Part shown: positions 1 through 64,000 of the stretch, piece after piece
Layout: the number at the start of each line of letters is the position of its first letter
How positions within the stretch are numbered: position 1 is the stretch's first letter
Source of the DNA: a virus
Length of the DNA stretch: 64,000 nt
IMG/VR virus record: IMGVR_UViG_2795385563_000001
Reading direction: 5' to 3' (one strand)
The notes under the pieces: model-generated
Database searches by the model: none
What the model saw: only the letters and a program-made list of their open reading frames with translations
What the model was told of the DNA's origin: nothing
Translations under genes and position numbers: made by a program

Positions 1-1197
1 TCAACTCTCAGCTGCATCCGGCACCTCAGAGGTGATGGACCCTAAGCGTTGCGCGGCTGATTTGAGTGCGTCGTTCTGGCTGTGCCCGTACACGCTCATG
101 GTGAATGCAGGATCGGTGTGCCCTAGCCAAGCAGCGATAACTGCGATGGGCACACCGTCGAGATGCATGATCGTGGCACAGCTGTGCCGAGCATCGTGCA
201 GTCGCACGTGCGGCAGTTTCGCGGTTTCAAGAGCCTTGCCCCACCACCGCCCCAGCGAATCAGGATGCGGCGGCCGGCCGAGATGGTCTACGACGACCAG
301 GCCGCTACTGGGCCATTCTTGACCGAGAAAAATCTGGCGCTCTTTCTGACGCGTCTTCTCCGCCTTTAGTGCAGCGGCGAGTGGCGCGGGCATCGGCAGT
401 TCTCGCTCCGAACCCTCAGTCTTTGTACCGCTGGTCTCGCTGCCCCCTGCTACTGGCAGTCGCGAGGCCTCGACGCTCAACGTATTCGACCGAAAGTCGA
501 CAGCAGTCCAGCTCAGTCCGAGAATCTCCCCTCGTCGCAAACCTGATAGGGCGAGTCGCCAAGCAATGTGCATGTCGTCACCGGCTGTCGACTTCAACAG
601 ATGCGCAACCTGTTTAGCAGTAAGTGTCTGCATCTCCGATTTCGTGCGCGGGATTGGCTTCACCAGTGCGGCAACGTTCCTGGCAAGAATGCCTTGATCT
701 ACCAAGTCCCCAAACACAGACTTCGCACGCGCCAGGCATGGATTTATCGACGATGCCCCCCAGGGCCCCCGAGTCTCCTTCCCCTTAAGTTTCGTAGCCC
801 CGCGCCAGGTGCCCATCGGTGACGCACCAACACGTAGAGCCCTCACCATTGCTTCGATATCACCTTTGGTGACCTGCTGCACGGGCCTGTCTCCGAGATG
901 GTCGACAAGCGGGCGTACGTTTGTTGTATAGCTGCTCAGCGTCTTTGGCCGTAGCCGCTGGCTGTCTAGCCACTCCTCCACAGCTTGTTGCACAGTTAGG
1001 TCCTGGGGAGCTACGTGAGTACCTCGGCTCCGATCCGATTTCGTTCCGGTGTAGTACGCAACCGCATCAGCCAGAGCGCGGAATCGCTTCCTACCTTGCT
1101 TCCGTTTTCCGGCCCCACTGCCGGTCTCAACACGCACTTCGTACCTCTTCCCGCTGGGAAGGTCGATCACGTTCACATACTCAGGGATGCGCGCCAT
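1..1197 (-). CDS. int: Tyrosine-type site-specific integrase (phage/ICE integrase)
   Basis: 398 aa. The C-terminal catalytic region (HDARHSCATIMHLDGVPIAVIAAWLGHTDPAFTMSVYGHS) matches the R..HxxR..Y tyrosine recombinase signature. The N-terminal arm-binding-like region is basic. Stop codon sits at coordinates 1-3. Confidence 0.85.
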   Translation of the reverse strand: MARIPEYVNVIDLPSGKRYEVRVETGSGAGKRKQGRKRFRALADAVAYYTGTKSDRSRGTHVAPQDLTVQQAVEEWLDSQRLRPKTLSSYTTNVRPLVDHLGDRPVQQVTKGDIEAMVRALRVGASPMGTWRGATKLKGKETRGPWGASSINPCLARAKSVFGDLVDQGILARNVAALVKPIPRTKSEMQTLTAKQVAHLLKSTAGDDMHIAWRLALSGLRRGEILGLSWTAVDFRSNTLSVEASRLPVAGGSETSGTKTEGSERELPMPAPLAAALKAEKTRQKERQIFLGQEWPSSGLVVVDHLGRPPHPDSLGRWWGKALETAKLPHVRLHDARHSCATIMHLDGVPIAVIAAWLGHTDPAFTMSVYGHSQNDALKSAAQRLGSITSEVPDAAES

Positions 1198-1329
1198 GGC
1201 AGAAGTGTGTCAAGAGGTGATGCACAGACCACCCAAGCTGTGCAAGACACACCGTGGTTGCACGCCCCATGACGCCCGTTCTCGGCGTGTCCTACCTTTC
1301 AGGCGCCAATCCAAGGAACAACTTGGACG

Positions 1330-1602
1330 ATGGGCAGCATGAGCGACACCGATGCCATGGCGGAAGCACTTGCTGCATTCTTGCGCGCCGCTACCGCCGG
1401 CCCAGCCACGTCGCCGCCACCGCAGCAACAGCAGCAGAAGACCGTGTACCGCGTCGATGAAGCAGCTGAGCTGCTGTGCATCAGTCGAGCCCACTTGTAT
1501 GCGCTGATTCGTTCCGGCGAAGTCAACTCCGTGAAACTCGGGCGATCTCGACGAATCACCGGAGCCGAGGTTGAACGGCTAATGAGAGGCAGCGCCGCAT
1601 AG
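1330..1602 (+). CDS. xis: Excisionase / MerR-type HTH DNA-binding protein
   Basis: 90 aa. VYRVDEAAELLCISRAHLYALIRSGEVNSVKLGRSRRI matches the excisionase-family HTH_17 consensus. It is divergent from int across about 130 bp. Confidence 0.7.
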   Translation: MGSMSDTDAMAEALAAFLRAATAGPATSPPPQQQQQKTVYRVDEAAELLCISRAHLYALIRSGEVNSVKLGRSRRITGAEVERLMRGSAA

Positions 1603-1750
1603 CACCATCAGCTCTGCCTACTTCACGAACAACGCAAACCATGCGCACCGCGGGGACAACCACCCGATGACCGCTGCTTGAGATGTCGGCAGGTCGGCGT
1701 GTCGCCCAGGCCAGGACGCTCCCGGCCTGAATCCCTCGAATACTGCTGCC

Positions 1751-2749
1751 ATGGCGATCCAAGATGGCGTCCAAAGTCGGCGCACAACAGGCGAATCTGC
1801 CTCCCTGACAGCGTCCACCGGAGCCCCCTCCGTCGTGATCGCGTTCCGCGGTTTCGGCCAGGGCCTCGGATACGCATACTGCGCCAAGTCAGCCGCGGGG
1901 GTTTGGTCGGGTATCGCGAAATCTCCAAATCTGCAGACCGCGCTGTTCGACGCTATCGCCAGGGTGCGAGCCGCGCAGCCACCCCTCACACACCTACAGG
2001 TGGTGGTCCCGAAGCGGGTGGTGTGGGCCGCCCGGACGCACCTGGCCACGATCCAATCGACCATGAACGTCACCCTGGTGAGCGACGCCGAGGGGTACGT
2101 GAGGCTGCTGCTCGATGATGCTGCCCGGGTGCTCGATGAAATCACACCGCCTGCACCTGCTGCCAGAAAGAAGAAGCAGCCCAAACCCCGCCCCACGCCG
2201 ACCCTGCTGCCGCCAGTGACGGTGGCCACCGATGGATCGGTGCGCGGAACGTCCATCGGATGTGGATGGTTGGCGGACAACGGTTCTTTCGGGCTGCGCG
2301 GCTTCCAGCATTCGAACCGGATGCATGGCGGCTCGAAGGTCTTGATATCAGAACTGCGCGGAATCGATGAGGCGTTTCGACGGCTGGGACGACACGAGCA
2401 CATCACCGTCCTCACGGACTGCCGGGCTGCGATCGCGATGGTCGAAGCCTGGCGAAACGGAGATGAGACGATGCCTGCTGGGTACATCACCGAGCTTGGT
2501 GCGGGCGAGGAAGCCGACCTGGTGTCGGCACGCCGGCGGATTCACAGACTGCGCAACCGCTTCGAGATCCGGTGGGTGCGCTCCCATTGCGGACAGCCGC
2601 TGAACGAAGGAGCTGATGCGTTGGCACGTTTGGCTTCCCGGTACGAGCGCGGCGGCAGCGGCCTGTCCCATCCGGAGTACCGGCAGCGCGCCGCGTCGTT
2701 GGCGGAGGCCTTCTCGAAGGCATTCTGTGCTGCGTCGGTTGCAGCCTGA
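1751..2749 (+). CDS. RNase H-like domain protein (RNase HI-type C-terminal domain, unknown N-terminal domain)
   Basis: The C-terminal ~150 aa (TVATDGSVRG..GCGW....SELRGIDEA...DCRAAI...VRSHCGQPLNEGADALARLA) has the D-E-D-D layout of the RNase HI fold. The first ~170 aa have no assignment. The start codon is uncertain. Confidence 0.55.
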   Translation: MAIQDGVQSRRTTGESASLTASTGAPSVVIAFRGFGQGLGYAYCAKSAAGVWSGIAKSPNLQTALFDAIARVRAAQPPLTHLQVVVPKRVVWAARTHLATIQSTMNVTLVSDAEGYVRLLLDDAARVLDEITPPAPAARKKKQPKPRPTPTLLPPVTVATDGSVRGTSIGCGWLADNGSFGLRGFQHSNRMHGGSKVLISELRGIDEAFRRLGRHEHITVLTDCRAAIAMVEAWRNGDETMPAGYITELGAGEEADLVSARRRIHRLRNRFEIRWVRSHCGQPLNEGADALARLASRYERGGSGLSHPEYRQRAASLAEAFSKAFCAASVAA

Positions 2750-2760
2750 AAGGACACTTT

Positions 2761-3378
2761 ATGGGTATCAAGAACCTCGAGACCGCACGGCGACTGCGCG
2801 AGCTCGGCGACATGCCGATCCGGAGACTGGCACCGGCCGCCGCGGCGGTCGCCGTGTTTTCCCTCGGAGCGATAAGTGGTGTGACCTGCACCCAGCTCGG
2901 CGACAAGCAGGCCACTTCCCCCGCACAATCCGCCGCGAATGCCGATGCCGATGCCGATCGCGAATCGGAATCCCTCTTTGTTGCGAGAGGCATACAGGCC
3001 CGCCAGATTCACGAGAAGCGTGATCTAGCGGTGACCAACCTGCGCGCCGCGCGCACCCAGACATCGAAGTCGCTCTCCGCGGCCTGCCGCGATCCACACG
3101 CATTGACGGAAGCGGTGAGCGGCGGCACTACGGCGGCAATGGCCGCCCTGTACGACGTCGAACACTACAACGCGGCGCTGCACGAATACGGAAACGCCGC
3201 AGATCAGTTCCCCGCCATGACCTATCACTCGGCGGGTATTTACACTCGCGACGGGGCGAGGCTTGCTTATTTCACCGACGGCTCCGGTCGAGTGCAACGC
3301 GATCCCACGATTGATGCGAAAGCGTCTCTGTACGAACTGGATTGGTGCCGATCCCTGCACGACTTCAACGCCAGCTAG
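2761..3378 (+). CDS. Hypothetical protein with N-terminal hydrophobic/signal-like segment
   Basis: 205 aa. N-terminal AAAAVAVFSLGAISGVTC segment. ATG sits 11 nt after the previous stop. No recognisable domain. Confidence 0.4.
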   Translation: MGIKNLETARRLRELGDMPIRRLAPAAAAVAVFSLGAISGVTCTQLGDKQATSPAQSAANADADADRESESLFVARGIQARQIHEKRDLAVTNLRAARTQTSKSLSAACRDPHALTEAVSGGTTAAMAALYDVEHYNAALHEYGNAADQFPAMTYHSAGIYTRDGARLAYFTDGSGRVQRDPTIDAKASLYELDWCRSLHDFNAS

Positions 3379-3589
3379 TCCGTCCACGCCCGAACCGAAT
3401 CACACAACACAGCGGCCCTATCCCGCCTGCAGACACGCGGCGCGCGGATCGTCCGGCTTCACACCTTCCGCGGTCTCGCGTTGATAGCCTGTATCCACAT
3501 TTCGGCGGACCAGCCGCCGGTGTCGAGTCGGGGGGACTCCGTATGTATTTTCCTGTGATTGGCGACCCATCACCATCGGTGGCGCCGCT

Positions 3590-4150
3590 ATGACGACGAT
3601 CGAGATCAACACGACGCGCACGTGGTATGAATTGGATGCGCCACCGAAAAAGTGGCTGGAGGAACTCGACGAGATTCCCGACTACTCCCCTGACTGGATC
3701 AGGAGAGACTCCACATCCGCACGGGGCCCGATCCGCTGGCCGCTCATCGCCGAGTTCGTCGCACATGGACTAGATCTGTTGCGCGGTGGTCTAATCGACC
3801 TATCAGACTCGTTCACAACGTTCGAGTATGATCTCAGCCAGCTGAGCGCAAATGAGAGCTGGTTCGCACGCGATTGGTTCCGCACCGGCCCGATTGGCGA
3901 TCCCTGGAATTCACTCGGAAACGGCCGCCATCGCTTGACCTGGATGTGGCGATACGACCCCACCATGCCGCTGCCAATAAGATCATCTGCACTGAGCGGC
4001 TACTCACCTGCGGACGGATACTGGCCCAACGATATCGAGGCAGTGCGCGCGGGTCTCGCGGAGTGCGAACCATCTCTCCCCGACACCGAGCTCAATCACA
4101 GATACACCGCGGAGCTTCGTCGCGAATACGGTCTACCGCTGCTGCAGTAG
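3590..4150 (+). CDS. Hypothetical protein
   Basis: 186-aa ORF with plausible codon usage. No recognisable motif. Confidence 0.4.
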   Translation: MTTIEINTTRTWYELDAPPKKWLEELDEIPDYSPDWIRRDSTSARGPIRWPLIAEFVAHGLDLLRGGLIDLSDSFTTFEYDLSQLSANESWFARDWFRTGPIGDPWNSLGNGRHRLTWMWRYDPTMPLPIRSSALSGYSPADGYWPNDIEAVRAGLAECEPSLPDTELNHRYTAELRREYGLPLLQ

Positions 4151-4155
4151 GCAGG

Positions 4156-4860
4156 TCAGTACTTGTCACGTCCCCGTCGCTGCATCGACGTCCAATAGCT
4201 CGCCGGAATCATCTTGGCCGAGGCCACAGCGCGCAGTAGCGCGGTTCGGTGTTTCGCCGGATCGAAGTCGGATTCAGTGATCACAACATCGTTGGGTCCC
4301 AGCGCGTTGGTTCCGGCGATGCGCACGCGGATTACGCGCAGCCCGCGTCGGGCATAGAAACGGTTGCGCATGATGTCCTCGGCCACCTTCTCCGGCGCTC
4401 CATGCCAGTGCGCCGGGTCGACCTCTACGACCGCGAAAGGCTTGCGCAGCAGTATGTCCGGCGTGAAGAAGCGATTCTTGCCCGCACTATCACGGCCCAT
4501 GCACATGAGCGTTCCTTGCGGATAGGTGCGGTACCCGGCGTTCTCAAGCACCTTACGCACGCGCATCTCGGTCTTGGACGTGGCCGCGGACCCACCCAGG
4601 GACAGGTCACCTGGGCGCGCATTGACGCGATCCATCTTCGGCAGCACGGGCGGCGTCTTTCGCTGATGCCACCAGGCCATCGTCCACACCACCAGCAGTG
4701 CCATCGGCACGATCGGGTGCAATAGGAAATCGGCCATGACCGGAAGATAGGGAGAAGCGGCCGCCGCGCTGTTCCAGGGCGCGCAAACAGTTACCGTTAC
4801 GACAGGCGCGCGAATGCCGCCATCAACCGGCTGTGGCGGCCAACCTGCTGCGGTGTCCAC
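4156..4860 (-). CDS. DUF559-type (Vsr/restriction-endonuclease-fold) protein with N-terminal transmembrane helix
   Basis: The C-terminal region (FFTPDILLRKPFAVVEVDPAHWHG...DIMRNRFYARRGLRVIRV) matches the DUF559 pattern vvEvDG..wH ... D..R...L...Gw.VlRf. A hydrophobic helix (LLHPIVPMALLVVWTMAWW) lies near the N-terminus. Confidence 0.55.
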   Translation of the reverse strand: MDTAAGWPPQPVDGGIRAPVVTVTVCAPWNSAAAASPYLPVMADFLLHPIVPMALLVVWTMAWWHQRKTPPVLPKMDRVNARPGDLSLGGSAATSKTEMRVRKVLENAGYRTYPQGTLMCMGRDSAGKNRFFTPDILLRKPFAVVEVDPAHWHGAPEKVAEDIMRNRFYARRGLRVIRVRIAGTNALGPNDVVITESDFDPAKHRTALLRAVASAKMIPASYWTSMQRRGRDKY

Positions 4861-5195
4861 GCGTACCCGGGAAGATGATGTGCCAGTCGGTTGCCGTCAC
4901 GACCGATGGTGCGCGCGGCTTCCTCGTAGCTGGCTCCGCCGCTGAGAAGTTCGCGAGCCGCAGCAAGCTCTTCTTCCGTGAGCGGGGGCTTGACCGCCCG
5001 CGCAATGCCAGCCTTGGAGCGGTGTCGAGTGACACTACGCTCGGTGATACCGAGAATCTCGGCTATGTCCTTGGCCGTGTTTCCGTCGTTGGTTAAATCG
5101 ACTACACGGCTGCGAGTTTCCCGCCAGTGGGAGCGCTTCGATCCGGCAATTACTCCTGAGAGGTGTGCGCAGTCACCGGTAGTCATCGCGCGCAT
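4797..5195 (-). CDS. HTH transcription regulator (sigma-70 region-4/LuxR-like HTH)
   Basis: DGNTAKDIAEILGITERSVTRHRSKA is a helix-turn-helix motif. 132 aa. Confidence 0.5.
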   Translation of the reverse strand: MRAMTTGDCAHLSGVIAGSKRSHWRETRSRVVDLTNDGNTAKDIAEILGITERSVTRHRSKAGIARAVKPPLTEEELAAARELLSGGASYEEAARTIGRDGNRLAHHLPGYAWTPQQVGRHSRLMAAFARLS

Positions 5196-5442
5196 CTTCC
5201 CTGTCTCCGCACATGCCCAGGTCTGCGTGCGGGTGCCTTGAAGCTCGGTCCATCTCCGTCATCCCGAAGCGGGACGCGCGGGCCTCTTCGCGCTCAGCGG
5301 CGTATGCGTCGTTCATCGTTCCTCCTGCGTTATGGGCTCGACTGGAATCGAATTGACCGCTCCTGCCGTCATACATCTCCTCCGCCGCCCGCCTCATAGG
5401 CATGTCCGATGACTTCGAGCACGGCGAATGCTTCCTTTTCAC
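5173..5442 (-). CDS. Hypothetical small protein
   Basis: 89-aa ORF in the minus-strand gene string. No domain recognised. Confidence 0.3.
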   Translation of the reverse strand: MKRKHSPCSKSSDMPMRRAAEEMYDGRSGQFDSSRAHNAGGTMNDAYAAEREEARASRFGMTEMDRASRHPHADLGMCGDREDARDDYR

Positions 5443-5614
5443 TCTTCACGACGAAGTCCTCCAGATGCTCGGCGATGCCGTTAGGACAAACACGCCACCC
5501 TTCCGAATCCCCCGCGCCGCTAACGTGTTCGGCGTATGCGCTGCAGTCGGCGCCCTCACCAGCCAAATAGAGCCGAAATTCTTCGTCCGCCTTCCTGATG
5601 AGGTGACTCATGCA
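5369..5614 (-). CDS. Hypothetical small protein (start moved to internal ATG)
   Basis: The internal ATG (MSHLIRKADEEF...) overlaps the stop of the upstream 60-aa gene in an ATGA junction. The longer call back to 5800 would translate the operator motif. Confidence 0.3.
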   Translation of the reverse strand, partial: CMSHLIRKADEEFRLYLAGEGADCSAYAEHVSGAGDSEGWRVCPNGIAEHLEDFVVKSEKEAFAVLEVIGHAYEAGGGGDV

Positions 5615-5790
5615 GCACCGGCCTGACAGTCCACGCCCTGGCGCTGCATCCGCATCAACGCCCTGGCGGTCTCCGCGACAGACAACGGATAGCCGCGTTC
5701 GTCCACAAGCTTGCCTGCGATGGCGACCACTTCTTGCGAAGACGAACCCGCGGTGAATCCCAGTTCTACAGCGTTTCGGTACAGGTCCAC
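5608..5790 (-). CDS. Hypothetical small protein, first gene of minus-strand operon
   Basis: 60 aa. GTG start preceded by GGAGGTGGAGG. Operator motif 1 lies about 22 bp upstream. Confidence 0.35.
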   Translation of the reverse strand: MDLYRNAVELGFTAGSSSQEVVAIAGKLVDERGYPLSVAETARALMRMQRQGVDCQAGAA

Positions 5791-5811
5791 GTTCCTCCAC
5801 CTCCGATCAAC

Positions 5812-5828
5812 TTCTCTATTTTAGAGAA
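5812..5828. promoter_or_regulatory. Dyad operator motif copy 1 (TTCTCTA-TTT-TAGAGAA)
   Basis: 7-bp inverted arms with a 3-bp spacer, directly upstream of the minus-strand start at 5790. Confidence 0.6.
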
Positions 5829-6107
5829 TATATGGCCGGGGTGACAAGCCGCCCAGGAACTCGCGACACGCCGAGAGCCGCTAGTTCATCTGATTAGGTC
5901 CGATCGCGATTTGGAAGTACCTTCCCAGCGGGGCCAGAACTGCTCCCGCGTCTGGACTCTCGACCAGCTCCGCTCCCCGGCGGCGGCTGACGAGGGTCCG
6001 CAAGGACCGAAGAACCTCGTGAAGGTCGCGTTCTGCGTTGCTCTCCCCTTTTCGTGGCGGGCGCGGGCCGGGGACGCACCGCTCGACGGAAAGGGAGGTC
6101 TCCTCTC

Positions 6108-8030
6108 ATGGCATCTGCCACCAATCGCACCGAAATGCTGGCCAAGGCACTCATGCGCGCCCGGCCTGACTTCACGCTGCACAACGCCCGCGTTTTCTCT
6201 CGCGCAGTTATCGACGCCCCTCAGAATGTATTTCGAGACAAGCCACTCCGATTCCTGCCGAACGACTCCGACAATGACAGCCCCGTCCGGTTCCCACTTG
6301 ACGAGTTCGCGCAAGTCGGCGGCCCCCACGGCGCCATCATGGGAATCCCCGGTTACTGGAAGCCGCGCGTCACACGCTTCGCCGAACCACGGGACCACAC
6401 ACCACATGCGCGCCGGGACGCTCTCGCCGGGACGCAGCGACCTTCGAAAGCCGCGGCAGCCTGGTCCCAGGTAGCACTCACCGATGCTCGCCCAGGCGAC
6501 CTGATACTCGACCCGGGTGGGGACGTTCTCGGCGTGGTGGTGGCCGACGGACAGGTGTACGCCGACGGGACCTGGAAGCCGCTTCCTGAAGTAATTCAGA
6601 CGGGCGGTTCTGTGCACCGCTTAGACGTACGCCACGGCGATCCGCTGGCTGAGCTGAAACCGGGCGACGCCCGGGCTTCGATGCTGGCGCAGCTGCTGCC
6701 TTTGTTCGGGTGGGACCCGACCTCAGCCGAGGCCATGTTCCTCGACAAAATCCTCGCAGAGGACTTTCGCATACCGCGAGGAATAAACTCGCTACCCGAG
6801 TTGATCAGATGGCTGGACACTGCTGGTGAGCCCGAAGCGCTCAGGTTGCGCAAAATGTTGCGGTTCTGGATCACTGATCCGAGCCCCCTCGCGCACGCGA
6901 AGACCACCGCCCCGATGCCTTCCGCGACGAACAGCGCCCCCGAGACTAGAAACATGGTCGAGGTGCTGGCAGATGAGGTTTCCGCCAGTTACCGCGGCCG
7001 ACCGCCACGGAAGCTTTGGCCGCCGCAATCGCTGAAGCCACATGTGGATGCGAATTCTGGGGTCCCACTGAATGACCACTGGCCCAATGAAAGTGCCGAT
7101 GTCGCCGCGATCGTCGCAGACGCTGGCGGTGCCATATTCCTCGGCGACTTACTCGATCGGATTAACCGGTCAAGGGCAGGAAGGAGCTTGATGGTCCTCG
7201 GGGCGCTCAGTCGCGGCGAGGTTCAGTTGGACCACGAGCGCAACGTGACCTTGCCTAACCCACAACTGAAATCGTTTGAAACCACGAACAACAACGCCCA
7301 ATTCACCGCTGCCCAGCTGGCGCGCGAGATGGAGCGGCTCCCCGCACCATCACCGCATCCGCTGTCGGCGGTTGCTGACAACGTGCACGAATGTGCGGCG
7401 TTCTCGCTCGGGGTCGGCACTGACGGGGCAGCGGTCACGTACTGCCCCGCTGTGGATGGCCACCTGTTTATTTTCGGCGCCGCTGGCCGGGGTAAATCGA
7501 TGTTGGCGCGAGCACTGGTCCGGGACGCACAGGCCACGAACTGGTGGAAGGCCACGCACGTGAATTCGAGAAAAGATCCAAACGCGGTTCTCGACGGACT
7601 TCGAACCATGCGCGCCGAGATCGAAATCCGCAGCAACAGCCCCAAACTCCACAAGCCCTGGCTCTTGGCGCTCGATGATGCGCTGTGGGATGACTTCGAC
7701 GACGCGCAACGCGACGAGCTGCACACCCTGGTCACGGACCTGTTGTCTACCGGGCGCGAACTGGGTCTCCACCTGGTGCTGATCACCTTGACGCTGGAGA
7801 ACAAGCAGAGGTTCCCGTCCCAGTGGCTCGACCTGTGCTCGACGGTCCTGCTGACCTCCAAGCCAACCCACGACGAAGCGGTAAAGCTCATGCGCGGTGA
7901 CGCGGATCTGCTTCCGATATCGGGCTGGAACGGTTCCGGCAAGATGCTGCTGGTTCGCCGCTCGACCGGTGTATCTCGACCACAACCGCTGTGCGCGTAC
8001 ATGCAAGCCGACAAGTACAAGGGGTACTGA
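6108..8030 (+). CDS. FtsK/SpoIIIE-family P-loop ATPase (possible DNA translocase/coupling protein)
   Basis: Walker A FIFGAAGRGKSMLARAL. Walker B-like hhhhDD (WLLALDDALWDD). The start was moved to the ATG at 6108, which follows AAGGGAGG. 641 aa. Confidence 0.65.
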   Translation: MASATNRTEMLAKALMRARPDFTLHNARVFSRAVIDAPQNVFRDKPLRFLPNDSDNDSPVRFPLDEFAQVGGPHGAIMGIPGYWKPRVTRFAEPRDHTPHARRDALAGTQRPSKAAAAWSQVALTDARPGDLILDPGGDVLGVVVADGQVYADGTWKPLPEVIQTGGSVHRLDVRHGDPLAELKPGDARASMLAQLLPLFGWDPTSAEAMFLDKILAEDFRIPRGINSLPELIRWLDTAGEPEALRLRKMLRFWITDPSPLAHAKTTAPMPSATNSAPETRNMVEVLADEVSASYRGRPPRKLWPPQSLKPHVDANSGVPLNDHWPNESADVAAIVADAGGAIFLGDLLDRINRSRAGRSLMVLGALSRGEVQLDHERNVTLPNPQLKSFETTNNNAQFTAAQLAREMERLPAPSPHPLSAVADNVHECAAFSLGVGTDGAAVTYCPAVDGHLFIFGAAGRGKSMLARALVRDAQATNWWKATHVNSRKDPNAVLDGLRTMRAEIEIRSNSPKLHKPWLLALDDALWDDFDDAQRDELHTLVTDLLSTGRELGLHLVLITLTLENKQRFPSQWLDLCSTVLLTSKPTHDEAVKLMRGDADLLPISGWNGSGKMLLVRRSTGVSRPQPLCAYMQADKYKGY

Positions 8031-8037
8031 CCCACTA

Positions 8038-8073
8038 GCGCCTACAGGCGCCGCATCTGGCGCCTGTAGGCGG
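8038..8073. terminator. Bidirectional hairpin terminator
   Basis: Perfect 14-bp inverted repeat (CGCCTACAGGCGCC / GGCGCCTGTAGGCG) with a 7-nt loop between convergent genes. Confidence 0.6.
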
Positions 8074-8075
8074 AT

Positions 8076-9215
8076 TCACGCATTTGGTCGGATTCTCTTC
8101 GCTCGCGTGATCGCCCGTCGCGAAGACGCTAGCTCAGGCGCTGGTAGACGTAGCGGTGACATCTGTTCCTGAACGGTTGCTGCTAGCGCAAGCGGGCGCA
8201 GTGCTTCCATTGCCTCATCAGCCTGGTGCATATGCTGTTCGAAATCCGACCAGGCCAGATCTGCACGGAGCCTTGGAACTACTGCCAACGCTCCGTCTCC
8301 ACCTTCTTCCGCAGTCCGCGCCGCGAGCGATGCGGCATATCCTTGTCGCATCGACAGGGCCGCACACCGCAAGTGGAAACGCACCTGCTCAGCTTCAGGA
8401 CTCGGTTCGTCCTGCAACCAAAAGATCGATCGGAATTCGAACACCTGCTCACGAAGCTCGATATATTCGGCTGTGCGTGTGAGTATTTCGTTCCACTGGT
8501 CAGTACCTTCGCATTCGAGTGGTTCCGCAAGTTCCCAGGCTGTATGTGCAAGCGAGGGCCATGCGTCCCGAACTTCATTCGGGATCGACATGATCCGGAA
8601 CACGCAGGCACCTAAAGTGACTGCCAGGAAGAGCAGGAGCAGACCGGCTATTCCAGCCTCAACATCGTTGTGAGCATCTACAGCCACCACGTCCACCACC
8701 AACATAGCGGCTAGCGATATCCACATCAGCCGCCAGGCACGGGGCCGTGCTCTCGATATTCCACCCGCCGTCTTGACGGAATGGTGTGGACGAACCTGCA
8801 CCTCAGGTTGTGCCCACAACCGCAGGAGGGTCCTCGCGCGATCTTCGTCCGGAACCAGCCCCAGAACTTGCGGATGCAACTGGTCCCGCACGGCTCGCTC
8901 AGTTGTGGACTCAAAACTCCGAGCCCTTTGCATCAATCGCACCGTCGCTGGATCCATTACTATTGCCTTTCCGGAGTCTGCTCGATTCGGTGAAGGATCG
9001 GCCACCTGAAGTAGACGACAAGTCAGCGACACGAAAACTGGGCGACGAGAATGACTGTCACGTCCCCATTGCGCTAGCCCACCCCAACCTGTTTGAGCTC
9101 TCCGACCAGCGGACGCCACCCGCTGGGTGGCAGCTCGCTGATCGGCAACCGTCGCAGCACCAGAACTATTTGCATACCTCGCCCCAACACGGAACCGCGC
9201 CGGACTGTGCGTCAT
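8076..9215 (-). CDS. Hypothetical membrane protein (two central TM helices)
   Basis: LAAMLVVDVVAVDAH...GIAGLLLLFLAVTLGACVF. The true start is probably the internal MDPATV near 8957. The N-terminal 85 aa of the call look non-coding. Confidence 0.4.
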   Translation of the reverse strand: MTHSPARFRVGARYANSSGAATVADQRAATQRVASAGRRAQTGWGGLAQWGRDSHSRRPVFVSLTCRLLQVADPSPNRADSGKAIVMDPATVRLMQRARSFESTTERAVRDQLHPQVLGLVPDEDRARTLLRLWAQPEVQVRPHHSVKTAGGISRARPRAWRLMWISLAAMLVVDVVAVDAHNDVEAGIAGLLLLFLAVTLGACVFRIMSIPNEVRDAWPSLAHTAWELAEPLECEGTDQWNEILTRTAEYIELREQVFEFRSIFWLQDEPSPEAEQVRFHLRCAALSMRQGYAASLAARTAEEGGDGALAVVPRLRADLAWSDFEQHMHQADEAMEALRPLALAATVQEQMSPLRLPAPELASSRRAITRAKRIRPNA

Positions 9216-9251
9216 CGACGTTCAGCGTGGCGGATCGACGCGAAAATCCGG

Positions 9252-9806
9252 CTACCCGGAGTCAGAACGAAACAACCAGCGCAAGCGCTGCCGCCACGAA
9301 CCGCGCCGCTGCTCTGCCTCCGCCGCGTCCATTGTCGGTCCCAGACGCGGAGGTAGGCGAAAGCGCGAAGCACGACCATCGTCCACGGCCAAAAGCTGAT
9401 CCATCGGAGAGTCGTACCTGCTGATGATCACGAAGTTTGCCGCATCAGTTGTGACCATCTGGTGCACTGCGTCGTTGAATTGACGCAAGAAATATTCGCG
9501 ATCGACCGGGGGTGGGTTGACCGCAAAGGTGCTCGGAATGATTTGCATTAGGCCGTGATTCGCACGCAGCCCATACTGCTCGTCGATGTAATTCGCTCCG
9601 GCGGGTTCCTCCGATAGATCGCGTTCCCCTGCCGCATGGCTTCCAGGACAGCCGTTGCGGGGCAGGCCATGCCAGGGCGCACCACACCGGCACGCCGGTA
9701 CAGCCCCTGGCCGAGTCTCGCCTGCGGCTAGCTGACTATCGATCAAGATGTCAGCTTCCAACGCGTTGATCTCGGCGATCACAGCGTCTTCGGGATTTCC
9801 TTTCAA
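9252..9806 (-). CDS. Hypothetical protein, Cys-rich (CRCG..C.G)
   Basis: 184-aa ORF. Its start is ATGA-coupled to the upstream gene. Confidence 0.35.
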   Translation of the reverse strand: MKGNPEDAVIAEINALEADILIDSQLAAGETRPGAVPACRCGAPWHGLPRNGCPGSHAAGERDLSEEPAGANYIDEQYGLRANHGLMQIIPSTFAVNPPPVDREYFLRQFNDAVHQMVTTDAANFVIISRYDSPMDQLLAVDDGRASRFRLPPRLGPTMDAAEAEQRRGSWRQRLRWLFRSDSG

Positions 9807-18289: not shown

Positions 18290-19037
18290 GCGCCGTGGGC
18301 TCCGCGCGCGCTGTAAGGGAGCCTATTCCGTATCGGAGTGCAAATGCGCGGATGATCTCGATCGAGCGGCGGCAGTCACCCACGGTGCGGTGATCCGAAC
18401 CCGGGGTTGCAGCGGCGAGCTCCTCGTATCCTCCGGGGTCGATGAAACGGGCCAACTCGGTCAACGCAGAAGCATCGATTGTGCGGTGTGTGAAGCGGGC
18501 GAAGAGTTTTGGCATGTGCAATGCCAAGAACGGTCCATCGAGGGCCCGAACCGAACTGCCAACCAATGGAACCGGCTCCACGACCCCGTGCTCATCGAGG
18601 AACGCGCAGAGCTGATCGGAACCTCGCCGGGACTCGACGACAGTGGTATGGGTTCCATCTGCATGGCCTTGCGAGAATCTCCAAGGCTGGTGCAGGTCAG
18701 AGAGCAGCCAGTTGTTCAGGTGCATCGTCTGCGCCGGGTCTAAAGGCGCCCCTCGGTCCCATTGTGCGTGGGTGTGTTTCGCCCACGCCACGTTCTCCGG
18801 TGATGCGATCAGGACGCAGTGATGCGCAATCTCGTGCAGCTGTGAATCGATGATGACAATGCCGACTTCGAGGAGAAGATCGGAATTGACATCCAGGCCC
18901 GTGGTCTCGATGTCAATCACCGCTAAGCGGTTGAACGCAGCTGTGCCCTGTTCAGTCATAGGAGACAGCTTGTACGACTGCCTCTGCGACGCACCATGTC
19001 TGTAGGCGACACGCCGAGGGGCGATCAACCGACCCAA
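18279..19037 (-). CDS. DEDDh 3'-5' exonuclease, oligoribonuclease (Orn)-like
   Basis: VIDIETTGLD (exo I) ... HTHAQ ... NNW ... SVRALDGPFLALHMPKLFARFTHRTIDASALTEL aligns with the Orn family (YH..D exo III). Confidence 0.7.
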   Translation of the reverse strand: MGRLIAPRRVAYRHGASQRQSYKLSPMTEQGTAAFNRLAVIDIETTGLDVNSDLLLEVGIVIIDSQLHEIAHHCVLIASPENVAWAKHTHAQWDRGAPLDPAQTMHLNNWLLSDLHQPWRFSQGHADGTHTTVVESRRGSDQLCAFLDEHGVVEPVPLVGSSVRALDGPFLALHMPKLFARFTHRTIDASALTELARFIDPGGYEELAAATPGSDHRTVGDCRRSIEIIRAFALRYGIGSLTARAEPTAPTN

Positions 19038-19050
19038 TGCCGCCAGGCCG

Positions 19051-19674
19051 CTACGGCGTCAGTAGGCGCCAGGCCTCGCGATCGATTCCGCGGATGCGGC
19101 GGTAGAGCTGGTCTCGGTTCACGCCGAGGGTTCGGGCTACCCAGACCATTGGGACAGTCAGCTCAACCGCCGCGGCGATGAGGCTCAAGGGTGGTTGTGC
19201 AGCATCACCGTTCAGCCCGCCTTCTCGGAGCTTGATCAGGGCATCATCGAGACCCGGGCCCACGACCCAAGCACGTTTGAGCAGCACCGAATCCGCCTCG
19301 TCGATGTACTCGCGAACGGCACGCTTCAGCTCTGTTGCCGTTCTTGGGTGGGGGTGCAACAACCATCGTTCCAGTGCCAATGCCAGCGCCGGCCGCTTGT
19401 CGGCGCTTTCGATTTGGCCGGCCAGCACATCGGCCACCAGCGACGTCAAAGCACCTGCGCGCCTTCTCGAACCGGCCCCGTCGCCGGCTGCGTGGATCAG
19501 CGGGTAGACCCTGCGCGATGTTTGAGACCGCACTGGATCTGCCGACCCCGACGCGGCCACGACTAGCGCGGTGCACGCCGCATGTTCGACAGTGTCCGAT
19601 AGCTGTTCACGACCCGCTTTGCCGATTTTCCGGACCGGCCCAGCTGATAGGTCTGGTTGAGTTTGTGTCATCAC
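19051..19674 (-). CDS. Hypothetical protein with C-terminal HTH-like segment
   Basis: 207 aa. RTLGVNRDQLYRRIRG at the C-terminus. Confidence 0.4.
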   Translation of the reverse strand: MMTQTQPDLSAGPVRKIGKAGREQLSDTVEHAACTALVVAASGSADPVRSQTSRRVYPLIHAAGDGAGSRRRAGALTSLVADVLAGQIESADKRPALALALERWLLHPHPRTATELKRAVREYIDEADSVLLKRAWVVGPGLDDALIKLREGGLNGDAAQPPLSLIAAAVELTVPMVWVARTLGVNRDQLYRRIRGIDREAWRLLTP

Positions 19675-20495
19675 ACGGCGCCCTTCTTGTCGTCGACAAT
19701 CAGACGCACCTTCAGCCGCTCCAGCACCGGCGCCAGGTAGGTCGCGAAATTGTCAGTGTCACTCGGCCCGCCGTGCAGCATGCCGATCGCCTGTGCGTCG
19801 CCGTGACTGTTCACCACGAAGACCGGCGCGCCTGAATCCCCTTGTACCGCGGCTCCTCCCCACTCCAGCTGGTCCTGCCCTGCGGCGATCAACGGACCAC
19901 ACGTCACGCCCGAGCGTGATCCGTTCATGCACACCGGTGTTCCGGCAGGCAGAGACTTCGCCGATGGAACGGACATCACGCCGCGCAGCCGGACTCCGTC
20001 ACTAATCAGGGTGCTGTAGGCCGCTGCTTGCTGGGCCGGGGACAGGAAGAACAGAGCTGCGTCGTACTTGCGGCCGCCGTCGTCGACTCCGCGTTCCGCA
20101 TTCTGCAGCGGCGACAGGTTCAGCCGACCGACACCGTCTGCGTCGGTGTACATCCAGAGCGGCGCGCCCTCTTTGCGATCGCAGTGCCCCGCGGTCAGGT
20201 ACCCGACATCGCTGCGGGTGCTGAGCACCGGCCACGACATGGTGCATTCCGATACTTCGGTGGGCTCGAACTGCTGCACCAGGCTCACGCCCGGACGTGG
20301 AGAGGTCGCCGCTGTGAACGCCACCGGTGGCCGCGACCCGCGCACTCCTGCAATCGAAACCCACACATCTGCCGCCGGCGCCGGATCGGCGCGCGCGTTC
20401 ACGCTCATCGATAGGCAGATCGCGCCGACTAGCCCTGTTATCGCGCTACCGCACGCCGCGCGCATCAGCAGACGCCGGGACTTGGCAGCTGTCAT
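19671..20495 (-). CDS. Secreted trypsin-like (S1 family) serine protease
   Basis: Signal peptide. Catalytic motifs TAGHC (His) and GDSGAP (Ser). Confidence 0.7.
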   Translation of the reverse strand: MTAAKSRRLLMRAACGSAITGLVGAICLSMSVNARADPAPAADVWVSIAGVRGSRPPVAFTAATSPRPGVSLVQQFEPTEVSECTMSWPVLSTRSDVGYLTAGHCDRKEGAPLWMYTDADGVGRLNLSPLQNAERGVDDGGRKYDAALFFLSPAQQAAAYSTLISDGVRLRGVMSVPSAKSLPAGTPVCMNGSRSGVTCGPLIAAGQDQLEWGGAAVQGDSGAPVFVVNSHGDAQAIGMLHGGPSDTDNFATYLAPVLERLKVRLIVDDKKGAV

Positions 20496-20694
20496 GGCCG
20501 CTCCTTGTCTGCAGTTCGCCTCGTTCCAACGCGCGAAGAATACACAGATACGTACTGTGCATCACCTGCATACATAGTCGGCAACAATGCGGCAAGTCGC
20601 CACTCGCGCCGCGCTCAACGCTGCTGCCGAACATCCCCTAGCCTCCGCCGGAACATCGCGTCAGCCCGACCGAGAACCTTCAGGAGACCGACAC

Positions 20695-21513
20695 ATGTCC
20701 GCAGGTAAGCGCTCAATCCTGTCCGCCATCGCCACAGCCGCAGCCTTCATAGCCGTGGGTAGCGGCACCGCGTACGCAGATCCTGAATCCGACCAACCCA
20801 CAGACATCTCGGTGGTCGATCATGGTGCATCCGACTATGCAGAGCAACCGGCAACAGATTCGGTGTTCGAGCGGCACATGGTCGATGAGGAGTTCGCGCC
20901 CGGGCCCGTGGAAGCACCCGACGGGGAACCCACACCGGTGGAGGGAGATCCGCTGGTCGAAGAACCCGCACCAGAAGAAGACCCGGTCATCGTGGACGAC
21001 CCGATACCTGGTGCCGCGCCGTCACGTCCCCTGGTACTGGTACCCGAGGCCTCGACCAGGCCAGTCATCTCGGCTGCCGCCATCGACAAGTCCAACATCG
21101 TTTACACAGCGCACCCGGTGCCTCATGTCACCGATGCGGACATCTTCGCGGGGCTGCAGGCCGCCGGCGTAAATCCCGGGCTGTTCAGGCGATTCGACGC
21201 CGCGACACGCACCATCATGGGCGGCGAATCCGGCGGAGCGACCAACGCGGTCAACCGCAGGGACTCCAATGCGTGGGGCGCCCGACAGAGCGACGGCGCT
21301 CCTGCGGGAAGCTCGCGCGGCCTGATGCAGACGGTCCCAGGCACTTTCGCGGCAAATCACGCACCGGGTACTTCGACGTTCATCTATGACCCGGTCGCCA
21401 ACATCGCTGCGGCATGGCGCTATATCGCCGTGCGTTACCACGTCGACTTGCACACGGGTGCTGGACTGGTCACCTTCATGGCGCGCGGTGTCGGGCACGG
21501 AGTCGGGTATTGA
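20695..21513 (+). CDS. Secreted lytic transglycosylase (SLT domain) protein
   Basis: Signal peptide MSAGKRSILSAIATAAAFIAVGSGTAYA. Acidic Pro-rich linker. The C-terminal SLT core is GGESGG...SSRGLMQ. The start was moved to ATG 20695 after AGGAG. Confidence 0.6.
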   Translation: MSAGKRSILSAIATAAAFIAVGSGTAYADPESDQPTDISVVDHGASDYAEQPATDSVFERHMVDEEFAPGPVEAPDGEPTPVEGDPLVEEPAPEEDPVIVDDPIPGAAPSRPLVLVPEASTRPVISAAAIDKSNIVYTAHPVPHVTDADIFAGLQAAGVNPGLFRRFDAATRTIMGGESGGATNAVNRRDSNAWGARQSDGAPAGSSRGLMQTVPGTFAANHAPGTSTFIYDPVANIAAAWRYIAVRYHVDLHTGAGLVTFMARGVGHGVGY

Positions 21514-21550
21514 GTCCCCAATCAAATCTGCGTCGACGAGCGGAGAACAC

Positions 21551-23803
21551 ATGACCGACCCCATCGAGCAGGCTATCGACCGCTACAACTCGGTCTTGGC
21601 GCAGCCCAGCGGGCGACTGTGGGCACCGGTGTGCCTGCGCCAGATCGAAGACGCTGTCGACTCGAAGTACGGTGCAGGGACCTGGAAGCGTGACGTCGCA
21701 CCCGAGCTCGCACCAGAACTCGTCTCAGGTAGGCGGCTGGATTCTGCCGCGCTCATGACACGGCTCAAGGAGTCAACGCCGCACTCTGTTCTACCAACCG
21801 ATCCGCAGTTGACGTCGCCCGTAGCCGCGGACCCGGCTGCCTCCGGCCTGCAGGCCGGGTCACCGGACGGTTATCGCAAATGGCTTCAGGGCAACGCGGT
21901 TCTTCCCCAGCTGGATCCGAACGACAACACCGCCATCAACGCACTCGACGCCGGTATCGAAGCGCTGAATCAGAGTTGGTTTGTCGTGGATCCGGCGCAA
22001 GCCTGGTTCCCGGACGGGGCGCGCTTTCCCAGTACCGGACCGAACATCTCCACGCTGGGTGGCACCTATTCTCTGGCCAAGAACCTGATCCCGCAGTGGC
22101 GCATCGCAATCGACACGCTGCTCAAAGCTTTCGAGGGATCAGGTGAGTACCTGATCGAGCAGCAGCTCGTCAAGATCCGGGATTCGATCACGACGCTGGC
22201 GGGCGACGCCGAGGCGTCCAGCGAGGTTCACAACCAAATCGCCCGGTACGGCATCGCGGCCAATGACAGTTTCCAACAGCTGCGCGGCGAGGAATTGGCG
22301 AAGCGAAAAGACATCGCTGACACGGCCAAAGATGTGGCGAGGTCGCAGATGAACGTGAGGCTCCCGCACGGAATCGAGGTCACCGACGAAGCAGTCGATA
22401 AGACTGACGTCACCACATATAGCTCCCGCGGCGAGTTCACGAAGATCTCACCTGTCGCAACTACATTGAGCAAGACCGACGAAGTCGCGCGCCAGGGCGC
22501 GGCGATATCGGCTCTCGCCAAGCAGATCACCACTCCAGCTGCCATATCACCCGAAGTAGCAAATGGCGCGGCGAATGAAGCGGGCGAAGGAAATGGGACC
22601 CGGCGCACCGACACCTCGGTGGGACGAGCTGGATCGGCGGCTGCTCCCGGCGGCGGGTCCGCTGCGGTGTCTCCTGCCGGTGCGAGCAAGGGCGCCAGCT
22701 CGGATCTATCCAAACTGCTGTCATCCCTTGGATCTGGGAGTCTCGGTCAACAGATCCCGCAGGCCATCGCGCCCGCTCAACAGGCCGCTCAACAAGCCGC
22801 TCAACCTCTGGCTCAGGCCGCGCAACAAGCAGGCAAGGTGCCCGAAGAGCTTCTCAAGTCGCTCAAAGGTCAGGATCTTGGCAACCAGCGTCACGCCGGC
22901 CCAGACACCGCTGCGGCGAAGGCGGCCAACAAGGACCGAAGCGCCGCGACCACTGCCACATTCACCTCACCAGGCCCCGCTGCACCGAGCGCCGTGGGCG
23001 CCCCTGGAAGCGACGCGCGACCGCACCAGCTCGACGCCACCGGGAAGCCCGTCGACAAGGAGCACAACGGGAAAGTCGACAAAGACGCTGTGCCTTTGTC
23101 CAAAAAGTCGATCAAACCCTTCGACCTGGCCGTTCCTGCGAACGGACACAACGTGCAAGTCAAGGGCGTCCCGGACCCGCGTCTGGGCGAGATGATGCTG
23201 AACCTTGCCGACGCCACCGCGGAGAAGCCGTGCTCGGTGCGCGAGGCCGCGAATGCCTCCGGTATGGACCTGACATCGCTGGGTGATCCGATCGATCCAG
23301 CCGATGTTCAGGTGGGCGATGCAGTGATCGGCGCCTATCAGTCCGGCATGTATCTCGGTGAGGGATTGGTGATCACCTCGACCGGTGTGATCGAAGATCT
23401 CGCGGAGGTGCTCGGCGACAACGGATTTATCTCTGAAGTTCCGCTGCCCGACTTGCCAGACGATGTTCCTGCCGAACCAGATGCCAAAGGCGAGGGGCCT
23501 GACGCCGACCACGCACACCCCGAAGCTGCAGCCAATCCAACGGCTAGGGACAAGACACCGCTTCCCCCGAATCCCCCGCCCGCCGTTGCGAACACACCAG
23601 CGGCTCCGGCGCCTCCAAATCCAGCACCGCCTCAAGGCGCACCAGCTGTTGACGCCCCCGCTGCGGTCCAGGCACCACCTGCCCCAGCACCAACGCCTAC
23701 CGCTCCTTCACCGCTTGCGTCAGGCCCGGCTGACGCGGCAGGGGCCACTCCGGCGGGCCCGGTGCCCCAACAGGTCGGTTATCAGGGGCATGCACTCGGA
23801 TGA
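21551..23803 (+). CDS. Large Ala/Gln/Pro-rich protein with C-terminal Cys-containing globular domain and proline-rich tail (candidate secreted substrate)
   Basis: About 750 aa. Helical N-terminal third, AQQAAQQAAQ and P/A-rich tracts, then a ...KPCSVREAANASGMD...GDAVIGAYQSGMYLGEGLVITS region. Start moved to ATG 21551. Confidence 0.5.
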   Translation: MTDPIEQAIDRYNSVLAQPSGRLWAPVCLRQIEDAVDSKYGAGTWKRDVAPELAPELVSGRRLDSAALMTRLKESTPHSVLPTDPQLTSPVAADPAASGLQAGSPDGYRKWLQGNAVLPQLDPNDNTAINALDAGIEALNQSWFVVDPAQAWFPDGARFPSTGPNISTLGGTYSLAKNLIPQWRIAIDTLLKAFEGSGEYLIEQQLVKIRDSITTLAGDAEASSEVHNQIARYGIAANDSFQQLRGEELAKRKDIADTAKDVARSQMNVRLPHGIEVTDEAVDKTDVTTYSSRGEFTKISPVATTLSKTDEVARQGAAISALAKQITTPAAISPEVANGAANEAGEGNGTRRTDTSVGRAGSAAAPGGGSAAVSPAGASKGASSDLSKLLSSLGSGSLGQQIPQAIAPAQQAAQQAAQPLAQAAQQAGKVPEELLKSLKGQDLGNQRHAGPDTAAAKAANKDRSAATTATFTSPGPAAPSAVGAPGSDARPHQLDATGKPVDKEHNGKVDKDAVPLSKKSIKPFDLAVPANGHNVQVKGVPDPRLGEMMLNLADATAEKPCSVREAANASGMDLTSLGDPIDPADVQVGDAVIGAYQSGMYLGEGLVITSTGVIEDLAEVLGDNGFISEVPLPDLPDDVPAEPDAKGEGPDADHAHPEAAANPTARDKTPLPPNPPPAVANTPAAPAPPNPAPPQGAPAVDAPAAVQAPPAPAPTPTAPSPLASGPADAAGATPAGPVPQQVGYQGHALG

Positions 23804-23841
23804 CGCGCCCTGAGCCATGATTCGAATGCTGGCCAGGCACC

Positions 23842-25215
23842 ATGCGCCGCGTGATCAATGAGCAGCTTCAGGAAATCCTCGATTCCGAATCAGAGCCTCC
23901 CGCTGAAGATCGAGCGCCCGCTCCCATCTCGCCGGTGAACCAGGAGGTGCCCGAGACGGGTCACGATGCTCACCGCGCCGAAAGCCACACGCAGGCAGAA
24001 GATGTCAGCGACAACCCTGCTAGCCCCAAGGGACGCTCAATCAGCTCGCTCATCAAAGCAGCCGTGAACGCCAACCCCGATATCGCTCCGATCGCCGAGT
24101 CAGCCGGGGTCGACATCCGCATGAACCCCGATGGCACCATCAAGGTCTCCGACGCGATGCGGGCCGCGATGCGCGCGCTGGTTCCGGGACGTGACAAAGC
24201 GCCGTCAGACGCCCCATATCGAAGCATCAATGGCTGGTTGACCGCGAACAACACCAGCGCCGCACCGGTGACCGAGACGTCGCCGTACTTCACGGTCTCC
24301 CACTGGCATTGGCTCGCCGCCAAATCAATGGTCCGGCAGATCCCCATCGAGCTGGGTCCGACGTTTCCGTTCCTGTCCACCTCTGAGGCGCAGATCATCC
24401 ATGACCTCACACAGTGGCAGGCCCTTGACGCGCACGGGCATCTGACCGACGAAGCTACCGAGATGTTCAATGCGGTGACCGGACACGCTGAATTGACTGT
24501 CTACTGCACGGTGTTGCTCTATGCGCAGCGCCGAGCGCCCGTGCAGGTACCAGCGGAATTGAAGCCGTACGGCGTCCAGGCCGCGGTGCGTGACGTTCCG
24601 CGGGTAACTTTCGTGGTCGGTGTAGGTAAGCGCGAAGTGGTCTCAGCGCTGATCAACAACAGCACCGTGGTGTTCAACCGCAGACTGCGTCGCGACGAGC
24701 CCAACACCGATGCAGCCTCCGCTGTCCTGGATCTGCTGGATCCGCAAGGCCACTGGCCCGCGTACCCGCTGAAGGCCCCGATTGTGCTGCCCGGTGCGGT
24801 GGTCGAGCAGCTCTCCGCTGATTCCAACGCCTCCACCCTCTTCGACAGCGAACCCGAACCCGACGCGGACGAGAAGGTTCGCGTCGAAGCTGAAGCAGCG
24901 CGCGAGCGCGCACGCAAAGCGGCCCGCAACGTGCTGAATGCCGCAAAGACACCTGCAGGTGCACAAGCAGCAATCTCGGAAATCGCAGGCTGTACGACCC
25001 ACGCGCTGGCCACCTTGACGGTCAGCACGTGCGATGTCGATGTTTCACGAAGCGAGCCCGGCGCTCTGGCCTTGGCATTCATGCGCGACCGAGGAATCGT
25101 CGCCTCGTACCCCGGCGGCGTCGGCAGCCTCAAGCGCATCACCTACGCAACCGGCAATGTCGACGGCATCAAAAACGGCATCAGATCGCTCAGCAATGCA
25201 TTCAAAGGGGCTTAG
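23842..25215 (+). CDS. Hypothetical protein (457 aa) between the large substrate-like protein and the WXG-like pair
   Basis: No confident domain. Its position suggests a chaperone or accessory role. Confidence 0.45.
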   Translation: MRRVINEQLQEILDSESEPPAEDRAPAPISPVNQEVPETGHDAHRAESHTQAEDVSDNPASPKGRSISSLIKAAVNANPDIAPIAESAGVDIRMNPDGTIKVSDAMRAAMRALVPGRDKAPSDAPYRSINGWLTANNTSAAPVTETSPYFTVSHWHWLAAKSMVRQIPIELGPTFPFLSTSEAQIIHDLTQWQALDAHGHLTDEATEMFNAVTGHAELTVYCTVLLYAQRRAPVQVPAELKPYGVQAAVRDVPRVTFVVGVGKREVVSALINNSTVVFNRRLRRDEPNTDAASAVLDLLDPQGHWPAYPLKAPIVLPGAVVEQLSADSNASTLFDSEPEPDADEKVRVEAEAARERARKAARNVLNAAKTPAGAQAAISEIAGCTTHALATLTVSTCDVDVSRSEPGALALAFMRDRGIVASYPGGVGSLKRITYATGNVDGIKNGIRSLSNAFKGA

Positions 25216-25277
25216 TGCGGTTTTTTGCGCTACCATCTGCTTGGAATCACCCATCGACTACGACCATCGGAGAAAAC

Positions 25278-25586
25278 ATGGGTACAAGTGGCAGCGTTGC
25301 GATCGCTCCCGAAGACGCACTGAAGATCTGCGACACACTGCAGAATGAGAACGACACGATGCGGGCCGCCCTGGGGCGGATGGGCAACACCGTCGCGGAC
25401 CTACAGGCCCACAGCTACATCTCGGAGACCATGGACGCGTTCCAGGGCAAGTACGAGGGCGAGTCCCGCGTGCAGGCCGAGAAGGTAATCAACCGCGCAG
25501 ATGTCGCGGTGGCCGGCACGCGTGAAGTGATCCGTGTTCAGCTGGAGCGTCAGGCCAGCGGCGCGGCATCGGTACAACGGGCCTAG
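25278..25586 (+). CDS. Small helical protein, WXG100-like (degenerate WxG: FQG)
   Basis: 102 aa, predicted helix-turn-helix hairpin, central ...MDAFQGKYEG.... The start was moved to the internal ATG. The upstream part of the track ORF is Arg-rich junk. Confidence 0.35.
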   Translation: MGTSGSVAIAPEDALKICDTLQNENDTMRAALGRMGNTVADLQAHSYISETMDAFQGKYEGESRVQAEKVINRADVAVAGTREVIRVQLERQASGAASVQRA

Positions 25587-25622
25587 CGGACCACGAACAG
25601 CGACTCAGGAAGGACCTAGAAC

Positions 25623-25922
25623 ATGGCCAAGCAACTTCACCTCGACATCCCCGGAGCGCAGGCTGACGTCCACAAGCTCGACACGGATCTGAAGATCTTC
25701 GAGGAAGCGGGTGCCCGACAGCTGCAGGCATACCAGCAGCTAGCTGGTTCTGTGCAGGGTGTCGGCATGGACACGGCGACCGATTTCTCACGGGAGCAGC
25801 ACGCGGCGATCTCCAGCGTCCACAGCGTGGTGGAACACTGCAAGACCTCGACGCAAGGTGCCATCGACGAGACGATCGGTTACGACCACAGCATCGCCGG
25901 CGGCAAGATGACCGGGCAGTAA
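25623..25922 (+). CDS. Small helical protein, WXG100/EsxB-like (degenerate WxG: VQG)
   Basis: 99 aa. ...LAGSVQGVGMDTA... is centrally placed like EsxB LQGQWRGAAG. It is in tandem with the previous gene. Confidence 0.35.
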   Translation: MAKQLHLDIPGAQADVHKLDTDLKIFEEAGARQLQAYQQLAGSVQGVGMDTATDFSREQHAAISSVHSVVEHCKTSTQGAIDETIGYDHSIAGGKMTGQ

Positions 25923-25944
25923 GCCGGATTTCCAGCGCAACAAG

Positions 25945-25978
25945 AAGGCCCCGCTCACCGAAATGGTGGCGGGGCCTT
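25945..25978. terminator. Hairpin terminator between convergent genes
   Basis: AAGGCCCCGC-loop-GCGGGGCCTT. Confidence 0.55.
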
Positions 25979-26002
25979 CTGCTTGGACGAAAGAAAATGA
26001 CT

Positions 26003-26797
26003 TCAAGCGGCCGACATCGGCACGCTCTGTGAGCCGTGTACCCGGAGTGCTGCGTCCAGCCAGGCTGGCAGCTTCCGGCATGGGCCCAGTCGCATCACCG
26101 GCGCTCCGCCCATCCGCGTAGGCGGGATCGGTACCGTCAGCTGGCCGGCGCTGACGATGATGTCCCCGATCGCGAAGTTCAGGCCGGTAACCGGTGCGTA
26201 TCCGATAGTGGCGGGGTGCTGTGCGTCAGCACCGGTGTCCGGTGTGGTGAACAGGTACACACCACCACCGGGTAGCCCGGGCACCAGTAACGTTGGCGCG
26301 GTGTGAAGCTCGAAGCGGTCACCGCTTGTCTCGGCCGCCCATCTACGCCATTGCACTAGCGCGGTCGCGTCGGGAACGGCGACGGCGACCATATGCGAAA
26401 ACGGTATGTAGATCCCAGCGCTCGGTGTGATGATCCCCGACTCAAGCAGACTCGGCGCACGTTCAGCTCCCACGATTTTCGTGATGTGCCGGTAGTACGT
26501 GGTGACGCGCGCGTTGATCTGCTCGCCAGTGCTGTCGACCTGCCCCTGGCCGGAGAGCTTGCCTGTGGCTTCCTCAGGCATCGCGACTTGCGAAGGAAAC
26601 CGTCGCGTGAGTTCGGCTAGCGCTGTGAGAGTTTCGGCATCCAGCCCATCGGGTACGACGACGTCCGGACCGAGCATTGTGACCGCGCAGCCCGCAGCTG
26701 CCAGCTTCCGCAGATACCCCTTCCAGATGACCTGCGGGGAGCGCGGATCGAGTCCTGCTCCAAGTAGCGCGGCGATCGGATCAGATCCGAGCATCAT
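26003..26797 (-). CDS. Hypothetical protein
   Basis: 264 aa, co-directional with the polymerase gene. Confidence 0.4.
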   Translation of the reverse strand: MMLGSDPIAALLGAGLDPRSPQVIWKGYLRKLAAAGCAVTMLGPDVVVPDGLDAETLTALAELTRRFPSQVAMPEEATGKLSGQGQVDSTGEQINARVTTYYRHITKIVGAERAPSLLESGIITPSAGIYIPFSHMVAVAVPDATALVQWRRWAAETSGDRFELHTAPTLLVPGLPGGGVYLFTTPDTGADAQHPATIGYAPVTGLNFAIGDIIVSAGQLTVPIPPTRMGGAPVMRLGPCRKLPAWLDAALRVHGSQSVPMSAA

Positions 26798-27116
26798 GGC
26801 TCCCTTGCTTGCTGAACGATCGGATGGGGTCGATACGAAAGGACGAAGCGCCTCCAGCGCGCATATAGGGATAGGTCAGCGGATGGACTGCGTACGTGGC
26901 TCCTACCGCGTTGAGGTCGGCCCATCTTGTCGCCTCTTCTGCCGAATCAAACGGACCAACGAACCGCGGAAGGAATGGTTTTCCCCACGTGATATCGAGG
27001 ACGTATTTCTCATCGCCTGCCACTGTCGCTCCTGTGCTGATTGGGCGTTCGCACCCCAAACGGGTCAAGTTCAGCTCGACTGACGTCGAATCATCTTCAT
27101 TTACACGGTCATCCAC
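26781..27116 (-). CDS. Hypothetical protein
   Basis: 111 aa, just downstream of polA. Confidence 0.35.
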   Translation of the reverse strand: MDDRVNEDDSTSVELNLTRLGCERPISTGATVAGDEKYVLDITWGKPFLPRFVGPFDSAEEATRWADLNAVGATYAVHPLTYPYMRAGGASSFRIDPIRSFSKQGSHDARI

Positions 27117-29896
27117 CGCTGCCCCATTTCGTTGACGTCGACGGCCAAGAAGGCCTCGATACCGTGGTACTGCGCCACAGCCTGCAGGAATGGGGGTGGT
27201 GTGGCCATCACTTCCGTGAGCTCGGCGGCTATCTCCTTGTCAGCCACGATCTCGTCATGCATCCATAGGTGCACATGGTCGGACAGTCCGCGGCGGTCCA
27301 ACTCGAGGATCGCGTAGTGCATTATGTCCAGCGCCGAACCTTGGCAGAAGTGGTTGGGCGCAATGCGTTGTGCCACATCGCTGATCAGGCGACCGCCCTC
27401 GTAGAAGCTGAATTTCTGGTCTACCACCCGACCGGTGAGTGTGGTGACGCAACCGAACGCCTGCGACTGCGCTTTGAGCGCATCGATCAGCTTGTACAGG
27501 ATCGGCAGCCCATCACGGATCGCCCACAGCACACTCTTGGCTCGCGCTTCATCCCATCCGTAACGCAGTGCCGCCGCCCTGTACCCCTGGCCATACATGT
27601 TGGCCAACATGATTCGCTTCGCGTCTTTACGGTTGGTACCGGCACGCTCGCCCACAGGCTCGTACGGGTCCTTGCCCGCGCGCATGTCCTCAATGAATTG
27701 GCGGTCCCCCGATGCTGTCGCCAAGACCACTGGTTCTATCGATTTCCAGTCAGCCGAAATCCACTCTCCTGCATCGCCGTCTGCGACGATCACGCCGCGG
27801 GCCCTCTCCGGAAACTGTTGAATCTCCGGCTTGCTCGCACTGTTGCCCGTCAGGTACGGGCCATGTTCGCCCCATGCGGTGAATGTGCCCGAATCAGTTG
27901 TCACACACCACACATCGCCTACCCCGACATCACTCACAACCATGTTGGCCAGGCTGGAGCGCCCTCGATGTAGCACGACGGCGGCCCCTGCAGGTGCGTC
28001 GAAGATCAGGGATCGCAGCCCGAGACGATATCCCGCCAGCGCGAAAGCCTCGGCGTAGCGCTTGTTGGGCGTGGGCAGCACGGTGAGACCAGCGTGACTG
28101 GCGTTTGTCGCGTAGTGGCTCGCACCCTCCAGCATGTTCCAAAGCTCATCGAGAGACTTGTCGCACACCGAGTGCAGCGCGGTGTCTCGTGGCGCATGTT
28201 CGGGTACCCAGCAGGTTTCACCTTCGGTCTGCCAGCGCTCACGCAGGCTAGTCACCCTCGCGCGCCGTGTCTCGGCTGGACCGCACAGAGCATCGGACAA
28301 CTCGCCGGTGCGTTGTCGCGCAAGCTGAACAGTGACACGCCCGATGGTGTACGCGGCGTGCTGCGGAGCGGTCATGGAGTTCCCGCCTCCGCACACCCCG
28401 GGAGTAATAGGCGGCGTGAGACGTAAGTGGTCGGACTGCCGCGCACGGTCAAGAGGCTGAACCTTGCGCTTACCGGCCGTGTTCTCGGTAACCCAACGGT
28501 GCTCGGGTGTGCAAATCAGTTCGATTCCATCATCGAGTGCGTATCGGCGAAGCGGCGCATCGCTGTATCGGTGCACCGCCCGCACCGTCGTCCAGCGCCC
28601 GTCCGCATCCAGGGTTCGATCGCCGATCCGGATCTCGTTCACAGACACGATGCCCCGGCGGGTCAGCAGCCGCTGATTCTCGGGCAGGCACATGCGGCCG
28701 GTGGCGCTGGCACCCAAGATCTTGATTTCTGGATGTAGGCGCCCTGTGGGGCCTGCATTTTCGACCACCTTCTCGACGTAACCGCGGTCTTTCTCGTTGT
28801 CGAAAACAGCACGGTGCGCCATCACCAGCGGGTTCTTCAGCGCGTCACTGATGTGCTCGCCGGTGAAGACCTCCAAGGCCTTCTTATCGGCTTTCAGGCG
28901 GCCTGTGTCGGTACGCGGCCATTGCTGGTGCAGCAGACCGCGGGCATCGAGGGTGTTGATCAGGTCAGAGGCATTGCCCGGCCGGATCCCCGCCTCGGCG
29001 AGAGTCGTTGCGGCGGCCCGCGTCTGCTCAGCAGTCTGTTCCAGGAAACGCTGGGGGAACTCTTTGTCGACCGCATATCCACGTGCCGTCCGCTCCAGCA
29101 CTATGGCGTTGACGCGCTGGATGTCCTCGACGAGTGCTTCAGCGTCAGTGGCTGTGAGAACACCATGGCCGCCGAAACCTGCTGACGGGGCCGTCAGGTA
29201 GCGCGCAGCCTTGGCCATGATGCCGTGTCCGTTAACGCCGGGGACGCCCCATAGGCGCTTTGTCGCGACGGTGTCGGACAACGCACCCACGACATAGGTC
29301 GGAGTGTCGATGTCCGTTCCCCGCCAACCGTCGTCCTTCTTCAGTCCTCGCGCGGAGAAAACTTCGGTCATCGACGTGCGATCGTCATCCATCACCTGGA
29401 ACGCGTTGGCGAGGTCTTCGAGTGTGCGGCCGGCCTTGGCGTTGGTCCCCACCATCCGCGCAGCGACCAGCGTGTCACCGAGCTTGCGGATGTGAGCTCG
29501 CGTCATGAGCCGGTGCGCGTACAGCGGCGCGATATCGAAGCTGGCACCATGAAAAATCAGCCGGTCGGCATGATCGAAGATTTGCGCGAGCATTCCCCGA
29601 TGCTCCGGACGCCGGAGCGGATCAAGCAGCAGCGCGACCATGTCCTGCCCCAGCTGGAAAGCCACGGTGACGCAAGTGATCGTGAACTTGTTGACGTCCA
29701 GACCATGCGTCTCGATGTCCACCGCGACCGCGGCTGGCGGCGTTGATCGCAGCTCGTCGATCCAGCGGGCAATCTGTGCATCGGCGGTAACTAGGTGCGC
29801 CCCCACTGTGTGGTCATAGAACTGGAACTCGACGGCGTTAACACGCGGAAGATCGACAACTGGGACGCTGGGCTCTGCGGACACACGGGCAGTCAA
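27101..29896 (-). CDS. polA: Family-A DNA polymerase (Pol I-like) with N-terminal 3'-5' exonuclease domain, interrupted by an intein
   Basis: Exo motif VDIETHGLD. Pol motif A ISADWKSIEPVVLA. Motif B RKDAKRIMLANMYGQG. Motif C WMHDEIV. A Hint-domain insertion lies between ATGRM and SASKPEIQQFP, where the uninterrupted motif is TGRLSSxDPNLQNIP. TTG start. Confidence 0.8.
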   Translation of the reverse strand: MTARVSAEPSVPVVDLPRVNAVEFQFYDHTVGAHLVTADAQIARWIDELRSTPPAAVAVDIETHGLDVNKFTITCVTVAFQLGQDMVALLLDPLRRPEHRGMLAQIFDHADRLIFHGASFDIAPLYAHRLMTRAHIRKLGDTLVAARMVGTNAKAGRTLEDLANAFQVMDDDRTSMTEVFSARGLKKDDGWRGTDIDTPTYVVGALSDTVATKRLWGVPGVNGHGIMAKAARYLTAPSAGFGGHGVLTATDAEALVEDIQRVNAIVLERTARGYAVDKEFPQRFLEQTAEQTRAAATTLAEAGIRPGNASDLINTLDARGLLHQQWPRTDTGRLKADKKALEVFTGEHISDALKNPLVMAHRAVFDNEKDRGYVEKVVENAGPTGRLHPEIKILGASATGRMCLPENQRLLTRRGIVSVNEIRIGDRTLDADGRWTTVRAVHRYSDAPLRRYALDDGIELICTPEHRWVTENTAGKRKVQPLDRARQSDHLRLTPPITPGVCGGGNSMTAPQHAAYTIGRVTVQLARQRTGELSDALCGPAETRRARVTSLRERWQTEGETCWVPEHAPRDTALHSVCDKSLDELWNMLEGASHYATNASHAGLTVLPTPNKRYAEAFALAGYRLGLRSLIFDAPAGAAVVLHRGRSSLANMVVSDVGVGDVWCVTTDSGTFTAWGEHGPYLTGNSASKPEIQQFPERARGVIVADGDAGEWISADWKSIEPVVLATASGDRQFIEDMRAGKDPYEPVGERAGTNRKDAKRIMLANMYGQGYRAAALRYGWDEARAKSVLWAIRDGLPILYKLIDALKAQSQAFGCVTTLTGRVVDQKFSFYEGGRLISDVAQRIAPNHFCQGSALDIMHYAILELDRRGLSDHVHLWMHDEIVADKEIAAELTEVMATPPPFLQAVAQYHGIEAFLAVDVNEMGQRWMTV
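27842..28690 (-). mobile_element. Intein (about 283 aa) within polA, with degenerate endonuclease-like middle region
   Basis: Starts CLPENQRLLTRRGIVSVNEIRIGDRTLDADGRW (intein block A). Ends ...GEHGPYLTGN followed by Ser. Coordinates are approximate by a few nt. Confidence 0.65.
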
Positions 29897-30142
29897 ACAC
29901 CCGCTGCCGACAGTCTTTCTTGCATGTTGCCGACACGCCGATCGATGGCATCAAATCCGGCATCCGACTCGCACACTTGCAGGATCACCCAGTTTCAATT
30001 TCCTCGCCAACTCATTTTCGGCCGGCCGCTTCACCGCCCTTCTGCGCATTTTCGTTGGTGCTTTGTGCGCGCTGATTCATGGTGCGATCGTTTCGGTGCA
30101 CACGGTATCTCGCCGCTCTGACCTGCATAAATGGTCAACACG

Positions 30143-30434
30143 GCGTGCACTTCTCGGGTTACCTGCGGTTTTACGTTGGGGCCTCGTAAGTGGGGGGTGC
30201 CTCGGAGGGGCTCCGGATATACAAAATTGCCCACAGAGTGCATATTTCAATAAACCCCAGGTAGATATATGTAATTAGTTTAGCTAACAATTTGTTTTAC
30301 CCGTTACACGAGGCTATAGCCGATCTGTTCAAGTCCAGCGGCGTTGGTATATGTGCACGCGGTGGGGGTCTCCGAGGCACCCCCCACTTACGAGGCCCCA
30401 ACGCAAACCTGCAGGTAACCGCAGAAGTGCACGC
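30143..30434. repeat. Large imperfect inverted repeat (two arms of about 65 bp, about 88% identical) flanking a 162-bp spacer with an AT-rich core
   Basis: Left arm 30143-30207: GCGTGCACTTCTCGGGTTACCTGCGGTTTTACGTTGGGGCCTCGTAAGTGGGGGGTGCCTCGGAG. Right arm 30370-30434 is its reverse complement with a few mismatches. The core at 30225-30300 is about 35% GC and contains the TTAGCTAA palindrome. Confidence 0.8.
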
Positions 30435-30933
30435 AAAGTTGACAGAAACAGCAGGTCAGAGCGGCCAGATGTGGGGCGAGGCGAAACGATCGCACCAGAG
30501 AACGTGAAAGCGCAACGGCGTGTCATCGATTGATCACAGCGGAGGCGGCCGCCGTAGCTGGCAGCCGCCTCGGGCCCGTTGAATGGGCATTTGGAGCGCC
30601 CAAGCAGTAAATACCGCCTCCACCTGGCCATTGGGGACGTGACATGCAACATGTGGCACCTGTTGCCGGTTCCCAGACGGGTAGCGGCGACAGGTGCGTC
30701 ATCGCATTACCCCAGCTAGAGGGTCAATTCCTCACGACTTGTCGGACCTCAGGCGTACAACGACACACGCAAAACAAGCAATGTGTTGCACGTGCATCAC
30801 AACCGGCATTACGCTCACCAAGACGACGGCAGTTGCCGGTGTTGGAAACGTGGATGATTCGTAAATTCGACTCCCCGTTTCCGGTGCCGAACGACCTCGC
30901 CACTCGGACCGACCACTTCGAGGAGACCCGCCC

Positions 30934-31380
30934 ATGACCGCTGCACCACCTCTAGTTCCCTCCACAGCGCCTTTGCACGGTGTTGCTCCCACAAGCCCGA
31001 TCGCGCCGCAGACAACCCCGGGGAACGCCACATCCACGCTGTCGACTCCGGAGATCGTGGCGTTCATCGAGGCTTCGGCCGACCCAGCGGCCGAACTCGC
31101 ACACCTGGTTCTTCAGGTGTCGATGCGAGCGGCCAGTGCCGCGCGCCAGGGCCAGATCCTCAGCTCGGTGAAGAGCAAGTGCGAAAGGACTCTCAAAGCG
31201 GTCCGCACCACGCTGCTAACCGCTGTGACGAACTCTCCCGGCGTCTACGACGGCTTCACCGTCACCTCGAAGTCGGGGGCCCGCTCACTCAATTACGACC
31301 ACCTCCACGAGCGCTACCCCGATGTGTACGCCGAGCTGGTGACGGTTGGCGCCGCGTCGTTGTCCGTCAGTTACACCTAG
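30934..31380 (+). CDS. Hypothetical protein
   Basis: 148 aa. First gene of the plus-strand block after the intergenic region. Confidence 0.4.
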   Translation: MTAAPPLVPSTAPLHGVAPTSPIAPQTTPGNATSTLSTPEIVAFIEASADPAAELAHLVLQVSMRAASAARQGQILSSVKSKCERTLKAVRTTLLTAVTNSPGVYDGFTVTSKSGARSLNYDHLHERYPDVYAELVTVGAASLSVSYT

Positions 31381-31437
31381 CCGTTTTCACACTCCCCGAA
31401 CGACCGACCCACTCAAATTCACAAAGGAGATCCACCC

Positions 31438-32568
31438 ATGTCCGCTCCCGTTCCCGCCCCCGCTCTCAGCGACGTCACCCATCCGCCGGCAGCAGCGGCA
31501 GCACCGGCTGTTGTCGTTCCCACGGTGACACAGATCGCACCCGTCGCTACGTCAACAGCCCCCACCGCACCCGGTGCACCCGCGGTTGCACCCGTTGCAC
31601 CCGTTGCGCCGGCCGCACCGCTGACCGCGGTGGCACCGGTTGTCCCTGCACCAGCCGCGGATGCCCCGGTTACCGCCTCCGAGCCTGTTCCAGTTCCCTC
31701 CCCAGCTGCGCCCGCGGTGACCTCGATGACCGTGGCTACAGCTGCGCCCGCGCCATCCACTTCGCCCATCGCGGGGATCGCACCGACCACACCGCCTCCG
31801 GTTGCGCCACCTGTGGCACCGCCCGTGGCGTCGGTTTCTGCCGTTGCGCCAGTCGCCCAGCTCGCAGCTGCCCCCACAGCTCCGGCTCCCGAACCTGTCT
31901 ACGCCCAGGGCGATGTCGTGGGCGCAGTAGCGGTGGCCCCGGTGGTCGCGCCCATTGTCGCGGCACCGGTCGCTGATCAAGCAGAGGCACAACCTGTCTC
32001 GGTTCCGGTATCGGCCAGCGTTCAGGCATTCGCCGCCAAACACAACATCGACCTAGCCACCGTGACGGGTACCGGAAGTCGTGGGCGTATCACCCGCAAG
32101 GACCTCGAAGCCATGGTGGCGGCTACCGTGGCCCTGGCCCCAGTGACACCCGCCGCGGTCGCCGCCGAAATCCCTGCGGCACCGGTGATCGACGCAGCTG
32201 CACCCCTCGTTGGGCCGCCGCCGGCCCCCGGCGTGTTCGGCGCACCTGACACCGGTGCTGCGGGTACACCGGTCGAGCATGCTGACACCGCCTCGATCAC
32301 AGCGCCGGTCGTGAGCGTGCCCGCTCCGGTTCCTGCAGCCCCGGCGGTTTCCGCGCCCGTCCAGCCAGTTAGCGACGGACTCAAGATCCGGGTACCGATC
32401 GACCTCAACGGCGGCCACAAGTTCGCGTTCGACGCCGAAACTGATCTGGCCGCATTGGCTCAGCGGGCTCTGCCTGCGCTCACGGTGCTCTCCGCGTTCA
32501 TCGAACTCACGGCCGAGGGCCCCGGACTCATTGCCACTGTGTCAGCGACGGCGGCGGTCAGTCTGTGA
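31438..32568 (+). CDS. Ala/Pro/Val-rich protein with a peripheral-subunit-binding (E3-binding) domain
   Basis: AFAAKHNIDLATVTGTGSRGRITRKDLEAMV matches the PSBD of 2-oxoacid dehydrogenase E2. It is flanked by (AP/VAP)n linkers. No lipoyl or catalytic domain. Confidence 0.5.
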   Translation: MSAPVPAPALSDVTHPPAAAAAPAVVVPTVTQIAPVATSTAPTAPGAPAVAPVAPVAPAAPLTAVAPVVPAPAADAPVTASEPVPVPSPAAPAVTSMTVATAAPAPSTSPIAGIAPTTPPPVAPPVAPPVASVSAVAPVAQLAAAPTAPAPEPVYAQGDVVGAVAVAPVVAPIVAAPVADQAEAQPVSVPVSASVQAFAAKHNIDLATVTGTGSRGRITRKDLEAMVAATVALAPVTPAAVAAEIPAAPVIDAAAPLVGPPPAPGVFGAPDTGAAGTPVEHADTASITAPVVSVPAPVPAAPAVSAPVQPVSDGLKIRVPIDLNGGHKFAFDAETDLAALAQRALPALTVLSAFIELTAEGPGLIATVSATAAVSL

Positions 32569-33362
32569 CCGCCGCACCCTCGGACATGCTCGACGGTGCA
32601 CTGCCCGCGGCCGATACGCCCAATGTGCAGCCGATTGCGTTGCCGCGACCGGTGACTGCCCGTAGCGACGGCTTGATCCCGGTACGGGTCACTCCCCTTG
32701 TTGCACGTGACTCAGGTGAAACGGAGCCTGCCTCAGAGGCGGTCACCGAGACCGTCATGGACATGCAGCTGATCGTGGACTACACCAACGCACTGGCCAG
32801 ACGAACAGCCGCGAACGTCCTGGCGGACAACGTCGTTACGGTAGAACCTGCGCACGAGCACCCCAGACACGGCGCCACCTGCCTGCGCTGTGCCGTACTC
32901 GGGTCTTCGCGCAACGTGACCATGGGAACCACACTGCTGGAGATCCTGGCGCGCACCAATGCCGATGAGGATTGGAACTGCAGCCCGGAGTGCACGGACA
33001 CCAAAATCGCCTCGCGTCTGCGGCGGTTGGTGGTTAGTGCCTCATCGTTGCAAGACATCTACGGACCGTACTGGGGCCCGGTGATGCTGACCTGCTTGCG
33101 CATCGAGGCAGCAGACTTCGCGCTTCTACATCACCTGACCAAGAAATTCCAGCGCACCAGGCTCCTGGAGGTGAACACCCGCGAGACGCTCGCGGCGTAT
33201 CACCTGGCGACGGTGACCTGCCCATCCACCAGCGCAGTACGCGGGCCGGTGACACCGATGCTTCGCGGCGCGGTAGCCGTTCGCCTGGCAGTCGCCACGG
33301 GGATGGTCGCTATCGGCAAGTCACCTTCCTGGCTCGACCACCTGCCCGCCCCGGTGCTGTGA
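32565..33362 (+). CDS. Hypothetical protein
   Basis: 265 aa, ATGA-coupled to the previous gene. Confidence 0.4.
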   Translation: MTAAPSDMLDGALPAADTPNVQPIALPRPVTARSDGLIPVRVTPLVARDSGETEPASEAVTETVMDMQLIVDYTNALARRTAANVLADNVVTVEPAHEHPRHGATCLRCAVLGSSRNVTMGTTLLEILARTNADEDWNCSPECTDTKIASRLRRLVVSASSLQDIYGPYWGPVMLTCLRIEAADFALLHHLTKKFQRTRLLEVNTRETLAAYHLATVTCPSTSAVRGPVTPMLRGAVAVRLAVATGMVAIGKSPSWLDHLPAPVL

Positions 33363-34129
33363 ACGCTCACGCACAGCCGACCGACACGGTGCTACCAACC
33401 CCTGACGGATTCCGTCGGGTAGGCGAACTCTCCCCAGGCCACCATGTGTTTGATTCCAACGGCAGTCCGGCAGCAGTGTTGGCCGTCAACGACATTGGCA
33501 TGACAGCTCTGGTTCGCTTGCATTTCGACGACGGTGCCAAAGCCGACGTCACGGCCCAAGGCCTATGGCACGCACGTGACGAAGCCACCGGTGTCGGCGG
33601 CCTGTACCGCACCGCCGATATCGTGGCCAACCTGCAGCTTCCTGGAGGCGCTCCGCGGTGGACTGTCCCCACGGCGTCCGCTGTTGAATTTCCAGGCGCC
33701 TCTGAATTGCCGATCGATCCTCAAACGTTCGGGTCCGAGCTGCGACGCGGCGAAGCCACCGCCCCTGCGCTTCTTTCGCGGTACCTGACTGCGGACGTCT
33801 CACAGCGGCGCGAGACGCTCGCCGGTGTTATGGGTTCGCGGTCCAGCATCGGGGCGTCGGCTCCCTCCCTGGCGCTGGCCGCCGCCGGCTCACTCATCCG
33901 ATCATTGGGCGGTCTGCCGACATGGGTTCGGCATGGAGTCGGATACAGCCTTGTGCCGTTATGGGGGCGCGACGGCGAGTTGCGCCGAGAGATCGTTTCC
34001 GCAGAACACATTGCTGACCAGCCGTGCCATCAAGTCACTGTGTCCACTACTGACGGCCTGTACCTCACCGGTGGTGACTTCGTACTCACCCTCAGCGCCG
34101 CGCTGGCCGAACAGCGGGGTGCTGCGTGA
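33359..34129 (+). CDS. Hypothetical protein
   Basis: 256 aa, coupled to its neighbours. Confidence 0.4.
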   Translation: MNAHAQPTDTVLPTPDGFRRVGELSPGHHVFDSNGSPAAVLAVNDIGMTALVRLHFDDGAKADVTAQGLWHARDEATGVGGLYRTADIVANLQLPGGAPRWTVPTASAVEFPGASELPIDPQTFGSELRRGEATAPALLSRYLTADVSQRRETLAGVMGSRSSIGASAPSLALAAAGSLIRSLGGLPTWVRHGVGYSLVPLWGRDGELRREIVSAEHIADQPCHQVTVSTTDGLYLTGGDFVLTLSAALAEQRGAA

Positions 34130-36102
34130 CGGTTACCGACCTGGCGCCCGCGTCCGCTCCGGAGCAGATGGCTTTCCCGGTTGCCGCCGCGGTCAGCAAC
34201 GAGCCACGTCAGCTGCGCGGGTACCAGATCCAAGCCGCCGATGCAGTCTGCGATGCCTATAACCGTGGTGTCACGGGACCGGCGGTCGTATTGCCCACGG
34301 GCACTGGGAAGTCCAGCGTAATTGCCGAATTGGCACGCAGAGAGGTGACTGTCGGCGGTCGCGTGCTGCTGATGGCCCATCGCGACGAACTGATCAAGCA
34401 GATGGCCCAAGCCGTCACAGCGGTGAATCCGGCTGGTCCCCTCCCCTCCCTCATCGGTGGAGGGAATCGTGATGACCCAACCGCTCAGATCGTCTCGGCC
34501 ACAGTGCAATCACTGCAGACTGAGGCGGCACTAGCCAGAATCGGGCACCGCGACATCGTCATCGTCGACGAGGCCCACCACGCGCCTGCCCGGACCTACC
34601 GCAAGGTGCTCGACCATTTCACTGCTCTGGGCGCGCGCCGGGCCGGATTCACCGCGACGATGATCCGCCACGCACCCAATAAGAATGAGCCTGCGTTGCG
34701 GACCATTTGGGAAGAGGTGGTCTTCGAACGCGACATCCCCTGGGCGATTGAGAACGGCTTCTTGATAGCGCCAGTTGGGGTGACCGTCGAGCTTCCCGAG
34801 CTCGACGTATCCGCGTTGAAGGCCGGCAGCGGCGGCGACATCTCCGATGAGGTCGCCGAAGAGGCGATGATGCGCGAAACGACCCTGAACGCCACCGTCG
34901 AGGCGGTTCTGACTCGCACCGAGGGCCGCTCGTCCATCGTCTTTGGGGCCTCCCTGTTGCACTGTGAGCAGCTTGCAAAATCGCTCGTCGAACAAGGTGT
35001 GTCAGCTGAGGTAGTCGTCGGTGACACCAAAACCAAAGTGCGCAACGGCATCTACAACCGATTCCGCCACGGGACCACTCAGGTCTTGGTGACCGTCGAT
35101 GTACTCACCGAAGGCGCCGACTTCCCCCGCTGCGAAGCGGTCGTGCTGGCCAGGCCGACGCGTAGCCAGTCCCGGCTCGTCCAGTGCGTTGGGCGTGCCC
35201 TGCGGCCGCACACTTTCGAGGACGGGACGGTCAAAGACACCGCACTTGTCGTCGATCTCGTGGGCGCCGGGTCCCTGGGCCTGATGGTCAAGACCCGCCT
35301 GGACCCCGAGCACCGCGACAAGACTGATGAGGACGAAGAAGGGTTCGGTTGCTACTGCCAGCAGCCGTGCACAAGTGACGAATGCGACTTCTCCTGCACC
35401 GGAATAGGTTGCGAATGCAACTGCACGTGTGCGAGCGAGCCGTCTGAGTCAGGCCCGGCCAGCGATCCGGCGTCCAGTGTTCCCTGCACCTGTGCGTGCT
35501 CGCTGGCATTCGGGCTGTGCCGCTGCGGATGCGAGTGCGACCTGCACCGCATCGATCCGCTGCGCACCTTCGATCCGGTCACCGGAGAGATGACAGCGGC
35601 GGGGAAACAGCGACGGGGCGATTCGAGCTGGTCTCAGCGCACCTCCACCATCCGGTGGGTCCGCCACTCCCGCGGGATGGTCCGGACGGTCTACCGGTCC
35701 AACGGACACAAGGGCGTATTGCTGCTTGCCGACATGCGCGGTGTAGCCGGGACTGTGGCCGGACGGGATTGGGCCTTCGGATTCTTGGACAACTCGGTGC
35801 ACCGGATGTACTGGGTAGGCATCGACGGGCAGTGGACCGAACCCGGCCCGCGGTGCCATCTGCAAGGGCTGACCTTGTTCGAGGCAGACGCGCTGGCCCA
35901 GAGCATCTTTGCCGACCACATGCGCGACTCAACGCGTTCTGAACCCTCGACTGCGCAGGTCGATTTCGCCGCGCAGTTGGGAGTACCCGACGCCGGCGCG
36001 CTTGACCGCCGCGACCTGAGCGACATGATCGCGCTCGCTCAAGCCGAGTACTGGCTTCCCACATTCACACGCCCCGAAAGCGCCGTGGGAACCGCAGCCT
36101 GA
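34126..36102 (+). CDS. SF2 DEAD/DEAH-box helicase with Cys-rich insert and C-terminal domain
   Basis: Motif I LPTGTGKS. Motif II VDEAHH. Motif VI QCVGRALR. Then GFGCYCQQPCTSDECDFSCTGIGCECNCTCAS...CTCACSLAFGLCRCGCECD (about 25 Cys in 90 aa). Confidence 0.7.
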   Translation: MTVTDLAPASAPEQMAFPVAAAVSNEPRQLRGYQIQAADAVCDAYNRGVTGPAVVLPTGTGKSSVIAELARREVTVGGRVLLMAHRDELIKQMAQAVTAVNPAGPLPSLIGGGNRDDPTAQIVSATVQSLQTEAALARIGHRDIVIVDEAHHAPARTYRKVLDHFTALGARRAGFTATMIRHAPNKNEPALRTIWEEVVFERDIPWAIENGFLIAPVGVTVELPELDVSALKAGSGGDISDEVAEEAMMRETTLNATVEAVLTRTEGRSSIVFGASLLHCEQLAKSLVEQGVSAEVVVGDTKTKVRNGIYNRFRHGTTQVLVTVDVLTEGADFPRCEAVVLARPTRSQSRLVQCVGRALRPHTFEDGTVKDTALVVDLVGAGSLGLMVKTRLDPEHRDKTDEDEEGFGCYCQQPCTSDECDFSCTGIGCECNCTCASEPSESGPASDPASSVPCTCACSLAFGLCRCGCECDLHRIDPLRTFDPVTGEMTAAGKQRRGDSSWSQRTSTIRWVRHSRGMVRTVYRSNGHKGVLLLADMRGVAGTVAGRDWAFGFLDNSVHRMYWVGIDGQWTEPGPRCHLQGLTLFEADALAQSIFADHMRDSTRSEPSTAQVDFAAQLGVPDAGALDRRDLSDMIALAQAEYWLPTFTRPESAVGTAA

Positions 36103-36139
36103 CTGACCGGCCACGAACACCAGAAGGAGGAAATGACTG

Positions 36140-37135
36140 ATGTCGATGACACAAGAAGTGCGTGACGAAATGTGCCGCGCCACATCGATCCACCAAGGCT
36201 GCAGGCGCGCGCAAGTCGCGGCAATCGCGCGTCTGACCGGTGAGCTGCGTGTTTCTCGCACCGGCCTGATAGTGCATCTCGAAGTAAATACCGGCTCGGT
36301 CGCGCGGTACCTGCGCCGAGAGATCACGGCGCTGTACGGGCACAAAGTGAGCGTGACCGTCAACAATGAAACCGGTCTGCGTCGGGGCGCGCGCTACACC
36401 GTGCGCGTAACCGAAGGAGGCCGGGACCTGGCCCTGCAGATAGGTCTGATCGATCTACGCGGCCGACCGGTCACCGGACTACCCGCAATGGTGGTGGGTG
36501 GCTCACCGGGCGAAGTCGCCGCTGCCTGGCGCGGGGCCTTCATGGTCGCCGGATCGCTCATTGGACCGAGTCGTTCAAGCGCGCTGGAAATCAGTTGCCC
36601 CAGTCCAGAAGTGGCGTACGCACTCGCCAGCTGTGCCCGCCGCCTTGGTGTGCAGCCCATCGTGCGTACCGCTCGCGGTGTCGACCGAGTGACGATCCGC
36701 GACCACGACAACATCGGGGTGCTCCTGACCCGCCTCGGCGCCGAGGAGTCCCGGATATCCTGGGAGCGGCGCATCGCCCAGCGGGCAATGCAGGCAACGG
36801 CCATTCGCTTGGTCAATCTCGATGACGCCAATGCCCGACGCTCCGCGCGTGCAGCAGCCGCTACTGCTGCGAAAGTGGAGCAGGCGCTGGCGATCCTGGG
36901 CTCGGAGGCGCCGGAACACCTGGCGCATACCGGCCAGCTGCGTCTGGATCATCGAGAAGCCTCGTTGGAAGAACTGGGCCAGCTCGCACAACCGCCCATC
37001 ACCAAAGACGCCGTCGCAGGTCGGTTGCGCCGGCTGCTGACCATGGCTGATCGGCATGCCGCCGGTGAGGAGTTCGACGAGTTCGATCCGGAGCACCCTG
37101 CTGGTGAAACCGTCCGGCTCCTGGCGGGGGCGTAA
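36140..37135 (+). CDS. whiA: WhiA homologue (LAGLIDADG-like domains plus C-terminal HTH)
   Basis: Collinear and highly similar to M. tuberculosis WhiA over its full length: ...EITALYGHKV..., AWRGAFMVAGSLIGPSRSSALEISCPSPE, NLDDANARRSARAAAATAAKVEQALAILG, PPITKDAVAGRLRRLLTMADR. Confidence 0.8.
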   Translation: MSMTQEVRDEMCRATSIHQGCRRAQVAAIARLTGELRVSRTGLIVHLEVNTGSVARYLRREITALYGHKVSVTVNNETGLRRGARYTVRVTEGGRDLALQIGLIDLRGRPVTGLPAMVVGGSPGEVAAAWRGAFMVAGSLIGPSRSSALEISCPSPEVAYALASCARRLGVQPIVRTARGVDRVTIRDHDNIGVLLTRLGAEESRISWERRIAQRAMQATAIRLVNLDDANARRSARAAAATAAKVEQALAILGSEAPEHLAHTGQLRLDHREASLEELGQLAQPPITKDAVAGRLRRLLTMADRHAAGEEFDEFDPEHPAGETVRLLAGA

Positions 37136-37137
37136 CG

Positions 37138-37482
37138 ATGGGCACGCGCCGGATATGGGTCGGCATGGCGCTGGTGCTGGTGCTGGTGCTGGCAGCATGT
37201 GGAAACGGTCCAGCCGAGGGAAAGGTCATGGACACCGAGTACAGCCCTGCCTGGGTTCAATATCTTCCTGGCAGACCAGGAACGACGACATGCAGCGGAA
37301 ACCCGCCGCGCTGCAGTAGATCTCCCGGTACACCGCCACAGTTCATCTCTTACCCCGAGGCTTGGCGCCTGCGCTTGGACAACGGGAAAGAGAACGGATG
37401 GCGCGAAGTCAGTCGCGAGGAGTACGAGGCGTGCTCGCGCGATGAGCACTACCCGGAATGCGCGAAAGGTGGGACTCGATGA
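37138..37482 (+). CDS. Lipoprotein (signal peptide plus LAAC lipobox)
   Basis: MGTRRIWVGMALVLVLVLAACGNG. 114 aa. Confidence 0.5.
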   Translation: MGTRRIWVGMALVLVLVLAACGNGPAEGKVMDTEYSPAWVQYLPGRPGTTTCSGNPPRCSRSPGTPPQFISYPEAWRLRLDNGKENGWREVSREEYEACSRDEHYPECAKGGTR

Positions 37483-37748
37483 GTTACAACGAAGCCCTGC
37501 GCGTCGCTATCGCCAACGAACTATGCAGGCAACAGCCCCGCGGAGAAACAGCTGTTCACCCCAACGATATTGAAGACATCAGAGTGTGCTGGGACGAAGG
37601 CGACCACACGCGGGATGACGGCGAACAGCATTCCCCCAGATTCCAGGTCGAGGTGTCACTGTCGGGGTCCCGATACCCCCGCCAAATCAGCTCGGAGCGG
37701 ATGCTCACCGCAATGTTGCGCGCAGTGTTGATGATCGGAGACCAGTGA
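37479..37748 (+). CDS. Hypothetical small protein
   Basis: MSYNEALRV... The ATG overlaps the previous stop. Confidence 0.35.
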   Translation: MSYNEALRVAIANELCRQQPRGETAVHPNDIEDIRVCWDEGDHTRDDGEQHSPRFQVEVSLSGSRYPRQISSERMLTAMLRAVLMIGDQ

Positions 37749-38062
37749 TGAGTTGCCGATACGCGACCAAGCGCCAGTTTCCGACAAGCGAACTGGCCCA
37801 CGCAGGCGCCCAGGATATCCGCGCGACAGTGGAATCCGCGGGCCGCACGTTCCAGGCGCTCTACCCGTACAAGTGCCCCGACGACGCGGGGCACTGGCAC
37901 CTTTCGCACTATCCGCAGGGCTACGCCACCTGCTCATGGTGCCGACGTCGCGCAGAGGCCTGGTACGGCGGGACGTTCTGGGTGATGGCAGCCCACACCA
38001 GCGGCAACGAGCCTTGCCTGGCCGCCGGCGGTATGGGAAGCGAAGGAGGCGACTCCCTGTGA
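37745..38062 (+). CDS. Cys/His-rich small protein, paralogue of the N-terminus of the 42116 gene
   Basis: M.CRY..K..FPT......CPD...HWHL...PQG...C.WCR....AWYGG..WVMAAH is shared with 42116..43075. Confidence 0.4.
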   Translation: MMSCRYATKRQFPTSELAHAGAQDIRATVESAGRTFQALYPYKCPDDAGHWHLSHYPQGYATCSWCRRRAEAWYGGTFWVMAAHTSGNEPCLAAGGMGSEGGDSL

Positions 38063-38145
38063 GCGATGCGCCGATGCTCCACCAGACGCTGTGCACGGGT
38101 CGCTTTCCTGCGTCGGACCGTCAGCAGCCTGGAAGGACCAAGTGA

Positions 38146-38404
38146 TATGCAGCGAACCCCGTACCTGGTCACGCTGACCGAGAATGGCACCCAGATTGAG
38201 CATGCCGACGCCTATGCACACAACTCGGGTGTCCGTAAGTCTGAAGCTCTGGTGCGCAACTACGCCCGCAACCGTGGGATCGCATTGACTGGCGACAAGC
38301 CGACCCGTGTCGGCACCTCGTACACCCGCCGCTGGCACGCATCAGACTGCGAAGTGATGGTCACAGTACGGCCGCTGCTTCCTGAACCCAAGGCCACCTC
38401 ATGA
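38146..38404 (+). CDS. Hypothetical small protein
   Basis: The start was moved to ATG 38146 (MQRTPYLVTL) after AAGGA. Confidence 0.35.
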
Positions 38405-38697
38405 GTGTCGCCGAACAGTACCCGGCCCACACCGACACCAACGGCACCACCTGGTACCGGCCGTTGCGCCCCAAAGGGTTTGATTTCGATCAATGGGGCT
38501 GGACGTCTGACCCCACGCAGGCTGACCCGAGCTACGCCGTGGCTGCGGCGTCGTGCGCATTGACGGCGCCGGGGGCTTCATTGACGCCGGAGGACCGCGC
38601 AGCTGTCTTGGAGTTCCGGCAGTACCTCGCCGGTGTGTCCCTCCCATACTTGCCGGTTCTGGTCGACGTCCCCAGTCACATTACGAATCAAGGATAG
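38401..38697 (+). CDS. Hypothetical small protein
   Basis: 98 aa, ATGA-coupled. Confidence 0.35.
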   Translation: MSVAEQYPAHTDTNGTTWYRPLRPKGFDFDQWGWTSDPTQADPSYAVAAASCALTAPGASLTPEDRAAVLEFRQYLAGVSLPYLPVLVDVPSHITNQG

Positions 38698-38706
38698 GAG
38701 TGTCCG

Positions 38707-39582
38707 GTGAATCCACTGACGCAACAGGTCAAATACGAACTGAATCGGGTACTTCCGTCTTCCGGCGAAAAGCCTTCGACCAGACGTGCGCAGGTCTCAT
38801 CGATGCTGCGTTTCGGCGGCGGGTTCTTCAGTGAGGGCCGCCGCTGCTGGATCGACGCCGAGCTCGATACGCGCGAAGCCGCGGTGCTCTTGCGCGACGA
38901 GATCGCTCGGCTCTTTAACGCGACGCCGCGCGCGTTCGCTCTCTCGACTGGAACATTCAAGGTGCGCCAGATACATCGCGCCCACCACCTAGCGGTACAG
39001 GTGGGCCTGCTCAGCCCATCGGGTCGGCCGGTGATGGGGATGGCGCCGACGGTGGTCGCCGGCACGCGTGCCGACGCGGCAGCCGCTCTGCGCGGTGCAT
39101 TGCTGGCACGTGGGCAGATCACCACCCACGAGCTACGTCGCCCCCGACTGGAAGTGGTCTGTCCCAGCGCACCCGCCGCGATGGCTTTGATGGGCTTCGC
39201 TCGCCGCCACGGAGTGCAGACACAGATGCGCGAATATGTGCGCGATGGAGCGCCTGTTGACGTCTTCGAGATCCGGTCGCCCGCGACCTCATGCCACTCA
39301 TCGAAGCTGAGATCAAGCGCCGAGCCGAGGCCGCCAACGAATGCGCTACCAACATACGAGAGGCGGCGATGGCGTGAGCTTCTATCCCGGCGGGATGACA
39401 TTGCGCCCCTTGGGCGCTTGGCCCGGAGAGTTCCCCCGTACGCATATCCGTTCTCCTTTCTCCGCGCCGTTGAAGACAACTCTTGGGGAGCTCGATCGCG
39501 AGTTGTCGTTTCTCGGTTCGGGCAACTCGAATGCCCCGTCCGTTCTCGAGCTCGCCCTCCGAGAGCGCGACTTCCGCGTTGA
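38707..39582 (+). CDS. WhiA-like paralogue (LAGLIDADG-like region only); probable frame disruption or truncation near 39285, with no HTH domain
   Basis: AQVSSMLRFGGGFFSEGRRCWIDAELDTREAAVLLRDEIARLFN and AALRGALLARGQITTHELRRPRLEVVCPSAPAAMALMGFARRHGV parallel the WhiA N-terminal two thirds. After about 39285 the called frame is Arg/Pro junk. The -1 frame reads ...RDLMPLIEAEIKRRAEAANECATNIREAAMA*, which is WhiA-helix-like, and stops at about 39370. Confidence 0.5.
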   Translation: MNPLTQQVKYELNRVLPSSGEKPSTRRAQVSSMLRFGGGFFSEGRRCWIDAELDTREAAVLLRDEIARLFNATPRAFALSTGTFKVRQIHRAHHLAVQVGLLSPSGRPVMGMAPTVVAGTRADAAAALRGALLARGQITTHELRRPRLEVVCPSAPAAMALMGFARRHGVQTQMREYVRDGAPVDVFEIRSPATSCHSSKLRSSAEPRPPTNALPTYERRRWRELLSRRDDIAPLGRLARRVPPYAYPFSFLRAVEDNSWGARSRVVVSRFGQLECPVRSRARPPRARLPR

Positions 39583-40009
39583 TGGCCTCCCGCGAGCGGA
39601 TGCACGGACACAGCACCCGGGCGTGATTCTGCGTATCGAGTCGCGCTTCGGCCCTCTGTCGTATCCCGCAGCGAAGTTCACGACATGGCAGGACAACCTG
39701 CGCGCGATCACCCTGGGGCTCAATGGGCTCCGGCGTCTCGATCGCTACGGAATCACTCCCGGAAGCGAGCAGTACACCGGGTGGAAGCAGCTTCCGCCTG
39801 CCGGCCAGTCGAGTGTGTCGACGCCCAGCGCTGATGACGCCGAGAAATTCCTGCGCGATCTCACAGGCAACTACGACGCACCGCTGGACAAGGTGTACCG
39901 AACCGCACGGCGCGAGATGCATCCTGACCGCCACGATAACGACCAGGAGATGTGGGACAGGGTCGAGGCGGCTGGCGACGACCTGCGACGCGCCGGACGC
40001 CTGACGTGA
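39341..40009 (+). CDS. J-domain (DnaJ-like) protein
   Basis: C-terminal VYRTARREMHPDRHDNDQEMWDRVEAAGDDL carries the HPD motif. The N-terminal region is unassigned. The start is uncertain (39341 or 39395). Confidence 0.5.
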   Translation: MRYQHTRGGDGVSFYPGGMTLRPLGAWPGEFPRTHIRSPFSAPLKTTLGELDRELSFLGSGNSNAPSVLELALRERDFRVDGLPRADARTQHPGVILRIESRFGPLSYPAAKFTTWQDNLRAITLGLNGLRRLDRYGITPGSEQYTGWKQLPPAGQSSVSTPSADDAEKFLRDLTGNYDAPLDKVYRTARREMHPDRHDNDQEMWDRVEAAGDDLRRAGRLT

Positions 40010-40448
40010 TGGCGTCAGCATTCAGCAACCACCCGATACCTACTGATACTTGCCCGCAACGACGAACAGGGTCCGCACCCTACAACGCTGAAAGGACCGC
40101 CTCAGCTGTGAGTGACAAAGAGGCACTACCCATCGGCACCGGAGTGGTCGTCTACGGACGACCACTCCAACTCGGCGTCATTGAGAGCGGTCCAGAAGAG
40201 AATCTGATGGGGAACGTCGCATATCGGATCCGTTGCGAGGACGGCGAGATCGTCAGACGCACCGACTTTCGCCATCAGCTGGCATGTCTGGAAAGACGAC
40301 CATGTCATCACCGGCGGCCCAGGAATCTCACGCGAACGAATGGACCAGTATGCCGCCGAGCACGGTGGAGAGGTCCTCTACGGATGGCCAGAGGGTCATC
40401 CGGAAGCGCAGACACCGGCGCAGTGAACTGAAAGGACTATGAACCGCC

Positions 40449-41279
40449 TTGAGTGACAAGACCATTGCGCGCATCGCCGCGCTGCTGAACAAAGCGGACA
40501 ACACCGACAACGAGCACGAGGCCGACGCTTTTCTCAAAGCCGCTCAGCGCATCGCCACGCTCGAATCGATCGACTTGGCTAAAGCACGGGCACACACCCG
40601 GTCCAAAGAGTCGACGACGCCAGAACAGCGTGAGATTGTCATAGGCGAGCTCCGCCAGCGTGGACTGACGACGCTCATCGAGCTGTTCTTGGAGATCGCA
40701 TCAGCCAACGACGTGAGTGTGGCGATCGCGCACAACAACACTCGCGTCTACGCGCATGGATTCCGTGATGACATCGACGTGGTGCAGGCCCTGTACGTAC
40801 GGCTTCTCCCCCAGATGGCTGTGGCCAGTCGCGCGTTCCTGGCGCGCGGGGACTACCAGCGCGAGGAAGTGCCATATTCGGTCCTGGTTCGCGACCATTG
40901 CACTGGCGTCCAGGTCTGGGAGACGCGCTACAAGCCCATGGCCACGATCACTGCGCGACTGGAATTCCAGGCAGGGTTTGCGCGGCGGATCGGTAGACGA
41001 CTACGCGAGGCCAGACGCGACGCCGAGGCCGAATCGCACGCTTCCGAGAGCGGCCAGGCAGCCGAAGGAACATCCACGGAGCTCGTGCTCGCGGATAAAC
41101 GCAAGGCCGTTGCGGACTACTACAAGAAGTACTCGAATACCGGTCGGCGAACGCACCGCGGCTACCGACCCAACAATGTGAGCTTCGTCAGCCGCGACGC
41201 CGGCGACCGTGCTGGACTCCGCGCGAAGCTGGGTGCTGACACCGAGATCGCGCACGCCAAAGCCGCGTTGAGCGCCTGA
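40449..41279 (+). CDS. DUF2786-domain protein
   Basis: N-terminal IARIAALLNKADNTDNEHEADAFLKAAQRIA matches the DUF2786 signature. TTG start as called. Confidence 0.5.
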   Translation: MSDKTIARIAALLNKADNTDNEHEADAFLKAAQRIATLESIDLAKARAHTRSKESTTPEQREIVIGELRQRGLTTLIELFLEIASANDVSVAIAHNNTRVYAHGFRDDIDVVQALYVRLLPQMAVASRAFLARGDYQREEVPYSVLVRDHCTGVQVWETRYKPMATITARLEFQAGFARRIGRRLREARRDAEAESHASESGQAAEGTSTELVLADKRKAVADYYKKYSNTGRRTHRGYRPNNVSFVSRDAGDRAGLRAKLGADTEIAHAKAALSA

Positions 41280-41280
41280 T

Positions 41281-41808
41281 ATGTCGACACGCGACTTTCA
41301 GCGGCAGCGTGTCTACGACGCTGAGGTCCTTCTGCGCCGTCTGTTTGATAACGCCCGCACGGGACAGAACCCCGTTGTTACGCTCGGAGGCGTCACTCTC
41401 ACCCTGCCGCCAGAGGCCTTGTTCGGGGACATACAGAGCGCCGAGCATTACGCCAACCAGGTGCTTGCCCTACCCAGCGTCCGAGACCGTTTCGGTGAGG
41501 CTGCCAAAGTCCGGGTCCGGCGGCGTCAAGGCCTGCACCGCGCCCATTACGAACCACTGCGAGCGGTCATCGCAATCCCCGACGATGTGCGCTGGGCATT
41601 ACGTGAGCTGGTGCTGTTACACGAGCTGGCCCACCATCTTGACCCGTCCGGGAACGACGCACATCACTGTGTACACGGTCCCCAGTTCGTCGACACCTAC
41701 TTCACACTGTTGGAACTAGTAATGGCTCCCGAAGCCGCACTGGCGGCACGGATCATCTTCCGAGACAGCGACATTGTCCACTCAACCTCTCAAATTGCGG
41801 AGGCATGA
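41281..41808 (+). CDS. Putative HExxH zinc metallopeptidase-like protein
   Basis: LVLLHELAHHL with a downstream His/Glu. The start is 2 nt after the previous stop. Confidence 0.45.
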   Translation: MSTRDFQRQRVYDAEVLLRRLFDNARTGQNPVVTLGGVTLTLPPEALFGDIQSAEHYANQVLALPSVRDRFGEAAKVRVRRRQGLHRAHYEPLRAVIAIPDDVRWALRELVLLHELAHHLDPSGNDAHHCVHGPQFVDTYFTLLELVMAPEAALAARIIFRDSDIVHSTSQIAEA

Positions 41809-42119
41809 TGAAATACCCCGCGGATTTCGTGAGCACCGACCTCGGCTGGTGCCGCATCCATCGCGGGCACGAACTGGTCCGAGGCGAATTACTCGCCGAC
41901 CTGGCAGAGCACGGCAGCAGCTCACCCCGCTGTGGCGAGCTGCTCATCGTCAAGCAAGTCCACCTGTACTACCAATCGCGCATCAAATGGTGCGGTCGCC
42001 ACGGCGATCCGTGTGACAACGAAGGCGAATGGCACGGTCACTGGTTCGCGGCTCGTGCGAGCACCGACACAGCGTTCACCCTGGTCTACTGGGGACGACC
42101 TGAGGAGGCAGCCGCGTGA
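41805..42119 (+). CDS. Hypothetical small Cys/His-containing protein
   Basis: 104 aa, ATGA-coupled. Confidence 0.35.
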   Translation: MMKYPADFVSTDLGWCRIHRGHELVRGELLADLAEHGSSSPRCGELLIVKQVHLYYQSRIKWCGRHGDPCDNEGEWHGHWFAARASTDTAFTLVYWGRPEEAAA

Positions 42120-43075
42120 CATGCCGCTACAAAGCCAAGCCCGACTTTCCGACACGGAAGGCCGCACAGGACGGCGCAGACGACCTCAAGCGCGAGCTGG
42201 ATGCGGAGTTCCAAGGACGCATTCGGCAGCCGTGGTATCCCTTCCCTTGCCCGGACGGCAACCACTGGCACTTGGCGCTCACCCCTCAGGGACCCGCAAT
42301 CTGCCCATGGTGCCGGCTTGTGAGGACCGCGTGGTACGGCGGCCTGGACCACCAGACGTGGGTGATGGCTGCTCACGCCGGGATCGACGGGCGTCCCTGC
42401 CCAGCTGTAACCCTCCCAGCGCTGCGCATGATCCCATTCACCGCCGCCCGTCCTGTCTGGATTCTCGGCTTTGAGGACGTGTTGAGCCGGCATCGCTCGG
42501 GCGCACCGGGGGCGTCTTGCGAGATCGACTTGGCGACGCAAGGTGCGACTCGGTATCTCGAGCCTTGGAGTCAGCGGTGGTCACCGGAGCTGTGCCGCTT
42601 GATCACCCGCGCAGTGAGTATCGGAGTCGACGTGCGCTGGTTGGTTCTGTCGCGCCCCGGTGTCGCGGTCCTCCGAGCATTTACCGACGCCTTGGCAGGC
42701 GACTTGCCGGACATACCGGTCCTCACCGAGCTCGACATGCCGCCCGAGTATCGACTTCCGCGTCACGGATTCACCGGTACGAGCATCGAGCCAGGCTGGG
42801 AATCTGACGCAGTCATGGCGTTGGTTCCGCAAGTCGCTCCCCTGCTCTGGACGCCAAGTTTTCAGTGCGCCTGCGATTCGGAATTCGCTTGCGGCAGTGA
42901 CCGCGTCGATCGGACCACGAAAAACGTAGTGCGACGGCGCGAAGGATCAACCACGGTGATCACCCCGAAATCCATCCGCGGTCGGATAACCTTCATGACC
43001 GATCACGACATGAAGACGATCGCCAGATGGGTGCGCTCGAACGATCACGAAGAAGGGCCCCGTGAGAGCTGTTGA
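42116..43075 (+). CDS. Hypothetical protein with N-terminal Cys/His domain paralogous to 37745..38062
   Basis: See the paralogue above. A 200-aa C-terminal extension is unique. Confidence 0.45.
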   Translation: MTCRYKAKPDFPTRKAAQDGADDLKRELDAEFQGRIRQPWYPFPCPDGNHWHLALTPQGPAICPWCRLVRTAWYGGLDHQTWVMAAHAGIDGRPCPAVTLPALRMIPFTAARPVWILGFEDVLSRHRSGAPGASCEIDLATQGATRYLEPWSQRWSPELCRLITRAVSIGVDVRWLVLSRPGVAVLRAFTDALAGDLPDIPVLTELDMPPEYRLPRHGFTGTSIEPGWESDAVMALVPQVAPLLWTPSFQCACDSEFACGSDRVDRTTKNVVRRREGSTTVITPKSIRGRITFMTDHDMKTIARWVRSNDHEEGPRESC

Positions 43076-43352
43076 TCGCGCTGACGCCGATCCTCCCCGC
43101 GAACTCGACGTCGTGAAACTCTTGAGCGCGCTGTGCACCAAAGACGAGCGCGACGACGCCATGGAATATGCGCATTGTCGCGATGTGACTCTGCCTGCGG
43201 GCAGCATCGGAACGGTGCTCGTGATCACCGAGCTGCCCGGTAAACCCACGGGCTATTTGATCGAGTTCTCCGACGACGACGAAGGCGCAGCCATCGCGAT
43301 GCCGTGGCTGACCGTCGGCGACTTCGAAGTCATCGAGCGGCACTGCGACTGA
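43062..43352 (+). CDS. Hypothetical small acidic protein
   Basis: 96 aa. Confidence 0.35.
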   Translation: MRAVDRADADPPRELDVVKLLSALCTKDERDDAMEYAHCRDVTLPAGSIGTVLVITELPGKPTGYLIEFSDDDEGAAIAMPWLTVGDFEVIERHCD

Positions 43353-43384
43353 AGCGCAAGCGCACATCGAACCAGCGCTACTCG

Positions 43385-43864
43385 TCATCCGTAGTGCGCA
43401 AGGAGCAGCCATCCCGGTTCATCCTGGGGGTGAACACCCAATGCGTCCAATGCTTCTCGTAGCTTGTCGTCCCACACTTCGGCGATGCGCCGCTGATCCA
43501 GCTCGGCAAAGTCGATTCTGCCGGCCAGATCAGACGCATCAACGGTGGCTTCCCACACACGTAACACGTAACTGGCGCCCTCGTCTTCGGGGTAGCCGGA
43601 GCAGGTAACGCCAACGCCCTCAATGCACCGCGGCGTGTTTGGCCCGCCGAGATTCCATTGATCGCTAAATCCGGAATCCTTCAGCCGCTGCTCTAGGTCG
43701 GGCTGGCCCCAGCCATCATCATCATCATCATCCGGGACATTCAGTGCAGCCCAACTCGGTTTCCATCTGCCGTGTTCGTCGACGTCATCGGTGAAGGTCC
43801 ACTCATGCTCGCCACCGCCGAGCGGGACGCCATAGGCCAATGTCGCGTACGCGTATCTACCCAC
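43385..43864 (-). CDS. Hypothetical acidic protein
   Basis: 159 aa. PDDDDDDGWG is encoded by a (CAT)6 tract. Confidence 0.4.
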   Translation of the reverse strand: MGRYAYATLAYGVPLGGGEHEWTFTDDVDEHGRWKPSWAALNVPDDDDDDGWGQPDLEQRLKDSGFSDQWNLGGPNTPRCIEGVGVTCSGYPEDEGASYVLRVWEATVDASDLAGRIDFAELDQRRIAEVWDDKLREALDALGVHPQDEPGWLLLAHYG

Positions 43865-44061
43865 AGTTATTCACTCGTTTCTGTCGTTGTTCGTGATCAA
43901 TCGAAGATGGCGGCCATCAGGTGGATCCTGACGCCCGAGAAGCGCGATCGCGTCGTCGCGCAGGCTGCGGCCAACCGGGGACAGCAGGCGCGGATCACGC
44001 GCGGCAAGTCGCCGAGCTGATGCGAGCACTTGCGTCTCCAGCCAGTGCGCGCCCTGGGTGC

Positions 44062-44628
44062 TCAGGTCAGCTCCTGCGCTCCGGGGTACTCTCCCCTGCC
44101 TTCAACCTCCGGGTGCGGCTCTTTGGCGATCTGTGCTGCTGTGCGCAGACCCACCACCGAGTAGACGATGACAGACAACCCCCACAGGACCAGCATCGCG
44201 AGCCGGATTGGGTCGAGGTACTCGGGGCCAGGCGTTGGGATTATCAAGGCCAGTGCACCGACGGTGGCATACAGCGTCAACGCCAAACCGCGGGAGTTCC
44301 ACAGCCATTGCCGACTCGCGAGGAACGGACCAGCCAGAAGCCCGATACTGAATGCGAGTAAGAAAGCGCACCAGCCCAACACAGCCGAGAAATCATGAAT
44401 CATGTCGTAGTTCGACATACCGAAGCGGTCACACCCCACACGCCGCGGGTCATCGTACTCAAGTGCGCAGAGGTAGCCACTAGTTCGTGTCCGTACCAAC
44501 CAGCCCAGAGCGATGAGCAGTCCGGTCACCACGCTGAATACCATCGACGCGATGGCCAGGTTCGAAGCGTCGGGATCGCCTCCTTCGCCGCTGGATCCGC
44601 TTGGAACAATGATGGGAATCGGAATCAC
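44062..44628 (-). CDS. Polytopic membrane protein
   Basis: About 5 predicted TM helices. Confidence 0.45.
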   Translation of the reverse strand: MIPIPIIVPSGSSGEGGDPDASNLAIASMVFSVVTGLLIALGWLVRTRTSGYLCALEYDDPRRVGCDRFGMSNYDMIHDFSAVLGWCAFLLAFSIGLLAGPFLASRQWLWNSRGLALTLYATVGALALIIPTPGPEYLDPIRLAMLVLWGLSVIVYSVVGLRTAAQIAKEPHPEVEGRGEYPGAQELT

Positions 44629-45029
44629 TTCGACCTGCTTTCATGTGTGCTGTAAACGTATGGGCCAGCGCCAGAATCGACGATGACAGGTATTCCCGAG
44701 GCGTCCGCCCGCCTGACGCAGTCCCAGGTACCGCGAGAATCTGCGTCAGGAAAAGCAAGGCAGATGTCAGCGGCGAGGTCTACCATCTCTTGGTTTCGCA
44801 TGGGGCCCGCGGCTTTACCGTGTACTTGCCACGCCGCTGGATGGGGTTCGACTACGAACCCCATCCCGTCGGCGATCGCCGCGGCGATGATGTCTGCGCC
44901 CCCGTATGGGCATTCACCGTGGACAACGGTCACTTCGTGGGAGTTACGGCCAGCGGAAGCACTGCGCAAGGCGGTATCGATCCTGTCACGTTCTGTCCAG
45001 CGGCGGCTGCCGGTTATCAATATGCGCAT
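44625..45029 (-). CDS. SLOG-superfamily / DUF2493 (DprA-like Rossmann) protein
   Basis: MRILITGSRRW...VVHGECPYGGADIIAA...GPMRNQEM...GIPVIVDSG follows the DUF2493 pattern. Confidence 0.55.
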   Translation of the reverse strand: MRILITGSRRWTERDRIDTALRSASAGRNSHEVTVVHGECPYGGADIIAAAIADGMGFVVEPHPAAWQVHGKAAGPMRNQEMVDLAADICLAFPDADSRGTWDCVRRADASGIPVIVDSGAGPYVYSTHESRSK

Positions 45030-45328
45030 CAGCCCTCTCCTGCAATCTGTTTCGTAGAAACACTTTCACCTTCGTCCGGTTCGGACACCGCGCGGCATAG
45101 CAGCTCTTTGAACACGGAGTCCGCGACGCCGTCCAGAACCATTCGAACCACGAAATCAACGTCGCCGTGGTCGGCGCCGCAATTCTTCTTGTGGCACTCA
45201 GGAAACCGCCATTCCACAGCCGCGCGACTTAGCGCGGTGGCATAGATGGCCTGCTGGACGCGCGGCCACAGCGCCATATCACCAGTGGACGTGGTGACAG
45301 CCGTCACGCTCTCGGCGTCGCCAGTCAT
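45029..45328 (-). CDS. Hypothetical protein (start moved to internal ATG that overlaps the upstream stop)
   Basis: MTGDAESVTAV... ATGA junction with the 45325..45675 gene. Confidence 0.35.
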   Translation of the reverse strand: MTGDAESVTAVTTSTGDMALWPRVQQAIYATALSRAAVEWRFPECHKKNCGADHGDVDFVVRMVLDGVADSVFKELLCRAVSEPDEGESVSTKQIAGEG

Positions 45329-45675
45329 GCTGTATCTGCAGTGGTTTCGCACACCCTCACCACGCGACGAAGGCCACCGCGGGTCCGGTATTGCATCACA
45401 ACTTCGAACGTGAGGAAGAGGGCCACAACGAAAATCGCTGCCAGCGTTGGGAGAACGACACCGGTGAATGCCAGTAGAGCTGCTTCGATCGCAACGATGC
45501 CGGCCTGGCTGACCGCTCCGATCCGACGCCAACGCCGATAGTGCTGAGCTTCCGCATCACTACGAATCTGGGAGAGCATCAGCGTCGCACGTTCACGAGG
45601 CGTCAGCCGGAAAAATGATGCCGAGACGGTGCCGTCGACGTACGGCACCACGCGCGACCTCGCTCGGGCGCTCAC
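45325..45675 (-). CDS. Small membrane protein (2 TM)
   Basis: IVAIEAALLAFTGVVLPTLAAIFVVALFLTF. Confidence 0.35.
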   Translation of the reverse strand: MSARARSRVVPYVDGTVSASFFRLTPRERATLMLSQIRSDAEAQHYRRWRRIGAVSQAGIVAIEAALLAFTGVVLPTLAAIFVVALFLTFEVVMQYRTRGGLRRVVRVCETTADTA

Positions 45676-46025
45676 TTTTCGCCGCCTCCGATGGCGACCG
45701 GCTGCTTGTGGTCCCAGTCGCAGCTGCCGAAGACGCCGTTGACGTGGCTCCAGTGGGGGTCACCGTCATATGTGTGCTCGAAGCACAGCACCTTTTCCTT
45801 GCCGCCGGGCAGGAGCATCCAGTACGTGCTGAACCCGCCGTCGAGATTCGGCGTTCTAGTCTCGGGTGCAGGTGTCGGCGTGGACGTCGAAGACGTTGCA
45901 GTGGTTGGCTCGAACAGCCCGAGAATTGGACTTTGATCGCTGGCACTGCACGCCGCTGTGGACACGGCCACACCGCTGATGACAAGCGCGGCGGCCGCAA
46001 CGCGGACCATTCCCCGGCGGCTCAT
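45672..46025 (-). CDS. Putative lipoprotein
   Basis: Signal peptide ending ...AVSTAAC. Thr/Pro-rich linker. Confidence 0.45.
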   Translation of the reverse strand: MSRRGMVRVAAAALVISGVAVSTAACSASDQSPILGLFEPTTATSSTSTPTPAPETRTPNLDGGFSTYWMLLPGGKEKVLCFEHTYDGDPHWSHVNGVFGSCDWDHKQPVAIGGGEK

Positions 46026-46316
46026 TGCGCGTCTCCCGATCCGAACAGTGCGCCGAGATTGAGGTCGCGCTGGATGTGACCGCCCGAGATGGTGTCGCCG
46101 ATCAGCAGCGCCCCCGTCACGACAACTGCGATCAACGCGACATGCACCAATTTCCGCAAGATGCCGCTGACAGCGGTGATCACGGCCACGACTACGACCA
46201 CCGATGCGGCCGGCCAGTGATTCAAACCGGGGATCGCAGTCGTCGCAGTCCCTCCGACACCGGTCGTCAATGCCCCAGCCAGCGCGATGCGGCGAAGAGC
46301 TGCGTTTCTGAGCATG
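46022..46316 (-). CDS. Small membrane protein (start moved to ATG 46316)
   Basis: MLRNAALRRIALAGALTTGVGG... The longer call would translate operator motif 4. Confidence 0.4.
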
Positions 46317-46334
46317 CCCACGACTCCATTTCTT

Positions 46335-46351
46335 TTCTCTAAAATGGAGAA
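46335..46351. promoter_or_regulatory. Dyad operator motif copy 4 (TTCTCTA-AAA-TGGAGAA)
   Basis: 19 bp upstream of ATG 46316 on the minus strand. Confidence 0.5.
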
Positions 46352-46355
46352 TAGA

Positions 46356-46706
46356 TCAGCGACCGTGCACTGACAACACTCGATGTACGACACGCTGAAT
46401 CCGCGTAGAGGGCTGAGATGTCGCGGATGTCGCAGAGAGGACTGTCATGTCCCCGAGAAGTTGAGTGGCCCGCTGCCGCAGCTCGCGCGCCTCACCGCGT
46501 TCGCCGTTACGTTCCAGCCTGTCGGCCTTGGCCAAGAGGACGTCAGCGGCTATCCGGTCGGGCGTCCTCGTTGCGGGGTCGGTATGCCAACGGCCAACGG
46601 ACACAGCGGCAACACACCTTTCTGCCCGCGCAACTGGAGCCCGGGGCAATGAGATCACGGACCACTGACATGGTTGAAGCCGGAGACCGGGTGTTGTCGC
46701 ACCCAC
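46356..46706 (-). CDS. Hypothetical protein
   Basis: 116-aa ORF. Weak. Confidence 0.3.
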   Translation of the reverse strand: MGATTPGLRLQPCQWSVISLPRAPVARAERCVAAVSVGRWHTDPATRTPDRIAADVLLAKADRLERNGERGEARELRQRATQLLGDMTVLSATSATSQPSTRIQRVVHRVLSVHGR

Positions 46707-46727
46707 GCCTCCGGCCTCAATCCCAGG

Positions 46728-47294
46728 TCAATCGAACAGGTTGCTCATGTCCCCGATCACTTCGGAGTCGAAGGGGTTAGCACCTGCCTTGGCATGTTTC
46801 TCAGCAGCAGCGGCCCGTTCAGAGTCTGCCTTCGCGGTGTACCTGCGCGCCGCTTCTGCGTTGATGCGCTCTTCCTCCTGCAGTGCGGCTTCACTGGCGC
46901 TCGTGGGGATTTCGAAGCCGATGTGCGCGTCGACCCGCTCCCCGTAAAAGCCCTCGACCAACGCCGACAGCCGCGGGTCGTTCGGTTCGGCGTCGGTGAG
47001 ATAGGCCACCACCGTGGAGAACACCATCGGCGTCTGATTCACGCCGTTCTCGTCCGGCTCAATCTCCTGCATGATGCGGATGCGGCCATGCGTGATCGTC
47101 GGGCGGATACCGATTCCAATGCGGTCCAGCTCATCGCGCACGTCAGCTGCGAGTTCATCGGTTTGTTTGGCGATGTCGTACTCGTGAGCACGCAGGATGT
47201 CGAACAGCGCAGCCGTGAAGTACACCGCCAACGTAGGGGCTCCGGTGTCGGCATTGATCGGCCGGAAGTATGTAGCGCTTTCAGGGGCAGTCAT
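46728..47294 (-). CDS. Hypothetical protein
   Basis: 188 aa, acidic. Confidence 0.4.
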   Translation of the reverse strand: MTAPESATYFRPINADTGAPTLAVYFTAALFDILRAHEYDIAKQTDELAADVRDELDRIGIGIRPTITHGRIRIMQEIEPDENGVNQTPMVFSTVVAYLTDAEPNDPRLSALVEGFYGERVDAHIGFEIPTSASEAALQEEERINAEAARRYTAKADSERAAAAEKHAKAGANPFDSEVIGDMSNLFD

Positions 47295-47384
47295 GATTCA
47301 AGTTGCCTTTCATTGGCGGTGATATTCATGCCGGATGCTAGATCTAATACACGGCATATCGAGGACGCAACACCTGCGACGACA

Positions 47385-47419
47385 GAAGACCCGCACCCGA
47401 GTTGCGAGTGCGGGTCTTC
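47385..47419. terminator. Hairpin terminator (minus-strand orientation)
   Basis: GAAGACCCGCAC-loop-GTGCGGGTCTTC. Confidence 0.55.
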
Positions 47420-47446
47420 ATTGGTCGTCACGCAGCGGTATGCCGG

Positions 47447-48115
47447 CTAGGCGGCCGTTGTCGTCCACCACTGGAACTGGCTGATGGCAGCTTCACGCAG
47501 GAAGCCGATCACCTGCTCGACGCTGTATCCAGCCGCGCCGTATCCCGAGTTCTGATCGTCCAATGCCCGAAGGACCTTGGCATCGTTGTCGTTGCTGGTG
47601 GGGACCTTGATGGCCACACCAGTAACGGCCTGTTCGCCTCGCTGGAAGCAGGTGACCAGCTCGTTGCGAATGTTCTTCTGCATGATCGTGATGTTCTTGG
47701 CCTCCGTGAACTGACCGGTGACCGGGTCGAGCACGATGTAGTCGACGGTCGGAGCGATAACTTGATCCTTTTCGTACTTGCTGTTGCGCGGTCCGATCCC
47801 CAACAGGCGGAACAGGATCGGCTTGTTGAAGTGCTCATCGGGGATGCCGCCTCCACCGCTGTTCGGGATCACACCGATGTTGGGCGCAACGGCGCTGACG
47901 CCCGCGTATCCGGCCGGTAGGCCGACTGGTGCAGCAGTCGGAACTGCAGTCGCTGCCACGGGGGCGGCGGCAACGGGCGCTGCTGCGGGAATCGCCGCTG
48001 CGGGTGGTGCGGCGGGAACTGCAGCCACGGGTGGTGCTGCTACCGGAATCGGGGCCGCCGGAGCAGCCGGGACGCCGGCCACGGGGGCTGCGGAGGGAGC
48101 AATAGGAGCGGTCAT
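47447..48115 (-). CDS. Ala/Pro-rich N-terminal protein with globular C-terminal domain
   Basis: (PAA/PVA)n for about 80 aa, then a conserved-looking domain. Confidence 0.4.
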   Translation of the reverse strand: MTAPIAPSAAPVAGVPAAPAAPIPVAAPPVAAVPAAPPAAAIPAAAPVAAAPVAATAVPTAAPVGLPAGYAGVSAVAPNIGVIPNSGGGGIPDEHFNKPILFRLLGIGPRNSKYEKDQVIAPTVDYIVLDPVTGQFTEAKNITIMQKNIRNELVTCFQRGEQAVTGVAIKVPTSNDNDAKVLRALDDQNSGYGAAGYSVEQVIGFLREAAISQFQWWTTTAA

Positions 48116-48305
48116 GATGGTGCCTCTTTTCAGGTGCTGTTGAAGTTGCTGTTGCTGTTGTATGTCGATCCAGATGCATCTTCGCTGGCTGGCTTGCCCG
48201 TCTTAGACGCTTGAGATCCGCACCGACTGCATAACTATTTACACTGCAAGTACGACAGGCAACTGAGACGGCAAATGCCGGTTTCCTCGGCGTGTCGCGG
48301 CGGCG

Positions 48306-48470
48306 TCAGCACTTTCGAATTCGCCCGTAGGCCGCTGTTATCTCTGGATCGTTTAGGTACCGCACGAGAAAGTTGTCGGCCTCACTGTGTGCCATTTCCG
48401 GGTCACTGAGACCGACATCGTGCAATTCCCGGAGCTTTTGCATCAGCTCCGATTTGGTGAAGGAAGCCAT
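48306..48470 (-). CDS. Possible small helical protein (54 aa, below the track cutoff)
   Basis: MASFTKSELMQKLRELHDVGLSDPEMAHSEADNFLVRYLNDPEITAAYGRIRKC, read by eye. Confidence 0.25.
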   Translation of the reverse strand: MASFTKSELMQKLRELHDVGLSDPEMAHSEADNFLVRYLNDPEITAAYGRIRKC

Positions 48471-48564
48471 GAGCGGTGTCTACCGCTCATGCACGGAAAC
48501 GACTCCCCCTGAGACGCGTGTTCACCGCGAATCGGTAGACGTGTCCGGGTCGGCCGGTTGGTGG

Positions 48565-49020
48565 TCAGCCGAACAGAACCAGCGTCACGACCACCGGCGA
48601 AGCCTCCGCAACCTCCCGAATGATCTGCTCGGCCACTGCGGGATCCAGACCGCCGATACCGCCGCCGATAAGTGGTAGCGCGACAGAACCGATCCCCTGC
48701 TTATGCGCCAGGTCTAGCCCCTGAGTCAGAGATGCGCGCAGCCACTGCTCGGTCGCATCGGGACCCGGCTGATTCTGACTCGCACAGTGGATGATGGGGC
48801 GACCCAGCCCGGCGTCACGGCCTTTGTTACGGGTGAACACAGCCGAGCCGGGCGTGATCCGCCCCTGCTGCGCAAGGATGACGTACTGAGTCATCGCGTC
48901 GGGATAGCGGTCCGCCATCACCGAGGCCAGGCCCCCGGTGACGCCCTGGCAATTCACTCCGTGCGCCAATGCCTCAGCTGGATGGGCGAACAAGTCGCCG
49001 GTCTCGACGGTGAAGCTCAT
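48565..49020 (-). CDS. Macro domain protein (ADP-ribose binding/processing)
   Basis: VETGDLFAHPAEALAHGVNCQGVTGGLASVM...GSVALPLIGGGIGGLDP matches the macrodomain fold. Confidence 0.7.
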   Translation of the reverse strand: MSFTVETGDLFAHPAEALAHGVNCQGVTGGLASVMADRYPDAMTQYVILAQQGRITPGSAVFTRNKGRDAGLGRPIIHCASQNQPGPDATEQWLRASLTQGLDLAHKQGIGSVALPLIGGGIGGLDPAVAEQIIREVAEASPVVVTLVLFG

Positions 49021-50086
49021 CGATGCCTCCTCAGACTCGATCCGAATGGGGGACGCGACGGATTGTCCTGTACGTCCCCCAACTGCCAGGGTTCAATGGC
49101 ACGGGCCCGGCTCAGTCTTGCGAGCTTGCCGAGCAGTAGGTCCGACATCTTGTCGCCCTGAACTTCGGCGTCACAGTCACCTTGGGCATCTACGGGAACG
49201 GGATACCTTCTGTCGATGTGGAAGCCCACCATTGGGGTTGGATACTGATCCGACGGCAACTTGCGCAGCATTTTTCCGTACGGTCGGCCAGCAGGTATGT
49301 GAGCGGCGTCGTCAGTCCCTATCAGCGCGCGTGAGTGCTCAGGTCTGTTGACCCTCAGTGAGAACCTGAATCCCAGCAGAGCATCCAGCCCTTCAAGCAT
49401 CGGCTCGGAGAAGTGTTCACCGGCCAGAAGCAGGTGCACTCCGGCCGAGGCCCCGTCTCGTGCGATGTCCATGAGCCGGTTTCGCTTCTCTGGATTCTCC
49501 TGTAGGACCCAGCAGAAATTGTCGATGACCGCTACCAGATCTGGTAGCGGCGGACAATTACCGTCAACAGCGCGTGCACAGCGTTCGCGCCGGTATTCGG
49601 CACTGCTCCGGCAGTGTTTGGACGCGAGAAAGTCCTCTCGACGCCGGATCTCAGCTGTGAGAACAGCCAACGTCCAGTCAATGGTCTCTTCGGGTTTGTC
49701 ATGACCTGACACGTTTGCGACCGTGTGGGGCAACGCCTCGAATCCTCGGAACGTCGCGGTCCCCATCCCGTCAGCCAAGAACAGCGAAAGCCGATCCGGC
49801 CCATACCTGGTCGCGAGCGACAAGACCATCGACCGCAGGAAGTAACTTCTTCCCGCCCCGGTCCGCCCCTGCACGGCGCCGCTGGTTCCGTCACGCGAAA
49901 AGTCCAGGGTGCTCAGCTCTGGGATCAGCGCGTCGCCGACACGCAGATAACCTGTTGGTATCGCGACTGAGTCAGCGTGAGCGTTCCGCGCCCATGCCGC
50001 CGCGGGGTTGTAGGTTTCGATGTCGTCGATACCGAGCACGTCGAAGAAGTCCGGAATCTTGCCGTCACTGTCTGCACCGATGGCGC

Positions 50087-50090
<4 letters not shown>
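49017..50090 (-). CDS. Stand-alone FtsK/SpoIIIE ATPase domain, close paralogue of EccC ATPase domain 1, with Walker A Lys replaced by Arg
   Basis: DFFDVLGIDDIETYN...GAVQGRTGAGRSYFLRSMVLSLATRYGPDRLSLFLADGMGTATF versus EccC DFFEVLEIGDIETHD...GAVAGRTGSGKSYFLRAVVLALIAMYGPDKVALILADFKGGATF. Walker B VAVIDNF. Confidence 0.7.
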
Positions 50091-50905
<815 letters not shown>

Positions 50906-51524
50906 GTCCCGTCGTCCTTTCCATTGGTTGAAACGGCGCCTGGTGGTTCACGCGCTGTGTCCGCGCTAGATGAAGCGAGCCGCAATCTAGGACTGACCGA
51001 CCGACGAGCCAGACCGCGGCGCGTACCCGGAAATGCCCGAGAGCACACCCGCGATCACGCATCGCTCAAATCGCCCCTATCAATCGCCCCCGCCGACCGG
51101 TTCAGCAGCCGCTCCGATCCAGTACGGAGCCTGGCTGCGGAGTTGTCTCCAACGCGCGTGCGCACGCGCAAGACCGCCGCTTCCCCGAATTCGCTCAATG
51201 TCACGCTCAGAGGTGCGCTCATTGGGTCGATCAGCACCTCGCTCAGAAGCCCCGCCAAAACCCCACTCAACTCCGCAGTCAATATTGCGATACGCACTAA
51301 AGCTCCACGGCTGGAAAGTGTTTCGCGCTTCCACTTGGTCGCGGCCCAAGTATTCGCGCCGCCGTGACCCCGCTCAGCCGCGCGCTCAACTCGACGTTAC
51401 GGAACCTCTAGCTGCAGCCCGGCGCACGAGGACCACGGATCGGGGGACGTGACATCCATCGCGCCACGGCGGGTGTCGTGTCGCGTGCGATCCGATTACG
51501 GGTTGCGCCGCACACTGCGCCCCC

Positions 51525-52301
51525 ATGGGCTCGCTGAAATCTCTTCCGGGAAACGACAAGCTGCTGGGTCAGCTCCTGCAGACGCTGCTTGTGCTGGCTG
51601 CTGTGGCGGTCATTGTGGTCTTGATCGTCAACGGCACCTTGTTGGGCAAGGACAGCCGGATATCATCCGTGCTCAGCAAAATCACCGGTCAAGAACAAAG
51701 CGATGAAGTAGCGCCATCGGGCTCAACGACGGCAAGCGGCAGCGGAACTCCCAGTCCTGATCCATCGACGCTGACCGTCGCTGCGCCCGGATCCAAGAAT
51801 GGCTATGCACGCGCACGGTTCGGACAACCATGGACTGACGACGTCGACGTAGAAGGCGGCCATAACGGGTGCGGCACGCGTGATGACATCCTGCAGCGTG
51901 ACCTCACCGGCATAACCCTTTCCGGCTCATGCAAAGTCATGTCCGGAACGCTTGCCGACCCGTACACCGGACAGATCATGTCGTTCGTCTACGGCAAGAA
52001 GACATCAGCTCTCGTCCAGATCGATCACCTAGTGAGCCTGTCAAATTCTTGGGTCTCTGGTGCCTCGACATGGGACTTGTCCGAACTCAAGAAGATCGCG
52101 AACGACCCGTTGAATTTACTTGCCGTCAACGGGTCTTCCAATGAAAGCAAGGGCGAGAAGTCTGCCGATCAGTGGCTTCCGGAGAACACCGCGTTCGACT
52201 GCACCTATGTCAAGCGACAGGTGATGGTCAAGAACAAGTACAGGCTCACCGTGACCGCCGCTGAGAAAGCCACGATGCAGCAATTCTACGGCGCCTGCTG
52301 A
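51525..52301 (+). CDS. Membrane-anchored/secreted HNH-type nuclease-like protein (DUF1524-like)
   Basis: N-terminal TM helix, Ser/Thr/Pro linker, then GHNGCGTRDD...IDHLVSLSNSW...NLLAVNGSSNESKG (His/Asn/Asn HNH-like). Confidence 0.5.
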   Translation: MGSLKSLPGNDKLLGQLLQTLLVLAAVAVIVVLIVNGTLLGKDSRISSVLSKITGQEQSDEVAPSGSTTASGSGTPSPDPSTLTVAAPGSKNGYARARFGQPWTDDVDVEGGHNGCGTRDDILQRDLTGITLSGSCKVMSGTLADPYTGQIMSFVYGKKTSALVQIDHLVSLSNSWVSGASTWDLSELKKIANDPLNLLAVNGSSNESKGEKSADQWLPENTAFDCTYVKRQVMVKNKYRLTVTAAEKATMQQFYGAC

Positions 52302-52357
52302 CAACGGGCTCGTGCCTGATGCGTCAGCCCGGCGAAGCCGCCTCTACGGTGCGCGGC

Positions 52358-53089
52358 ATGTCTATCGTTCGTACATGCATGGCCGCAGTTGTTTTCGTTG
52401 CGTCCCTATGCCTTCTGGCTGCCGGATGCGACCATTCGGACATGGCGCAATCACCGGTCCCATCCACTGTCACCGAACCCGACGGCGTGTCGCGCGGAGC
52501 CGACGCAACGTTGCTGATGAACGATGCAGTCTCAGCGGCCCGGGCAACACCATCCGCGCGCCTGCTGTTCTCCAGCACCAATGTCGCCGACCTGTTGGCG
52601 AAGGCATACGCCGCTGACGTGACCGTCACTCCCGCTATCGCAGCGCGCGGAAACGCCACCTTGAAGATCAACGGCGACTACACCCAGGCTCAGTTCCGCA
52701 CCGGCGAGGGAACCTTGTGGGTTCAGGGATCTGACGGCGCATTCGTGAAGGTTGGACGTGCGCGCGGCACACTCGATCCCGCCGCGCTGCTCGATCCTGC
52801 GCGAGGGATCGCAGGTCTGCTTGCCGCTGTGGATTCTCCCGTGATCGAAGAGCCGCATGCTTTCGCGGGTTCGGATGCGGCGATCAAAGTTACGGGGACC
52901 CTGCCTTCGCCGTCTGCCAGTGCCTTGATTCCAAAATCATCGCTCGGGGACGCCAAGGAACTTCCCGCGGCCCTGTGGTTGGCGCCGCAATCACCGCACC
53001 AGTTGATGCAGCTGACCATCGCGGTCGGTGACGGATCGCTTGCGCTCAGAGTTGAAAAGGGCGAGCCGTTCACTATTCCCGTGCAGTAG
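52358..53089 (+). CDS. Lipoprotein (lipobox LAAGC)
   Basis: MSIVRTCMAAVVFVASLCLLAAGC. The start was moved to ATG 52358. Confidence 0.5.
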   Translation: MSIVRTCMAAVVFVASLCLLAAGCDHSDMAQSPVPSTVTEPDGVSRGADATLLMNDAVSAARATPSARLLFSSTNVADLLAKAYAADVTVTPAIAARGNATLKINGDYTQAQFRTGEGTLWVQGSDGAFVKVGRARGTLDPAALLDPARGIAGLLAAVDSPVIEEPHAFAGSDAAIKVTGTLPSPSASALIPKSSLGDAKELPAALWLAPQSPHQLMQLTIAVGDGSLALRVEKGEPFTIPVQ

Positions 53090-53127
53090 CGCCTCATTTA
53101 GGGATCCCTTCATGGACTGAACAACAC

Positions 53128-53163
53128 AGCGCCCCGGCGCCTTTCACAGGTACCGGGGCGCTG
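53128..53163. terminator. Hairpin terminator between convergent genes
   Basis: CAGCGCCCCGG-loop-CCGGGGCGCTG. Confidence 0.55.
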
Positions 53164-53181
53164 CGCTGAGCAACGCCGATG

Positions 53182-56100
53182 CTATGCAGACTGCCGAAGC
53201 GCCTGCCGCTCTTGCTGCAATTTCCTGTCCACCGCGTCGACATCGATCCGCGCGGTCTGCACCATTGCATAGTCGTCCGCATCTACGATGATTCGGCCCT
53301 GTCCAGGACGCCAGCGCATCGGCTTGAGGTGGTAAGCCTGGCCGATTGGATCGCCGGATGACGGTGGGCTAGCCAGCTGCAGGATGGGAGCCATCATGTT
53401 CTCCCGCAGCGCCATCAGGAACTCGGCCGACTTCACCTTGCTGGCGAACCCGCTGTTGTCCGAGACGATGAAGTGCACGCCGAGGTCTGTTCCGGAAGCG
53501 AGCAATTCACTAATCGTCACCCCGCCATACCGCACCTCGTCGAACACCGACTTCGACGAGTAGCCCTTGGCCAGGTTGGAGAAGTTGTCGACGAACACGT
53601 AAACCTCGGGTCCAGTGAAGAAGGTCCGGGACTTGAGCTCATCGGCAGTGGCGTCGTCGGTGGGGCGACGAGATCCCATTAGCTTGACCAACATCTCCGC
53701 CGTTTCGGCGATATCTTCGGCACTGGTGACATATCCCGGTGGACGCATCCGCTCCCGCACCATCGCACCGTCGCGCTCCACCTCTTGGAACTTGGCGGGC
53801 CTGACGAATCCGCGGGCATACAGGCGATCTCGCTCCCCCAGGTGCTGGCGAAGCGGGTCGATCACGATGATGATGGCGTCCTTCGGGGTGAACTGACGCA
53901 TCACCGACTCCATGAAGCTGCGCATCAGATTGCTCTTGCCGGCGCCCTTCTCGCTGTACACAAGCAGGTTTTGTGAGAAGTTCGGCATCGGCGCCAGGTC
54001 CAAAGTGTCCATGCGGACACCCAGCGGGATGATCGTGTGCATGGGATGCCGGTGAGGATCGCTCAGTGGCGCGAACGTCGACCACATGTGCTCGTAGTCG
54101 ATGACCGGATCGGCGGGCAGAACCTTGGGAACTCTCTGATCGGCTAGCTCGGCGTCAAGATAGGTGCACAGTTCTCGGATCTCTTCGCCGTAATCGTGAA
54201 TCTTGAAGTCCTTCATACCTCCCACGTACCCGTCCTCTTCGATCTCTCGGAAGATGGGCACCGCGGTGCGCGCCTGCAACATCGTGAACGGATCGAATGA
54301 ACGGCCAGGCTGATCCACCGGGATACGCTCGCTCAAGGTGAAGCGCACCTCGGACGAGACTTTCGCCCCACCGTAGTCCGTAGAAGGGAGCTGTACACCG
54401 CCGTTGACCTCCGCGGTGTAGTGAGTCACGTTGCCCGCGTTTCCTGATCCGCCTGAGTCAGCGGTGTAGACCAGGTGCACGCCCACCGCGGCGCCCTTGT
54501 CGAGGATTGGGCGCAACAGTTGCGCACGGTCGGCGCGCTCGTCCTTCTCGCCCAGGAATCCTCCGATGCCGTCAATAGCCACGATCACGTACCCGTAGGG
54601 GTCGCCTTCGACGGGGACAGCGGACTCACCAGACTTGGACGCCAGGTACGCGTCCACCGACGAAGCTTGGCGATCCACCATTTCGCGACGACGTAGGTCG
54701 ATCAGGCGGGAGGCCTCACCGAGAATGCGCGCTGTGGTCTCGTCGTCCTCCGGTCGCGCATAGGCCGCAACGTTCGGGCTGTCCTTGACTTCTCCGAGCT
54801 TGCCGGTGCCGTAGTCGACCAGCATGAACGCAAGCCGCGCCGGTCCGTGCTGGAGGCATCCGCAGATGACCAGCGTCTGTAGCAGGGTCGTGCGCCCCGA
54901 CTTGCCAGCGCCCGCGATCACCTGGTGTGGCAGGTTTCCGCCGAAATCCACGAACCAGGGCAACCGCGTGTGCTTTTCGGGTGCATCGAGGTCACCGACC
55001 CTGATCCTGATCCCGCGCTCTTCACGAGTCAGGTCCAACGTGGGCAATGACAGCGGCTCACGTAGCGATGGTTTCCACAGATCCAGGGTGCGCATTTTTG
55101 ACAGACGCGAGGCCTTTTCCAAGAGAACATCGGCCATCTTCTCGCCGAGCTCCTCCTCGGTGACCTCAACGTTATCTTCCTTTACCTCGGGTTTGAATTC
55201 CCCGGTGGCGAAGAACGTGAACGGAACTACCGTCTCCGCGACTGGTCCGGATCCGTCCGCATGCACACGAGATCGCTCGGTCACCGTGCGCCTGACGTAC
55301 GGCGCCTCGTGATGGAACGCCGCTACTTCAACAGGCTTGGCGTCAGTGGTGAACTTGCGCAAGATCTTTCCCTTGAGCCCGCCCTTCTTGCCCACCATCG
55401 TCGCCGCGTCGTCTGTGCCCAGCATCGCGACGGAATAGCTCGTGCTGTTGACCGCCAACGAGTAGCGGAAGGTCAAGTGCTCGAACAGATCACCGATGAC
55501 ATCCTTGTTGATGAACTGGCTGCACATGACCAGGTGCATACCCAGCGAGCGGCCCACGCGCCCGACGCGGATCAGCATCTCCAGATAGCCCGGGCGGCCT
55601 TTGAGGAATTCGCCGAACTCGTCGATGATCACGATCAGGTCAGGAAGCGGAGGCCAGTTCGGATCGTTCGGGTGCTTCTTCTGCTGCTCCCGGTAGTCGA
55701 AGATGTCCTTGCAGCCCTTTTCGGTGGTGATGAACTCCTCCCGGCGGTCCACCTCTCCGTTGATGACCGCGCCTAGGCGATCGACGAGTTCCATCGTGTT
55801 CTCGAGGTTGGAGATAGACGCCACGACGTGCGGCAGCTTGTCCATCCCCAGGAACGTCGCGCCGCCCTTGAAGTCAGCAAGAATGAGCGCGACCTTGTCC
55901 GGTCCATACATCGCGATGAGCGCCAGGACTACCGCGCGCAGGAAGTAGGACTTACCGGAACCGGTTCGGCCCGCCACCGCTCCGTGCGGACCGTTTCCGT
56001 CTCGGTTCTCTTCGTAGAAGTTCAGGTATGTCAGCTCGGGGGTGAGCTCATCGCCCTTGCGGTAGTAGCCAAACGGCACCTTGATCTCGTCGGTGTAGGC

Positions 56101-57465
56101 GTTGCGCTTCCACACCTCGATCAGGTCGTGCGTCTCGATGTCGCCGATCTCGAGCACTTCGAAGAAGTCCGGGATGTGGTCGGGACGATCGTCGACCACT
56201 TCGCCGCCGACGCCGTAGTTGCGCGGCCGCCATTTGTACATGGTCTGGGCGAAGACTGCGGCCTCGGCGATCGTCGCTGAGTCGGCAGCCGCAGCGTCGT
56301 AATTATCGACAGTCGAGACGCGGCCGTCCTTGAGAAGGATGCGACTCTTCATCTCGACGGGGTCGGTAACCAGATCTTGGCCGCAGCGCACCACGAACCA
56401 GGTCATGCCCTTGACACCGCCCGCGATGTTCGCCGGCCAGGACACCATCGCATCGGGGGTATCGATGATCAGAATAAGATGCGGGGGCCGGTTGTCGCTG
56501 TCCTCGTTGCGCATGCGCTCGATCTGCGCGGCGTGCTTGACCGCGAATTCATCGATGCTGCGCCATGTCAGAAGCCGTGCGCCCAGCCCCTTTTCAACAC
56601 GGGTCACGTCCTCGGCATGTGGCAGCCACTTCACCCATTCCCAAGTCTCGGGGTCATCGGTCACCACGCCGACGTTCAGATCGCTGGGCCGGTGGTTGAA
56701 CGCCAGCGACATCAGCATGGCCCGTACGAGCCCCAGGCGCCCCTGCTCATCTCCGCGCATCGCGTAGGCGGGAAACTCGTCGAGGCGTACGTCGAGCGGT
56801 AGGTTGGCGACTACCGACAGCGTGTCCATCGCGCGCCCGTAACGCACCATAGTCGCCGGTTCCTGCATCTCCGGCACCACATCTGGCGCCTGTATGAGTT
56901 TCGGAAACAGCGGCGCCACACCGATTCCGACACGAGCCCGCAGATATGGGTTCGAGGTCAGATTTTTGACGTCGGGGTCCGACTCCTGGTCCGCCTGAAC
57001 TACGCGACCGATTTCGGGGTTGGAATCGGCCTGCCACATTTCGTGAGAGCCGATCAGGGAAAGAAGATCAGCCGGGTGCGGGAAGCATTGGGTTCGCAGG
57101 TCATGCATGGCCTGCCCCTGCTCGTAGATTTCAAAACGCTGCTCACGCAGTTCCAGGTCGTATTCCTCTATGTCCTGGTCGATGTCGCCACCGCTGTTGC
57201 CCTGGCTGCGCATCTGCGCGATGTACATCAGCGGCATCATCAGCATGATCGGCATCGTGGTGAGCATCGTTGTGATGGCGCGTTGTCCGGTGACCAGCGA
57301 CATGACAACCATGCCGACCATGAGGCCCACCATCATCAATGGCATGAAGCGGAGCCAGATCGGGCGCTTGTCCGGCGCCGGCAGGCCTAGCGGCTCTTTG
57401 AGTTGTACACCGGTGGGCGACAACTGAACTGATTCGCGCGGGGGAACCCGGAAAACAGTGAACAT
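53182..57465 (-). CDS. eccC: EccC-like type VII secretion FtsK/SpoIIIE ATPase (TM segments, DUF domain, three P-loop domains)
   Basis: 1427 aa. N-terminal RFMPLMMVGLMVGMVVMSL...MLMMPLMYIAQM...HPADLLSLIGSHEMW...VKWLPHAEDV is collinear with M. tuberculosis EccCa1. P-loops GRTGSGKSY, GAGKSGRTT and GAGKSNLM. ATG preceded by AAGGAAGGA. Confidence 0.85.
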   Translation of the reverse strand: MFTVFRVPPRESVQLSPTGVQLKEPLGLPAPDKRPIWLRFMPLMMVGLMVGMVVMSLVTGQRAITTMLTTMPIMLMMPLMYIAQMRSQGNSGGDIDQDIEEYDLELREQRFEIYEQGQAMHDLRTQCFPHPADLLSLIGSHEMWQADSNPEIGRVVQADQESDPDVKNLTSNPYLRARVGIGVAPLFPKLIQAPDVVPEMQEPATMVRYGRAMDTLSVVANLPLDVRLDEFPAYAMRGDEQGRLGLVRAMLMSLAFNHRPSDLNVGVVTDDPETWEWVKWLPHAEDVTRVEKGLGARLLTWRSIDEFAVKHAAQIERMRNEDSDNRPPHLILIIDTPDAMVSWPANIAGGVKGMTWFVVRCGQDLVTDPVEMKSRILLKDGRVSTVDNYDAAAADSATIAEAAVFAQTMYKWRPRNYGVGGEVVDDRPDHIPDFFEVLEIGDIETHDLIEVWKRNAYTDEIKVPFGYYRKGDELTPELTYLNFYEENRDGNGPHGAVAGRTGSGKSYFLRAVVLALIAMYGPDKVALILADFKGGATFLGMDKLPHVVASISNLENTMELVDRLGAVINGEVDRREEFITTEKGCKDIFDYREQQKKHPNDPNWPPLPDLIVIIDEFGEFLKGRPGYLEMLIRVGRVGRSLGMHLVMCSQFINKDVIGDLFEHLTFRYSLAVNSTSYSVAMLGTDDAATMVGKKGGLKGKILRKFTTDAKPVEVAAFHHEAPYVRRTVTERSRVHADGSGPVAETVVPFTFFATGEFKPEVKEDNVEVTEEELGEKMADVLLEKASRLSKMRTLDLWKPSLREPLSLPTLDLTREERGIRIRVGDLDAPEKHTRLPWFVDFGGNLPHQVIAGAGKSGRTTLLQTLVICGCLQHGPARLAFMLVDYGTGKLGEVKDSPNVAAYARPEDDETTARILGEASRLIDLRRREMVDRQASSVDAYLASKSGESAVPVEGDPYGYVIVAIDGIGGFLGEKDERADRAQLLRPILDKGAAVGVHLVYTADSGGSGNAGNVTHYTAEVNGGVQLPSTDYGGAKVSSEVRFTLSERIPVDQPGRSFDPFTMLQARTAVPIFREIEEDGYVGGMKDFKIHDYGEEIRELCTYLDAELADQRVPKVLPADPVIDYEHMWSTFAPLSDPHRHPMHTIIPLGVRMDTLDLAPMPNFSQNLLVYSEKGAGKSNLMRSFMESVMRQFTPKDAIIIVIDPLRQHLGERDRLYARGFVRPAKFQEVERDGAMVRERMRPPGYVTSAEDIAETAEMLVKLMGSRRPTDDATADELKSRTFFTGPEVYVFVDNFSNLAKGYSSKSVFDEVRYGGVTISELLASGTDLGVHFIVSDNSGFASKVKSAEFLMALRENMMAPILQLASPPSSGDPIGQAYHLKPMRWRPGQGRIIVDADDYAMVQTARIDVDAVDRKLQQERQALRQSA

Positions 57466-57485
57466 TGCAGTTCCTTCCTTGGTAG

Positions 57486-59366
57486 TCAGCGACCGACGGT
57501 CGAGGCGTCGTTGGTGGCCTGCGCCCGATCTGCGGTGTCCGAGCTTGAGCTAGCCGCAGGGTCCGGGGTAGTGGCATCAGGCGCAGGCGCCTCTCCCTCT
57601 TCCTCGGGGACCGGCGCGGGCGGAGGTTGTCCTTGCGTCGTTGGCGGGTTCGGTACCTGCGATGCGGGGTTGATGGTTCCCTGCATGACTTGTGCGTTCT
57701 TGATCGACAACGTCGCTCCAGGTGCGTACAACTTGGCGACCGCCGCGGGGATGGGTGTCGGCGAAATCGAGTCGAAACCAAGGGCTTTGACAGTTGGGTC
57801 GTAGGACACCGCGCCGTTGCGGGCAATCACCACGTCAATCGGAAACCGGGTTCCATTGGGATCGATCCACAGCAGTTGCTCGGCGGCCACCGAATCTGTG
57901 CTGTCACCGGTCGTTCGGGCATACCATCCGTACCCGGGGCGGGTGATCGAATCAGTTGCCTGGTCGGTAGACCCGTTGTTGGGCAGTAGATGTACGGCGG
58001 CAACGCGTCCGGACTCAGTGACCGGCATCCGAGAATTAGTGAAGATGCGAGTGTGCGCTGTGAGCTCACCAGCGGACTTGGTCCAGCTCCAGCACAGCGC
58101 GGGCTCACTGACCAGCGTCGGCACCTGCGTGGGAAACCGTGAGTCGTCGACGATCCCCACCCGAGGCATCGCCTGCACCGAGGCAGGGTCGTCGACGAGC
58201 TTCTGCGCCGCCCCGGTGTTGATCATCATCTGCGCCAGTACGGGACTGACCTGTTGCACTCCTCCAGAACCAACCAAATAGAAGGCCCGTGAGCCCGATG
58301 CCGTAGCCACCGTGAGCACGTCGCCGATGGCGGAGCCGTTCACCGTTGGGCTGGGCTGCCCTTGGTTAACGAGCCTGGGCGCGGTGAGCACGGGCGACGG
58401 CGCAATCGTTGCGAGCAGCGAAGGTGAGACAGTCACTGCGGTCTCGATAAGCGACGGTGTCAGTCCGAGAGCGGCCTGCGCGGCATAGTCCCCACGCCCA
58501 ACTTCAGCTCGTGTGTCGCGATACAGCAGCCACAACCTGGTCGGATCGCTGGCAGGTTTGACCAGCACCGCTCGGTTGCTTCCCAGATCGGTTCCGCCAT
58601 CAAGCATGTCGTCTCCGGCAATCACAGCGGTGGTGATGTCGCCGGTCTTAAGAAGCGACAGCGGCACCGCTGTGTCGCGCCAGTCGCAGACGGTCCACAC
58701 AGCTGACTCGTCAGTGCGCGGGGACAACAGATTGGGCGCACTGGGAATACCCATCAGGGGCCCGGTGGGTAGTGAACGCAGCGCCGTGTCGGTGGCGACC
58801 TTGGCTTCTTCTGGCGTGCCGACAATCAGACGAGCCGAGGCCAGGTTGGTCACCGGGTGCAGGCGGCCGTTGAACTGAACGAATATGCCGCCGGAGCGGG
58901 TTGTCATGATCGCGGCGACGCCCGAATCGGGCTTCGGGTTGATCAACGAGACAACGAATGCCGCTACGAGAACAAGTACGCCGCCTACGAGGCTGATCGA
59001 CAAGGATCCACGCAGACGCGTAAGGGGCGATCCAACGCCACGCACATCCTGACGGGACAATGCCTCGTCGATGCGATTGAGTTCGCGCTTATACCCCTTG
59101 ATCTGGCGAGTGGTGGTCAAAAACCACGGCACTGCCCCATCGGCGCGGTTGGGCTCACGTTTGCGCCCCTCGGACTGTTGGTCGTTGCTCAAATTCCCAG
59201 ACACCGCAACTCCTTGCTCGCCAAGCCGACCGGCCGGCTGGCCGTGTTCGATGCGTGGGGAGAGTGGCAAAATCTCGCGGATACACAGCTCTGGGGCGCG
59301 AGGAGACGTCAGCGCCAACCGCGCCGATCTGCGAACGTGGTGTATTCTCCGTTTTAGAGAACTCAT
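57486..59366 (-). CDS. eccB: EccB-like type VII secretion membrane component
   Basis: FLTTTRQIKGYKRELNRIDEA ... single TM ... GRLHPVTNLASARLIVGTPEEAKVATDTALRSLPTGPLMGIPSAP...AVWTVCDW ... PALCWSW are collinear with EccB1. The true start is probably GTG near 59132; the called N-terminal 78 aa are doubtful. Ends 20 nt before the eccC start. Confidence 0.8.
   Translation of the reverse strand: MSSLKRRIHHVRRSARLALTSPRAPELCIREILPLSPRIEHGQPAGRLGEQGVAVSGNLSNDQQSEGRKREPNRADGAVPWFLTTTRQIKGYKRELNRIDEALSRQDVRGVGSPLTRLRGSLSISLVGGVLVLVAAFVVSLINPKPDSGVAAIMTTRSGGIFVQFNGRLHPVTNLASARLIVGTPEEAKVATDTALRSLPTGPLMGIPSAPNLLSPRTDESAVWTVCDWRDTAVPLSLLKTGDITTAVIAGDDMLDGGTDLGSNRAVLVKPASDPTRLWLLYRDTRAEVGRGDYAAQAALGLTPSLIETAVTVSPSLLATIAPSPVLTAPRLVNQGQPSPTVNGSAIGDVLTVATASGSRAFYLVGSGGVQQVSPVLAQMMINTGAAQKLVDDPASVQAMPRVGIVDDSRFPTQVPTLVSEPALCWSWTKSAGELTAHTRIFTNSRMPVTESGRVAAVHLLPNNGSTDQATDSITRPGYGWYARTTGDSTDSVAAEQLLWIDPNGTRFPIDVVIARNGAVSYDPTVKALGFDSISPTPIPAAVAKLYAPGATLSIKNAQVMQGTINPASQVPNPPTTQGQPPPAPVPEEEGEAPAPDATTPDPAASSSSDTADRAQATNDASTVGR
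59345..59361. promoter_or_regulatory. Dyad operator motif copy 5 (TTCTCCG-TTT-TAGAGAA)
   Basis: 30 bp upstream of XRE gene ATG 59392, in the divergent region toward eccB. Confidence 0.55.
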
Positions 59367-59391
59367 GCTTGCACATCAGGAGGCATACCCC

Positions 59392-59691
59392 ATGCGCACC
59401 GATCCCGCCCAGGCCAAGTCGCCTGGCGGCCTCTTCGTGCTCACCGATACAGCCATCGGCACGGCCATCCGCATCCGCCGTGGCGGTTTGCAGCAGGGAG
59501 AAGTCGCCAAACGTGCAGGCATCAACCTCAGCGTGTTCTCGCGCATCGAACGCGGGGAGCGGCCATGCCGCGTCTCTGAAATGGTGAGTATCGCCAAAGC
59601 ACTCAACACACCTGAAGACGAGATGCTCAAGTTGATCAGGGATCAAGTAGCCGCAGAGGGTTCCGCCGAGAAAACTCAGGGCAAGCGATGA
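59392..59691 (+). CDS. XRE-family HTH regulator (candidate repressor of the dyad motif)
   Basis: QQGEVAKRAGINLSVFSRIERGERPCRVSEMVSIAKAL. Paralogue of 62940..63215. Confidence 0.6.
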   Translation: MRTDPAQAKSPGGLFVLTDTAIGTAIRIRRGGLQQGEVAKRAGINLSVFSRIERGERPCRVSEMVSIAKALNTPEDEMLKLIRDQVAAEGSAEKTQGKR

Positions 59692-60293
59692 CCAGCGGGG
59701 CGTTGCATATCGGGATAGACGTCGATGGCGTGCTCGCCGACTACATGGCCGGAGTCGCCGCTATCGGGCAGAGCATGGGTCTGGCGATGACCGGATCCGG
59801 CAGCGGCCCGACGCAATACGGTCTCGTGGAACCAGGCTGGTTCCACGATGGCGAATCTGCCTCGAAGGCAATGACGCAACTGCGCGACAGCGGAGGCCTA
59901 CGCGGGCTGGCACTCCTTGACGCCGGGGCACCAGCAGCCATCAGGCGCCTCCGAATCGCCGGTCATCGCGTATCTATCGTGACAGCCAGACATTCCGGAG
60001 GCCGATACACGCAGGCGCACGGTGAGTGGCGCATCGCCCGCGAAACCATCGATTGGCTGGCAGAACACGGAATCCTGCCCGACGATGTGCGATTCGAGCG
60101 GCGCAAGAGCCGTGCCGACTGCCACATCTATATCGACGACGCGCCACACATCATCGAGCAGCTCCGCGTAGACGGACGGCGTGCCGTTGTCTACGACCAG
60201 CCATACAACCGGAATCTCACCGGTGAACGCGTCGCCAGCCTGGATGAGTTCGCCGATTTGGTTCTGGCGGGGCATGACGCATCGCGCGCATAG
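59688..60293 (+). CDS. HAD-superfamily 5'(3')-deoxyribonucleotidase
   Basis: IGIDVDGVLADY (DxDGxL) ... YIDDAPH. ATGA-coupled to the XRE gene. Confidence 0.65.
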   Translation: MTSGALHIGIDVDGVLADYMAGVAAIGQSMGLAMTGSGSGPTQYGLVEPGWFHDGESASKAMTQLRDSGGLRGLALLDAGAPAAIRRLRIAGHRVSIVTARHSGGRYTQAHGEWRIARETIDWLAEHGILPDDVRFERRKSRADCHIYIDDAPHIIEQLRVDGRRAVVYDQPYNRNLTGERVASLDEFADLVLAGHDASRA

Positions 60294-60361
60294 CACCCTG
60301 CACCACTGGTGAGGACTCACGAGCTCCGCCGAGTTGTCACAGCTGTCAGATGCTTCTGATA

Positions 60362-60378
60362 TTCTCTAAAATAGAGAA
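60362..60378. promoter_or_regulatory. Dyad operator motif copy 6 (TTCTCTA-AAA-TAGAGAA, perfect)
   Basis: 12 bp upstream of ATG 60390. Confidence 0.6.
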
Positions 60379-60389
60379 TACGAGGTGTT

Positions 60390-60746
60390 ATGAGCATGAC
60401 AATGCGCGAACAGACAAGCGCCGTGACTGCGGCCGTCCAACCTGCGTTCAAATGCGGATTCGACGACGGTGCGCGGTCCGCTGCGTGCACCAACCCGGCT
60501 CCCGACGATGCCAGTTATTGCAGCCAGCACGACCCTGCGGTGGTCACTATCGAACGCAGCTACCTGGTCCGAGTAGTGCAGACCTACACCGGCAGGCTCC
60601 CCGAAAGACGGGAGGGACGTAGTGACGATGTTGACCAGTTCATCTGCGACAACTTCCTTTTGGTCAGCGACGAAACCGAGACCGTCGACGAGGACGAACT
60701 TCAAGTGATCCTGCGACACCCCGATGGATCAGCCGAAGCGCTCTGA
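60390..60746 (+). CDS. Hypothetical protein
   Basis: 118 aa. Cys-containing N-terminal half. Confidence 0.4.
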   Translation: MSMTMREQTSAVTAAVQPAFKCGFDDGARSAACTNPAPDDASYCSQHDPAVVTIERSYLVRVVQTYTGRLPERREGRSDDVDQFICDNFLLVSDETETVDEDELQVILRHPDGSAEAL

Positions 60747-60791
60747 AATCTCCGTTGACGCCAGATCAACAACCCGAGAGGAACCCGGCAC

Positions 60792-61049
60792 GTGGCCAAC
60801 GCAACGCACACCGTTCGCACTATCACTGAGCACCGGTTCACCGTGCCGTGCGAATTCCCGCTTGGCGGAAACTGGCAGGACTTCGACGTCGCACGCGCGA
60901 TGGCCGAGAACGTCGCGCGTGAGCACGGCATCAACACCGGGACCGACGGTTGGTCTCGGCTGCGCTGCGAAGATGATCAGTTGGTGATCGTCTTGACCAT
61001 TGAAGGGCCGGACGAGCGACCACCAGGTCACGGGCCCGGCAATGCCTGA
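60792..61049 (+). CDS. Hypothetical small protein
   Basis: 85 aa. Confidence 0.3.
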   Translation: MANATHTVRTITEHRFTVPCEFPLGGNWQDFDVARAMAENVAREHGINTGTDGWSRLRCEDDQLVIVLTIEGPDERPPGHGPGNA

Positions 61050-61554
61050 GCCCACAACGCTGCCCCTGTTCAGTGGTTATCCGCTGGATATGTTTGCGCC
61101 CATTGACACGGAGCGCCCCGACCTTCAGCCACCGGACACTCCCCTAGTGCGAATTCTGCGACGCGGTCGCTCCGTTTCCGAGGGCGCGGCGGTCACGTGG
61201 CTACACGAGGCACGGGACGAAGTGAGCCGGCACAGTGAGGCGGACTTTTTCGAACGATCAACTCAGGAGTGGGCGTTCCCGGCAGATGTCGATGGTTGGT
61301 TCTACAGCTACTGGCACTACCCGGCACACAGCTGCGACCTCGGCTGCGACGAGGAGCCCTTCGTCGCTGTACTCGCCGTGCGCTGGGTGGATGCCGACCA
61401 GATTCCAGAGAGCGAACGCCACGTCGCGGGGCGATCGCTAAACCCGGACGGAACGCCGCATCAGCGGAGCCCCCAAGCGACTCGGCGCCGAGGCTTTGCC
61501 CAAAACGCAACCAACCAACCCGCAGTTTCTGCGCATCCGCAATTTCTGCGGTAG
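61042..61554 (+). CDS. Hypothetical protein (start moved to ATG 61042)
   Basis: MPEPTTLPLFSGY... ATGcctGA junction with the upstream gene. Confidence 0.35.
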   Translation: MPEPTTLPLFSGYPLDMFAPIDTERPDLQPPDTPLVRILRRGRSVSEGAAVTWLHEARDEVSRHSEADFFERSTQEWAFPADVDGWFYSYWHYPAHSCDLGCDEEPFVAVLAVRWVDADQIPESERHVAGRSLNPDGTPHQRSPQATRRRGFAQNATNQPAVSAHPQFLR

Positions 61555-61563
61555 CATGAGCCC

Positions 61564-61959
61564 ATGGATGACCGCTATGACCAGATCCGAGAGGAGCTGC
61601 GCCACGCCGAAAGCGCAACCGCAGCAGAATCCCTGCCGCATCTGCGCACTGCTGTCGACTTGGCGAGTCAGCTGATCGACGAGCATATGGCCGAGGCTGT
61701 CATCGGAGGGCAACTCAGCATCCGAGCTGCGGGCGCGCAGGTTGGACTGACCGAGAACTCGGTGGGGCCGCGACTGGCGAGAACTCCACAACTGAATCCG
61801 TATGCACGCGGCGACGGACGGGTCACCGCGTCGGAGATCAATCGGGCCCGTTACGACCGCGAGGCCGGAATTCCCGCACCGGCACTACCGGAGTCGCAAC
61901 CCGAACCGCTGCGATTCAAGCCACGCCGCAACAACACTCAACCCAAGGAGACGAAATGA
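61564..61959 (+). CDS. Hypothetical protein, possible HTH
   Basis: 131 aa. Confidence 0.35.
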   Translation: MDDRYDQIREELRHAESATAAESLPHLRTAVDLASQLIDEHMAEAVIGGQLSIRAAGAQVGLTENSVGPRLARTPQLNPYARGDGRVTASEINRARYDREAGIPAPALPESQPEPLRFKPRRNNTQPKETK

Positions 61960-62594
61960 CCAACCCCCATCTGACGTGGATTCTGTTCCTGCTCGACCGC
62001 TCCGGATCAATGGGAGCGATCCAAGGGGCCACCCAGGAGGGCTTCAACACCTTCATCGCCGAGCAGCGCAAGGCGCCCGGCCGGTGTGCAGTGACCCTCG
62101 CGCAGTTCGATGACGAGTACGAGGTCGTCTACTCGCAGAAGCCACTCGACAAGGTTCCCCCGCTGAAGCTGTTGCCACGCAACAGCACAGCACTACTCGA
62201 CTCAATGGCCAAGCTGATTGTGGAGTCCGGGCTGCAGCTCGCGGAGCTGCCCGAGGACGAGCGTCCGGGCACCGTGATCGTGGCGATCATGACCGACGGA
62301 CTCGAGAACGCAAGTCGCGAGTGGACGCACCCCATGATCAAGGAGCTGGTTCAGCAGCAGACCGAACAGTACGGCTGGCAGTTCCTGTACATGGGAGCCA
62401 ACCAGGACGCGATCGAGGAGGGCGCCAAGCTAGGCGTGTCTGGTGACTACTCACTCGATTTCGCCGGGGCCAACGTGGGGCAGGCGATGACTGTCACCTC
62501 GCAAAATGTCGCGTCATACCGATCGGCGCGGTCTACTGATCTGACCGCGTCGATGCCGACGTACACCGCTGAGCAGCGCCGCTCGTCGAAGTAG
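61956..62594 (+). CDS. von Willebrand factor type A (vWA) domain protein
   Basis: MIDAS motif LLDRSGSM. Further T and D positions are consistent. Confidence 0.65.
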   Translation: MTNPHLTWILFLLDRSGSMGAIQGATQEGFNTFIAEQRKAPGRCAVTLAQFDDEYEVVYSQKPLDKVPPLKLLPRNSTALLDSMAKLIVESGLQLAELPEDERPGTVIVAIMTDGLENASREWTHPMIKELVQQQTEQYGWQFLYMGANQDAIEEGAKLGVSGDYSLDFAGANVGQAMTVTSQNVASYRSARSTDLTASMPTYTAEQRRSSK

Positions 62595-62900
62595 GTCTGA
62601 CAGCGGTGGTTGGCGGCTAGACCCCTCGCCGTTGACCACCGCTGGATCGCCGCCCGTAGACCCTCGCTACTGCTGGTGGGATCGTTGCGCCAGTCCTGCC
62701 TGATCACCTTGCGATGAGGTCGCGAGGAACCACTCGACCAGCATCTTCGGTGGCGTTGTCGGCGTTGCAGCTCCGGTCGAACAAGGTGGTGTGACGGGTG
62801 CCGCCAGCCGCGACAATCCAGTCTCGAATCGGGGGCTCGGCGCTCCAGCTTTGTCACGTCCCTGGCGTGGCTCTCTTGGCTAGCGCGCCACCAGGGGATA

Positions 62901-62917
62901 TTCTCCACATTAGAGAA
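62901..62917. promoter_or_regulatory. Dyad operator motif copy 7 (TTCTCCA-CAT-TAGAGAA)
   Basis: 23 bp upstream of ATG 62940. Confidence 0.55.
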
Positions 62918-62939
62918 TTTCCAGCCTCGAAAGGACCCC

Positions 62940-63215
62940 ATGCCTGTCTCTCCGCAGCGGAAGTTCGAGCTCCAGGATTCAGCTGTCGGTGATGCCCTCA
63001 ACGCGGCTCGCCGGAAAGCTCAGCTCGAGCTGCAGGACGCAGGACCCCTTGCCGGCATCGATTGGCGGGTTCTTTCGCGCATCGAGCGTGGCGAACGACC
63101 ATGCCGTGTGGCCGAGTTCGTAGCGCTCGCTGCGGCATATTCACGTCCGCCGGAGACAATCCTGCTAGCCGCGATCGGGGACCCAGAGGCATGGAAAGAG
63201 CTTCTCAACCCGTAG
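62940..63215 (+). CDS. XRE-family HTH regulator, paralogue of 59392..59691
   Basis: LAGIDWRVLSRIERGERPCRVAEFVALAAAY. It shares SRIERGERPCRV with the other XRE gene. Confidence 0.6.
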   Translation: MPVSPQRKFELQDSAVGDALNAARRKAQLELQDAGPLAGIDWRVLSRIERGERPCRVAEFVALAAAYSRPPETILLAAIGDPEAWKELLNP

Positions 63216-64000
63216 TGGTCCAACACCCCACGCAGCATCCGATCTGATGCCGCCATTCACGCCGTCGGCGCTGTCACCGCGCTGCGAGCGCGCAACCATC
63301 CAGAAAAATCTTTCACACTCTTATCCCTGATCTCTATAACCGAGAATGTGCTGATTGCACCAACATCTTTAGAGATCAATCAGGAACATCACTGCCTGAT
63401 CAGCTGAAACGGCGCTCAGCCGTCAAACACGGCATCTCCTGCCCGGAATTTAGCTGGGAAATGTCCCAAGGCGGTGATACCGTCAGCTCGTGACTTTGAT
63501 ACGCCTCGACCAGCGAGTTGCCGGGATGCAGACAGCATCCCCGGCGGCTTTGTCGTGGCTGGAATCGGTCATCAAGACCCAAGCGCCATCCGAGGCCACG
63601 AGCCACGATTTCGGCCAGCCCAGATGCTTCCGGTCACCCCGATATGACCTATCCGCCCTATCCGTGGGCGAGCGCCCCGATCGGAAGCAAGGGCCAGGGA
63701 ATAAATCTTATAAAAATCTCAATATTTGCGTTTCCGCTGCTAGGGATGTCTGCTGACATTCCCTTAGTTCAGCGCACTTTGAAATACCTTGCAGCGCAAC
63801 ATTTTTAGAATAATTGCGCTTTACAAGTCTTGAATTACGTAGCACCATCATCTTCAGCGCGAACGACGAGATCGCTTGATTCGCCGCTGCACGCGGAACG
63901 CTAAGGCGTTCTCCTGCTAGGACTTTGAAAACTCCAGAGTGTGTGATGCACCGTCCCTAACGAGGGGCGATGAACAAGCCGTCTCGGCGCCCGGGGCTCC

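Follow-up and report, generated by a model that had tools for sequence, protein, structure and literature searches.

A recurrent promoter-embedded dyad is the predicted operator of an XRE-family repressor in an integrated M. abscessus element

A short inverted repeat recurs ahead of genes scattered along a 64,000-nt stretch of DNA (IMG/VR record IMGVR_UViG_2795385563_000001, analysed whole and called the window here), raising the question of what reads it. From its sequence and placement, we consider it probable (about 0.7) that the dyad is the operator of a dimeric, element-encoded XRE-family repressor and that at least eight transcription units carry it in their core promoters.

Recurrence and conservation of the dyad

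The dyad recurs far more often than chance allows. Across the whole window the pattern TTCTCYNNNNTAGAGAA has seven matches, at 5812, 10530, 15491, 46335, 59345, 60362 and 62901, and none in 100 shuffles of the sequence. The original prediction had listed the same seven copies, and all exist, with one position moved from 10529 to 10530. Within the dyad, 15 bp form the conserved core, TCTCTA-NNN-TAGAGA, of which the window holds four exact copies (0.03 expected) and eight with at most one mismatch (0.96 expected). An eighth dyad copy, degenerate but conserved, was found at 63330 (Table 1). Three of the eight dyads are perfect 7+3+7 palindromes, bearing out the claim of several perfect copies, and five are imperfect. 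The dyads form AT-rich islands within 62% GC DNA, and all eight are intergenic on the gene map, as had been claimed. Because 79% of the window's AT-rich 17-mers are intergenic anyway, so that 8/8 would arise by chance with a probability of ~0.15, intergenic placement alone is weak evidence. The signal rests on recurrence and conservation.

Table 1. Dyads, associated genes and a second conserved motif in the window
Feature	Coordinates	Strand	Character	Context
Dyad 1	5812-5828		perfect palindrome TTCTCTATTTTAGAGAA	22 nt upstream of g10; 280 nt from g11 (+)
g10	5608-5790	-		dyad 1 upstream
Dyad 2	10530-10546		perfect palindrome	13-14 nt upstream of g14 start codon
g14	9803-10516	-	PHROG match begins at residue 1
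Dyad 3	15491-15507		TTCTCTGTTTTAGAGAA	divergent region; 58 nt to SPFH gene (g23/g22, minus), 263 nt to EccC/EccA-like ATPase g24 (plus)
Dyad 4	46335-46351		TTCTCTAAAATGGAGAA	14 nt upstream of g61
g61	46022-46321	-		first in co-directional gene string including SLOG protein g57
Dyad 5	59345-59361		TTCTCCGTTTTAGAGAA	30 nt upstream of XRE gene g72; region divergent from eccB
g72	59392-59691	+	99-aa paralogous XRE-family HTH protein; Pfam HTH_31 and HTH_3
Dyad 6	60362-60378		perfect palindrome, TA on both flanks	11 nt upstream of g74
g74	60390-60746	+		first gene of g74-g78 string
10-mer	62852-62861	+	second conserved motif, TGTCACGTCC	40 nt upstream of dyad 7
Dyad 7	62901-62917		TTCTCCACATTAGAGAA	22 nt upstream of XRE gene g79
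g79	62940-63215	+	91-aa XRE-family HTH protein; Pfam HTH_31 above cut-off
Dyad 8	63330-63346		degenerate ATCTCTATAACCGAGAA	~145 nt upstream of conserved ORF from 63490 (plus)

Dyads stay fixed where the DNA around them changes. In footprint alignments of M. abscessus lineages whose XRE proteins are 76-81% identical, 59 of 60 alignment columns are unchanged within the dyad cores; for the 57 nt upstream the figure is 88 of 228. Among M. abscessus variants the core is invariant and the flanking DNA has diverged. At dyad 5 an invariant 27-nt block adjoins a 12-nt indel (alignment A1), dyad 6 and its -35-like TGTCAGA are invariant amid flanks that are ~30% conserved (alignment A2), and TCTCTATAACCGAGAA at dyad 8 is invariant in L001, L007 and L015 next to an upstream flank with either a 70-nt insertion or a deletion. 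In relatives with as little as 61% protein identity, left-hand sites are still found at the orthologous positions. Dyad 1, upstream of the g10 orthologue, and dyad 3 are both kept in L146, L148 and L150, and dyad 2 is kept 14 nt upstream of g14 orthologues over the same identity range, including that of M. conceptionense.

A syntenic element in Tsukamurella, with orthologues for 40 of the 79 window proteins, extends the pattern. It carries 18 core copies (1.2 expected), 14 of them exact (0.03 expected), whereas none occurs in the 120.8 kb of host DNA next to it. These dyads precede operons orthologous to the dyad-linked ones of the window; the sites orthologous to dyads 3, 4 and 5 are 150064, 216895 and 234850, the last lying 24 nt upstream of the XRE gene there. 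Where the arms differ, they differ on both sides: the outer base pair is altered symmetrically in Tsukamurella (CTCTCTA...TAGAGAG) and an inner position in L154 (TCTCC...GGAGA). On this comparison, the symmetry itself is under selection. The exact 17-mer occurs in at least eight loci of high-GC Actinomycetes, at least seven of them in Mycobacteriales (~7e-6 expected per genome), with Mycolicibacterium, Mycobacterium and Nocardia among the genomes and several matches within demonstrably related elements.

Candidate regulators

The element encodes two paralogous XRE proteins, g72 and g79. Both genes are real and preceded by dyads, as the original prediction had it, an arrangement consistent with autoregulation. 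The AlphaFold model of g79 (pLDDT 86.8) matches dimeric, palindrome-binding XRE regulators, 36 homologue clusters share the segment DWRVLSRIERGERPCRV with hardly any variation, and the recognition helix shows almost no change down to 48% identity. The SRIERG[ED]RP signature was found only in loci of this element family. Every g79-type gene inspected (the window, M. abscessus variants, the second tandem copy in L134, the Tsukamurella orthologue, L154/L155, L156 and L157) is preceded, at 22-70 nt, by a variant of the dyad; the variants in Tsukamurella, L154, L156 and L157 resemble dyad 7, the presumed autoregulatory operator of g79. Two of the listed exact-17-mer loci hold a tandem pair of g79-type genes each. 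The 10-mer TGTCACGTCC falls within the invariant block of alignment A3 and recurs 40-45 nt upstream of dyads at g79-type genes in L156 and L157, and inverted in L074. Because the recognition helix is nearly invariant and a dyad variant precedes every homologue examined, g79 is most likely the dyad-binding repressor, and the best candidate for it.

The g72 protein is a second candidate binder or a second-tier regulator. Its helix is NLSVFSRIERGERP, and since xxVxSRIERGERP is present in both proteins, g72 and g79 are not separable by sequence alone. A word-indexed search found the g72 family only in Mycobacteroides, and Tsukamurella has an orthologue in the same slot. Also, g72 is co-transcribed with the NT5C-like gene g73. 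An XRE protein remains the likely binder, as first proposed, and the equal standing given to the pair gives way to a preference for the g79 type.

Could the dyads serve a different protein, or the XRE protein act as an activator? The dyads are AT-rich, the element encodes a WhiA homologue (g42) and other HTH proteins, and the pairing of site with protein rests on sequence, all of which leaves some room for g42 or for a host Lsr2-like AT-binding nucleoid protein. A general AT-binder, however, would not select the sequence-specific invariance of TCTC and GAGA. WhiA recognizes GACAC, which is not in the dyad. The sites are missing from the Tsukamurella host DNA and travel with SRIERG-type XRE genes, and a site over the -10 hexamer and start point has the geometry of repression, not activation. 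We regard such a binder or an activating role as unlikely.

Placement within promoters

Most dyads sit just upstream of a gene and carry promoter-like sequence. Six end 11-31 nt from a start codon, close to the 12-30 bp first described; dyad 3 departs from that range at both of its genes. The ATPase genes at 15491 and 5812 lie 263-280 nt from a dyad, which counts against the operator reading. An upstream TAN flank and the dyad arm together form a -10-like hexamer, TANTCT: of 35 oriented sites, 71% have T(-2) and 83% have A(-1), against only 34% with A at the mirror position, A18. This flank is directed to the gene at 13 sites and away from it at three, all three of which have TAAAAT at the centre. 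In a sigma70-like scan, five of seven matches in 16.7 kb overlap dyads, and four dyads carry predicted promoters: TTGTCA-18-TAAAAT over dyad 1 (minus strand, 5847-5818), TTGACT-16-TACGAT with dyad 3 as its spacer (minus strand), TTGTCA-17-TATTCT at dyad 4 (minus strand, 46376-46348) and CTGTCA-18-TAAAAT at dyad 6 (60343-60372). TTGTCA occurs six times near dyads (~0.5 expected). Together, the orientation of TANTCT and the sigma70-type promoters on four dyads suggest that the sites are promoter-operator cassettes spanning roughly -12 to +5.

Individual sites refine this picture. The TATTCT flank of dyad 3 faces g24. Dyad 2 is atypical, with its TA flank gene-proximal here and in all relatives and a centre that reads TAAAAC in two of them; a site of this type may be a roadblock or drive an antisense transcript, and the g14 promoter there is only putative. 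The divergent region does contain dyad 5. The -10-like flank of this dyad is directed to the XRE gene, however, and some 141-154 nt in M. abscessus and 264 nt in Tsukamurella separate the dyad from the eccB start; the proposed control of eccB-eccC, taken as direct, is not supported. Most dyads are separated from the start codon by a stretch with a Shine-Dalgarno-like sequence; the genes therefore have short leaders, and the leaderless starts once suggested are not upheld. Of three read-through ORFs said to yield the peptide FSKIEN, two do, and the 46393 ORF gives FSILEK.

A rival reading is that of conserved promoters alone, recognized directly by RNA polymerase carrying a sigma factor of the host or a special one and with no dedicated repressor, the dyad being a by-product of a -10 element and a conserved initial transcribed sequence. 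TANNNT hexamers lie inside the motif, the TA flank is directed to genes, -35-like TTGTCA stands at 16-18 nt, and near-identical promoters are frequent in mobile elements. Yet a promoter alone needs no twofold symmetry, and here both arms are invariant, the observed changes are symmetric and T17 mirrors A(-1). Conservation of the dyad also does not depend on where the -10 hexamer falls, be it on the edge of the dyad, in its middle or, as at 15491, where the dyad is the spacer of the minus-strand promoter, outside it; and degenerate copies are located specifically before regulator genes. Promoters without a repressor are quite improbable on this evidence. An RNA hairpin in the 5' leader, controlling processing, stability or translation, is very improbable: RNA from the perfect palindromes does fold (-10 to -12 kcal/mol, z about -3) 11-30 nt upstream of start codons, but imperfect dyads fold no better than shuffled sequence (z -0.4 and -0.7), the centre occurs in both orientations relative to the gene, the arm sequence is conserved beyond pairing, predicted starts inside the dyad would leave the upstream arm untranscribed, and an Rfam search found nothing.

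The original prediction of a dyad-symmetric operator at promoters gains support, as a prediction, from the footprints, the Tsukamurella counts (18 versus 0) and co-occurrence with the conserved XRE helix.

Proposed mechanism and known systems

In our model, a repressor dimer would recognize the symmetric sequence A-N-TCTCTA-NNN-TAGAGA-N-T, with half-site centres 9 bp apart placing its contacts in successive major grooves on one DNA face. The -10 hexamer would overlap the upstream arm as TANTCT or occupy the middle of the dyad as TAAAAT/TATTTT. From that placement, transcription would begin within the dyad or immediately past it, and RNA polymerase would be kept out by a dimer bound over ~-12 to +5. 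Through an imperfect copy g79 would repress its own promoter; perfect or near-perfect copies would extend this repression to g72, the g74-g78 string, the g61-SLOG string, the divergent pair of SPFH and EccC/EccA-like ATPase genes, g14, g10 and the 63490 ORF. With a recognition helix almost like that of g79, g72 may bind the same dyads as a second-tier or competing regulator. We infer binding, the repressive effect, the actual transcription start and the signal lifting repression, the repression from dyad position only; no inducer or anti-repressor was identified.

The model differs from phage-type control. Mycobacteriophage Cluster A stoperators (L5 gp71) and the conserved inverted repeats of the repressor of Streptomyces phage phiC31 also place many copies of a short site in short intergenic gaps of actinobacterial mobile genomes. 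Stoperators, however, are 13-bp and asymmetric, oriented with transcription, and many are roadblocks away from promoters; the dyad is twofold symmetric, promoter-embedded and unrelated in sequence. It is also, as first stated, distinct from start-associated sequences and the SOS box. A phage lysogeny-like switch, part of the original prediction, finds no counterpart here: neither phage structural genes nor an S24 or M78 protease partner were found, a CI/Cro-type divergent pair with tandem operators is absent, and the XRE genes are co-oriented, 3.2 kb apart. Neither regulator nor dyad was found in 50,697 phage records, save one weak HTH match without the dyad at its own promoter.

Other XRE regulators share the fold and part of the logic. 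ImmR (ICEBs1), Stl (SaPIs) and CI/C2 (lambdoid phages), which act as master repressors in integrated elements, have the XRE/Cro-C1 fold of g79 and g72, Stl and P22 C2 being among the structural matches of the g79 model. They are autoregulated and silence element genes via promoter-overlapping operators, as predicted here, but at one or two regulatory regions instead of through single dyads at eight or more dispersed promoters, and this element yielded neither an ImmA/M78 protease nor an S24 autocleavage domain nor a divergent cro-like partner. The best structural matches are the restriction-modification controllers C.BclI, C.AhdI and C.Esp1396I and actinobacterial ClgR (TM-scores 0.7-0.85, identity 21-27%), likewise small dimeric XRE proteins binding inverted repeats at promoters. 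The C-proteins serve a single R-M operon through tandem operators, as activator and repressor both, and chromosomal ClgR activates clp genes, its GC-containing operator differing from the dyad.

A close parallel is KorA of the IncP-1 plasmids RP4/RK2, an element-encoded, dimeric global HTH repressor of 101 aa that binds a short symmetric operator, OA, at seven dispersed promoters including its own, with high affinity at perfect and low affinity at imperfect copies (PMC2665229). The M. abscessus element similarly has three perfect and five imperfect sites, the imperfect ones including those of the regulator genes. The two differ in that no sequence relationship was detected (Pfam places g72 and g79 in HTH_31/HTH_3), the KorA operator is 12 bp and of different sequence against 15-19 bp here, neither a KorB-like partner nor a second operator turned up in the M. 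abscessus element, and KorA belongs to a Gram-negative plasmid, not an integrated mycobacterial element. The element family and its operator-regulator pair appear undescribed, and the mechanism would be of a known kind, comparable to that of KorA in IncP plasmids. The putative repressor would keep a large integrated M. abscessus element silent by a familiar kind of switch.

A recurrent palindrome at predicted promoters

A 17-bp dyad recurs in the window at counts well above those of shuffled sequence. Searching with the pattern TTCTCYNNNNTAGAGAA returned seven matches (5812, 10530, 15491, 46335, 59345, 60362 and 62901) and none in 100 dinucleotide-preserving shuffles; six of the seven positions in the original prediction were exact, and the copy assigned to 10529 begins one nucleotide later. 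Allowing two mismatches added a single site, 63330. Three copies (5812, 10530 and 60362) are perfect 7+3+7 palindromes. The 15-bp core TCTCT-N5-AGAGA occurs four times exactly and eight times within one mismatch, against expectations of 0.03 and 0.96, and shuffling inside 100-nt blocks gave a maximum of three copies. All eight dyads are intergenic on a gene map built with a self-trained codon model. We dropped this placement as evidence of function once AT-richness was controlled for, because in this window of 62% GC, 79% of AT-rich 17-mers fall between genes in any case. The peptide FSKIEN, described as a read-through artefact in three ORFs, is present in two of them and absent from the third. 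The observation of the dyads is confirmed and extended, and its interpretation as a repressor regulon is supported in part.

Alignment of 35 non-redundant sites, oriented by downstream gene, defines the anatomy of the dyad. Positions 1-4 (TCTC) and 12-15 (GAGA) are invariant, inner positions 5, 6, 10 and 11 are Y, R, T and A, and positions 7-9 are A or T except for a C at position 7 in four sites. The upstream flank has T(-2) at 71% and A(-1) at 83% of sites, whereas the mirror positions reach 60% for T17 and only 34% for A18. These frequencies point to a symmetric 19-bp element, A-N-TCTCTA-NNN-TAGAGA-N-T, with one asymmetric T on its upstream side completing the hexamer TANTCT. The arms TCTCTA and TAGAGA lie 9 bp apart centre to centre, a two-fold symmetry with spacing compatible with an HTH dimer, and arm substitutions in a syntenic Tsukamurella element and in a further relative, L154, are symmetric.

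Dyads overlap predicted core promoters. TANNNT is the actinobacterial -10 consensus, and the TA flank is directed toward the downstream gene at 13 sites. At three others it is directed away, and all three carry a central TAAAAT in the gene's direction. A sigma70-type scan of 16.7 kb called seven promoters, five of them overlapping dyads, and six of 24 TTGTCA occurrences fall within 80 nt of a dyad, against about 0.5 expected. The overlap is seen at consensus level, from predicted promoters, and the 10530-type site lacks a clear promoter in some relatives. Leaderless starts had been proposed; Shine-Dalgarno-like sequences stand between most dyads and start codons, and short leaders are therefore predicted instead. 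A dimer bound to the dyad would cover approximately -12 to +5.

These overlaps could be taken to mean that the dyad is a promoter and nothing more, but a promoter alone leaves both the two-fold symmetry and the symmetric substitutions unexplained, and the dyad persists at differing positions relative to the -10 hexamer. An RNA hairpin is unlikely: the perfect palindromes do fold significantly (z about -3), but imperfect sites do not (z of -0.4 and -0.7), dyads occur in both orientations relative to genes, and Rfam gave no match. Intrinsic terminators and repeat or MITE ends were rejected, since no terminator-like site coincides with a dyad in three scanned regions and the shared stretch spans only 15-19 bp between unrelated flanks.

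The site near g14, the gene downstream of dyad 10530, has its own geometry. Its TA flank is gene-proximal in all relatives (orthologues in L146, L148, L150 and L152), so TATTCT is directed away from g14, and in two relatives its centre reads TAAAAC, a poor -10 hexamer. It may act as a roadblock or as the source of an antisense transcript into upstream g15-g22. RNA ligase genes of Tsukamurella and M. conceptionense show this arrangement too. Among viral contigs, no relatives of g14 were found.

Dyads and other features of the window, with predicted promoters from the sigma70-type scan and counterparts in the Tsukamurella element (NZ_LR134455.1)
Feature	Window position (strand)	Predicted promoter	Tsukamurella position	Shared unit or content
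Dyad 5812	5812	TTGTCA-18-TAAAAT	131378	g11
Dyad 10530	10530-10546			g14 site
Dyad 15491	15491	TTGACT-16-TACGAT (dyad is the spacer)	150064	SPFH
Dyad 46335	46335	TTGTCA-17-TATTCT	216895	g61 to SLOG
Dyad 59345	59345		234850	XRE divergent from eccB
Dyad 60362	60362	CTGTCA-18-TAAAAT; minus strand, TTGTCA-16-TATTCT	236805	g74-g78 (g76)
Dyad 62901	62901
Dyad 63330	63330
SPFH/Band 7 gene	14499-15433 (-)			called as g22 and g23
g24	15770-17767			EccC-like FtsK ATPase domain fused to EccA-like CbbX-type AAA domain
g36	27101-29896 (-)			family A DNA polymerase
Gene-free gap	29896-30934		183932-184842	about 1 kb
Inverted-repeat arms	~30080-30207 / ~30370-30497			81-89% complementary
g40	33359-34129 (+)			matches the intein-like part of a terminase PHROG
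SLOG protein	44625-45029			defence-like cargo
Macro-domain protein	48565-49020			defence-like cargo
g66	49017-50090			lone EccCa-like ATPase
GmrSD-like HNH nuclease	51525-52301			defence-like cargo
EccB and divergent EccC	53182-59318
TGTCACGTCC	62852-62861			conserved 10-mer

Conservation of the dyads with the element

The dyads persist where neighbouring DNA has diverged. Syntenic M. abscessus variants of the element, reached through homologues of the XRE-family gene g72 (73-81% identity), all carry the three right-hand dyads. In their alignments, a 27-nt invariant block at dyad 59345 adjoins a 12-nt indel, dyad 60362 and a -35-like TGTCAGA are invariant in a poorly conserved region, dyad 62901 forms the end of a conserved block of about 75 nt, and at dyad 63330 a 16-nt invariant block stands beside a 70-nt insertion or a deletion. 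Invariant columns make up 59 of 60 in the dyad cores and 88 of 228 in upstream DNA. A second set of relatives, reached through g14 homologues (61-88% identity) in M. abscessus, Mycobacterium sp. D16Q14 and M. conceptionense, keeps the 5812-, 10530- and 15491-type sites at orthologous positions, except that the M. conceptionense locus has the g14 (10530-type) site only. Extra, lineage-specific dyads stand upstream of RNA ligase genes in these relatives.

The system extends to another genus. NZ_LR134455.1, the "plasmid 13" of Tsukamurella tyrosinosolvens, is chromosomal DNA and not a plasmid: its first 120.8 kb hold housekeeping genes (uvrA, rbpA, lnt, icd, katG, cobN), and from an integrase at 120870 there follow Xis and an integrated element of at least 143 kb syntenic with the window. 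Orthologues of 40 of the 79 window proteins are found in this element, which carries 18 core dyads, 14 of them exact (1.2 and 0.03 expected); the 120.8-kb host part has none (0.7 expected). The outermost base pair is often changed symmetrically in Tsukamurella (CTCTCTA...TAGAGAG), and the conserved core is therefore 15 bp. Five orthologous units are preceded by dyads in both elements. As expected of an operator, the dyad keeps its sequence while its flanks diverge, and it is found only within the presumed regulon of the regulator inherited with it.

Wider scans returned few further loci. With one genome per species, the listed matches to the perfect 17-mer were mostly low-GC singletons, a chance background. 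Also among the matches listed were at least eight loci in high-GC Actinomycetes, seven of eight in Mycobacteriales, where about 7e-6 are expected per such genome: M. canariasense (2), M. austroafricanum (2), Mycobacterium sp. D16Q14, M. frederiksbergense, Nocardia sp. and an uncultured Actinomycetes MAG. All 58 matches in viral contigs lie in low-GC DNA, consistent with chance. Such chance matches aside, the phage, plasmid and viral-contig collections contain neither the dyad nor its candidate XRE regulator, bar the Tsukamurella record and one weak prophage HTH match. That match, prophiGD51-2 gene 7, is the sole phage match to the second XRE protein, g79; its own promoter has no dyad, and the lead was dropped.

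Two candidate regulators of the XRE family

Both XRE genes named in the original prediction are real. The g72 protein (59392-59691) matches HTH_31 (39.8 bits, cut-off 27) and HTH_3 (34.8 bits, cut-off 23), and g79 (62940-63215) matches HTH_31 (29.7 bits, cut-off 27). The AlphaFold model of g79 (pLDDT 86.8) is a compact, all-helical HTH fold of six helices, which Foldseek matched to C.BclI, ClgR, DdrO, P22 C2, Stl and SinR (TM-scores 0.6-0.85), dimeric XRE regulators that bind palindromes. Residue-for-residue identical g79 proteins occur on Mycobacteroides abscessus assemblies such as GCA_900130485.1, and the family comprises 36 clusters (51-100% identity) from Mycobacteroides, Mycolicibacterium, Mycobacterium and environmental contigs. 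Its helix-3 segment, G[IL]DWRVLSRIERGERPCRV, is nearly invariant down to 48% overall identity, and SRIERG[ED]RP is restricted to loci of the element family among all DNA compared here. At every distant g79-type gene with readable upstream DNA, a dyad variant precedes the start codon by 22-70 nt: tatTCTCTGCTTTGGAGA in L157, TCTCCGCAATAGAGA in L156, whose g79-type gene sits in the slot divergent from eccB, tagTCTCCACATTGGAGA in L154, with a symmetric arm change, and TTCTCCACTTTGGGGAG in Tsukamurella.

Of the two proteins, we favour g79 as the candidate conserved dyad repressor, because the g72 family is narrower and is variable (S, K or R) at the second position of the helix. The paralogous g72 protein carries NLSVFSRIERGERP and its Tsukamurella orthologue DERVFSRIERGERP; over 90 contigs encode proteins of this type. 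It too may recognise the dyad core, and is possibly a second-tier or competing regulator. The co-occurrence of genes and sites suggests a repressor that would bind the inverted repeat sequence-specifically as a dimer.

A second conserved motif, the 10-mer TGTCACGTCC, precedes the dyad of g79-type XRE genes by 40-45 nt in three lineages (the window, L156 and L157) and is inverted in L074. It lies inside the invariant M. abscessus block of about 75 nt, which has hairpin potential (CCCTGGCGTGG...CCACCAGGGG), and may be a site for another regulator.

Two proposed roles for the dyads are not supported. One had the dyads controlling eccB-eccC. Dyad 59345 does lie in the divergent region between eccB and the XRE gene, but its -10 flank faces the XRE gene, and about 141-154 nt separate it from the start of eccB in M. 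abscessus, against 264 nt in Tsukamurella, so direct control is unsupported. The other was a phage or ICE lysogeny-like switch; a phage CI/Cro switch would have a divergent gene pair sharing tandem operators in a genome with virion genes, whereas g72 and g79 are co-oriented, 3.2 kb apart, with a single dyad each. An ImmR/ImmA- or DdrO/IrrE-type module would pair an XRE repressor with a COG2856/M78 metalloprotease; no ImmA/M78-type or S24 partner was found among the proteins scanned (part of the 79). Next to the XRE genes lie NT5C-like g73 and genes with no assigned function, none of them matching M78; g51 has a HELAHH motif and no Pfam match.

By family, g72 and g79 are ordinary XRE/Cro-C1 members. 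The closest functional parallel is KorA of IncP-1 plasmids, a 101-aa dimeric HTH repressor whose symmetric 12-bp operator occurs at seven promoters in perfect high-affinity and imperfect low-affinity classes (PMC2665229). The dyad system also resembles XRE-type master repressors of integrated elements. Cluster A stoperators, in contrast, are asymmetric 13-bp sites that follow the direction of transcription and bind a monomeric immunity repressor; the distinction originally drawn from them stands, as the dyad has two-fold symmetry and lies either way round with respect to genes. A literature search found no paper with the 17-mer or describing the element family or its regulation. The mechanism appears to be of a known kind, the operator-regulator pair new and the element family undescribed.

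A large integrated element and its possible switch

The window belongs to a large integrated element that cannot be recognised as a prophage: PHROG scans detected no phage structural protein in it and megablast against 50,697 phage records found no match; the lone "terminase" match falls in an intein-like region. The window opens with genes for a tyrosine integrase and an Xis-like HTH_17 protein. Further products are a family A DNA polymerase, a helicase, a WhiA homologue, an SPFH protein, a methyltransferase, Macro-domain and SLT transglycosylase proteins, and a homologue of S1 peptidases, the last assigned through its orthologue among the genes that PGAP annotated in Tsukamurella. Several type VII-like ATPases are present: the EccB/EccC region, the fusion protein g24, and g66, which lies beside a Macro-domain protein. 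Plasmid megablast with the window returned the Tsukamurella record only, and in its 143-kb element PGAP annotated neither capsid nor terminase nor portal genes. A search for tRNA genes found none. ICEMyc226, which has a T4SS and a DDE recombinase, belongs to another kind of element.

The g36 polymerase has 931 aa against 641 aa in Tsukamurella, an insertion of about 290 aa with intein-like ends (CLPENQ... and ...YLTGNS). The g40 protein matches the terminase PHROG solely over its intein-like part, which suggests a free-standing or degenerate Hint-domain protein. The gap between the divergent polymerase gene and g37, which has a similar counterpart in Tsukamurella, contains a large imperfect inverted repeat and may represent either an origin of replication or a small insertion. 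The SPFH gene is called as two in the window and is a single 311-318 aa protein in relatives; g22/g23 are either one gene or a frameshift in the window copy. Defence-like cargo differs among relatives, and L156 carries an E2-CBASS/PycTM pair (11620-12775).

The element family reaches at least 64 kb in M. abscessus and at least 143 kb in Tsukamurella. Its modules are a tyrosine integrase, Xis, its own family A polymerase, helicase and WhiA, together with the divergent EccB-EccC pair and extra EccC/EccA-like ATPases; phage virion, relaxase and VirB4/VirD4 genes are not recognisable in it. We tentatively propose, at a probability of roughly one in four, that the dyad and its XRE protein are the master switch of an undescribed family of very large integrative elements in Mycobacteriales. 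Lifting repression would then lead to excision, replication and transfer by a type VII/FtsK-like route.

The dyad and the g79 helix signature together form a simple sequence marker for related Mycobacteriales elements, and the dyad has already revealed a plasmid-labelled Tsukamurella record as chromosomal DNA with such an element. The compact promoter-operator cassette and its candidate repressor could become an orthogonal, tightly repressible mycobacterial expression module. For M. abscessus, the dyad map marks the promoters of a widespread integrated element that are predicted to be under common control, and points to one or two small proteins whose removal is expected to turn the element on. 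With this regulatory handle, what an EccB/EccC- and ATPase-rich element does (excision, replication, transfer) becomes testable. If lifting repression does set off transfer by a type VII/FtsK-like route, conjugative elements would gain a new kind, its entire programme legible from the dyad map.

Follow-up and report, generated by a model that had tools for sequence, protein, structure and literature searches.

What function does a long, imperfect palindrome serve when it lies between the DNA polymerase and helicase operons of a mobile element? The question arose from a 64-kb stretch of DNA (hereafter the window), in which a sequence-only reading had noticed inverted arms of 65 bp around an AT-rich island and had proposed a replication origin. 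The comparisons described below show that the palindrome is the local form of a small family of conserved, portable, non-coding elements found in a few mycobacterial mobile elements. It is probably a protein-binding site, either for the start of replication or transfer or for control of the neighbouring operons.

The window itself is an integrated mobile element of Mycobacteroides. Its genes include an integrase, the ESX/T7SS genes EccB and EccC, FtsK-like genes, SLT and a replication module, a content (integrase, EccB, EccC, FtsK-like, SLT) that points to an ICE-like element; a typical prophage was rejected on these grounds and because the DNA has no match in INPHARED or IMG/VR. There are no tRNA genes. 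T7SS plasmids and ICEs of the Mycobacteriaceae, such as pRAW (PMC4173767), ICEMyc226 and pCBMA213_1 (both PMC7478629), likewise combine ESX, FtsK-like and SLT genes of conjugation type with an integrase, and pCBMA213_1 shares with the window element a DNA polymerase I; the DNA of the window element finds no blastn match among the plasmids of PLSDB. Neither paper describes a comparable cis-element, and origins and oriT sites are undefined there.

The palindrome occupies part of the intergenic region between polA and the 148-aa/helicase operon (29897-30933), a gap in which gene callers placed no gene in three assemblies. The short open reading frames that cross it are not conserved, in keeping with their earlier dismissal as artefacts. 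A repeat search returned an inner arm pair at 30134-30207 and 30370-30443 (74 nt, 89% complementary, 162 nt apart) and an outer pair at 30080-30126 and 30451-30497 (47 nt, 81%), so that each arm measures about 128 nt (30080-30207 and 30370-30497) and the whole about 418 bp; blastn aligns arm with arm at 81% over 128 nt. The inverted repeat is thus real and longer than the 65 bp first reported. It is the longest of the window, its arms extending over 113 nt compared with 20-30 nt in 20 first-order Markov simulations, and neither the rest of the window nor the 4.5 kb that follow the window on the right hold a second copy. Folded as a single strand, the palindrome reaches -143 kcal/mol, whereas shuffled sequences average -64 +/- 4.7 (z = -16.7). 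The 162-bp spacer between the arms (30208-30369, plus strand) does contain the AT-rich stretch, and the lowest GC contents of the whole window fall inside the palindrome: 26% over 50 bp at 30250, 31% over 75 bp at 30217 and 34% over 100 bp at 30218. Two of the figures that accompanied the original proposal need correction, as the background GC content is 62% and not over 65%, and the island is not the only one, since 63.3-63.85 kb and 60.33 kb also reach 32-39%. The motifs named in the AT-rich core, TTAGCTAA at 30280-30287 and the dyad TTAGTTTAGCTAA at 30275-30287, are both present, as is the copy of GGGGACGTGAC to the right of the palindrome (30633-30643).

Alignments and nhmmer searches identified eight copies from five genomes, in which mirrored boxes are kept while the sequence between the boxes is free. 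We call this unit the mirror-box element. It is polar, about 420-460 bp long, and reads F'-A-B, asymmetric AT-rich core, B'-A'-F; each of the two inverted arms (about 135 bp) consists of box B, 56-57 nt, box A, about 30 nt and box F. The long quasi-palindrome as such is confined to the M. abscessus lineage, and the other members of the family keep only the mirrored boxes. Box B is a 28-bp asymmetric sequence and the best-conserved block of the family; in the window it lies at 30180-30207 on the minus strand (GGCCTCGTAAGTGGGGGGTGCCTCGGAG), with an exact 25-mer in common with the right arm, where box B' is found at 30370-30397 on the plus strand (CTCCGAGGCACCCCCCACTTACGAGGCC). Box A is a 21-bp near-palindrome that holds TTGACC or TTGACA, has the family consensus GTTGACC-N9-GGTCAAC and is kept in all copies (30118-30139, minus strand, CTGACCTGCATAAATGGTCAAC; box A' at 30438-30459, plus strand, GTTGACAGAAACAGCAGGTCAG). 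Between GAGGCACCC and TTGAC there are 56-57 nt in each of the 16 arms examined, which come from two genera; those of M. aubagnense are among them and were counted by hand. Box F is the least conserved of the three, with the consensus AT(T/C)GCGCCA on the outward strand, 29-31 nt from box A; box F' (TGGTGCGATC, 30080-30089, minus strand) forms the outer end of the outer repeat pair, and box F (GATCGCACCA, 30488-30497, plus strand) the right end of the element.

The centre is conserved in its own right. A core of about 50 bp, at 30258-30307 on the plus strand in the window (CAGGTAGATATATGTAATTAGTTTAGCTAA...), is present in all eight copies, and no other DNA of the region melts as easily. It contains the central 13-bp dyad TTAGT-TTA-GCTAA (30275-30287), which sits 1-8 bp off the symmetry axis in the copies of the family and whose pattern is found twice in the window where 0.02 occurrences would be expected. 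The core gives the element its polarity, the nhmmer forward score being about twice the reverse score in every copy. The distance from B to B', by contrast with the rigid arms, varies from 113 to 191 bp, and the sequence between box B and the core is variable as well. Which variant of box B is used depends on the lineage and not on the locus, and it is common to all copies in a genome: CCT(C/T)GTA(A/G)GT in abscessus, CCTCGTAACA in D16Q14 and LB1, and GGTAACCG in aubagnense. The box sequences appear in no relevant paper of the literature that was searched.

That boxes at fixed spacing are conserved while the sequence between them is free implies that sequence-specific sites are maintained, and not a hairpin. 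The same follows from changes in one half-site of box A, for which the other half-site shows no compensating change. Selection on a full-length hairpin was rejected, because arm-to-arm identity between the boxes drops to 36-50% in four copies and the arm mismatches are mostly non-wobble pairs. The comparison shows that the mirror-box element is a feature of the DNA itself, being neither a gene nor a structured RNA. That the locus encodes a structured non-coding RNA or a small protein is very improbable: it draws on the strong self-complementarity, which is its sole support, but there is no credible Rfam match (whole window at gathering score, 29800-31000 at E = 10), RNAalifold on 14 arms yields seven pairs with no compensatory changes, which speaks equally against an RNA leader, and, as noted, the short reading frames across the element are not conserved.

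The carriers are ESX/T7SS-bearing integrative mobile elements of Mycobacteroides and Mycolicibacterium, and at least one copy is present in every mobile-element lineage for which enough sequence was available. There are one to three copies per genome, three of them in Mycobacterium sp. D16Q14, and every copy is intergenic. In six of the eight, a replication or recombination operon reads away from the element on its 'left' side, with the first gene 74-176 bp off, this operon being that of polA in three cases and that of a RuvC-like resolvase with an exonuclease in the other three (M. abscessus, Mycobacterium sp. D16Q14 and M. aubagnense); another copy lies upstream of a gene for a multi-HTH regulator with five HTH_17 domains, and the flanking genes are otherwise unrelated between copies. 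In two copies (L017 and L008) a gene on one flank points at the element, its 3' end being the nearer one. Contigs of several assemblies break inside the element. Metagenomes gave no match to the strict box B pattern, and the relaxed pattern B-N57-A a single chance match in a low-GC contig (L028).

The polA locus also exists without the element. Metagenomic locus L005 and M. aubagnense locus L026 share the polA/helicase synteny but are empty sites, M. aubagnense having no copy at polA and one at RuvC. In such element-free relatives the polA-proximal CGACACGCCGA block and the GGGGACGTGACA box are only 50-100 bp apart, compared with about 700 bp in the window, and the upstream blocks of both flanking operons are conserved. 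The window copy is consequently an accessory insertion, which the replication module did not possess ancestrally. The position at the RuvC locus is conserved across two genera; we infer that the copy upstream of the RuvC/exonuclease operon is the ancestral one and the polA copy a later duplicate. Within M. abscessus, the copies at the polA locus (L011) and at the RuvC locus (L017) share a sharp-edged block of 460 bp with 93% identity, which starts CCGCTCGCC... and ends ...ATCACGCCA. The inverted repeat begins about 55 bp inside its left end, and the similarity stops exactly after box F. The window sequence is orthologous by alignment, which would give the shared unit a left extension outside the inverted repeat at 30025-30079.

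Such a distribution recalls a transposable unit, and one may ask whether the element is a selfish, non-autonomous MITE-like sequence with long inverted ends that enters permissive AT-poor intergenic sites and does nothing for its host element. It resembles MITEs in being small and non-coding with inverted arms, in its presence or absence at the polA locus of related genomes, in the recurrence of one mirror-box unit in unrelated flanks and in the sharp edges of the block duplicated in M. abscessus, and the contig breaks mentioned above fit as well. The resemblance ends at the termini and the copy number: no direct repeat, that is, no target-site duplication, flanks the unit in L011, L017 or the window, the ends of the L011/L017 block are not mutually inverted, and the copies number only one to three per genome, with none at all in the reference genome of the species M. 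abscessus, in plasmids or in phages. Thus the recurrence of the arm as an IS or MITE end, which the sequence-only reading had set against an origin, was encountered only weakly, as a few copies elsewhere lacking the marks of transposition. The three copies in D16Q14, moreover, are only about 72-75% alike and yet preserve boxes and spacings, which implies purifying selection on a function. Together with the retention of the RuvC-locus position in two genera, this makes a MITE-like parasite quite unlikely.

Inverted, asymmetric sites that flank an AT-rich core with a small dyad also call to mind site-specific recombination or resolution, whether multimer resolution, an attP-like site with arm-type sites or a cruciform substrate of a RuvC-like resolvase. 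The cruciform potential and the position of the putative ancestral copy beside a RuvC-like resolvase would suit such a role. No dedicated recombinase gene adjoins the polA locus, however, and the orientation of the core relative to the arms is identical in all eight copies, so that no inversion is seen; we give this explanation little credence. The core does not appear to match the actinobacterial dif consensus. An inverton was rejected, since core orientation is the same in eight of eight copies with respect both to the features of the arms and to the polA or RuvC side. A hairpin-telomere or concatemer junction was rejected too, as the 113-191 bp between B and B' are not palindromic apart from the 13-bp dyad.

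Sequence-specific sites upstream of operons may equally serve gene regulation. According to this reading the boxes would be operators at which repressors or activators from the mobile element bind and co-regulate a small set of replication, recombination and regulator operons, while the AT core might serve as a non-canonical bidirectional promoter or attract Lsr2-like silencing proteins. The position favours such a hub, as all copies lie between genes and precede operons that read away from them (polA, RuvC/exonuclease, 148-aa/helicase and the five-HTH_17 gene). So does the resemblance of box A and the central dyad to classical operators of dimeric proteins, and lineage-specific box variants common to all copies of a lineage are the pattern expected of a regulator and its operators. 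Cluster A mycobacteriophages carry some 20-30 stoperators and IncP plasmids about a dozen KorB O_B sites (TTTAGCSGCTAAA), both of which are single 13-bp sites. These are, like the boxes, short palindromic intergenic repeats with lineage-specific variants that track the cognate DNA-binding protein, and the half-sites TTAGC/GCTAA of the central dyad resemble those of O_B; the mirror-box element differs from both in being a composite, polar unit of about 420 bp in one to three copies, and its dyad has a spacer of 3 nt where O_B has 1. The KorB O_B operator and the IdeR and NrdR boxes do not appear to fit the element convincingly, and no ParB/KorB domain was detected in the annotated parts of the window.

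What weighs against a regulatory hub is the lack of a conserved -10/-35 pair in a sigma-70 scan and on inspection of the alignments, the conservation of the flanking operons' own upstream sequences where the element is absent, and the genes that run towards the element on one flank in L017 and L008. Known operators, furthermore, need far less than a symmetric array of about 420 bp whose 135-bp arms are rigid, and a different motif from the mirror boxes, GGGGACGTGAC, with 6 exact copies in the window and 11 allowing one mismatch, looks like the element-wide promoter or operator signal. A hub of this kind is possible, if doubtful, and nearly as likely as the origin-like reading to which we return below. 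A canonical promoter was rejected (no sites in the sigma-70 scan and, by inspection, no positionally conserved TANNNT across copies), and paired TGnTATAT extended -10 elements are not kept in the other copies.

The strength of the fold of one strand, with z = -7.5 in the L003 copy as well as the value for the window copy, raises another possibility, namely a single-strand initiation site or ssDNA promoter of the Frpo, ssi or sso type. Here the strand that remains after transfer or rolling-circle replication would snap back so that the boxes become duplex and recruit RNA polymerase or a primase, the complementary strand would be made, and polA or ruvC would be expressed early. TTGACC or TTGACA inside box A is consistent with such a site, and the element is accessory, as are the sso elements of rolling-circle plasmids. 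It further resembles Frpo, ssi and sso sites as a non-coding, imperfect palindrome of a few hundred nucleotides, present several times per element, intergenic, orientation-dependent and dispensable, with conserved boxes within an otherwise variable stem. The paper PMC11541004 on Frpo and ssi sites of conjugative plasmids (see also Masai and Arai 1997, cited therein) describes several Frpo copies per plasmid in leading regions, intergenic and oriented to the downstream operon, and the mirror-box copies have the same constant polarity. Unlike Frpo and ssi sites, however, the TTGACC of the mirror-box comes without a -10 or UP element: of 14 arms, none has TANNNT or TATAAT at 16-18 nt from TTGACC/TTGACA, in line with the empty sigma-70 scan. 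The segments between the boxes, too, are not kept complementary in four of the seven Mycobacteroides copies, and the mismatches are, as stated, mostly not wobble pairs. Nor was a relaxase or rolling-circle Rep domain found in the Pfam annotation, which covers most of the window, or in further domain scans, so transfer of the host element as ssDNA would be only conjectural, in contrast to the systems just named. We consider such a site unlikely. Box F (ATTGCGCC), 30 nt from the repeat, may resemble MOBQ-type nick regions, a lead that falls short of a convincing fit.

The reading that we favour, tentatively and with somewhat less than even confidence, is a broader form of the origin first proposed: a protein-binding cis-element that would start DNA processing in the manner of an origin. 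In its support, an easily unwound segment is present (26% GC over 50 bp and 31% over 75 bp), the mirrored boxes B, A and F stand at rigid spacing beside it, and replication genes are adjacent. The box B variants that go with the lineage, the usual position just ahead of replication or recombination operons, the presence of a copy in each lineage with sufficient sequence and the snap-back potential of one strand speak for it as well. On the other side, one copy, in Mycobacteroides sp. LB1 (L010), adjoins AraC and MspA genes, a setting that is not mobile-element-like, no direct-repeat iterons or DnaA-type direct repeats occur at the element, and it is neither conserved with the replication module, from which it is absent in L005 and L026, nor limited to one per replicon, with three copies in D16Q14. 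Since the polA/helicase module exists without it, the element is not the obligatory origin of that module. Cumulative GC skew, the check that had been suggested, falls monotonically across 30.2 kb with no turning point, although skew says little about an element that is copied mostly by passive replication. Of the original origin reading, then, the easily melted AT centre, the inverted boxes and the neighbouring replication genes stand, while the copies at other loci, the empty sites, the restriction of the long palindrome to one lineage and the missing skew switch count against it.

If the origin-like reading is right, the boxes would be bound by one or several proteins of the mobile element, and the specificity of these proteins would change in step with the box variants of each lineage. 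A protein assembly on either arm, one the mirror image of the other, would then act on the AT-rich centre, where DNA processing would begin, most likely as bidirectional unwinding for replication; initiation of transfer, or priming on ssDNA, may be considered instead, and in the latter case the strand would pair with itself and so restore boxes B, A and F to duplex form. Sequence searches of Pfam, PHROGs, NCBIfam and the PDB with the neighbouring and the large unknown proteins returned nothing useful on a protein that binds the boxes, and no initiator, relaxase or Rep domain among them.

A close parallel in architecture is found in a virus. The origins oriL and oriS of HSV-1 are palindromes in which inverted initiator sites surround an AT-rich centre, and oriL lies between the genes for the DNA polymerase and the ssDNA-binding protein. 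The mirror-box element likewise has inverted, sequence-specific sites around an AT-rich spacer between divergent replication genes, occurs in up to two to three copies per genome as the HSV-1 origins do, and has an SF2 helicase encoded nearby. It differs in its much longer arms with three different boxes at rigid spacing, in a centre of 113-191 bp that is asymmetric and itself conserved, and in its bacterial, integrative host; no origin-binding protein was found, and it is a candidate origin only.

A more elaborate proposal, which we offer as speculation and think rather unlikely in its full form, is that the mirror-box element is a previously undescribed portable, polar initiation module of T7SS-associated mycobacterial conjugative or integrative elements. 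Its arms would load an element-encoded machine around the AT core or rebuild duplex sites on incoming ssDNA, whereupon replication or complementary-strand synthesis would start and the adjacent polymerase and recombination operons would be switched on; the module would be copied between loci and would co-evolve with its binding protein. Plasmids and integrative elements with ESX/T7SS genes are credited with the spread of type VII secretion among mycobacteria, and the M. abscessus complex, a drug-resistant pathogen, is among their hosts. To our knowledge, such elements have no defined replication origins, transfer origins or regulatory circuits. The mirror-box element provides a concrete candidate of 420-460 bp with its boxes, natural variants, empty sites and duplicates mapped by comparison. 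Should the role of an origin or of an ssDNA initiation site be borne out, the element could help in building shuttle vectors and in explaining how these elements become established in new hosts.

Between the polA gene and the operon that opens with a 148-aa gene lies a unit of about 418 bp (30080-30497, hereafter the element), best described as a cis-acting mobile-element site that is palindromic and AT-rich at its centre. The sequence-only reading had recognised an inverted repeat with 65-bp arms; the repeat is real and larger than that, with inner arms at 30134-30207 and 30370-30443 (74 nt, 89% complementary, 162 nt apart) and an outer pair at 30080-30126 and 30451-30497 (47 nt, 81%) in a repeat search, and arms of about 128 nt each by blastn, allowing one small indel (81%). 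The 64-kb window contains no longer inverted repeat, and the arm sequences recur nowhere else in it. Simple extension yields an arm of 113 nt, where 20 first-order Markov simulations reach 20-30 nt; as single-stranded DNA the unit has a folding energy of -143 kcal/mol, compared with -64 ± 4.7 for shuffled sequences (z = -16.7), a snap-back potential that persists in less palindromic copies (z = -7.5). The AT-rich centre holds as well, as the lowest-GC windows of 50, 75 and 100 bp in the whole sequence (26%, 31% and 34%) sit in the spacer, where TTAGCTAA and the dyad TTAGTTTAGCTAA (30275-30287) match their description, as does the copy of GGGGACGTGAC at 30633. It is not, however, the only such island in a background of over 65% GC: the window mean is 62%, and further AT-rich non-coding patches, down to 32-39% GC and free of the element's boxes, lie near the right end at 60305-60400 and 63290-63850.

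The element belongs to a small family. A scan of one genome per species for the arm core CCTCGTAANNGGGGGGTGCCTC turned up inverted pairs in Mycobacterium sp. D16Q14 (three loci) and Mycobacteroides sp. LB1 (one locus), and additional copies were reached by following protein homologues. Orthologous polA-locus copies occur in M. abscessus (L011) and D16Q14 (L003), while in D16Q14 (L007, identical to L015), M. abscessus (L017) and M. aubagnense (L021) a copy precedes an operon for a RuvC-like resolvase, an exonuclease and an HA-domain protein, within ESX gene clusters with EccA, EccD, MycP and EccE. Outside the element, the flanks of the other copies' loci have nothing in common with the window. 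A profile built from eight copies recovers all eight and finds no extra copy over all loci retrieved. INPHARED phages, PLSDB plasmids, IMG/VR and JGI metagenomes yielded no similar sequence and a literature search with the box sequences no relevant paper; the portable, modular layout with its rigid spacing is unusual and lacks a description in the literature and databases searched. Six short-read contigs from NCBI and Logan (L002, L004, L012, L013, L014, L016) terminate inside the element; breaks at k = 31 arise because the window's two arms share an exact 34-mer, and the remaining ones are a hint that these genomes hold another, near-identical copy. One D16Q14 copy has directly downstream of it (L008, 364-2193, minus strand) the gene for a 609-792-aa protein that carries five HTH_17 (excisionase/MerR-type) repeats and is a candidate for binding DNA at several sites. 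In LB1, about 1.4 kb on the right of the copy (L010, 2340-3750) has no convincing ORF and junk-like translations, and may be decayed DNA separating the copy from an MspA porin gene.

Alignment of the copies and arms resolves conserved blocks with free sequence between them. From the outside inwards, these are box F'/F with the outward consensus AT(T/C)GCGCCA, box A/A' (GTTGACC-N9-GGTCAAC, its spacer semi-conserved), box B/B' (GCCTCGTAACAGGGGGGTGCCTCTG plus variants) and an asymmetric core of about 50 bp, CAGGTAGGTATATGTATTTAGC-N3-GCTAAT..., with a 5-3-5 dyad. The geometry within each arm is rigid: GAGGCACCC lies 56-57 nt from TTGAC in 16 of 16 arms, including those of M. aubagnense with unrelated intervening sequence, and box A lies 29-31 nt from box F; B and B' stand 113 to 191 bp apart, depending on the copy. 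The element is also polar, as its forward profile score is about twice the reverse in every copy, and six of the eight copies have polA or RuvC to their "left", 74-176 bp away. Between the boxes, the arms are 71%, 65% and 61% identical in three M. abscessus-lineage copies and 36-50% in the other four, and the window's striking quasi-palindrome is therefore a feature of the M. abscessus lineage alone, whereas mirrored, protein-size boxes are a trait of the family. In that lineage left and right arms retain arm-specific box A spacers, and the matrix of arm identities suggests that the two arms have been partly homogenised. Selection on a full-length hairpin was rejected on the low identities in these four copies and on arm mismatches that are mostly non-wobble.

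A structured RNA, proposed earlier as an alternative, or a coding function is extremely improbable. There is no Rfam match, RNAalifold on 14 arms recovers only the box A palindrome with zero compensatory changes, and mutations in one box A half-site go without compensation in the other. As had been anticipated, no credible ORF crosses the element: three independent assemblies have no gene call within the 29897-30933 gap, and comparison of the copies rejects a conserved ORF. A canonical promoter was likewise rejected, with no site in a sigma-70 scan and no TANNNT hexamer position-conserved across copies.

The comparison shows a conserved, polar cis-element acting at the DNA level, with sequence-specific boxes, a fixed mirror geometry and an easily melted centre. 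We infer its function, and place first, tentatively, an origin-like role in which two mirror assemblies on the arms would open or process the AT-rich core. Geometry, melting centre, snap-back potential, consistent placement by replication or recombination operons and at least one copy per mobile-element lineage examined speak for it; multiple copies in one genome, relatives with none at polA, one copy adjoining host-like genes, the lack of iterons and of a skew switch, and no recognisable initiator or relaxase in the proteins searched speak against it. The origin proposed from the sequence is thus partly supported: architecture and neighbourhood fit, whereas uniqueness, conservation with the replication module and GC skew, which does not switch at the element, do not. 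A single-strand site of the Frpo/ssi/sso type is an attractive but unlikely reading. On single-stranded DNA the mirror layout would restore duplex boxes, and the element shares with Frpo-type elements their multi-copy, intergenic and polar character (PMC11541004), but its TTGACC lacks a -10 partner and the reading presupposes a single-strand transfer that is itself hypothetical. We consider a recombination site very unlikely, as no inversion of the core is seen among the copies. For the origin, transfer or control sites of mycobacterial mobile elements that bear a T7SS, the element is a candidate dissected in detail.

Relatives that lack the element locate its insertion. M. aubagnense (L026) and a metagenomic relative (L005) keep the synteny of polA, the 148-aa gene, the gene for an E3_binding-domain protein and the helicase, with a WhiA gene as well in L005. 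In both, the polA-proximal block containing CGACACGCCGA and the GGGGACGTGACA box are 50-100 bp apart, against 600-700 bp, with the element between, in the window, L011 and L003. Judged from this alignment, the window's copy is an accessory insertion. The block and box are conserved in element-free relatives, and the flanking operons therefore own older control sequences. This bears on the element as a regulatory hub, a possible reading nearly as likely as the origin-like role: its boxes are palindromic and operator-like and its neighbours are operon starts, but the control regions of the flanking operons do without it, it is very large, and another motif, GGGGACGTGAC, resembles an element-wide signal. 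A diverged copy is present at the RuvC locus of M. aubagnense, and this position is common to two genera and probably ancestral. In M. abscessus, a sharp-edged block of 460 bp is 93% identical between L011 (polA locus) and L017 (RuvC locus), which come from different strains, whereas the window's copy and its polA-locus orthologue in L011 are just 79% alike, a pattern that speaks for recent copying, or gene conversion, from one locus to another. A selfish MITE-like element is a rather slim prospect: related copies do exist at other loci, but the 460-bp block has no target-site duplication and ends that are not mutual inverted repeats.

Box variants track lineage rather than locus in these alignments. 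Box B reads CCT(C/T)GTA(A/G)GTGGGGGG in every M. abscessus-lineage arm, CCTCGTAACAGGGGGG in all seven matching arms of D16Q14 and LB1, and GGTAACCGGGGG or GCAACCGAGGG in M. aubagnense, and the central dyad forms a series from TAGC/GCTA through TAGT/GCTA (window) to TAGT/ACTA (M. aubagnense). Such variants would fit co-evolution with a trans-acting binder; concerted evolution among copies predicts the same pattern, and the data fit both.

The window itself is an integrated mobile element of Mycobacteroides, and its helicase is identical to one from M. abscessus assembly GCA_900130485.1. Its ICE-like gene set (1-1197, 15710-17767, 20587-21513, 49017-50090 and 53182-59366) comprises a tyrosine integrase (1-1197, adjoined by an HTH_17 excisionase-like gene), an FtsK/AAA (EccA-like) fusion, an SLT/lysin, another FtsK-like protein, an EccC-like protein and EccB; a methyltransferase is also encoded. 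Three proteins are FtsK/SpoIIIE-like, the EccC-like one with repeated FtsK/SpoIIIE ATPase domains. The replication block holds a prim-pol-like gene, a 931-aa family A polymerase, an AAA protein, an SF2 helicase and two WhiA paralogues. A typical prophage was rejected on the ICE-like content. The window proteins scanned include no capsid or portal match, and terminase-family matches are weak, confined to P-loop ATPase regions and outscored by FtsK/SpoIIIE families in the same proteins; the AAA protein with such a match also matches a DnaC-like loader. Actinophage polymerases are no more than 39% identical to the one encoded here. The mobile element resembles the T7SS-bearing plasmids and ICEs of Mycobacteriaceae (PMC4173767, PMC7478629).

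The polymerase (27101-29896, minus strand) has its exonuclease match at residues 35-166 and its polymerase match at 686-900, with about 500 residues between them without a Pfam match; close relatives of about 640 aa cover just 43-63% of it, and some distant homologues carry LAGLIDADG/intein domains. About 3.7-4.5 kb past the window's right end (contig L018, 15699-16573), an HNH endonuclease gene is followed at the contig end by at least two tRNA-like 3' ends, which may be a tRNA array or the mobile element's attachment site.

GGGGACGTGAC has six exact and five one-mismatch copies in the window, 11 against 2.5 expected, the exact ones at 4165-4175, 9057-9067, 17785-17795 and 21021-21031 (minus) and 30633-30643 and 51443-51453 (plus). 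L003, L011 and L026 conserve the 30633 copy ahead of the 148-aa operon, where L005 reads GGGGACATGACA, and the motif is probably the mobile element's own promoter or operator motif. A non-coding leader upstream of the 148-aa gene (about 30750-30870; AACGACACGC ... GCATTACGCTCACC ... GCCGGTG-TGGAAACGTGGATGATTCG) is retained in L003, L005, L011 and L026, palindrome-free relatives included; it contains GACAC, which we take to be the Streptomyces WhiA motif, and the last gene of the operon is WhiA. Two GC-rich hairpins to the right of the element, at 30542-30571 (GAGGCGGCCGCC/GGCAGCCGCCTC) and, immediately past the GGGGACGTGACA box, at 30651-30702 (two 24-nt arms, 4-nt loop), may be a terminator or attenuator.

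Follow-up and report, generated by a model that had tools for sequence, protein, structure and literature searches.

Two WhiA paralogues on an integrative element of Mycobacteroides abscessus, the second reduced to a remnant by a recent deletion

The stretch of DNA analysed here, 64,000 nucleotides long and called the window below, carries two WhiA-related genes downstream of a helicase gene. It lies wholly within a large integrative element (>68 kb) of the Mycobacteroides abscessus subsp. bolletii chromosome, inserted at tRNA-Arg(CCG) beside argS. Its principal genes and features are these:

1..1197, minus strand: tyrosine integrase, marking the element's left end, with tRNA-Arg(CCG) and argS just beyond the window edge
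1330..1602, plus strand: HTH_17 excisionase-like gene
27101..29896, minus strand: family-A DNA polymerase (polA), divergent from the helicase-whiA operon
34126..36102, plus strand: SF2 (ResIII/DEAD) helicase, directly 5' of whiA1 and in the same operon
36140..37135, plus strand: whiA1, element-borne full-length WhiA paralogue of 331 aa, matched by Pfam, TIGR00647 and PDB 8DY9_I
37138-37482, plus strand: lipobox protein (MGTRRIWVGMALVLVLVLAACGNG), first of five small genes separating the whiA copies
37479-37748, 37748-38062, 38147-38404 and 38401-38697, plus strand: the other four small genes of this interval (37138..38697)
38707-39582, plus strand: second WhiA ORF, 291 aa, a WhiA paralogue at its N-terminus with similarity ending after residue 190
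38707..39276, plus strand: whiA2 remnant, the first 190 codons of the divergent second paralogue, matching WhiA_N and half of LAGLIDADG_WhiA
39274..39275: deletion junction with a 2-bp microhomology (CG), 1,192 bp being absent relative to sister element L006 (its positions 8610-9801)
39277..39582, plus strand: 101-codon tail of the remnant, out of frame, reading through what is left of the deleted DUF7457 gene (its last 104 nt) and on into the next gene
39374..40009, plus strand: 211-aa gene (phrog_9210), overlapped over 209 nt by the remnant tail
53182-57465, minus strand: EccC-like triple FtsK ATPase, a type VII secretion or transfer component of the element
57486-59366, minus strand: EccB, likewise such a component, completing an EccC-EccB block (53182..59366)

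A preliminary description had placed the WhiA pair on a mobile element, and the integrase and excisionase-like gene, which adjoin tRNA-Arg(CCG) and the argS-lysA-hom-thrC-thrB-rho block of core genes, bear this out. Directly to the right of the window lie an XRE and an HNH gene together with a dense array of 14 tRNAs, and the element is a member of a polA / SF2-helicase / EccB-EccC / tRNA-array family of fast-growing mycobacteria. The divergent layout of polA and the helicase-whiA operon is kept in all relatives examined and the helicase-whiA1 linkage in sister elements L006, L007, L009, L019, L021 and L023; the set of small genes between the whiA copies, which are spaced by 1,572 bp here, differs among sister elements. 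The gene context was also correctly described, with the helicase before whiA1, the lipobox protein after it and neither rapZ nor yvcK near the two copies.

The first copy was identified as a complete WhiA, and rightly so. WhiA1 matches three Pfam domains (WhiA_N, 66 bits; LAGLIDADG_WhiA, 65 bits over model positions 2-92 of 93; HTH_WhiA, 71 bits) and the whole of NCBIfam TIGR00647 (265.7 bits, cut-off 44.1; positions 1-304 of the 304 in the model), and it aligns without a gap over 305 residues to Streptomyces venezuelae WhiA (PDB 8DY9_I; E 2e-96, 54% identity). The gene is intact, and its dN/dS of 0.05-0.13 against sister elements shows strong purifying selection. The S. venezuelae residues R174, R177, R181, R185, R221, L222, N229, R266, L274, K287, R293 and R295, whose roles in DNA contact are taken from PMC10243135, are kept, and by this comparison WhiA1 retains all residues known in that species to hold and read the GACAC motif. 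At the same time, identity between WhiA1 and chromosomal WhiAs is only 54-57%, whereas the chromosomal proteins are mutually about 75% identical across orders; WhiA1 forms a clade apart from them in a neighbour-joining tree (100% bootstrap), and no Mycobacteroides chromosomal WhiA is found among its best 120 matches. The same tree groups the WhiA of plasmid pP3-3a with WhiA2 (89% bootstrap). M. abscessus also possesses a whiA orthologue of its own, which is scored as essential (PMC10470612, Table 5). The evidence supports the view that the element WhiA genes are extra paralogues and not the housekeeping gene.

The M. tuberculosis WhiA motif GACACGCC, defined by ChIP-seq and IDAP-seq (PMC13473873), occurs 10 times in the window against 5.8 expected. 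Five or six of the ten copies are intergenic, in 8% of the window (binomial P 6e-4; 0 of 300 permuted 8-mers reached six intergenic sites), in a test that uses the M. tuberculosis consensus, chosen after the genes had been seen, and that rests on few sites. The 5-mer GACAC is under-represented across the window (142 vs 184 expected). The intergenic sites are:

1284..1291, minus strand: candidate GACACGCC site, intergenic, between the integrase and the excisionase-like gene
1696-1703 and 5865-5872: further intergenic copies
29932..29939, plus strand: candidate site 36-48 bp upstream of the polA start
30517..30524, minus strand: candidate site in the 1-kb non-coding region 5' of the helicase-whiA operon
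48289..48296, minus strand: candidate site upstream of a 222-aa gene (47447-48115, minus strand)

Two of these sites keep their position even between elements with saturated synonymous sites. Upstream of polA, the 8-mer stands at the same position in L007, L009 and L021 and its core GACAC in L019 and L023, forming a conserved island amid otherwise diverged sequence, and the site upstream of the 222-aa gene is found at the same position in L006 (18818), L009 (19427) and L019 (13863). We propose that WhiA1 would serve as a WhiA-type activator at GACAC(GCC) sites within promoter regions of the element itself, with polA, the integrase and excisionase genes and the promoter of the 222-aa gene as putative targets. 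Because the window holds no WhiB-like (Wbl) signature ORF, its partners would probably be host WhiB2 and sigma-A, although a WhiB-like gene could lie elsewhere on the element, beyond the window. The element's replication and excision genes may in this manner be tied to, or uncoupled from, the host WhiA/WhiB2 cell-cycle circuit. The conserved promoter islands might also serve another factor, or host WhiA alone.

It is conceivable, if rather unlikely, that the element WhiAs mainly re-programme the host WhiA/WhiB2 regulon of septation, DNA replication and ribosome genes rather than genes of the element. Host WhiA sites should be recognised by WhiA1, given that it retains the residues that read GACAC. 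The WhiB of mycobacteriophage TM4 interferes with host WhiB2 and septation, and WhiB-like proteins from phages and plasmids exert their effect on the host, an analogy that points the same way. The M. tuberculosis WhiA/WhiB2 regulon, moreover, includes replication and division genes (PMC13473873). What argues against host genes as the main target is the conservation of WhiA-consensus sites in the element's own promoters. Control of host genes and control of element genes are not mutually exclusive.

The second protein was said to resemble WhiA at its N-terminus and then to lose similarity, which BLASTP reproduces: it is 34% identical to WhiA1 over about 190 aa (E 2e-13), and the resemblance ends after residue 190. 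Among the Pfam models, WhiA_N matches at 28 bits and LAGLIDADG_WhiA at 26 bits, the latter over its first half alone (model positions 2-52 of 93), and HTH_WhiA does not match; with a further 62.6 bits to TIGR00647 (model positions 2-175 of 304), the ORF is confirmed to begin as a WhiA paralogue. Residues 1-190 are 96% identical to the same residues of a 322-aa full-length homologue (P0002) and are modelled by AlphaFold at pLDDT 82-97, but the model stops once the last beta-hairpin is complete, leaving the N-terminal domain without its terminal helices. The 101-codon tail is out-of-frame read-through: its GC content by codon position (0.65/0.66/0.58 vs 0.71/0.52/0.72 in the homologous part) lacks the coding-type bias, its pLDDT is 31-51, and protein similarity searches found no homologue. 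The 211-aa gene that it overlaps has a counterpart in Gordonia phage Doggs annotated as a DnaJ-like chaperonin.

Full-length homologues of WhiA2 (P0002-P0008) have 315-322 aa and an HTH_WhiA domain, and their cluster is seen on several hundred M. abscessus contigs, 5.2-Mb chromosomes included, while the truncated sequence is seen on three. In the M. abscessus assemblies with the full-length form, its length is 317-322 aa. In a scan of species-representative genomes, WhiA2 occurs only in Mycobacterium sp. D16Q14, where it again accompanies WhiA1 (71% aa identity for WhiA1, 48% for WhiA2), and the element is absent from the M. abscessus representative; in L021 the two form a tandem pair. WhiA2 is ancestrally a full-length, divergent WhiA of 322 aa, and with a dN/dS of 0.24-0.32 it is, like WhiA1, under purifying selection. 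The full-length protein carries R295W and a V-to-Y change in the recognition helix, and two of the DNA-backbone arginines in its N-terminal domain are gone. Intact WhiA2 would have a modulating role, either because it recognises DNA with another specificity or because its N-terminal domain contacts other proteins.

How the truncated form arose is evident from sister element L006. By blastn, window positions 38400-39275 correspond to L006 7734-8609 and positions 39274-46000 to L006 9802-16581; sequences read across the junction show a clean break with both flanks aligned, and the retained whiA2 part differs from L006 by a dS of 0.034. The deletion, recent in this strain's lineage and illegitimate, took out codons 191-322 of WhiA2 together with most of the DUF7457 gene beside it, and the outcome is a fusion ORF whose N-terminal domain is broken and whose tail is out of frame.

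The preliminary description had proposed that the HTH-less copy could act as a decoy or dominant-negative in the manipulation of host division; on such a reading it would titrate WhiB2 or WhiA partners. The WhiA N-terminal domain is indeed the WhiB-binding domain (PMC10243135), and residues 1-190 are kept in frame from the native start. Furthermore, sister elements of Mycolicibacterium species hold WhiA paralogues of 227-242 aa that consist of the N-terminal domain only (P0131-P0134, P0251, P0252), among them M. mageritense WP_230022547.1, M. austroafricanum WP_036372446.1 and M. canariasense WP_062656863.1. Their genes lie directly 3' of whiA1, with a start that overlaps the whiA1 stop by 4 nt; the proteins terminate after the domain's last helix, are modelled at pLDDT 91 with a TM of 0.80-0.85 to 8DY9_I and 8DY7_I, and are kept down to below 50% identity under purifying selection, with a dN/dS of 0.29-0.42. 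The window copy resembles them in being of the WhiA2 lineage, in lacking the HTH and in its position 3' of whiA1 in the helicase operon. However, they are naturally HTH-less and complete, whereas the window copy is a recent deletion of a full-length gene, with a breakpoint that falls within the N-terminal fold, some 30 residues ahead of their natural boundary, and hence without the terminal helices of the second LAGLIDADG-like unit. It also bears a nonsense tail that overlaps the next gene, the same event destroyed a neighbouring gene, and the allele is seen on three contigs against hundreds with the full-length form. A functional decoy is therefore improbable for this copy: as a deletion product, the truncated WhiA2 is a lineage-specific remnant, and most likely non-functional. 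With its native start, operon position and 190 well-folding residues, the remnant may still have some residual protein-binding activity. Of the original interpretation, the mobile element and the extra paralogues stand; the decoy idea does not for the window copy, but it stays open for the element family, because sister elements conserve proteins of the N-terminal domain only.

That the truncation is an assembly or sequencing artefact in a strain with full-length WhiA2 is very hard to credit. The carriers are all short-read draft assemblies and the element sits at a contig end, yet the same clean junction and 291-aa product recur in separate NCBI assemblies (three protein accessions; GCA_900130485.1, GCA_900131555.1), and the identical junction appears in Logan assemblies made independently from ERR337826 and other samples. 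Although the element sits in a 529-kb chromosomal contig, the notion that the window is chromosomal backbone with the first copy as the organism's sole whiA is refuted by the integrase-tRNA junction beside core genes, the missing rapZ-yvcK-whiA-gap synteny, the absence of the element from the species-representative genome, the low identity of WhiA1 to chromosomal WhiAs and the essential whiA orthologue of the host.

Taken together, we consider it likely that an integrative element carries two WhiA paralogues, that WhiA2 survives here as a deletion remnant and that WhiA1 would act on the element's own GACAC sites. Relative to chromosomal WhiA (S. venezuelae, PDB 8DY7/8DY9; M. tuberculosis Rv1423), WhiA1 has the same three domains over the 305 gapless residues and keeps the mutationally validated DNA-contact residues, K287 and R295 included. 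Intact WhiA2, truncated in the window, has all three domains as well, but it is only about 41-43% identical, with R177A, R181V and R295W and with 7-aa deletions in the N-terminal domain and in the long helix. Unlike chromosomal whiA, which stands in a rapZ-yvcK-whiA-gap context, the element genes lie 3' of a helicase on an integrative element.

Large mycobacterial plasmids provide another parallel, as the WhiAs annotated on them are also extra paralogues on mobile replicons, among hypothetical genes (M. avium pP3-3a, CP085281; M. chimaera AH16, CP012886; M. intracellulare CP084587 and LT703506; Mycobacterium sp. JS623 pMYCSM02). They are 35-49% identical, each a single copy as far as seen, with a second match on pP3-3a, and they stand in another neighbourhood, with no linkage to the helicase-polA module that accompanies the element WhiAs. 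A literature search found no publication on WhiA genes of large mycobacterial plasmids. Wbl proteins of phages and plasmids, mentioned for phages in PMC13013590, are likewise paralogues, carried by mobile elements, of one member of the WhiA/WhiB pair of cell-division activators; they are another protein family, and the role of the element WhiAs is predicted. The element as a whole resembles the tRNA-array-unit elements of Mycobacterium (Morgado and Vicente 2018, PMC5966550) and the M. avium giant linear plasmids (PMC12803027), two papers in which WhiA has no occurrence. They have in common the XRE gene, the HNH gene and the tRNA array, type VII components and hosts (M. abscessus complex, M. 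mageritense, M. canariasense and M. austroafricanum), but unlike the free plasmids of those papers, the element in the window is integrated at tRNA-Arg.

The gene at 36140-37135 (+), here called whiA1, encodes a 331-residue protein that is a full-length WhiA, as the preliminary description had proposed. Both LAGLIDADG-derived domains and the helix-turn-helix (HTH) are recognized by Pfam (WhiA_N, PF10298, 66.3 bits against a cut-off of 23.4; LAGLIDADG_WhiA, PF14527, complete at 65 bits over model positions 2-92 of 93; HTH_WhiA, PF02650, 70.8 bits), and the NCBIfam equivalog TIGR00647 (cut-off 44.1) is matched across the entire model with 265.7 bits. The S. venezuelae WhiA seen in the cryo-EM structures 8DY7 and 8DY9 aligns with WhiA1 over 305 gap-free residues (E ~1e-96, 54% identity). 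Residue roles in that protein have been validated by mutagenesis (PMC10243135), providing the yardstick for the contact residues of WhiA1 and of its paralogue. In S. venezuelae numbering, WhiA1 retains R174, R177, R181 and R185, which contact the DNA backbone from the N-terminal domain; R221, L222 and N229 of the long helix; and R266, L274, K287, R293 and R295 of the HTH, of which K287 and R295 are base-specific. It departs from the set solely at Q115 and F225, and its recognition helix, PPITKDAVAGRLRRLL, is near-identical to that of chromosomal WhiAs. WhiA1 is probably a functional WhiA-type DNA-binding regulator.

Housekeeping whiA genes occupy a conserved rapZ-yvcK-whiA-gap-pgk-tpiA locus (PMC4255298), which in Tsukamurella takes its canonical form. 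By contrast, both rapZ and yvcK are absent near whiA1, whose neighbors are a helicase, small genes and a DnaJ-like gene. The neighborhood is indeed the one first described, with an SF2 helicase upstream of whiA1, and a lipobox protein and small genes between the two whiA copies. A neighbor-joining tree places WhiA1 in a clade made up of 16 element-borne sequences (100% bootstrap), apart from the chromosomal WhiAs of Mycobacteriales, while its paralogue WhiA2 forms a clade of its own (100%), which the pP3-3a plasmid WhiA of M. avium joins (89%). Between different orders, chromosomal WhiAs share ~75% identity; WhiA1 is 54-57% and WhiA2 41-43% identical to them, values that bound the identity to the host copy indirectly. 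The whiA orthologue that M. abscessus itself possesses was scored essential (PMC10470612, Table 5), and no Mycobacteroides chromosomal WhiA is found within the best 120 matches of WhiA1. WhiA genes also occur on several true mycobacterial plasmids. The top plasmid match of WhiA1, Tsukamurella "plasmid 5" (57%), was rejected as an example, its locus being the chromosomal rapZ-yvcK-whiA-gap. The plasmid pP3-3a (NZ_CP085281.1) gives two separate WhiA matches by tblastn, and T. tyrosinosolvens NCTC13231 (NZ_LR134455.1) has a divergent second WhiA (36% identity) beside the canonical rapZ-yvcK-whiA. From these two cases, extra WhiA paralogues in Mycobacteriales may be commoner than recognized.

The DNA that carries whiA1 is an integrated element. 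By exact protein matches, the window lies ~4.5-68.5 kb from the end of a 529-kb contig of M. abscessus subsp. bolletii (FVBZ01000004.1), and its landmarks are as follows.

Landmark features of the element in the window
1-1197 (-), tyrosine integrase; the window begins exactly at its stop codon
1330-1602, HTH_17 excisionase-like gene, next after the integrase
15710-17767 (+) and 49017-50090 (-), two further FtsK/SpoIIIE-type ATPases
53182-59366 (-), EccB and a 1,427-aa EccC-like ATPase
48565-49020 (-), 51525-52301 (+), 59688-60293 (+), 44625-45029 (-), 14499-15239 (-) and 13664-14536 (-), accessory cluster
62940-63215, XRE gene in the right part

Immediately beyond the integrase, outside the window, a sister assembly continues into tRNA-Arg(CCG) and the core genes argS-lysA-hom-thrC-thrB-rho, as at one border of a tRNA-integrated element. 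Replication and processing genes in the window include a family-A DNA polymerase, a possible primase-polymerase, an RNase H and an exonuclease. EccB, the EccC-like protein and the FtsK-type ATPases suggest that the element has a type VII or FtsK-like transfer apparatus, comparable to those of mycobacterial conjugative plasmids. The accessory cluster, which comprises a Macro domain, a GmrSD_C nuclease, an NT5C nucleotidase, YspA/SLOG, SPFH and a methyltransferase, looks related to defense or anti-defense; a relative in Mycobacterium sp. D16Q14 additionally has NAMPT and NUDIX genes (L009 19771-21002). A classical prophage is not supported, since the large ORFs of the window include no phage structural gene. 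Together with the integrase/tRNA border and the gene content, this identifies the element as plasmid-like or ICE-like. No related element emerged from nucleotide searches of 34000-42000 against phage records or of 30000-45000 against plasmid records, and the phage, plasmid and IMG/VR collections hold no close relative of the window. IMG/VR scans with WhiA1 and WhiA2 as queries gave no match, PHROGs has no family for either protein, and the window contains neither Rfam families nor tRNA genes.

The genes just upstream of whiA1 vary in form. The helicase (34126-36102), which has a Cys-rich stretch at residues ~395-470, is preceded by a 256-aa gene (33359-34129) whose weak PHROG matches are to N-terminal portions of the large terminase and DnaC-like loader families. 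D16Q14 (897 aa) and the sister locus L021 (986 aa) instead have a single, longer helicase gene without a ~256-aa gene in front of it; the gene lengths suggest a fusion of the two.

The second copy, ORF2 (38707-39582, +, 291 aa), had been described as reproducing the N-terminal part of WhiA before losing similarity, and its homology does stop, at residue 190. It matches PF10298 with 28.1 bits (cut-off 23.4), PF14527 only in part (model positions 2-52 of 93) and TIGR00647 with 62.6 bits (cut-off 44.1) over model positions 2-175 of 304 only, and it is 34% identical to WhiA1 across ~190 residues (E 2e-13). Its nearest database relatives, P0002-P0008, are 315-322 aa long, have all three WhiA domains, share 74-92% identity with ORF2 where the two overlap, and represent WhiA2 in its intact form. 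In a tblastn search of the window with one of these, P0002, residues 1-190 match at 96% with nothing past 190, and no remnant of the WhiA2 HTH appears in any window frame. Alignment to the M. abscessus sister locus L006 breaks cleanly, with window 38400-39275 corresponding to L006 7734-8609 and window 39274-46000 to L006 9802-16581; the two-sided break means that 1,192 bp are absent from the window. The junction at 39274/39275 has a 2-bp microhomology (CG). Lost in the deletion were the end of whiA2 (codons 191-322), the intergenic spacer and, from an 840-nt DUF7457 gene, 736 nt. After residue 190, ORF2 crosses the DUF7457 tail out of frame and continues 209 nt into the next gene:

39374 (true start, GTG), 211-aa gene, phrog_9210

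The resulting 101-residue tail has a GC content by codon position of 0.65/0.66/0.58, without coding-type bias, while the overlapped gene is biased in its own frame. AlphaFold likewise separates the two parts, with pLDDT of 82-97 for residues 1-190 and 31-51 for residues 191-291, and the model lacks the terminal helices of the second LAGLIDADG-like subdomain. The deletion is recent, given a dS to L006 of only 0.034 in the retained part of whiA2. Records of the truncated sequence come from three contigs (three protein accessions at NCBI, with Logan assemblies in addition), and the full-length WhiA2 cluster spans several hundred M. abscessus contigs, 5.2-Mb chromosomes included. The idea that the HTH-less copy of this window is a designed decoy therefore gives way to a deletion scar, and residual decoy activity of the remnant is very improbable. 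Recurrence of the identical junction in independent assemblies speaks against an assembly artefact. It is very likely that the window belongs to an integrated element with two WhiA paralogues, the second truncated by deletion. In such strains, three genes are automatically annotated as whiA.

What the deletion interrupted is an ancestral, conserved WhiA1/WhiA2 pair. In three M. abscessus loci (L006, L007 and L008) and in D16Q14 (L009/L014), the genes run from the helicase through WhiA1 (331-333 aa), 2-5 small genes and WhiA2 (315-322 aa) to DUF7457 and the 211-aa gene, and the intact second copy is present on hundreds of M. abscessus assemblies. Both whiA genes are under purifying selection, with dN/dS of 0.05-0.13 for WhiA1 and 0.24-0.32 for WhiA2, next to 0.09-0.10 for the helicase. 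Intact WhiA2 has a complete PF14527 and an HTH domain, and P0002 scores 122.9 bits against TIGR00647 (cut-off 44.1). Its HTH keeps R266, K287 and R293 and has R295W, with a V of the helix replaced by Y; the N-terminal domain has R177A and R181V; and 7 aa are deleted in the first subdomain and 7 aa in the long helix. These changes make an altered specificity or geometry likely. The DUF7457 gene (277-288 aa) always lies 3' of intact whiA2 (L006 9066-9905, L007 11031-11864, L009 13425-14291), a constant linkage that may be meaningful.

Although ORF2 is not one of them, evolved HTH-less WhiAs do exist in sister elements, where the original concept is realized. In L021, whiA1 and a full-length whiA2-like gene stand in tandem with a 4-nt overlap. 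In six other sister loci (L019, L020 and L023-L026), the gene directly 3' of whiA1, again with a 4-nt overlap, encodes a WhiA2-type N-terminal domain only, of 232-242 aa. Examples of these genes, translationally coupled to whiA1, are:

L019 10990-11688, N-terminal-domain-only whiA
L023 10001-10729, N-terminal-domain-only whiA
L026 1878-2603, N-terminal-domain-only whiA

A profile search added two more representatives of 227-228 aa (P0251 and P0252). These proteins diverge down to 60% identity at constant length, with dN/dS of 0.29-0.42 at dS 0.4-1.1, and searches 3' of their genes for an HTH remnant returned chance-level matches alone (E 0.4-0.9). For the AlphaFold model of one of them, P0131 (pLDDT 91), the best structural match is the WhiA N-terminal domain (8DY9_I / 8DY7_I, TM 0.80-0.85), and P0131 and P0133 score 40.5 and 33 bits against TIGR00647, both under the cut-off of 44.1. 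They lack the arginines with which the N-terminal domain contacts the DNA backbone as well as the residues facing the dock domain of RNA polymerase beta-prime, losses that make DNA binding unlikely. ORF2 differs from this type in being ~30 aa short and in its 101-aa out-of-frame tail, its distance of 1.6 kb from whiA1 and its confinement to one lineage; the ~30 residues by which the sister proteins run beyond the cut point include the last helices of the fold.

A candidate role for WhiA1 comes from WhiA-type motifs in the element. The consensus of M. tuberculosis WhiA, GACACGCC, was determined by ChIP-seq and IDAP-seq (PMC13473873) and is applied here to an M. abscessus element. The window contains 10 copies, where 5.8 ± 2.3 are expected. 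Five of the 10 fall in intergenic sequence, which makes up 8% of the window; leaving out a doubtful small ORF raises this number to six. In this post hoc test, the intergenic bias has a binomial P of 6e-4, and a count of six is not attained by any of 300 permuted 8-mers.

Intergenic GACACGCC sites, the doubtful small ORF being ignored
1284, in the gap that separates the integrase from the excisionase-like gene
1696, upstream of the RNase H gene
5865, upstream of the gene starting at 6054
29932, 36-48 bp upstream of polA
30517, in the 1-kb non-coding hub ahead of the helicase-whiA operon
48289, upstream of a 222-aa gene

Two of these are identity islands amid diverged sequence: the 8-mer at polA is positionally conserved in L007, D16Q14 and L021 (only the GACAC core in L019 and L023), and the 48289 site in L006, D16Q14 and L019. 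The GACAC 5-mer is not globally enriched in the window (142 vs 184 expected), and no sigma-70 consensus was found in the polA-operon intergenic region. An imperfect inverted repeat of ~128 bp (30080-30207 / 30370-30497, 81-89% complementary, 162-nt spacer), flanked by two GACACGCC sites, also lies in the ~1 kb of non-coding DNA that separates polA (-) from the helicase-whiA operon (+); it could be an origin or regulatory hub.

WhiA and WhiB2 are essential cell-cycle regulators of mycobacteria and are viewed as drug-relevant. The conserved contact residues and the conserved GACACGCC sites are features compatible with WhiA-type activation together with WhiB and sigma-A. No WhiB-like ORF (Cys motif plus G[VIL]W[GA]G signature) is a candidate in the window, so the element WhiAs, if they act like WhiA, would need the WhiB2 of the host. 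Supported mainly, though indirectly, by the conserved sites in element promoters, WhiA1 may plausibly act on the element's own GACAC(GCC) promoters jointly with host WhiB2, a reading offered tentatively. In such a scheme, WhiA1 would read canonical GACAC(GCC) sites in the replication and excision promoters. The rapidly evolving WhiA2 would have shed its DNA-binding domain repeatedly, by selection in Mycolicibacterium elements and by accident in the window, and would act through its N-terminal domain, modulating the WhiA-WhiB2-sigma-A complex or serving as its anti-factor. The two proteins might thereby tie replication or transfer of the element to host cell division, or hijack the division cycle. 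That integrative or plasmid-like elements of the polA-helicase-EccBC-tRNA-array type, as a widespread mycobacterial family, possess a private WhiA1/WhiA2 system of this kind is more doubtful. The elements are common in clinical M. abscessus, and if their WhiAs do share the host motif, host division, replication or drug tolerance could change, and the natural HTH-less WhiA domains would offer a ready means of probing, or inhibiting, the WhiA-WhiB2 interface.

The WhiA family has been studied in depth, and the element genes are already labelled "DNA-binding protein WhiA" in RefSeq. Literature searches on WhiA on plasmids, prophages and tRNA-array elements found nothing relevant, nor any discussion of WhiA on mobile elements, of a WhiA pair or of an HTH-less WhiA. 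WhiB copies on mobile elements, by contrast, are well known. In locus L012, which runs past the right edge of the window, the contig end is occupied by an HNH endonuclease and by 14 tRNA genes packed into 4.3 kb (L012 12221-16497, window-equivalent 64176-68452), and the contig stops ~4.5 kb past the window, within the tRNA array. M. mageritense, M. austroafricanum and M. canariasense, the named carriers of N-terminal-domain-only WhiAs, are also listed as tRNA-array carriers (PMC5966550). For the M. abscessus complex, "tRNA array units" with XRE and HNH genes have been described (PMC5966550), and the XRE gene, HNH endonuclease and tRNA array of this element match them.

Follow-up and report, generated by a model that had tools for sequence, protein, structure and literature searches.

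The locus analysed here, on a Mycobacteroides abscessus mobile element, raises the question why an element that encodes a membrane-bound EccC should also encode a separate soluble protein resembling the first ATPase domain (D1, or NBD1) of EccC, with arginine at the position of the Walker A lysine. Is this protein functional, does it turn over ATP, and which partner does it serve? The stretch of DNA studied, 64,000 nucleotides in length, is referred to below as the window, and the 357-aa protein as the paralogue.

Origin and fold of the paralogue

The open reading frame is exactly as the sequence-only reading gave it (Table 1). Its kinship with EccC D1 is also clear: residues 12–336 align with residues 431–798 of the 1427-aa EccC, linker 2 included (39% identity, 56% positives, E = 1e-75, BLASTP), and the match to D1 yields 236 bits versus approximately 26 bits for D2. 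Covering only this part of EccC, the paralogue consists of the D1 fold and the linker-2 helix, without the transmembrane (TM) helices, the DUF region, D2, and D3, and is indeed membrane-free, as had been suggested. However, the description of the protein as a near copy of D1 does not hold at 39% identity, and a Kimura distance of about 1.0, that is, approximately one substitution per site, rules out a recent duplication. Judging from these alignments, the paralogue is an old, fast-evolving copy of EccC D1, and the nearest relatives of its domain belong to the D1 clade of the element's own EccC, not to the chromosomal EccC3/EccC4-type proteins.

The Pfam domain FtsK_SpoIIIE (PF01580) is recognized in residues 70–228 (76.1 bits, cutoff 24, E = 3.5e-21). 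The profiles of EccCa (TIGR03924, 178.8 bits, cutoff 509.15, profile positions 396–647 of 673 only) and EccCb (TIGR03925, 96.3 bits, cutoff 346.55) both score below their cutoffs; by these scores, and in lacking both the TM/DUF part and the three-domain architecture, the paralogue falls outside the EccC equivalogs. The AF2 model (pTM 0.78) has EccC (4NH0) as its best PDB match (Foldseek, E = 2e-19, TMq 0.71), and FtsK motor domains match at E of about 1e-13, consistent with the RecA-like ASCE fold. The linker-2 helix is modelled confidently, the Trp–Gln (WQ) dyad with low confidence, and P-loop residues 79–81 are likewise low-confidence in this ligand-free model (pLDDT below 50). A variable insert of roughly 35 aa, present in linker 2 of the cognate EccC, is missing from the paralogue.

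Table 1. Features of the locus and of related genes in the window (coordinates are those of the whole window)
Feature	Coordinates	Strand	Basis or remark
D1 + AAA+ protein, 685 aa	15710..17767		Walker B DD
DarG-type macrodomain gene, 151 aa, downstream of the paralogue	48565..49020	(-)	Pfam Macro, 2.4e-12
Stand-alone EccC-D1-like gene, putative pseudo-ATPase, 357 aa, ATG start	49017..50090	(-)	ORF list, BLASTP, Pfam, AF2
Linker-2 alpha-helix KMSDLLLGKLARLSRAR (aa 314–330) and Trp335-Gln336 dyad, retained	49083..49151	(-)	Alignments
Degenerate Walker B VIDNF, Asn191 replacing the catalytic Glu	49515..49529	(-)	Sequence; differs from hhhhDE
Degenerate Walker A GRTGAGRS, aa 75–82	49845..49868	(-)	Sequence; differs from canonical GxxGxGK[ST]
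Arg81 codon AGA, in Walker A	49848..49850	(-)	Sequence
N-terminal motif IPDFFDVLGIDDIETY, common to the EccC D1 start and other soluble D1 paralogues	50010..50057	(-)	Alignments
Sliding-clamp-like backbone gene, 272 aa, poly-Asp/Glu tail, upstream of the paralogue	50087..50905	(-)	AF2 and Foldseek
Cognate membrane EccC, 1427 aa	53182..57465	(-)	ORF, BLASTP, Pfam, NCBIfam
EccC D2 P-loop GAGKSGRT, natural K-to-R; Walker B AIDGI	54889..54912 (GAGKSGRT)	(-)	Sequence
EccC D1 Walker A GRTGSGKS, canonical; Walker B IIDEF	55948..55971 (Walker A)	(-)	Sequence
EccB, directly upstream of EccC	57486..59366	(-)	TIGR03919, 304 bits, cutoff 154

Genomic context and distribution

The paralogue is joined to its neighbors by ATGA overlaps on both sides, with the clamp-like gene at 50087..50090 and with the macrodomain gene at 49017..49020, the latter being the coupling pointed out by the sequence-only reading. 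The clamp-like protein has no match in Pfam, PHROGs, or NCBIfam; the N-terminal half of its AF2 model (pLDDT about 70–87) resembles DnaN clamps over about 147 columns (rmsd about 3 Å, E of about 1e-4, Foldseek). The macrodomain protein matches the NCBIfam DarG profile at 1e-15, below the cutoff, and the PADLOC DarG profile at 3e-18, over only the N-terminal 140 of 329 positions; it lacks a DarT-binding domain, and no gene for DarT was seen. For the paralogue itself, PADLOC gave only weak generic FtsK-like matches (mad8, SspH), and the only PHROGs matches for the locus were generic FtsK and macro ones. Scanning positions 46500–51700 for promoters and terminators found none, a scan of this kind being uninformative for mycobacteria.

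Six loci (the window, L005, L006, L007, L017, and L018) keep the arrangement clamp-like gene, paralogue, Macro. In all six, the paralogue lies within 3.1 kb of EccB–EccC, with eccB and eccC 3–9 kb away, and it belongs to a separate, co-oriented operon that starts with the clamp-like gene. The family is narrow, being confined to M. abscessus-type mobile elements; GTDB, with one genome per species, contains no close relatives, only spurious Bdellovibrionales matches. A tblastn search of 50,697 phage records returned only distant FtsK-like matches below 38% identity, and a prophage origin was rejected. Neither is the locus part of a known plasmid: in a megablast comparison of positions 47000–58000 with PLSDB, the only match (74%, over EccC) was to Tsukamurella plasmid 13. 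No tRNA array, as found on related megaplasmids, is present within the window.

Three sister elements with the same EccB–EccC backbone, M. fortuitum L011, Tsukamurella plasmid 13, and pCBMA213_1, lack the paralogue, and tblastn detects no remnant of it there. Since these elements have EccB–EccC without the paralogue, EccC does not need it. The clamp-like gene, too, is found in three sister elements that lack the paralogue, which excludes an obligatory, clamp-loader-like pairing of the two, and M. fortuitum L011 has both Macro and the clamp-like gene. The paralogue is an accessory gene inserted between the clamp-like gene and the DarG-type macrodomain gene.

Predicted nucleotide-binding site

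The reported replacement of the P-loop lysine (GRTGAGRS versus GRTGSGKS in EccC D1) is real and fixed. Arginine occupies this position in all ten members of the paralogue family, compared to lysine in 120 out of 120 full-length EccC D1 domains, and in the four family loci read as DNA it is encoded by AGA, AGA, CGA, and CGT, i.e., by three different codons. The ten members come from more than 100 assemblies, and this rules out a sequencing error, which the sequence-only reading had named as a possible refutation. In a comparison of 136 proteins by their best-scoring D1-like domains, residues other than lysine were found in the ten family members, in the related stand-alone P0063 (Val), and in one further protein, the 611-aa P0143 (Arg).

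A second change had gone unremarked: the Walker B motif is VIDNF in the paralogue versus IIDEF in EccC D1, so that Asn replaces the catalytic Glu. This position varies among Asn, Asp, and Glu across the family, orthologues having DD, ND in one member, or DE, the last kept in two subclade members; the catalytic Glu is present in 97% of full-length EccC D1 domains. Moreover, H70, K81, E83, K109, G111, R139, E194, and R214, which are 80–100% conserved in the 120 full-length D1 domains and, except for Tyr instead of E83, retained in the cognate EccC D1, are replaced family-wide, and the sensor Q225 is replaced in part of the family. The pattern LAD..GGATF, listed earlier as common to both proteins, is only approximate: the corresponding segment of the paralogue, LADGMGTATF, has lost the Lys and Gly that are conserved in D1. 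The residues retained are Walker B Asp190, the Gly-rich loop, and Ser82, with the P-loop glycines and Ser82 invariant even in relatives only about 36% identical. As far as residue conservation can tell, the loss of the D1-invariant R139 and R214 argues against a canonical active ring. The proposal of a non-catalytic role, with assembly factor, receptor, and inhibitor put forward as candidate functions, is still the most reasonable reading. At least eight positions are replaced family-wide, K-to-R being one of them, and the catalytic Glu position is unconstrained.

The same arginine recurs elsewhere in EccC. In 93 D2 domains the Walker A position is occupied by K (75), R (17), or T (1), the SGR[ST] P-loop being found in 17 of them, including D2 of the window's own EccC (D3 of the same protein has Lys), and none of the 93 has the catalytic Glu, with Asn or Gly instead. 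D2 and D3 of EccC have been described as regulatory domains that are degenerate and have poor activity (PMC11154593). K-to-R is thus a recurrent, selected P-loop state in regulatory domains of the EccC family, not an oddity.

Selection

The paralogue is under purifying selection, strongest on the P-loop core. Its overall omega (dN/dS) is 0.23–0.42 at dS up to about 1, decreasing to 0.12 in the P-loop core (residues 61–130), the most constrained region, and to 0.14 in a second core region, and rising to 0.67 in the weakly constrained linker-2 helix/WQ region; values above 1 are confined to tails of 11 to 20 residues. It is, at the same time, the fastest-evolving gene of the block, compared with omega of 0.02–0.10 for the cognate EccC D1 and 0.03–0.06 for the clamp-like gene. 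Family members just 62–79% identical have a length of 357–360 aa, with no stops or frameshifts, and intact copies are present in more than 100 contigs or assemblies. These dN/dS values and the constant length disfavor a pseudogene.

Proposed role and alternatives

We propose that the paralogue is a functional, non-hydrolysing pseudo-ATPase, which most plausibly docks on the EccC of its own element and serves it in trans as an accessory or regulatory subunit; we give this reading a probability of about 0.45. A duplication within the ESX lineage of giant mycobacterial mobile elements would have produced a soluble NBD1 copy with its linker-2 helix, which would then have been inserted between the clamp-like and macrodomain genes. 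The P-loop, rich in Gly and with Arg81 and Ser82, may still bind a nucleotide or a phosphate ligand that it does not turn over, as is thought for the SGR[ST] D2 domains; the constraint on the P-loop core (omega 0.12) supports this only indirectly. In the distant stand-alone relative P0063, however, Val takes the place of the Lys and Walker B has HD, so that the phosphate contact may be unneeded across the wider family. The protein would act by binding, and the weakest point of the proposal is which partner it binds; docking on EccC could proceed through contacts of the D1/D2-domain type or through exchange of the linker-2 helix with pocket 1. In EccC, the linker-2 helix and the WQ dyad plug pocket 1 of NBD1 (PMC7384006). 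The retained linker-2 helix/WQ and the proximity of EccB–EccC in six loci are suggestive of docking on EccC; the weak constraint on the same helix/WQ region (omega 0.67) counts against it, and so do the location of the gene in an operon with the clamp-like and macrodomain genes, outside the ecc operon, and the sister elements that have EccB–EccC but no paralogue.

The paralogue might instead serve its operon neighbors, as a sensor of a nucleotide or ADP-ribose-related ligand or as a scaffold for the DarG-type macrodomain in an anti-defence/DNA-protection module, co-expressed with the clamp-like replication gene and, in relatives, serving also the Pribosyltran–NAMPT–NUDIX cassette. The ATGA overlaps on both sides, the gene order kept in six loci, the most constrained P-loop core, and the sister elements whose EccB–EccC does without the paralogue are all in line with such a role, as are the genes downstream of the paralogue in relatives, which encode NAD/ADP-ribose enzymes, with SLOG/YAcAr and NT5C genes nearby. 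The paralogue and Macro are even joined in a natural frameshift fusion, the 508-aa protein P0017, found in two contigs, but this may reflect a homopolymer sequencing error. Moreover, because dS is discordant between the window and L007 (0.28 for the paralogue versus 0.82 for the macrodomain gene), these two genes are not a co-travelling, co-adapted pair, and M. fortuitum L011 has Macro and the clamp-like gene without the paralogue. We know of no EccC/FtsK-type domain that binds ADP-ribose derivatives, which also counts against this role. On balance, service to the operon partners is possible but improbable.

The target could also be foreign. The paralogue might inhibit other EccC motors in a dominant-negative or competitive manner, such as those of the host ESX-3/ESX-4 or of the ESX systems of competing elements; it would co-assemble with their NBD rings or capture their linker 2, leading to exclusion or host manipulation. 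Such a role would account for the fast evolution of the paralogue, which exceeds that of all other genes of the block (0.23–0.42 versus 0.02–0.10 for the cognate D1), and the catalytic residues together with R139 and R214 are gone from a fold that is kept. Dead subunits are known to poison ring ATPases, as in hexameric P-loop motors. Yet the closest relatives are from the element's own EccC clade rather than from the chromosomal EccC3/EccC4-type proteins, and nowhere but in the short tails does omega exceed 1, so that we regard inhibition of other motors as unlikely.

Equally unlikely is a decaying duplicate that has no function of its own and is kept open by the operon context only. Many catalytic residues have been lost, omega is above that of all neighboring genes, sister elements lack the gene, and Walker B seems to erode inside one subclade (DN, DD, ND). 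These signs of decay are opposed by an omega that stays well under 1 for dS values up to about 1, especially in the two core regions, by the absence of stops and frameshifts at a nearly constant length among members 62–79% identical, by the P-loop glycines and Ser82 invariant down to about 36% identity, and by the intact copies in more than 100 assemblies.

Finally, a still-active ATPase with Arg81 standing in for the Walker A lysine is highly improbable. The Gly-rich loop, Ser82, and Asp190 are present and two subclade members have a DE Walker B, but the catalytic Glu is Asn in the window copy and variable in the family, the whole family or a part of it has replacements at eight further positions invariant in D1 (R139, R214, and, in part of the family, sensor Q225 among them), Lys-to-Arg elsewhere in the family is seen only in domains also devoid of the catalytic Glu, and mutants of the RecA K72R type are generally known to hydrolyse ATP hundreds of times more slowly.

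A question in type VII secretion is what keeps NBD1 of EccC inactive and how it then becomes active. Current models of NBD1 activation invoke linker 2 displacement and multimerisation. If the paralogue, as proposed here, is a binding-only module of NBD1 and linker 2, these models could be tested with it, as a ready reagent and a candidate trans-regulator. A broader extension is doubtful: a previously undescribed class of soluble degenerate EccC NBD1 proteins, encoded by giant, linear-plasmid-like elements of Mycobacteriales and including the paralogue family and P0063-type proteins, might act in trans on membrane EccC, via linker-2 helix exchange with pocket 1 or as an added D2-like, ATP-locked subunit. 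Such action would gate the minimal EccB–EccC translocon, possibly in coupling with delivery of anti-defence proteins, e.g., the adjacent macrodomain, and, if true, would provide a natural, separable handle on the activation question. The significance of the paralogue is limited by the narrow family and by the dispensability of the paralogue for the same EccB–EccC in sister elements.

Comparison with known systems

The closest known counterpart of the paralogue is EccC NBD1 with linker 2 (e.g., Thermomonospora curvata EccC, 4NH0, and M. tuberculosis EccC5), which has the same fold; the identity with D1 of the element's own EccC is 39–43%. The two have in common the N-terminal motif, the motifs ExxRR and LPH, and a linker-2 helix with Trp–Gln after it. 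The paralogue differs in being a separate soluble chain of 357 aa with the variable part of linker 2 deleted, in the Walker A Arg, in the change of the catalytic Glu to Asn, and in the replacement of H70, E83, K109, G111, R139, E194, and R214. With EccC D2 it shares a retained P-loop in the absence of the catalytic Glu (R81 and N191 in the paralogue); unlike D2, it is D1-derived by sequence and is located outside the EccC chain.

Other membrane-free D1 proteins are encoded by related elements, the Mycobacteriales megaplasmids. These include the 685-aa D1 + AAA+ protein of the window, P0056, Tsukamurella WP_068741770.1 (D1–D2–AAA+), and, as stand-alone proteins, P0063/P0169, P0113, and the 375-aa protein of L008. 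Degenerate catalytic motifs are seen among them as well (HD in P0113, TP in the 375-aa protein of L008, DD in the 685-aa protein), but, unlike the paralogue, most keep the Walker A Lys, and many have an additional N-terminal motif AREYM..H..V.YQQAL or, at the C-terminus, an AAA+ domain resembling EccA/CbbX. Their genomic contexts also differ from that of the paralogue, with no clamp-like or Macro neighbors in L008 and L009. The stand-alone P0063, whose P-loop is GIIGSGVS, with Val for Lys, and whose Walker B has HD, clusters with the paralogue family (97% NJ bootstrap).

Engineered Lys-to-Arg mutants of Walker A in P-loop ATPases, such as RecA K72R, typically keep ATP binding and hydrolyse ATP hundreds of times more slowly. 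The substitution in the paralogue is the same, but it is natural, ancient, and fixed, and accompanied by the loss of further catalytic residues.

The paralogue and its origin from EccC ATPase domain 1

The open reading frame of the paralogue is confirmed (see the table of features). According to BLASTP, its residues 12-336 align to residues 431-798 of the 1427-aa cognate EccC, that is, to ATPase domain 1 (D1) and linker 2, with 39% identity, 56% positives, and E = 1e-75, matches to D2 and D3 being far weaker; hence, the "near copy" of D1 suggested by the sequence-only reading is an overstatement. The Pfam assignment is FtsK_SpoIIIE (76 bits), and the NCBIfam EccCa model yields 179 bits, restricted to model positions 396-647 and far under the 509-bit equivalog cutoff. 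The protein has the D1 fold: the AlphaFold2 model (pTM 0.78; confident core, low confidence at residues 79-81 and 247-282) is best matched by the cytoplasmic domain of T. curvata EccC (4NH0; E 2e-19, TMq 0.71), followed by EssC/EccC D2-D3, FtsK motors, and TcpA. A search of 5.8 billion proteins retrieved only four 90%-identity clusters of the paralogue (100, 79, 66, and 68% identity to the query; 357-360 aa), coming, where the organism is named, from Mycobacteroides abscessus-type assemblies; no close relative was seen in one-genome-per-species representatives.

Loss of the catalytic residues

The Walker A motif is GRTGAGRS, compared to GRTGSGKS in EccC D1, as had been noticed from the sequence; overlooked at that point was the loss of the catalytic Glu at Walker B, which is VIDNF in the paralogue vs. 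IIDEF in EccC. Arg occupies the position of the Walker A Lys in ten out of ten retrieved family members, and the substitution is old and fixed. A sequencing error at this codon is ruled out by this recurrence and by the codons AGA, AGA, CGA, and CGT at the four loci read at the DNA level. The catalytic-Glu position is N, D, D, or E in the family (ND in one allele).

For comparison, 1.84 billion representatives were searched in full with HMMER; we took the top 150 proteins and used their best-scoring D1-like domains, together with the EccCs of the four loci. The Walker A Lys is present in all full-length D1 domains (120/120), and the catalytic Glu, in 97%. Eight positions, H70, K81, E83, K109, G111, R139, E194, and R214, are 80-100% conserved among these 120 domains and carry other residues throughout the paralogue family; in addition, S215 is substituted in most members and Q225 in some of them. 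The D1 of the cognate EccC retains all of these residues except E83 (Tyr).

Arg replaces the Walker A Lys in 44 out of 439 FtsK-like domains of the collected proteins. Outside the paralogue family, these domains mostly follow D1, typically at residues 750-1050 of canonical-size EccCs, corresponding to the D2 site, with a few in D3-type or other positions, and the catalytic Glu is absent wherever Walker B could be aligned. At the D2 Walker A position of canonical-size EccCs, Lys is found in 75, Arg in 17, and Thr in one out of 93, and none of the 93 retains the D2 catalytic Glu, mostly replaced by Asn or Gly; the D2 of the cognate EccC is itself a natural Lys-to-Arg variant. It has been previously reported that D1 holds the canonical, active site, and that D2 and D3 are degenerate and regulatory, with poor or no activity (PMC11154593). 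The window paralogue combines Arg with Asn and therefore has a site of the D2 type built into a scaffold of the D1 type. Activity of such P-loops in this clade, which would contradict the sequence-only reading, left no sign in the sequences, where Lys-to-Arg P-loops occur at sites at which hydrolysis is already dispensable.

Selection on the paralogue

Pairwise dN/dS values (Nei-Gojobori, four loci) are 0.23-0.42 for the paralogue (dS up to about 1), 0.02-0.10 for the D1-coding part of the cognate eccC, about 0.05 for eccB, 0.03-0.06 for the upstream clamp-like gene, indicating very strong constraint, and 0.07-0.28 for the macrodomain gene. The evolutionary rate of the paralogue is three to five times that of its parent domain, but purifying selection clearly acts on it. 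This selection is strongest in the P-loop core (residues 61-130, omega 0.12), followed by residues 251-296 (omega 0.14), the loosest regions being the linker-2 helix/WQ region (omega 0.67) and the tails. No change is seen at the P-loop glycines or at Ser82, even in relatives of only about 36% identity.

Gene neighborhood and history of the element

Six loci share the order NT5C, HTH, eccB, eccC, LppX and a GmrSD_C nuclease on the other strand, a 263-272-aa gene, the paralogue, and the macrodomain gene. The GmrSD_C/LppX pair has been conserved in every related element, Tsukamurella plasmid 13 among them. ATGA overlaps, one of them noticed earlier, are present at both junctions of the paralogue gene, which is translationally coupled to the clamp-like and macrodomain genes. 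In the fusion protein P0017 (508 aa; SLH87313.1 / WP_234809227.1), found on two contigs, the paralogue and the macrodomain are joined by a frameshift at a CCCCC run near the paralogue 3' end (equivalent to window about 49017..49060), which may represent either a true allele or an artifact of sequencing through a homopolymer.

The N-terminal 147 residues of the clamp-like protein are modeled as one DNA sliding-clamp domain (Foldseek vs. DnaN clamps: rmsd about 3 A, E about 1e-4), and the assignment covers this part only, the C-terminal half having given no usable model; the protein ends in a poly-Asp/Glu tail encoded by (GAC GAG)n, whose length differs between loci. The macrodomain gene, a candidate ADP-ribosylation-reversing anti-defense gene, encodes no DarT-binding domain, and no DarT toxin gene was seen nearby. 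In most relatives it is directly followed by a Pribosyltran-(RyR)-NAMPT-NUDIX cassette (11562-14649, 11578-15093, and 11575-15102 in loci L005, L007, and L017, respectively), absent from the window and its closest copies, L015 and L016; we take this cassette to resemble phage NAD+-reconstitution or anti-defense gene sets.

In related megaplasmids, namely, pCBMA213_1, Tsukamurella plasmid 13, and a 255-kb M. fortuitum contig, the clamp-like gene forms part of the backbone. All three carry the eccB-eccC-LppX-GmrSD_C-clamp backbone without the paralogue, which is therefore a lineage-specific accessory insertion rather than a core secretion part. The M. fortuitum contig has a 96-aa ORF between the clamp-like and macrodomain genes, and no paralogue remnant was found there. 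When the window is compared with L007, dS amounts to 0.28 in the paralogue and 0.32 in the clamp-like gene vs. 0.82 in the macrodomain gene and 0.84 in eccC; this contrast (window 46728..59366) places recombination breakpoints on either side of the clamp-paralogue pair, and the histories of genes in the block are mosaic. Integration of the element is apparently possible, since one allele is located 1.97 Mb into a 2.66-Mb contig of M. abscessus. The replication and other genes listed in the table together mark a giant plasmid or integrated element similar to pCBMA213_1, a 274-kb linear plasmid with PolA, RNase H, FtsK-like, and T7SS genes (PMC7478629). The window contains no tRNA genes.

Features of the window discussed in the text
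Feature	Coordinates	Strand	Remarks
RNase H domain protein	1751..2749		
Band-7/SPFH protein	14499..15239		
Third D1-type protein	15710..17767	+	685 aa, soluble; D1-like domain (GRTGSGKS, Walker B IDDV) fused to EccA/CbbX-like AAA+ (GPSGTGKT, AAA_lid_6)
RNase T-like exonuclease	18279..19037		
SLT transglycosylase-domain protein	20587..21513		
Family-A DNA polymerase	27101..29896		931 aa, with 3'-5' exonuclease
RadD/XPB-like helicase	34126..36102		
WhiA-like protein	36140..37135		
PHROG 289 match	44625..45029		Probably counterpart of relatives' YAcAr/SLOG gene
222-aa gene	47447..48115		
Site of missing cassette	about 48116..48564		Between macrodomain and 222-aa genes
DarG-type macrodomain gene	48565..49020	-	Stand-alone; PADLOC DarG 3e-18, N-terminal macrodomain part only
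Paralogue	49017..50090	-	357 codons, ATG start
Paralogue Walker A	49845..49868	-	
Arg81 codon	49848..49850	-	AGA
Clamp-like gene	50087..50905	-	272 aa; no family hit
GmrSD_C-type HNH nuclease-domain protein and LppX/LprAFG-family lipoprotein	51525..53089	+	258 and 256 aa; between eccC and clamp operon
eccC	53182..57465	-	
EccC D2 Walker B	54565..54579	-	AIDGI
EccC D2 Walker A	54889..54912	-	GAGKSGRT

Other soluble D1-type proteins

The N-terminal RLKKSAREYMAAHPGVKYQQAL motif of the 685-aa protein is shared with P0056 and P0043 from related elements, Tsukamurella WP_068741770.1, and a 375-aa protein of the related contig L008. Such proteins, with D1-AAA+ (P0056) or D1-D2-AAA+ (WP_068741770.1, P0043) architecture, look like an uncharacterized family of soluble EccC/EccA hybrids of Mycobacteriales megaplasmids. 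Several D1-only proteins have degenerate motifs (GIIGSGVS and HD in P0063/P0169, HD in P0113, TP in the 375-aa protein), and thus soluble, often catalytically eroded D1 modules recur on related elements. P0063 clusters with the paralogue family (97% neighbor-joining bootstrap, long-branch attraction being possible), and its gene context is unlike that of the family. The 22-kb contig L008 contains three separate small FtsK/EccC-like ORFs (4040-5398, 10001-11104, and 15724-16851; 452, 367, and 375 aa, respectively) differing in Walker-motif degeneration, as well as Peptidase_M78 and RyR-domain genes.

Possible function

We suggest that the paralogue would bind a nucleotide or phosphate ligand without hydrolyzing it and act through binding, possibly as a trans-acting accessory or regulatory protein of the element's own EccC. 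This target is ranked first because the paralogue originated from EccC, has kept the linker-2 helix, is always encoded close to eccBC, and has a D2-like site; the explanation as a whole has a probability of roughly 0.45. A serious rival, albeit a rather unlikely one, is that the paralogue works with the macrodomain or anti-defense genes, as the operon context suggests. Dominant-negative action on other ESX motors seems improbable, and so does decay of a gene under purifying selection, its fast evolution notwithstanding. Residual ATPase activity is very improbable for a protein that has lost the catalytic set.

Degenerate ATPase-like domains inside EccC (DUF, D2, D3) are already well known; stand-alone degenerate NBD1 proteins, in contrast, were not found described in the literature searched. 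The paralogue family, narrow in distribution, could be of use in studying how NBD1 is controlled. In EccC5, the linker-2 helix and the W-Q dyad sit in pocket 1 of NBD1 and keep it inactive, and substrate specificity is set by the variable, disordered part of linker 2 (PMC7384006). The paralogue retains the N-terminal IPDFFDVLGIDDIETY motif, the ExxRR and LPH motifs, and the linker-2 alpha-helix (KMSDLLLGKLARLSRAR) followed by Trp335-Gln336, the helix being confident in the model and the dyad not. The variable part of linker 2 is missing from the paralogue, about 35 aa being deleted in comparison with the cognate EccC.
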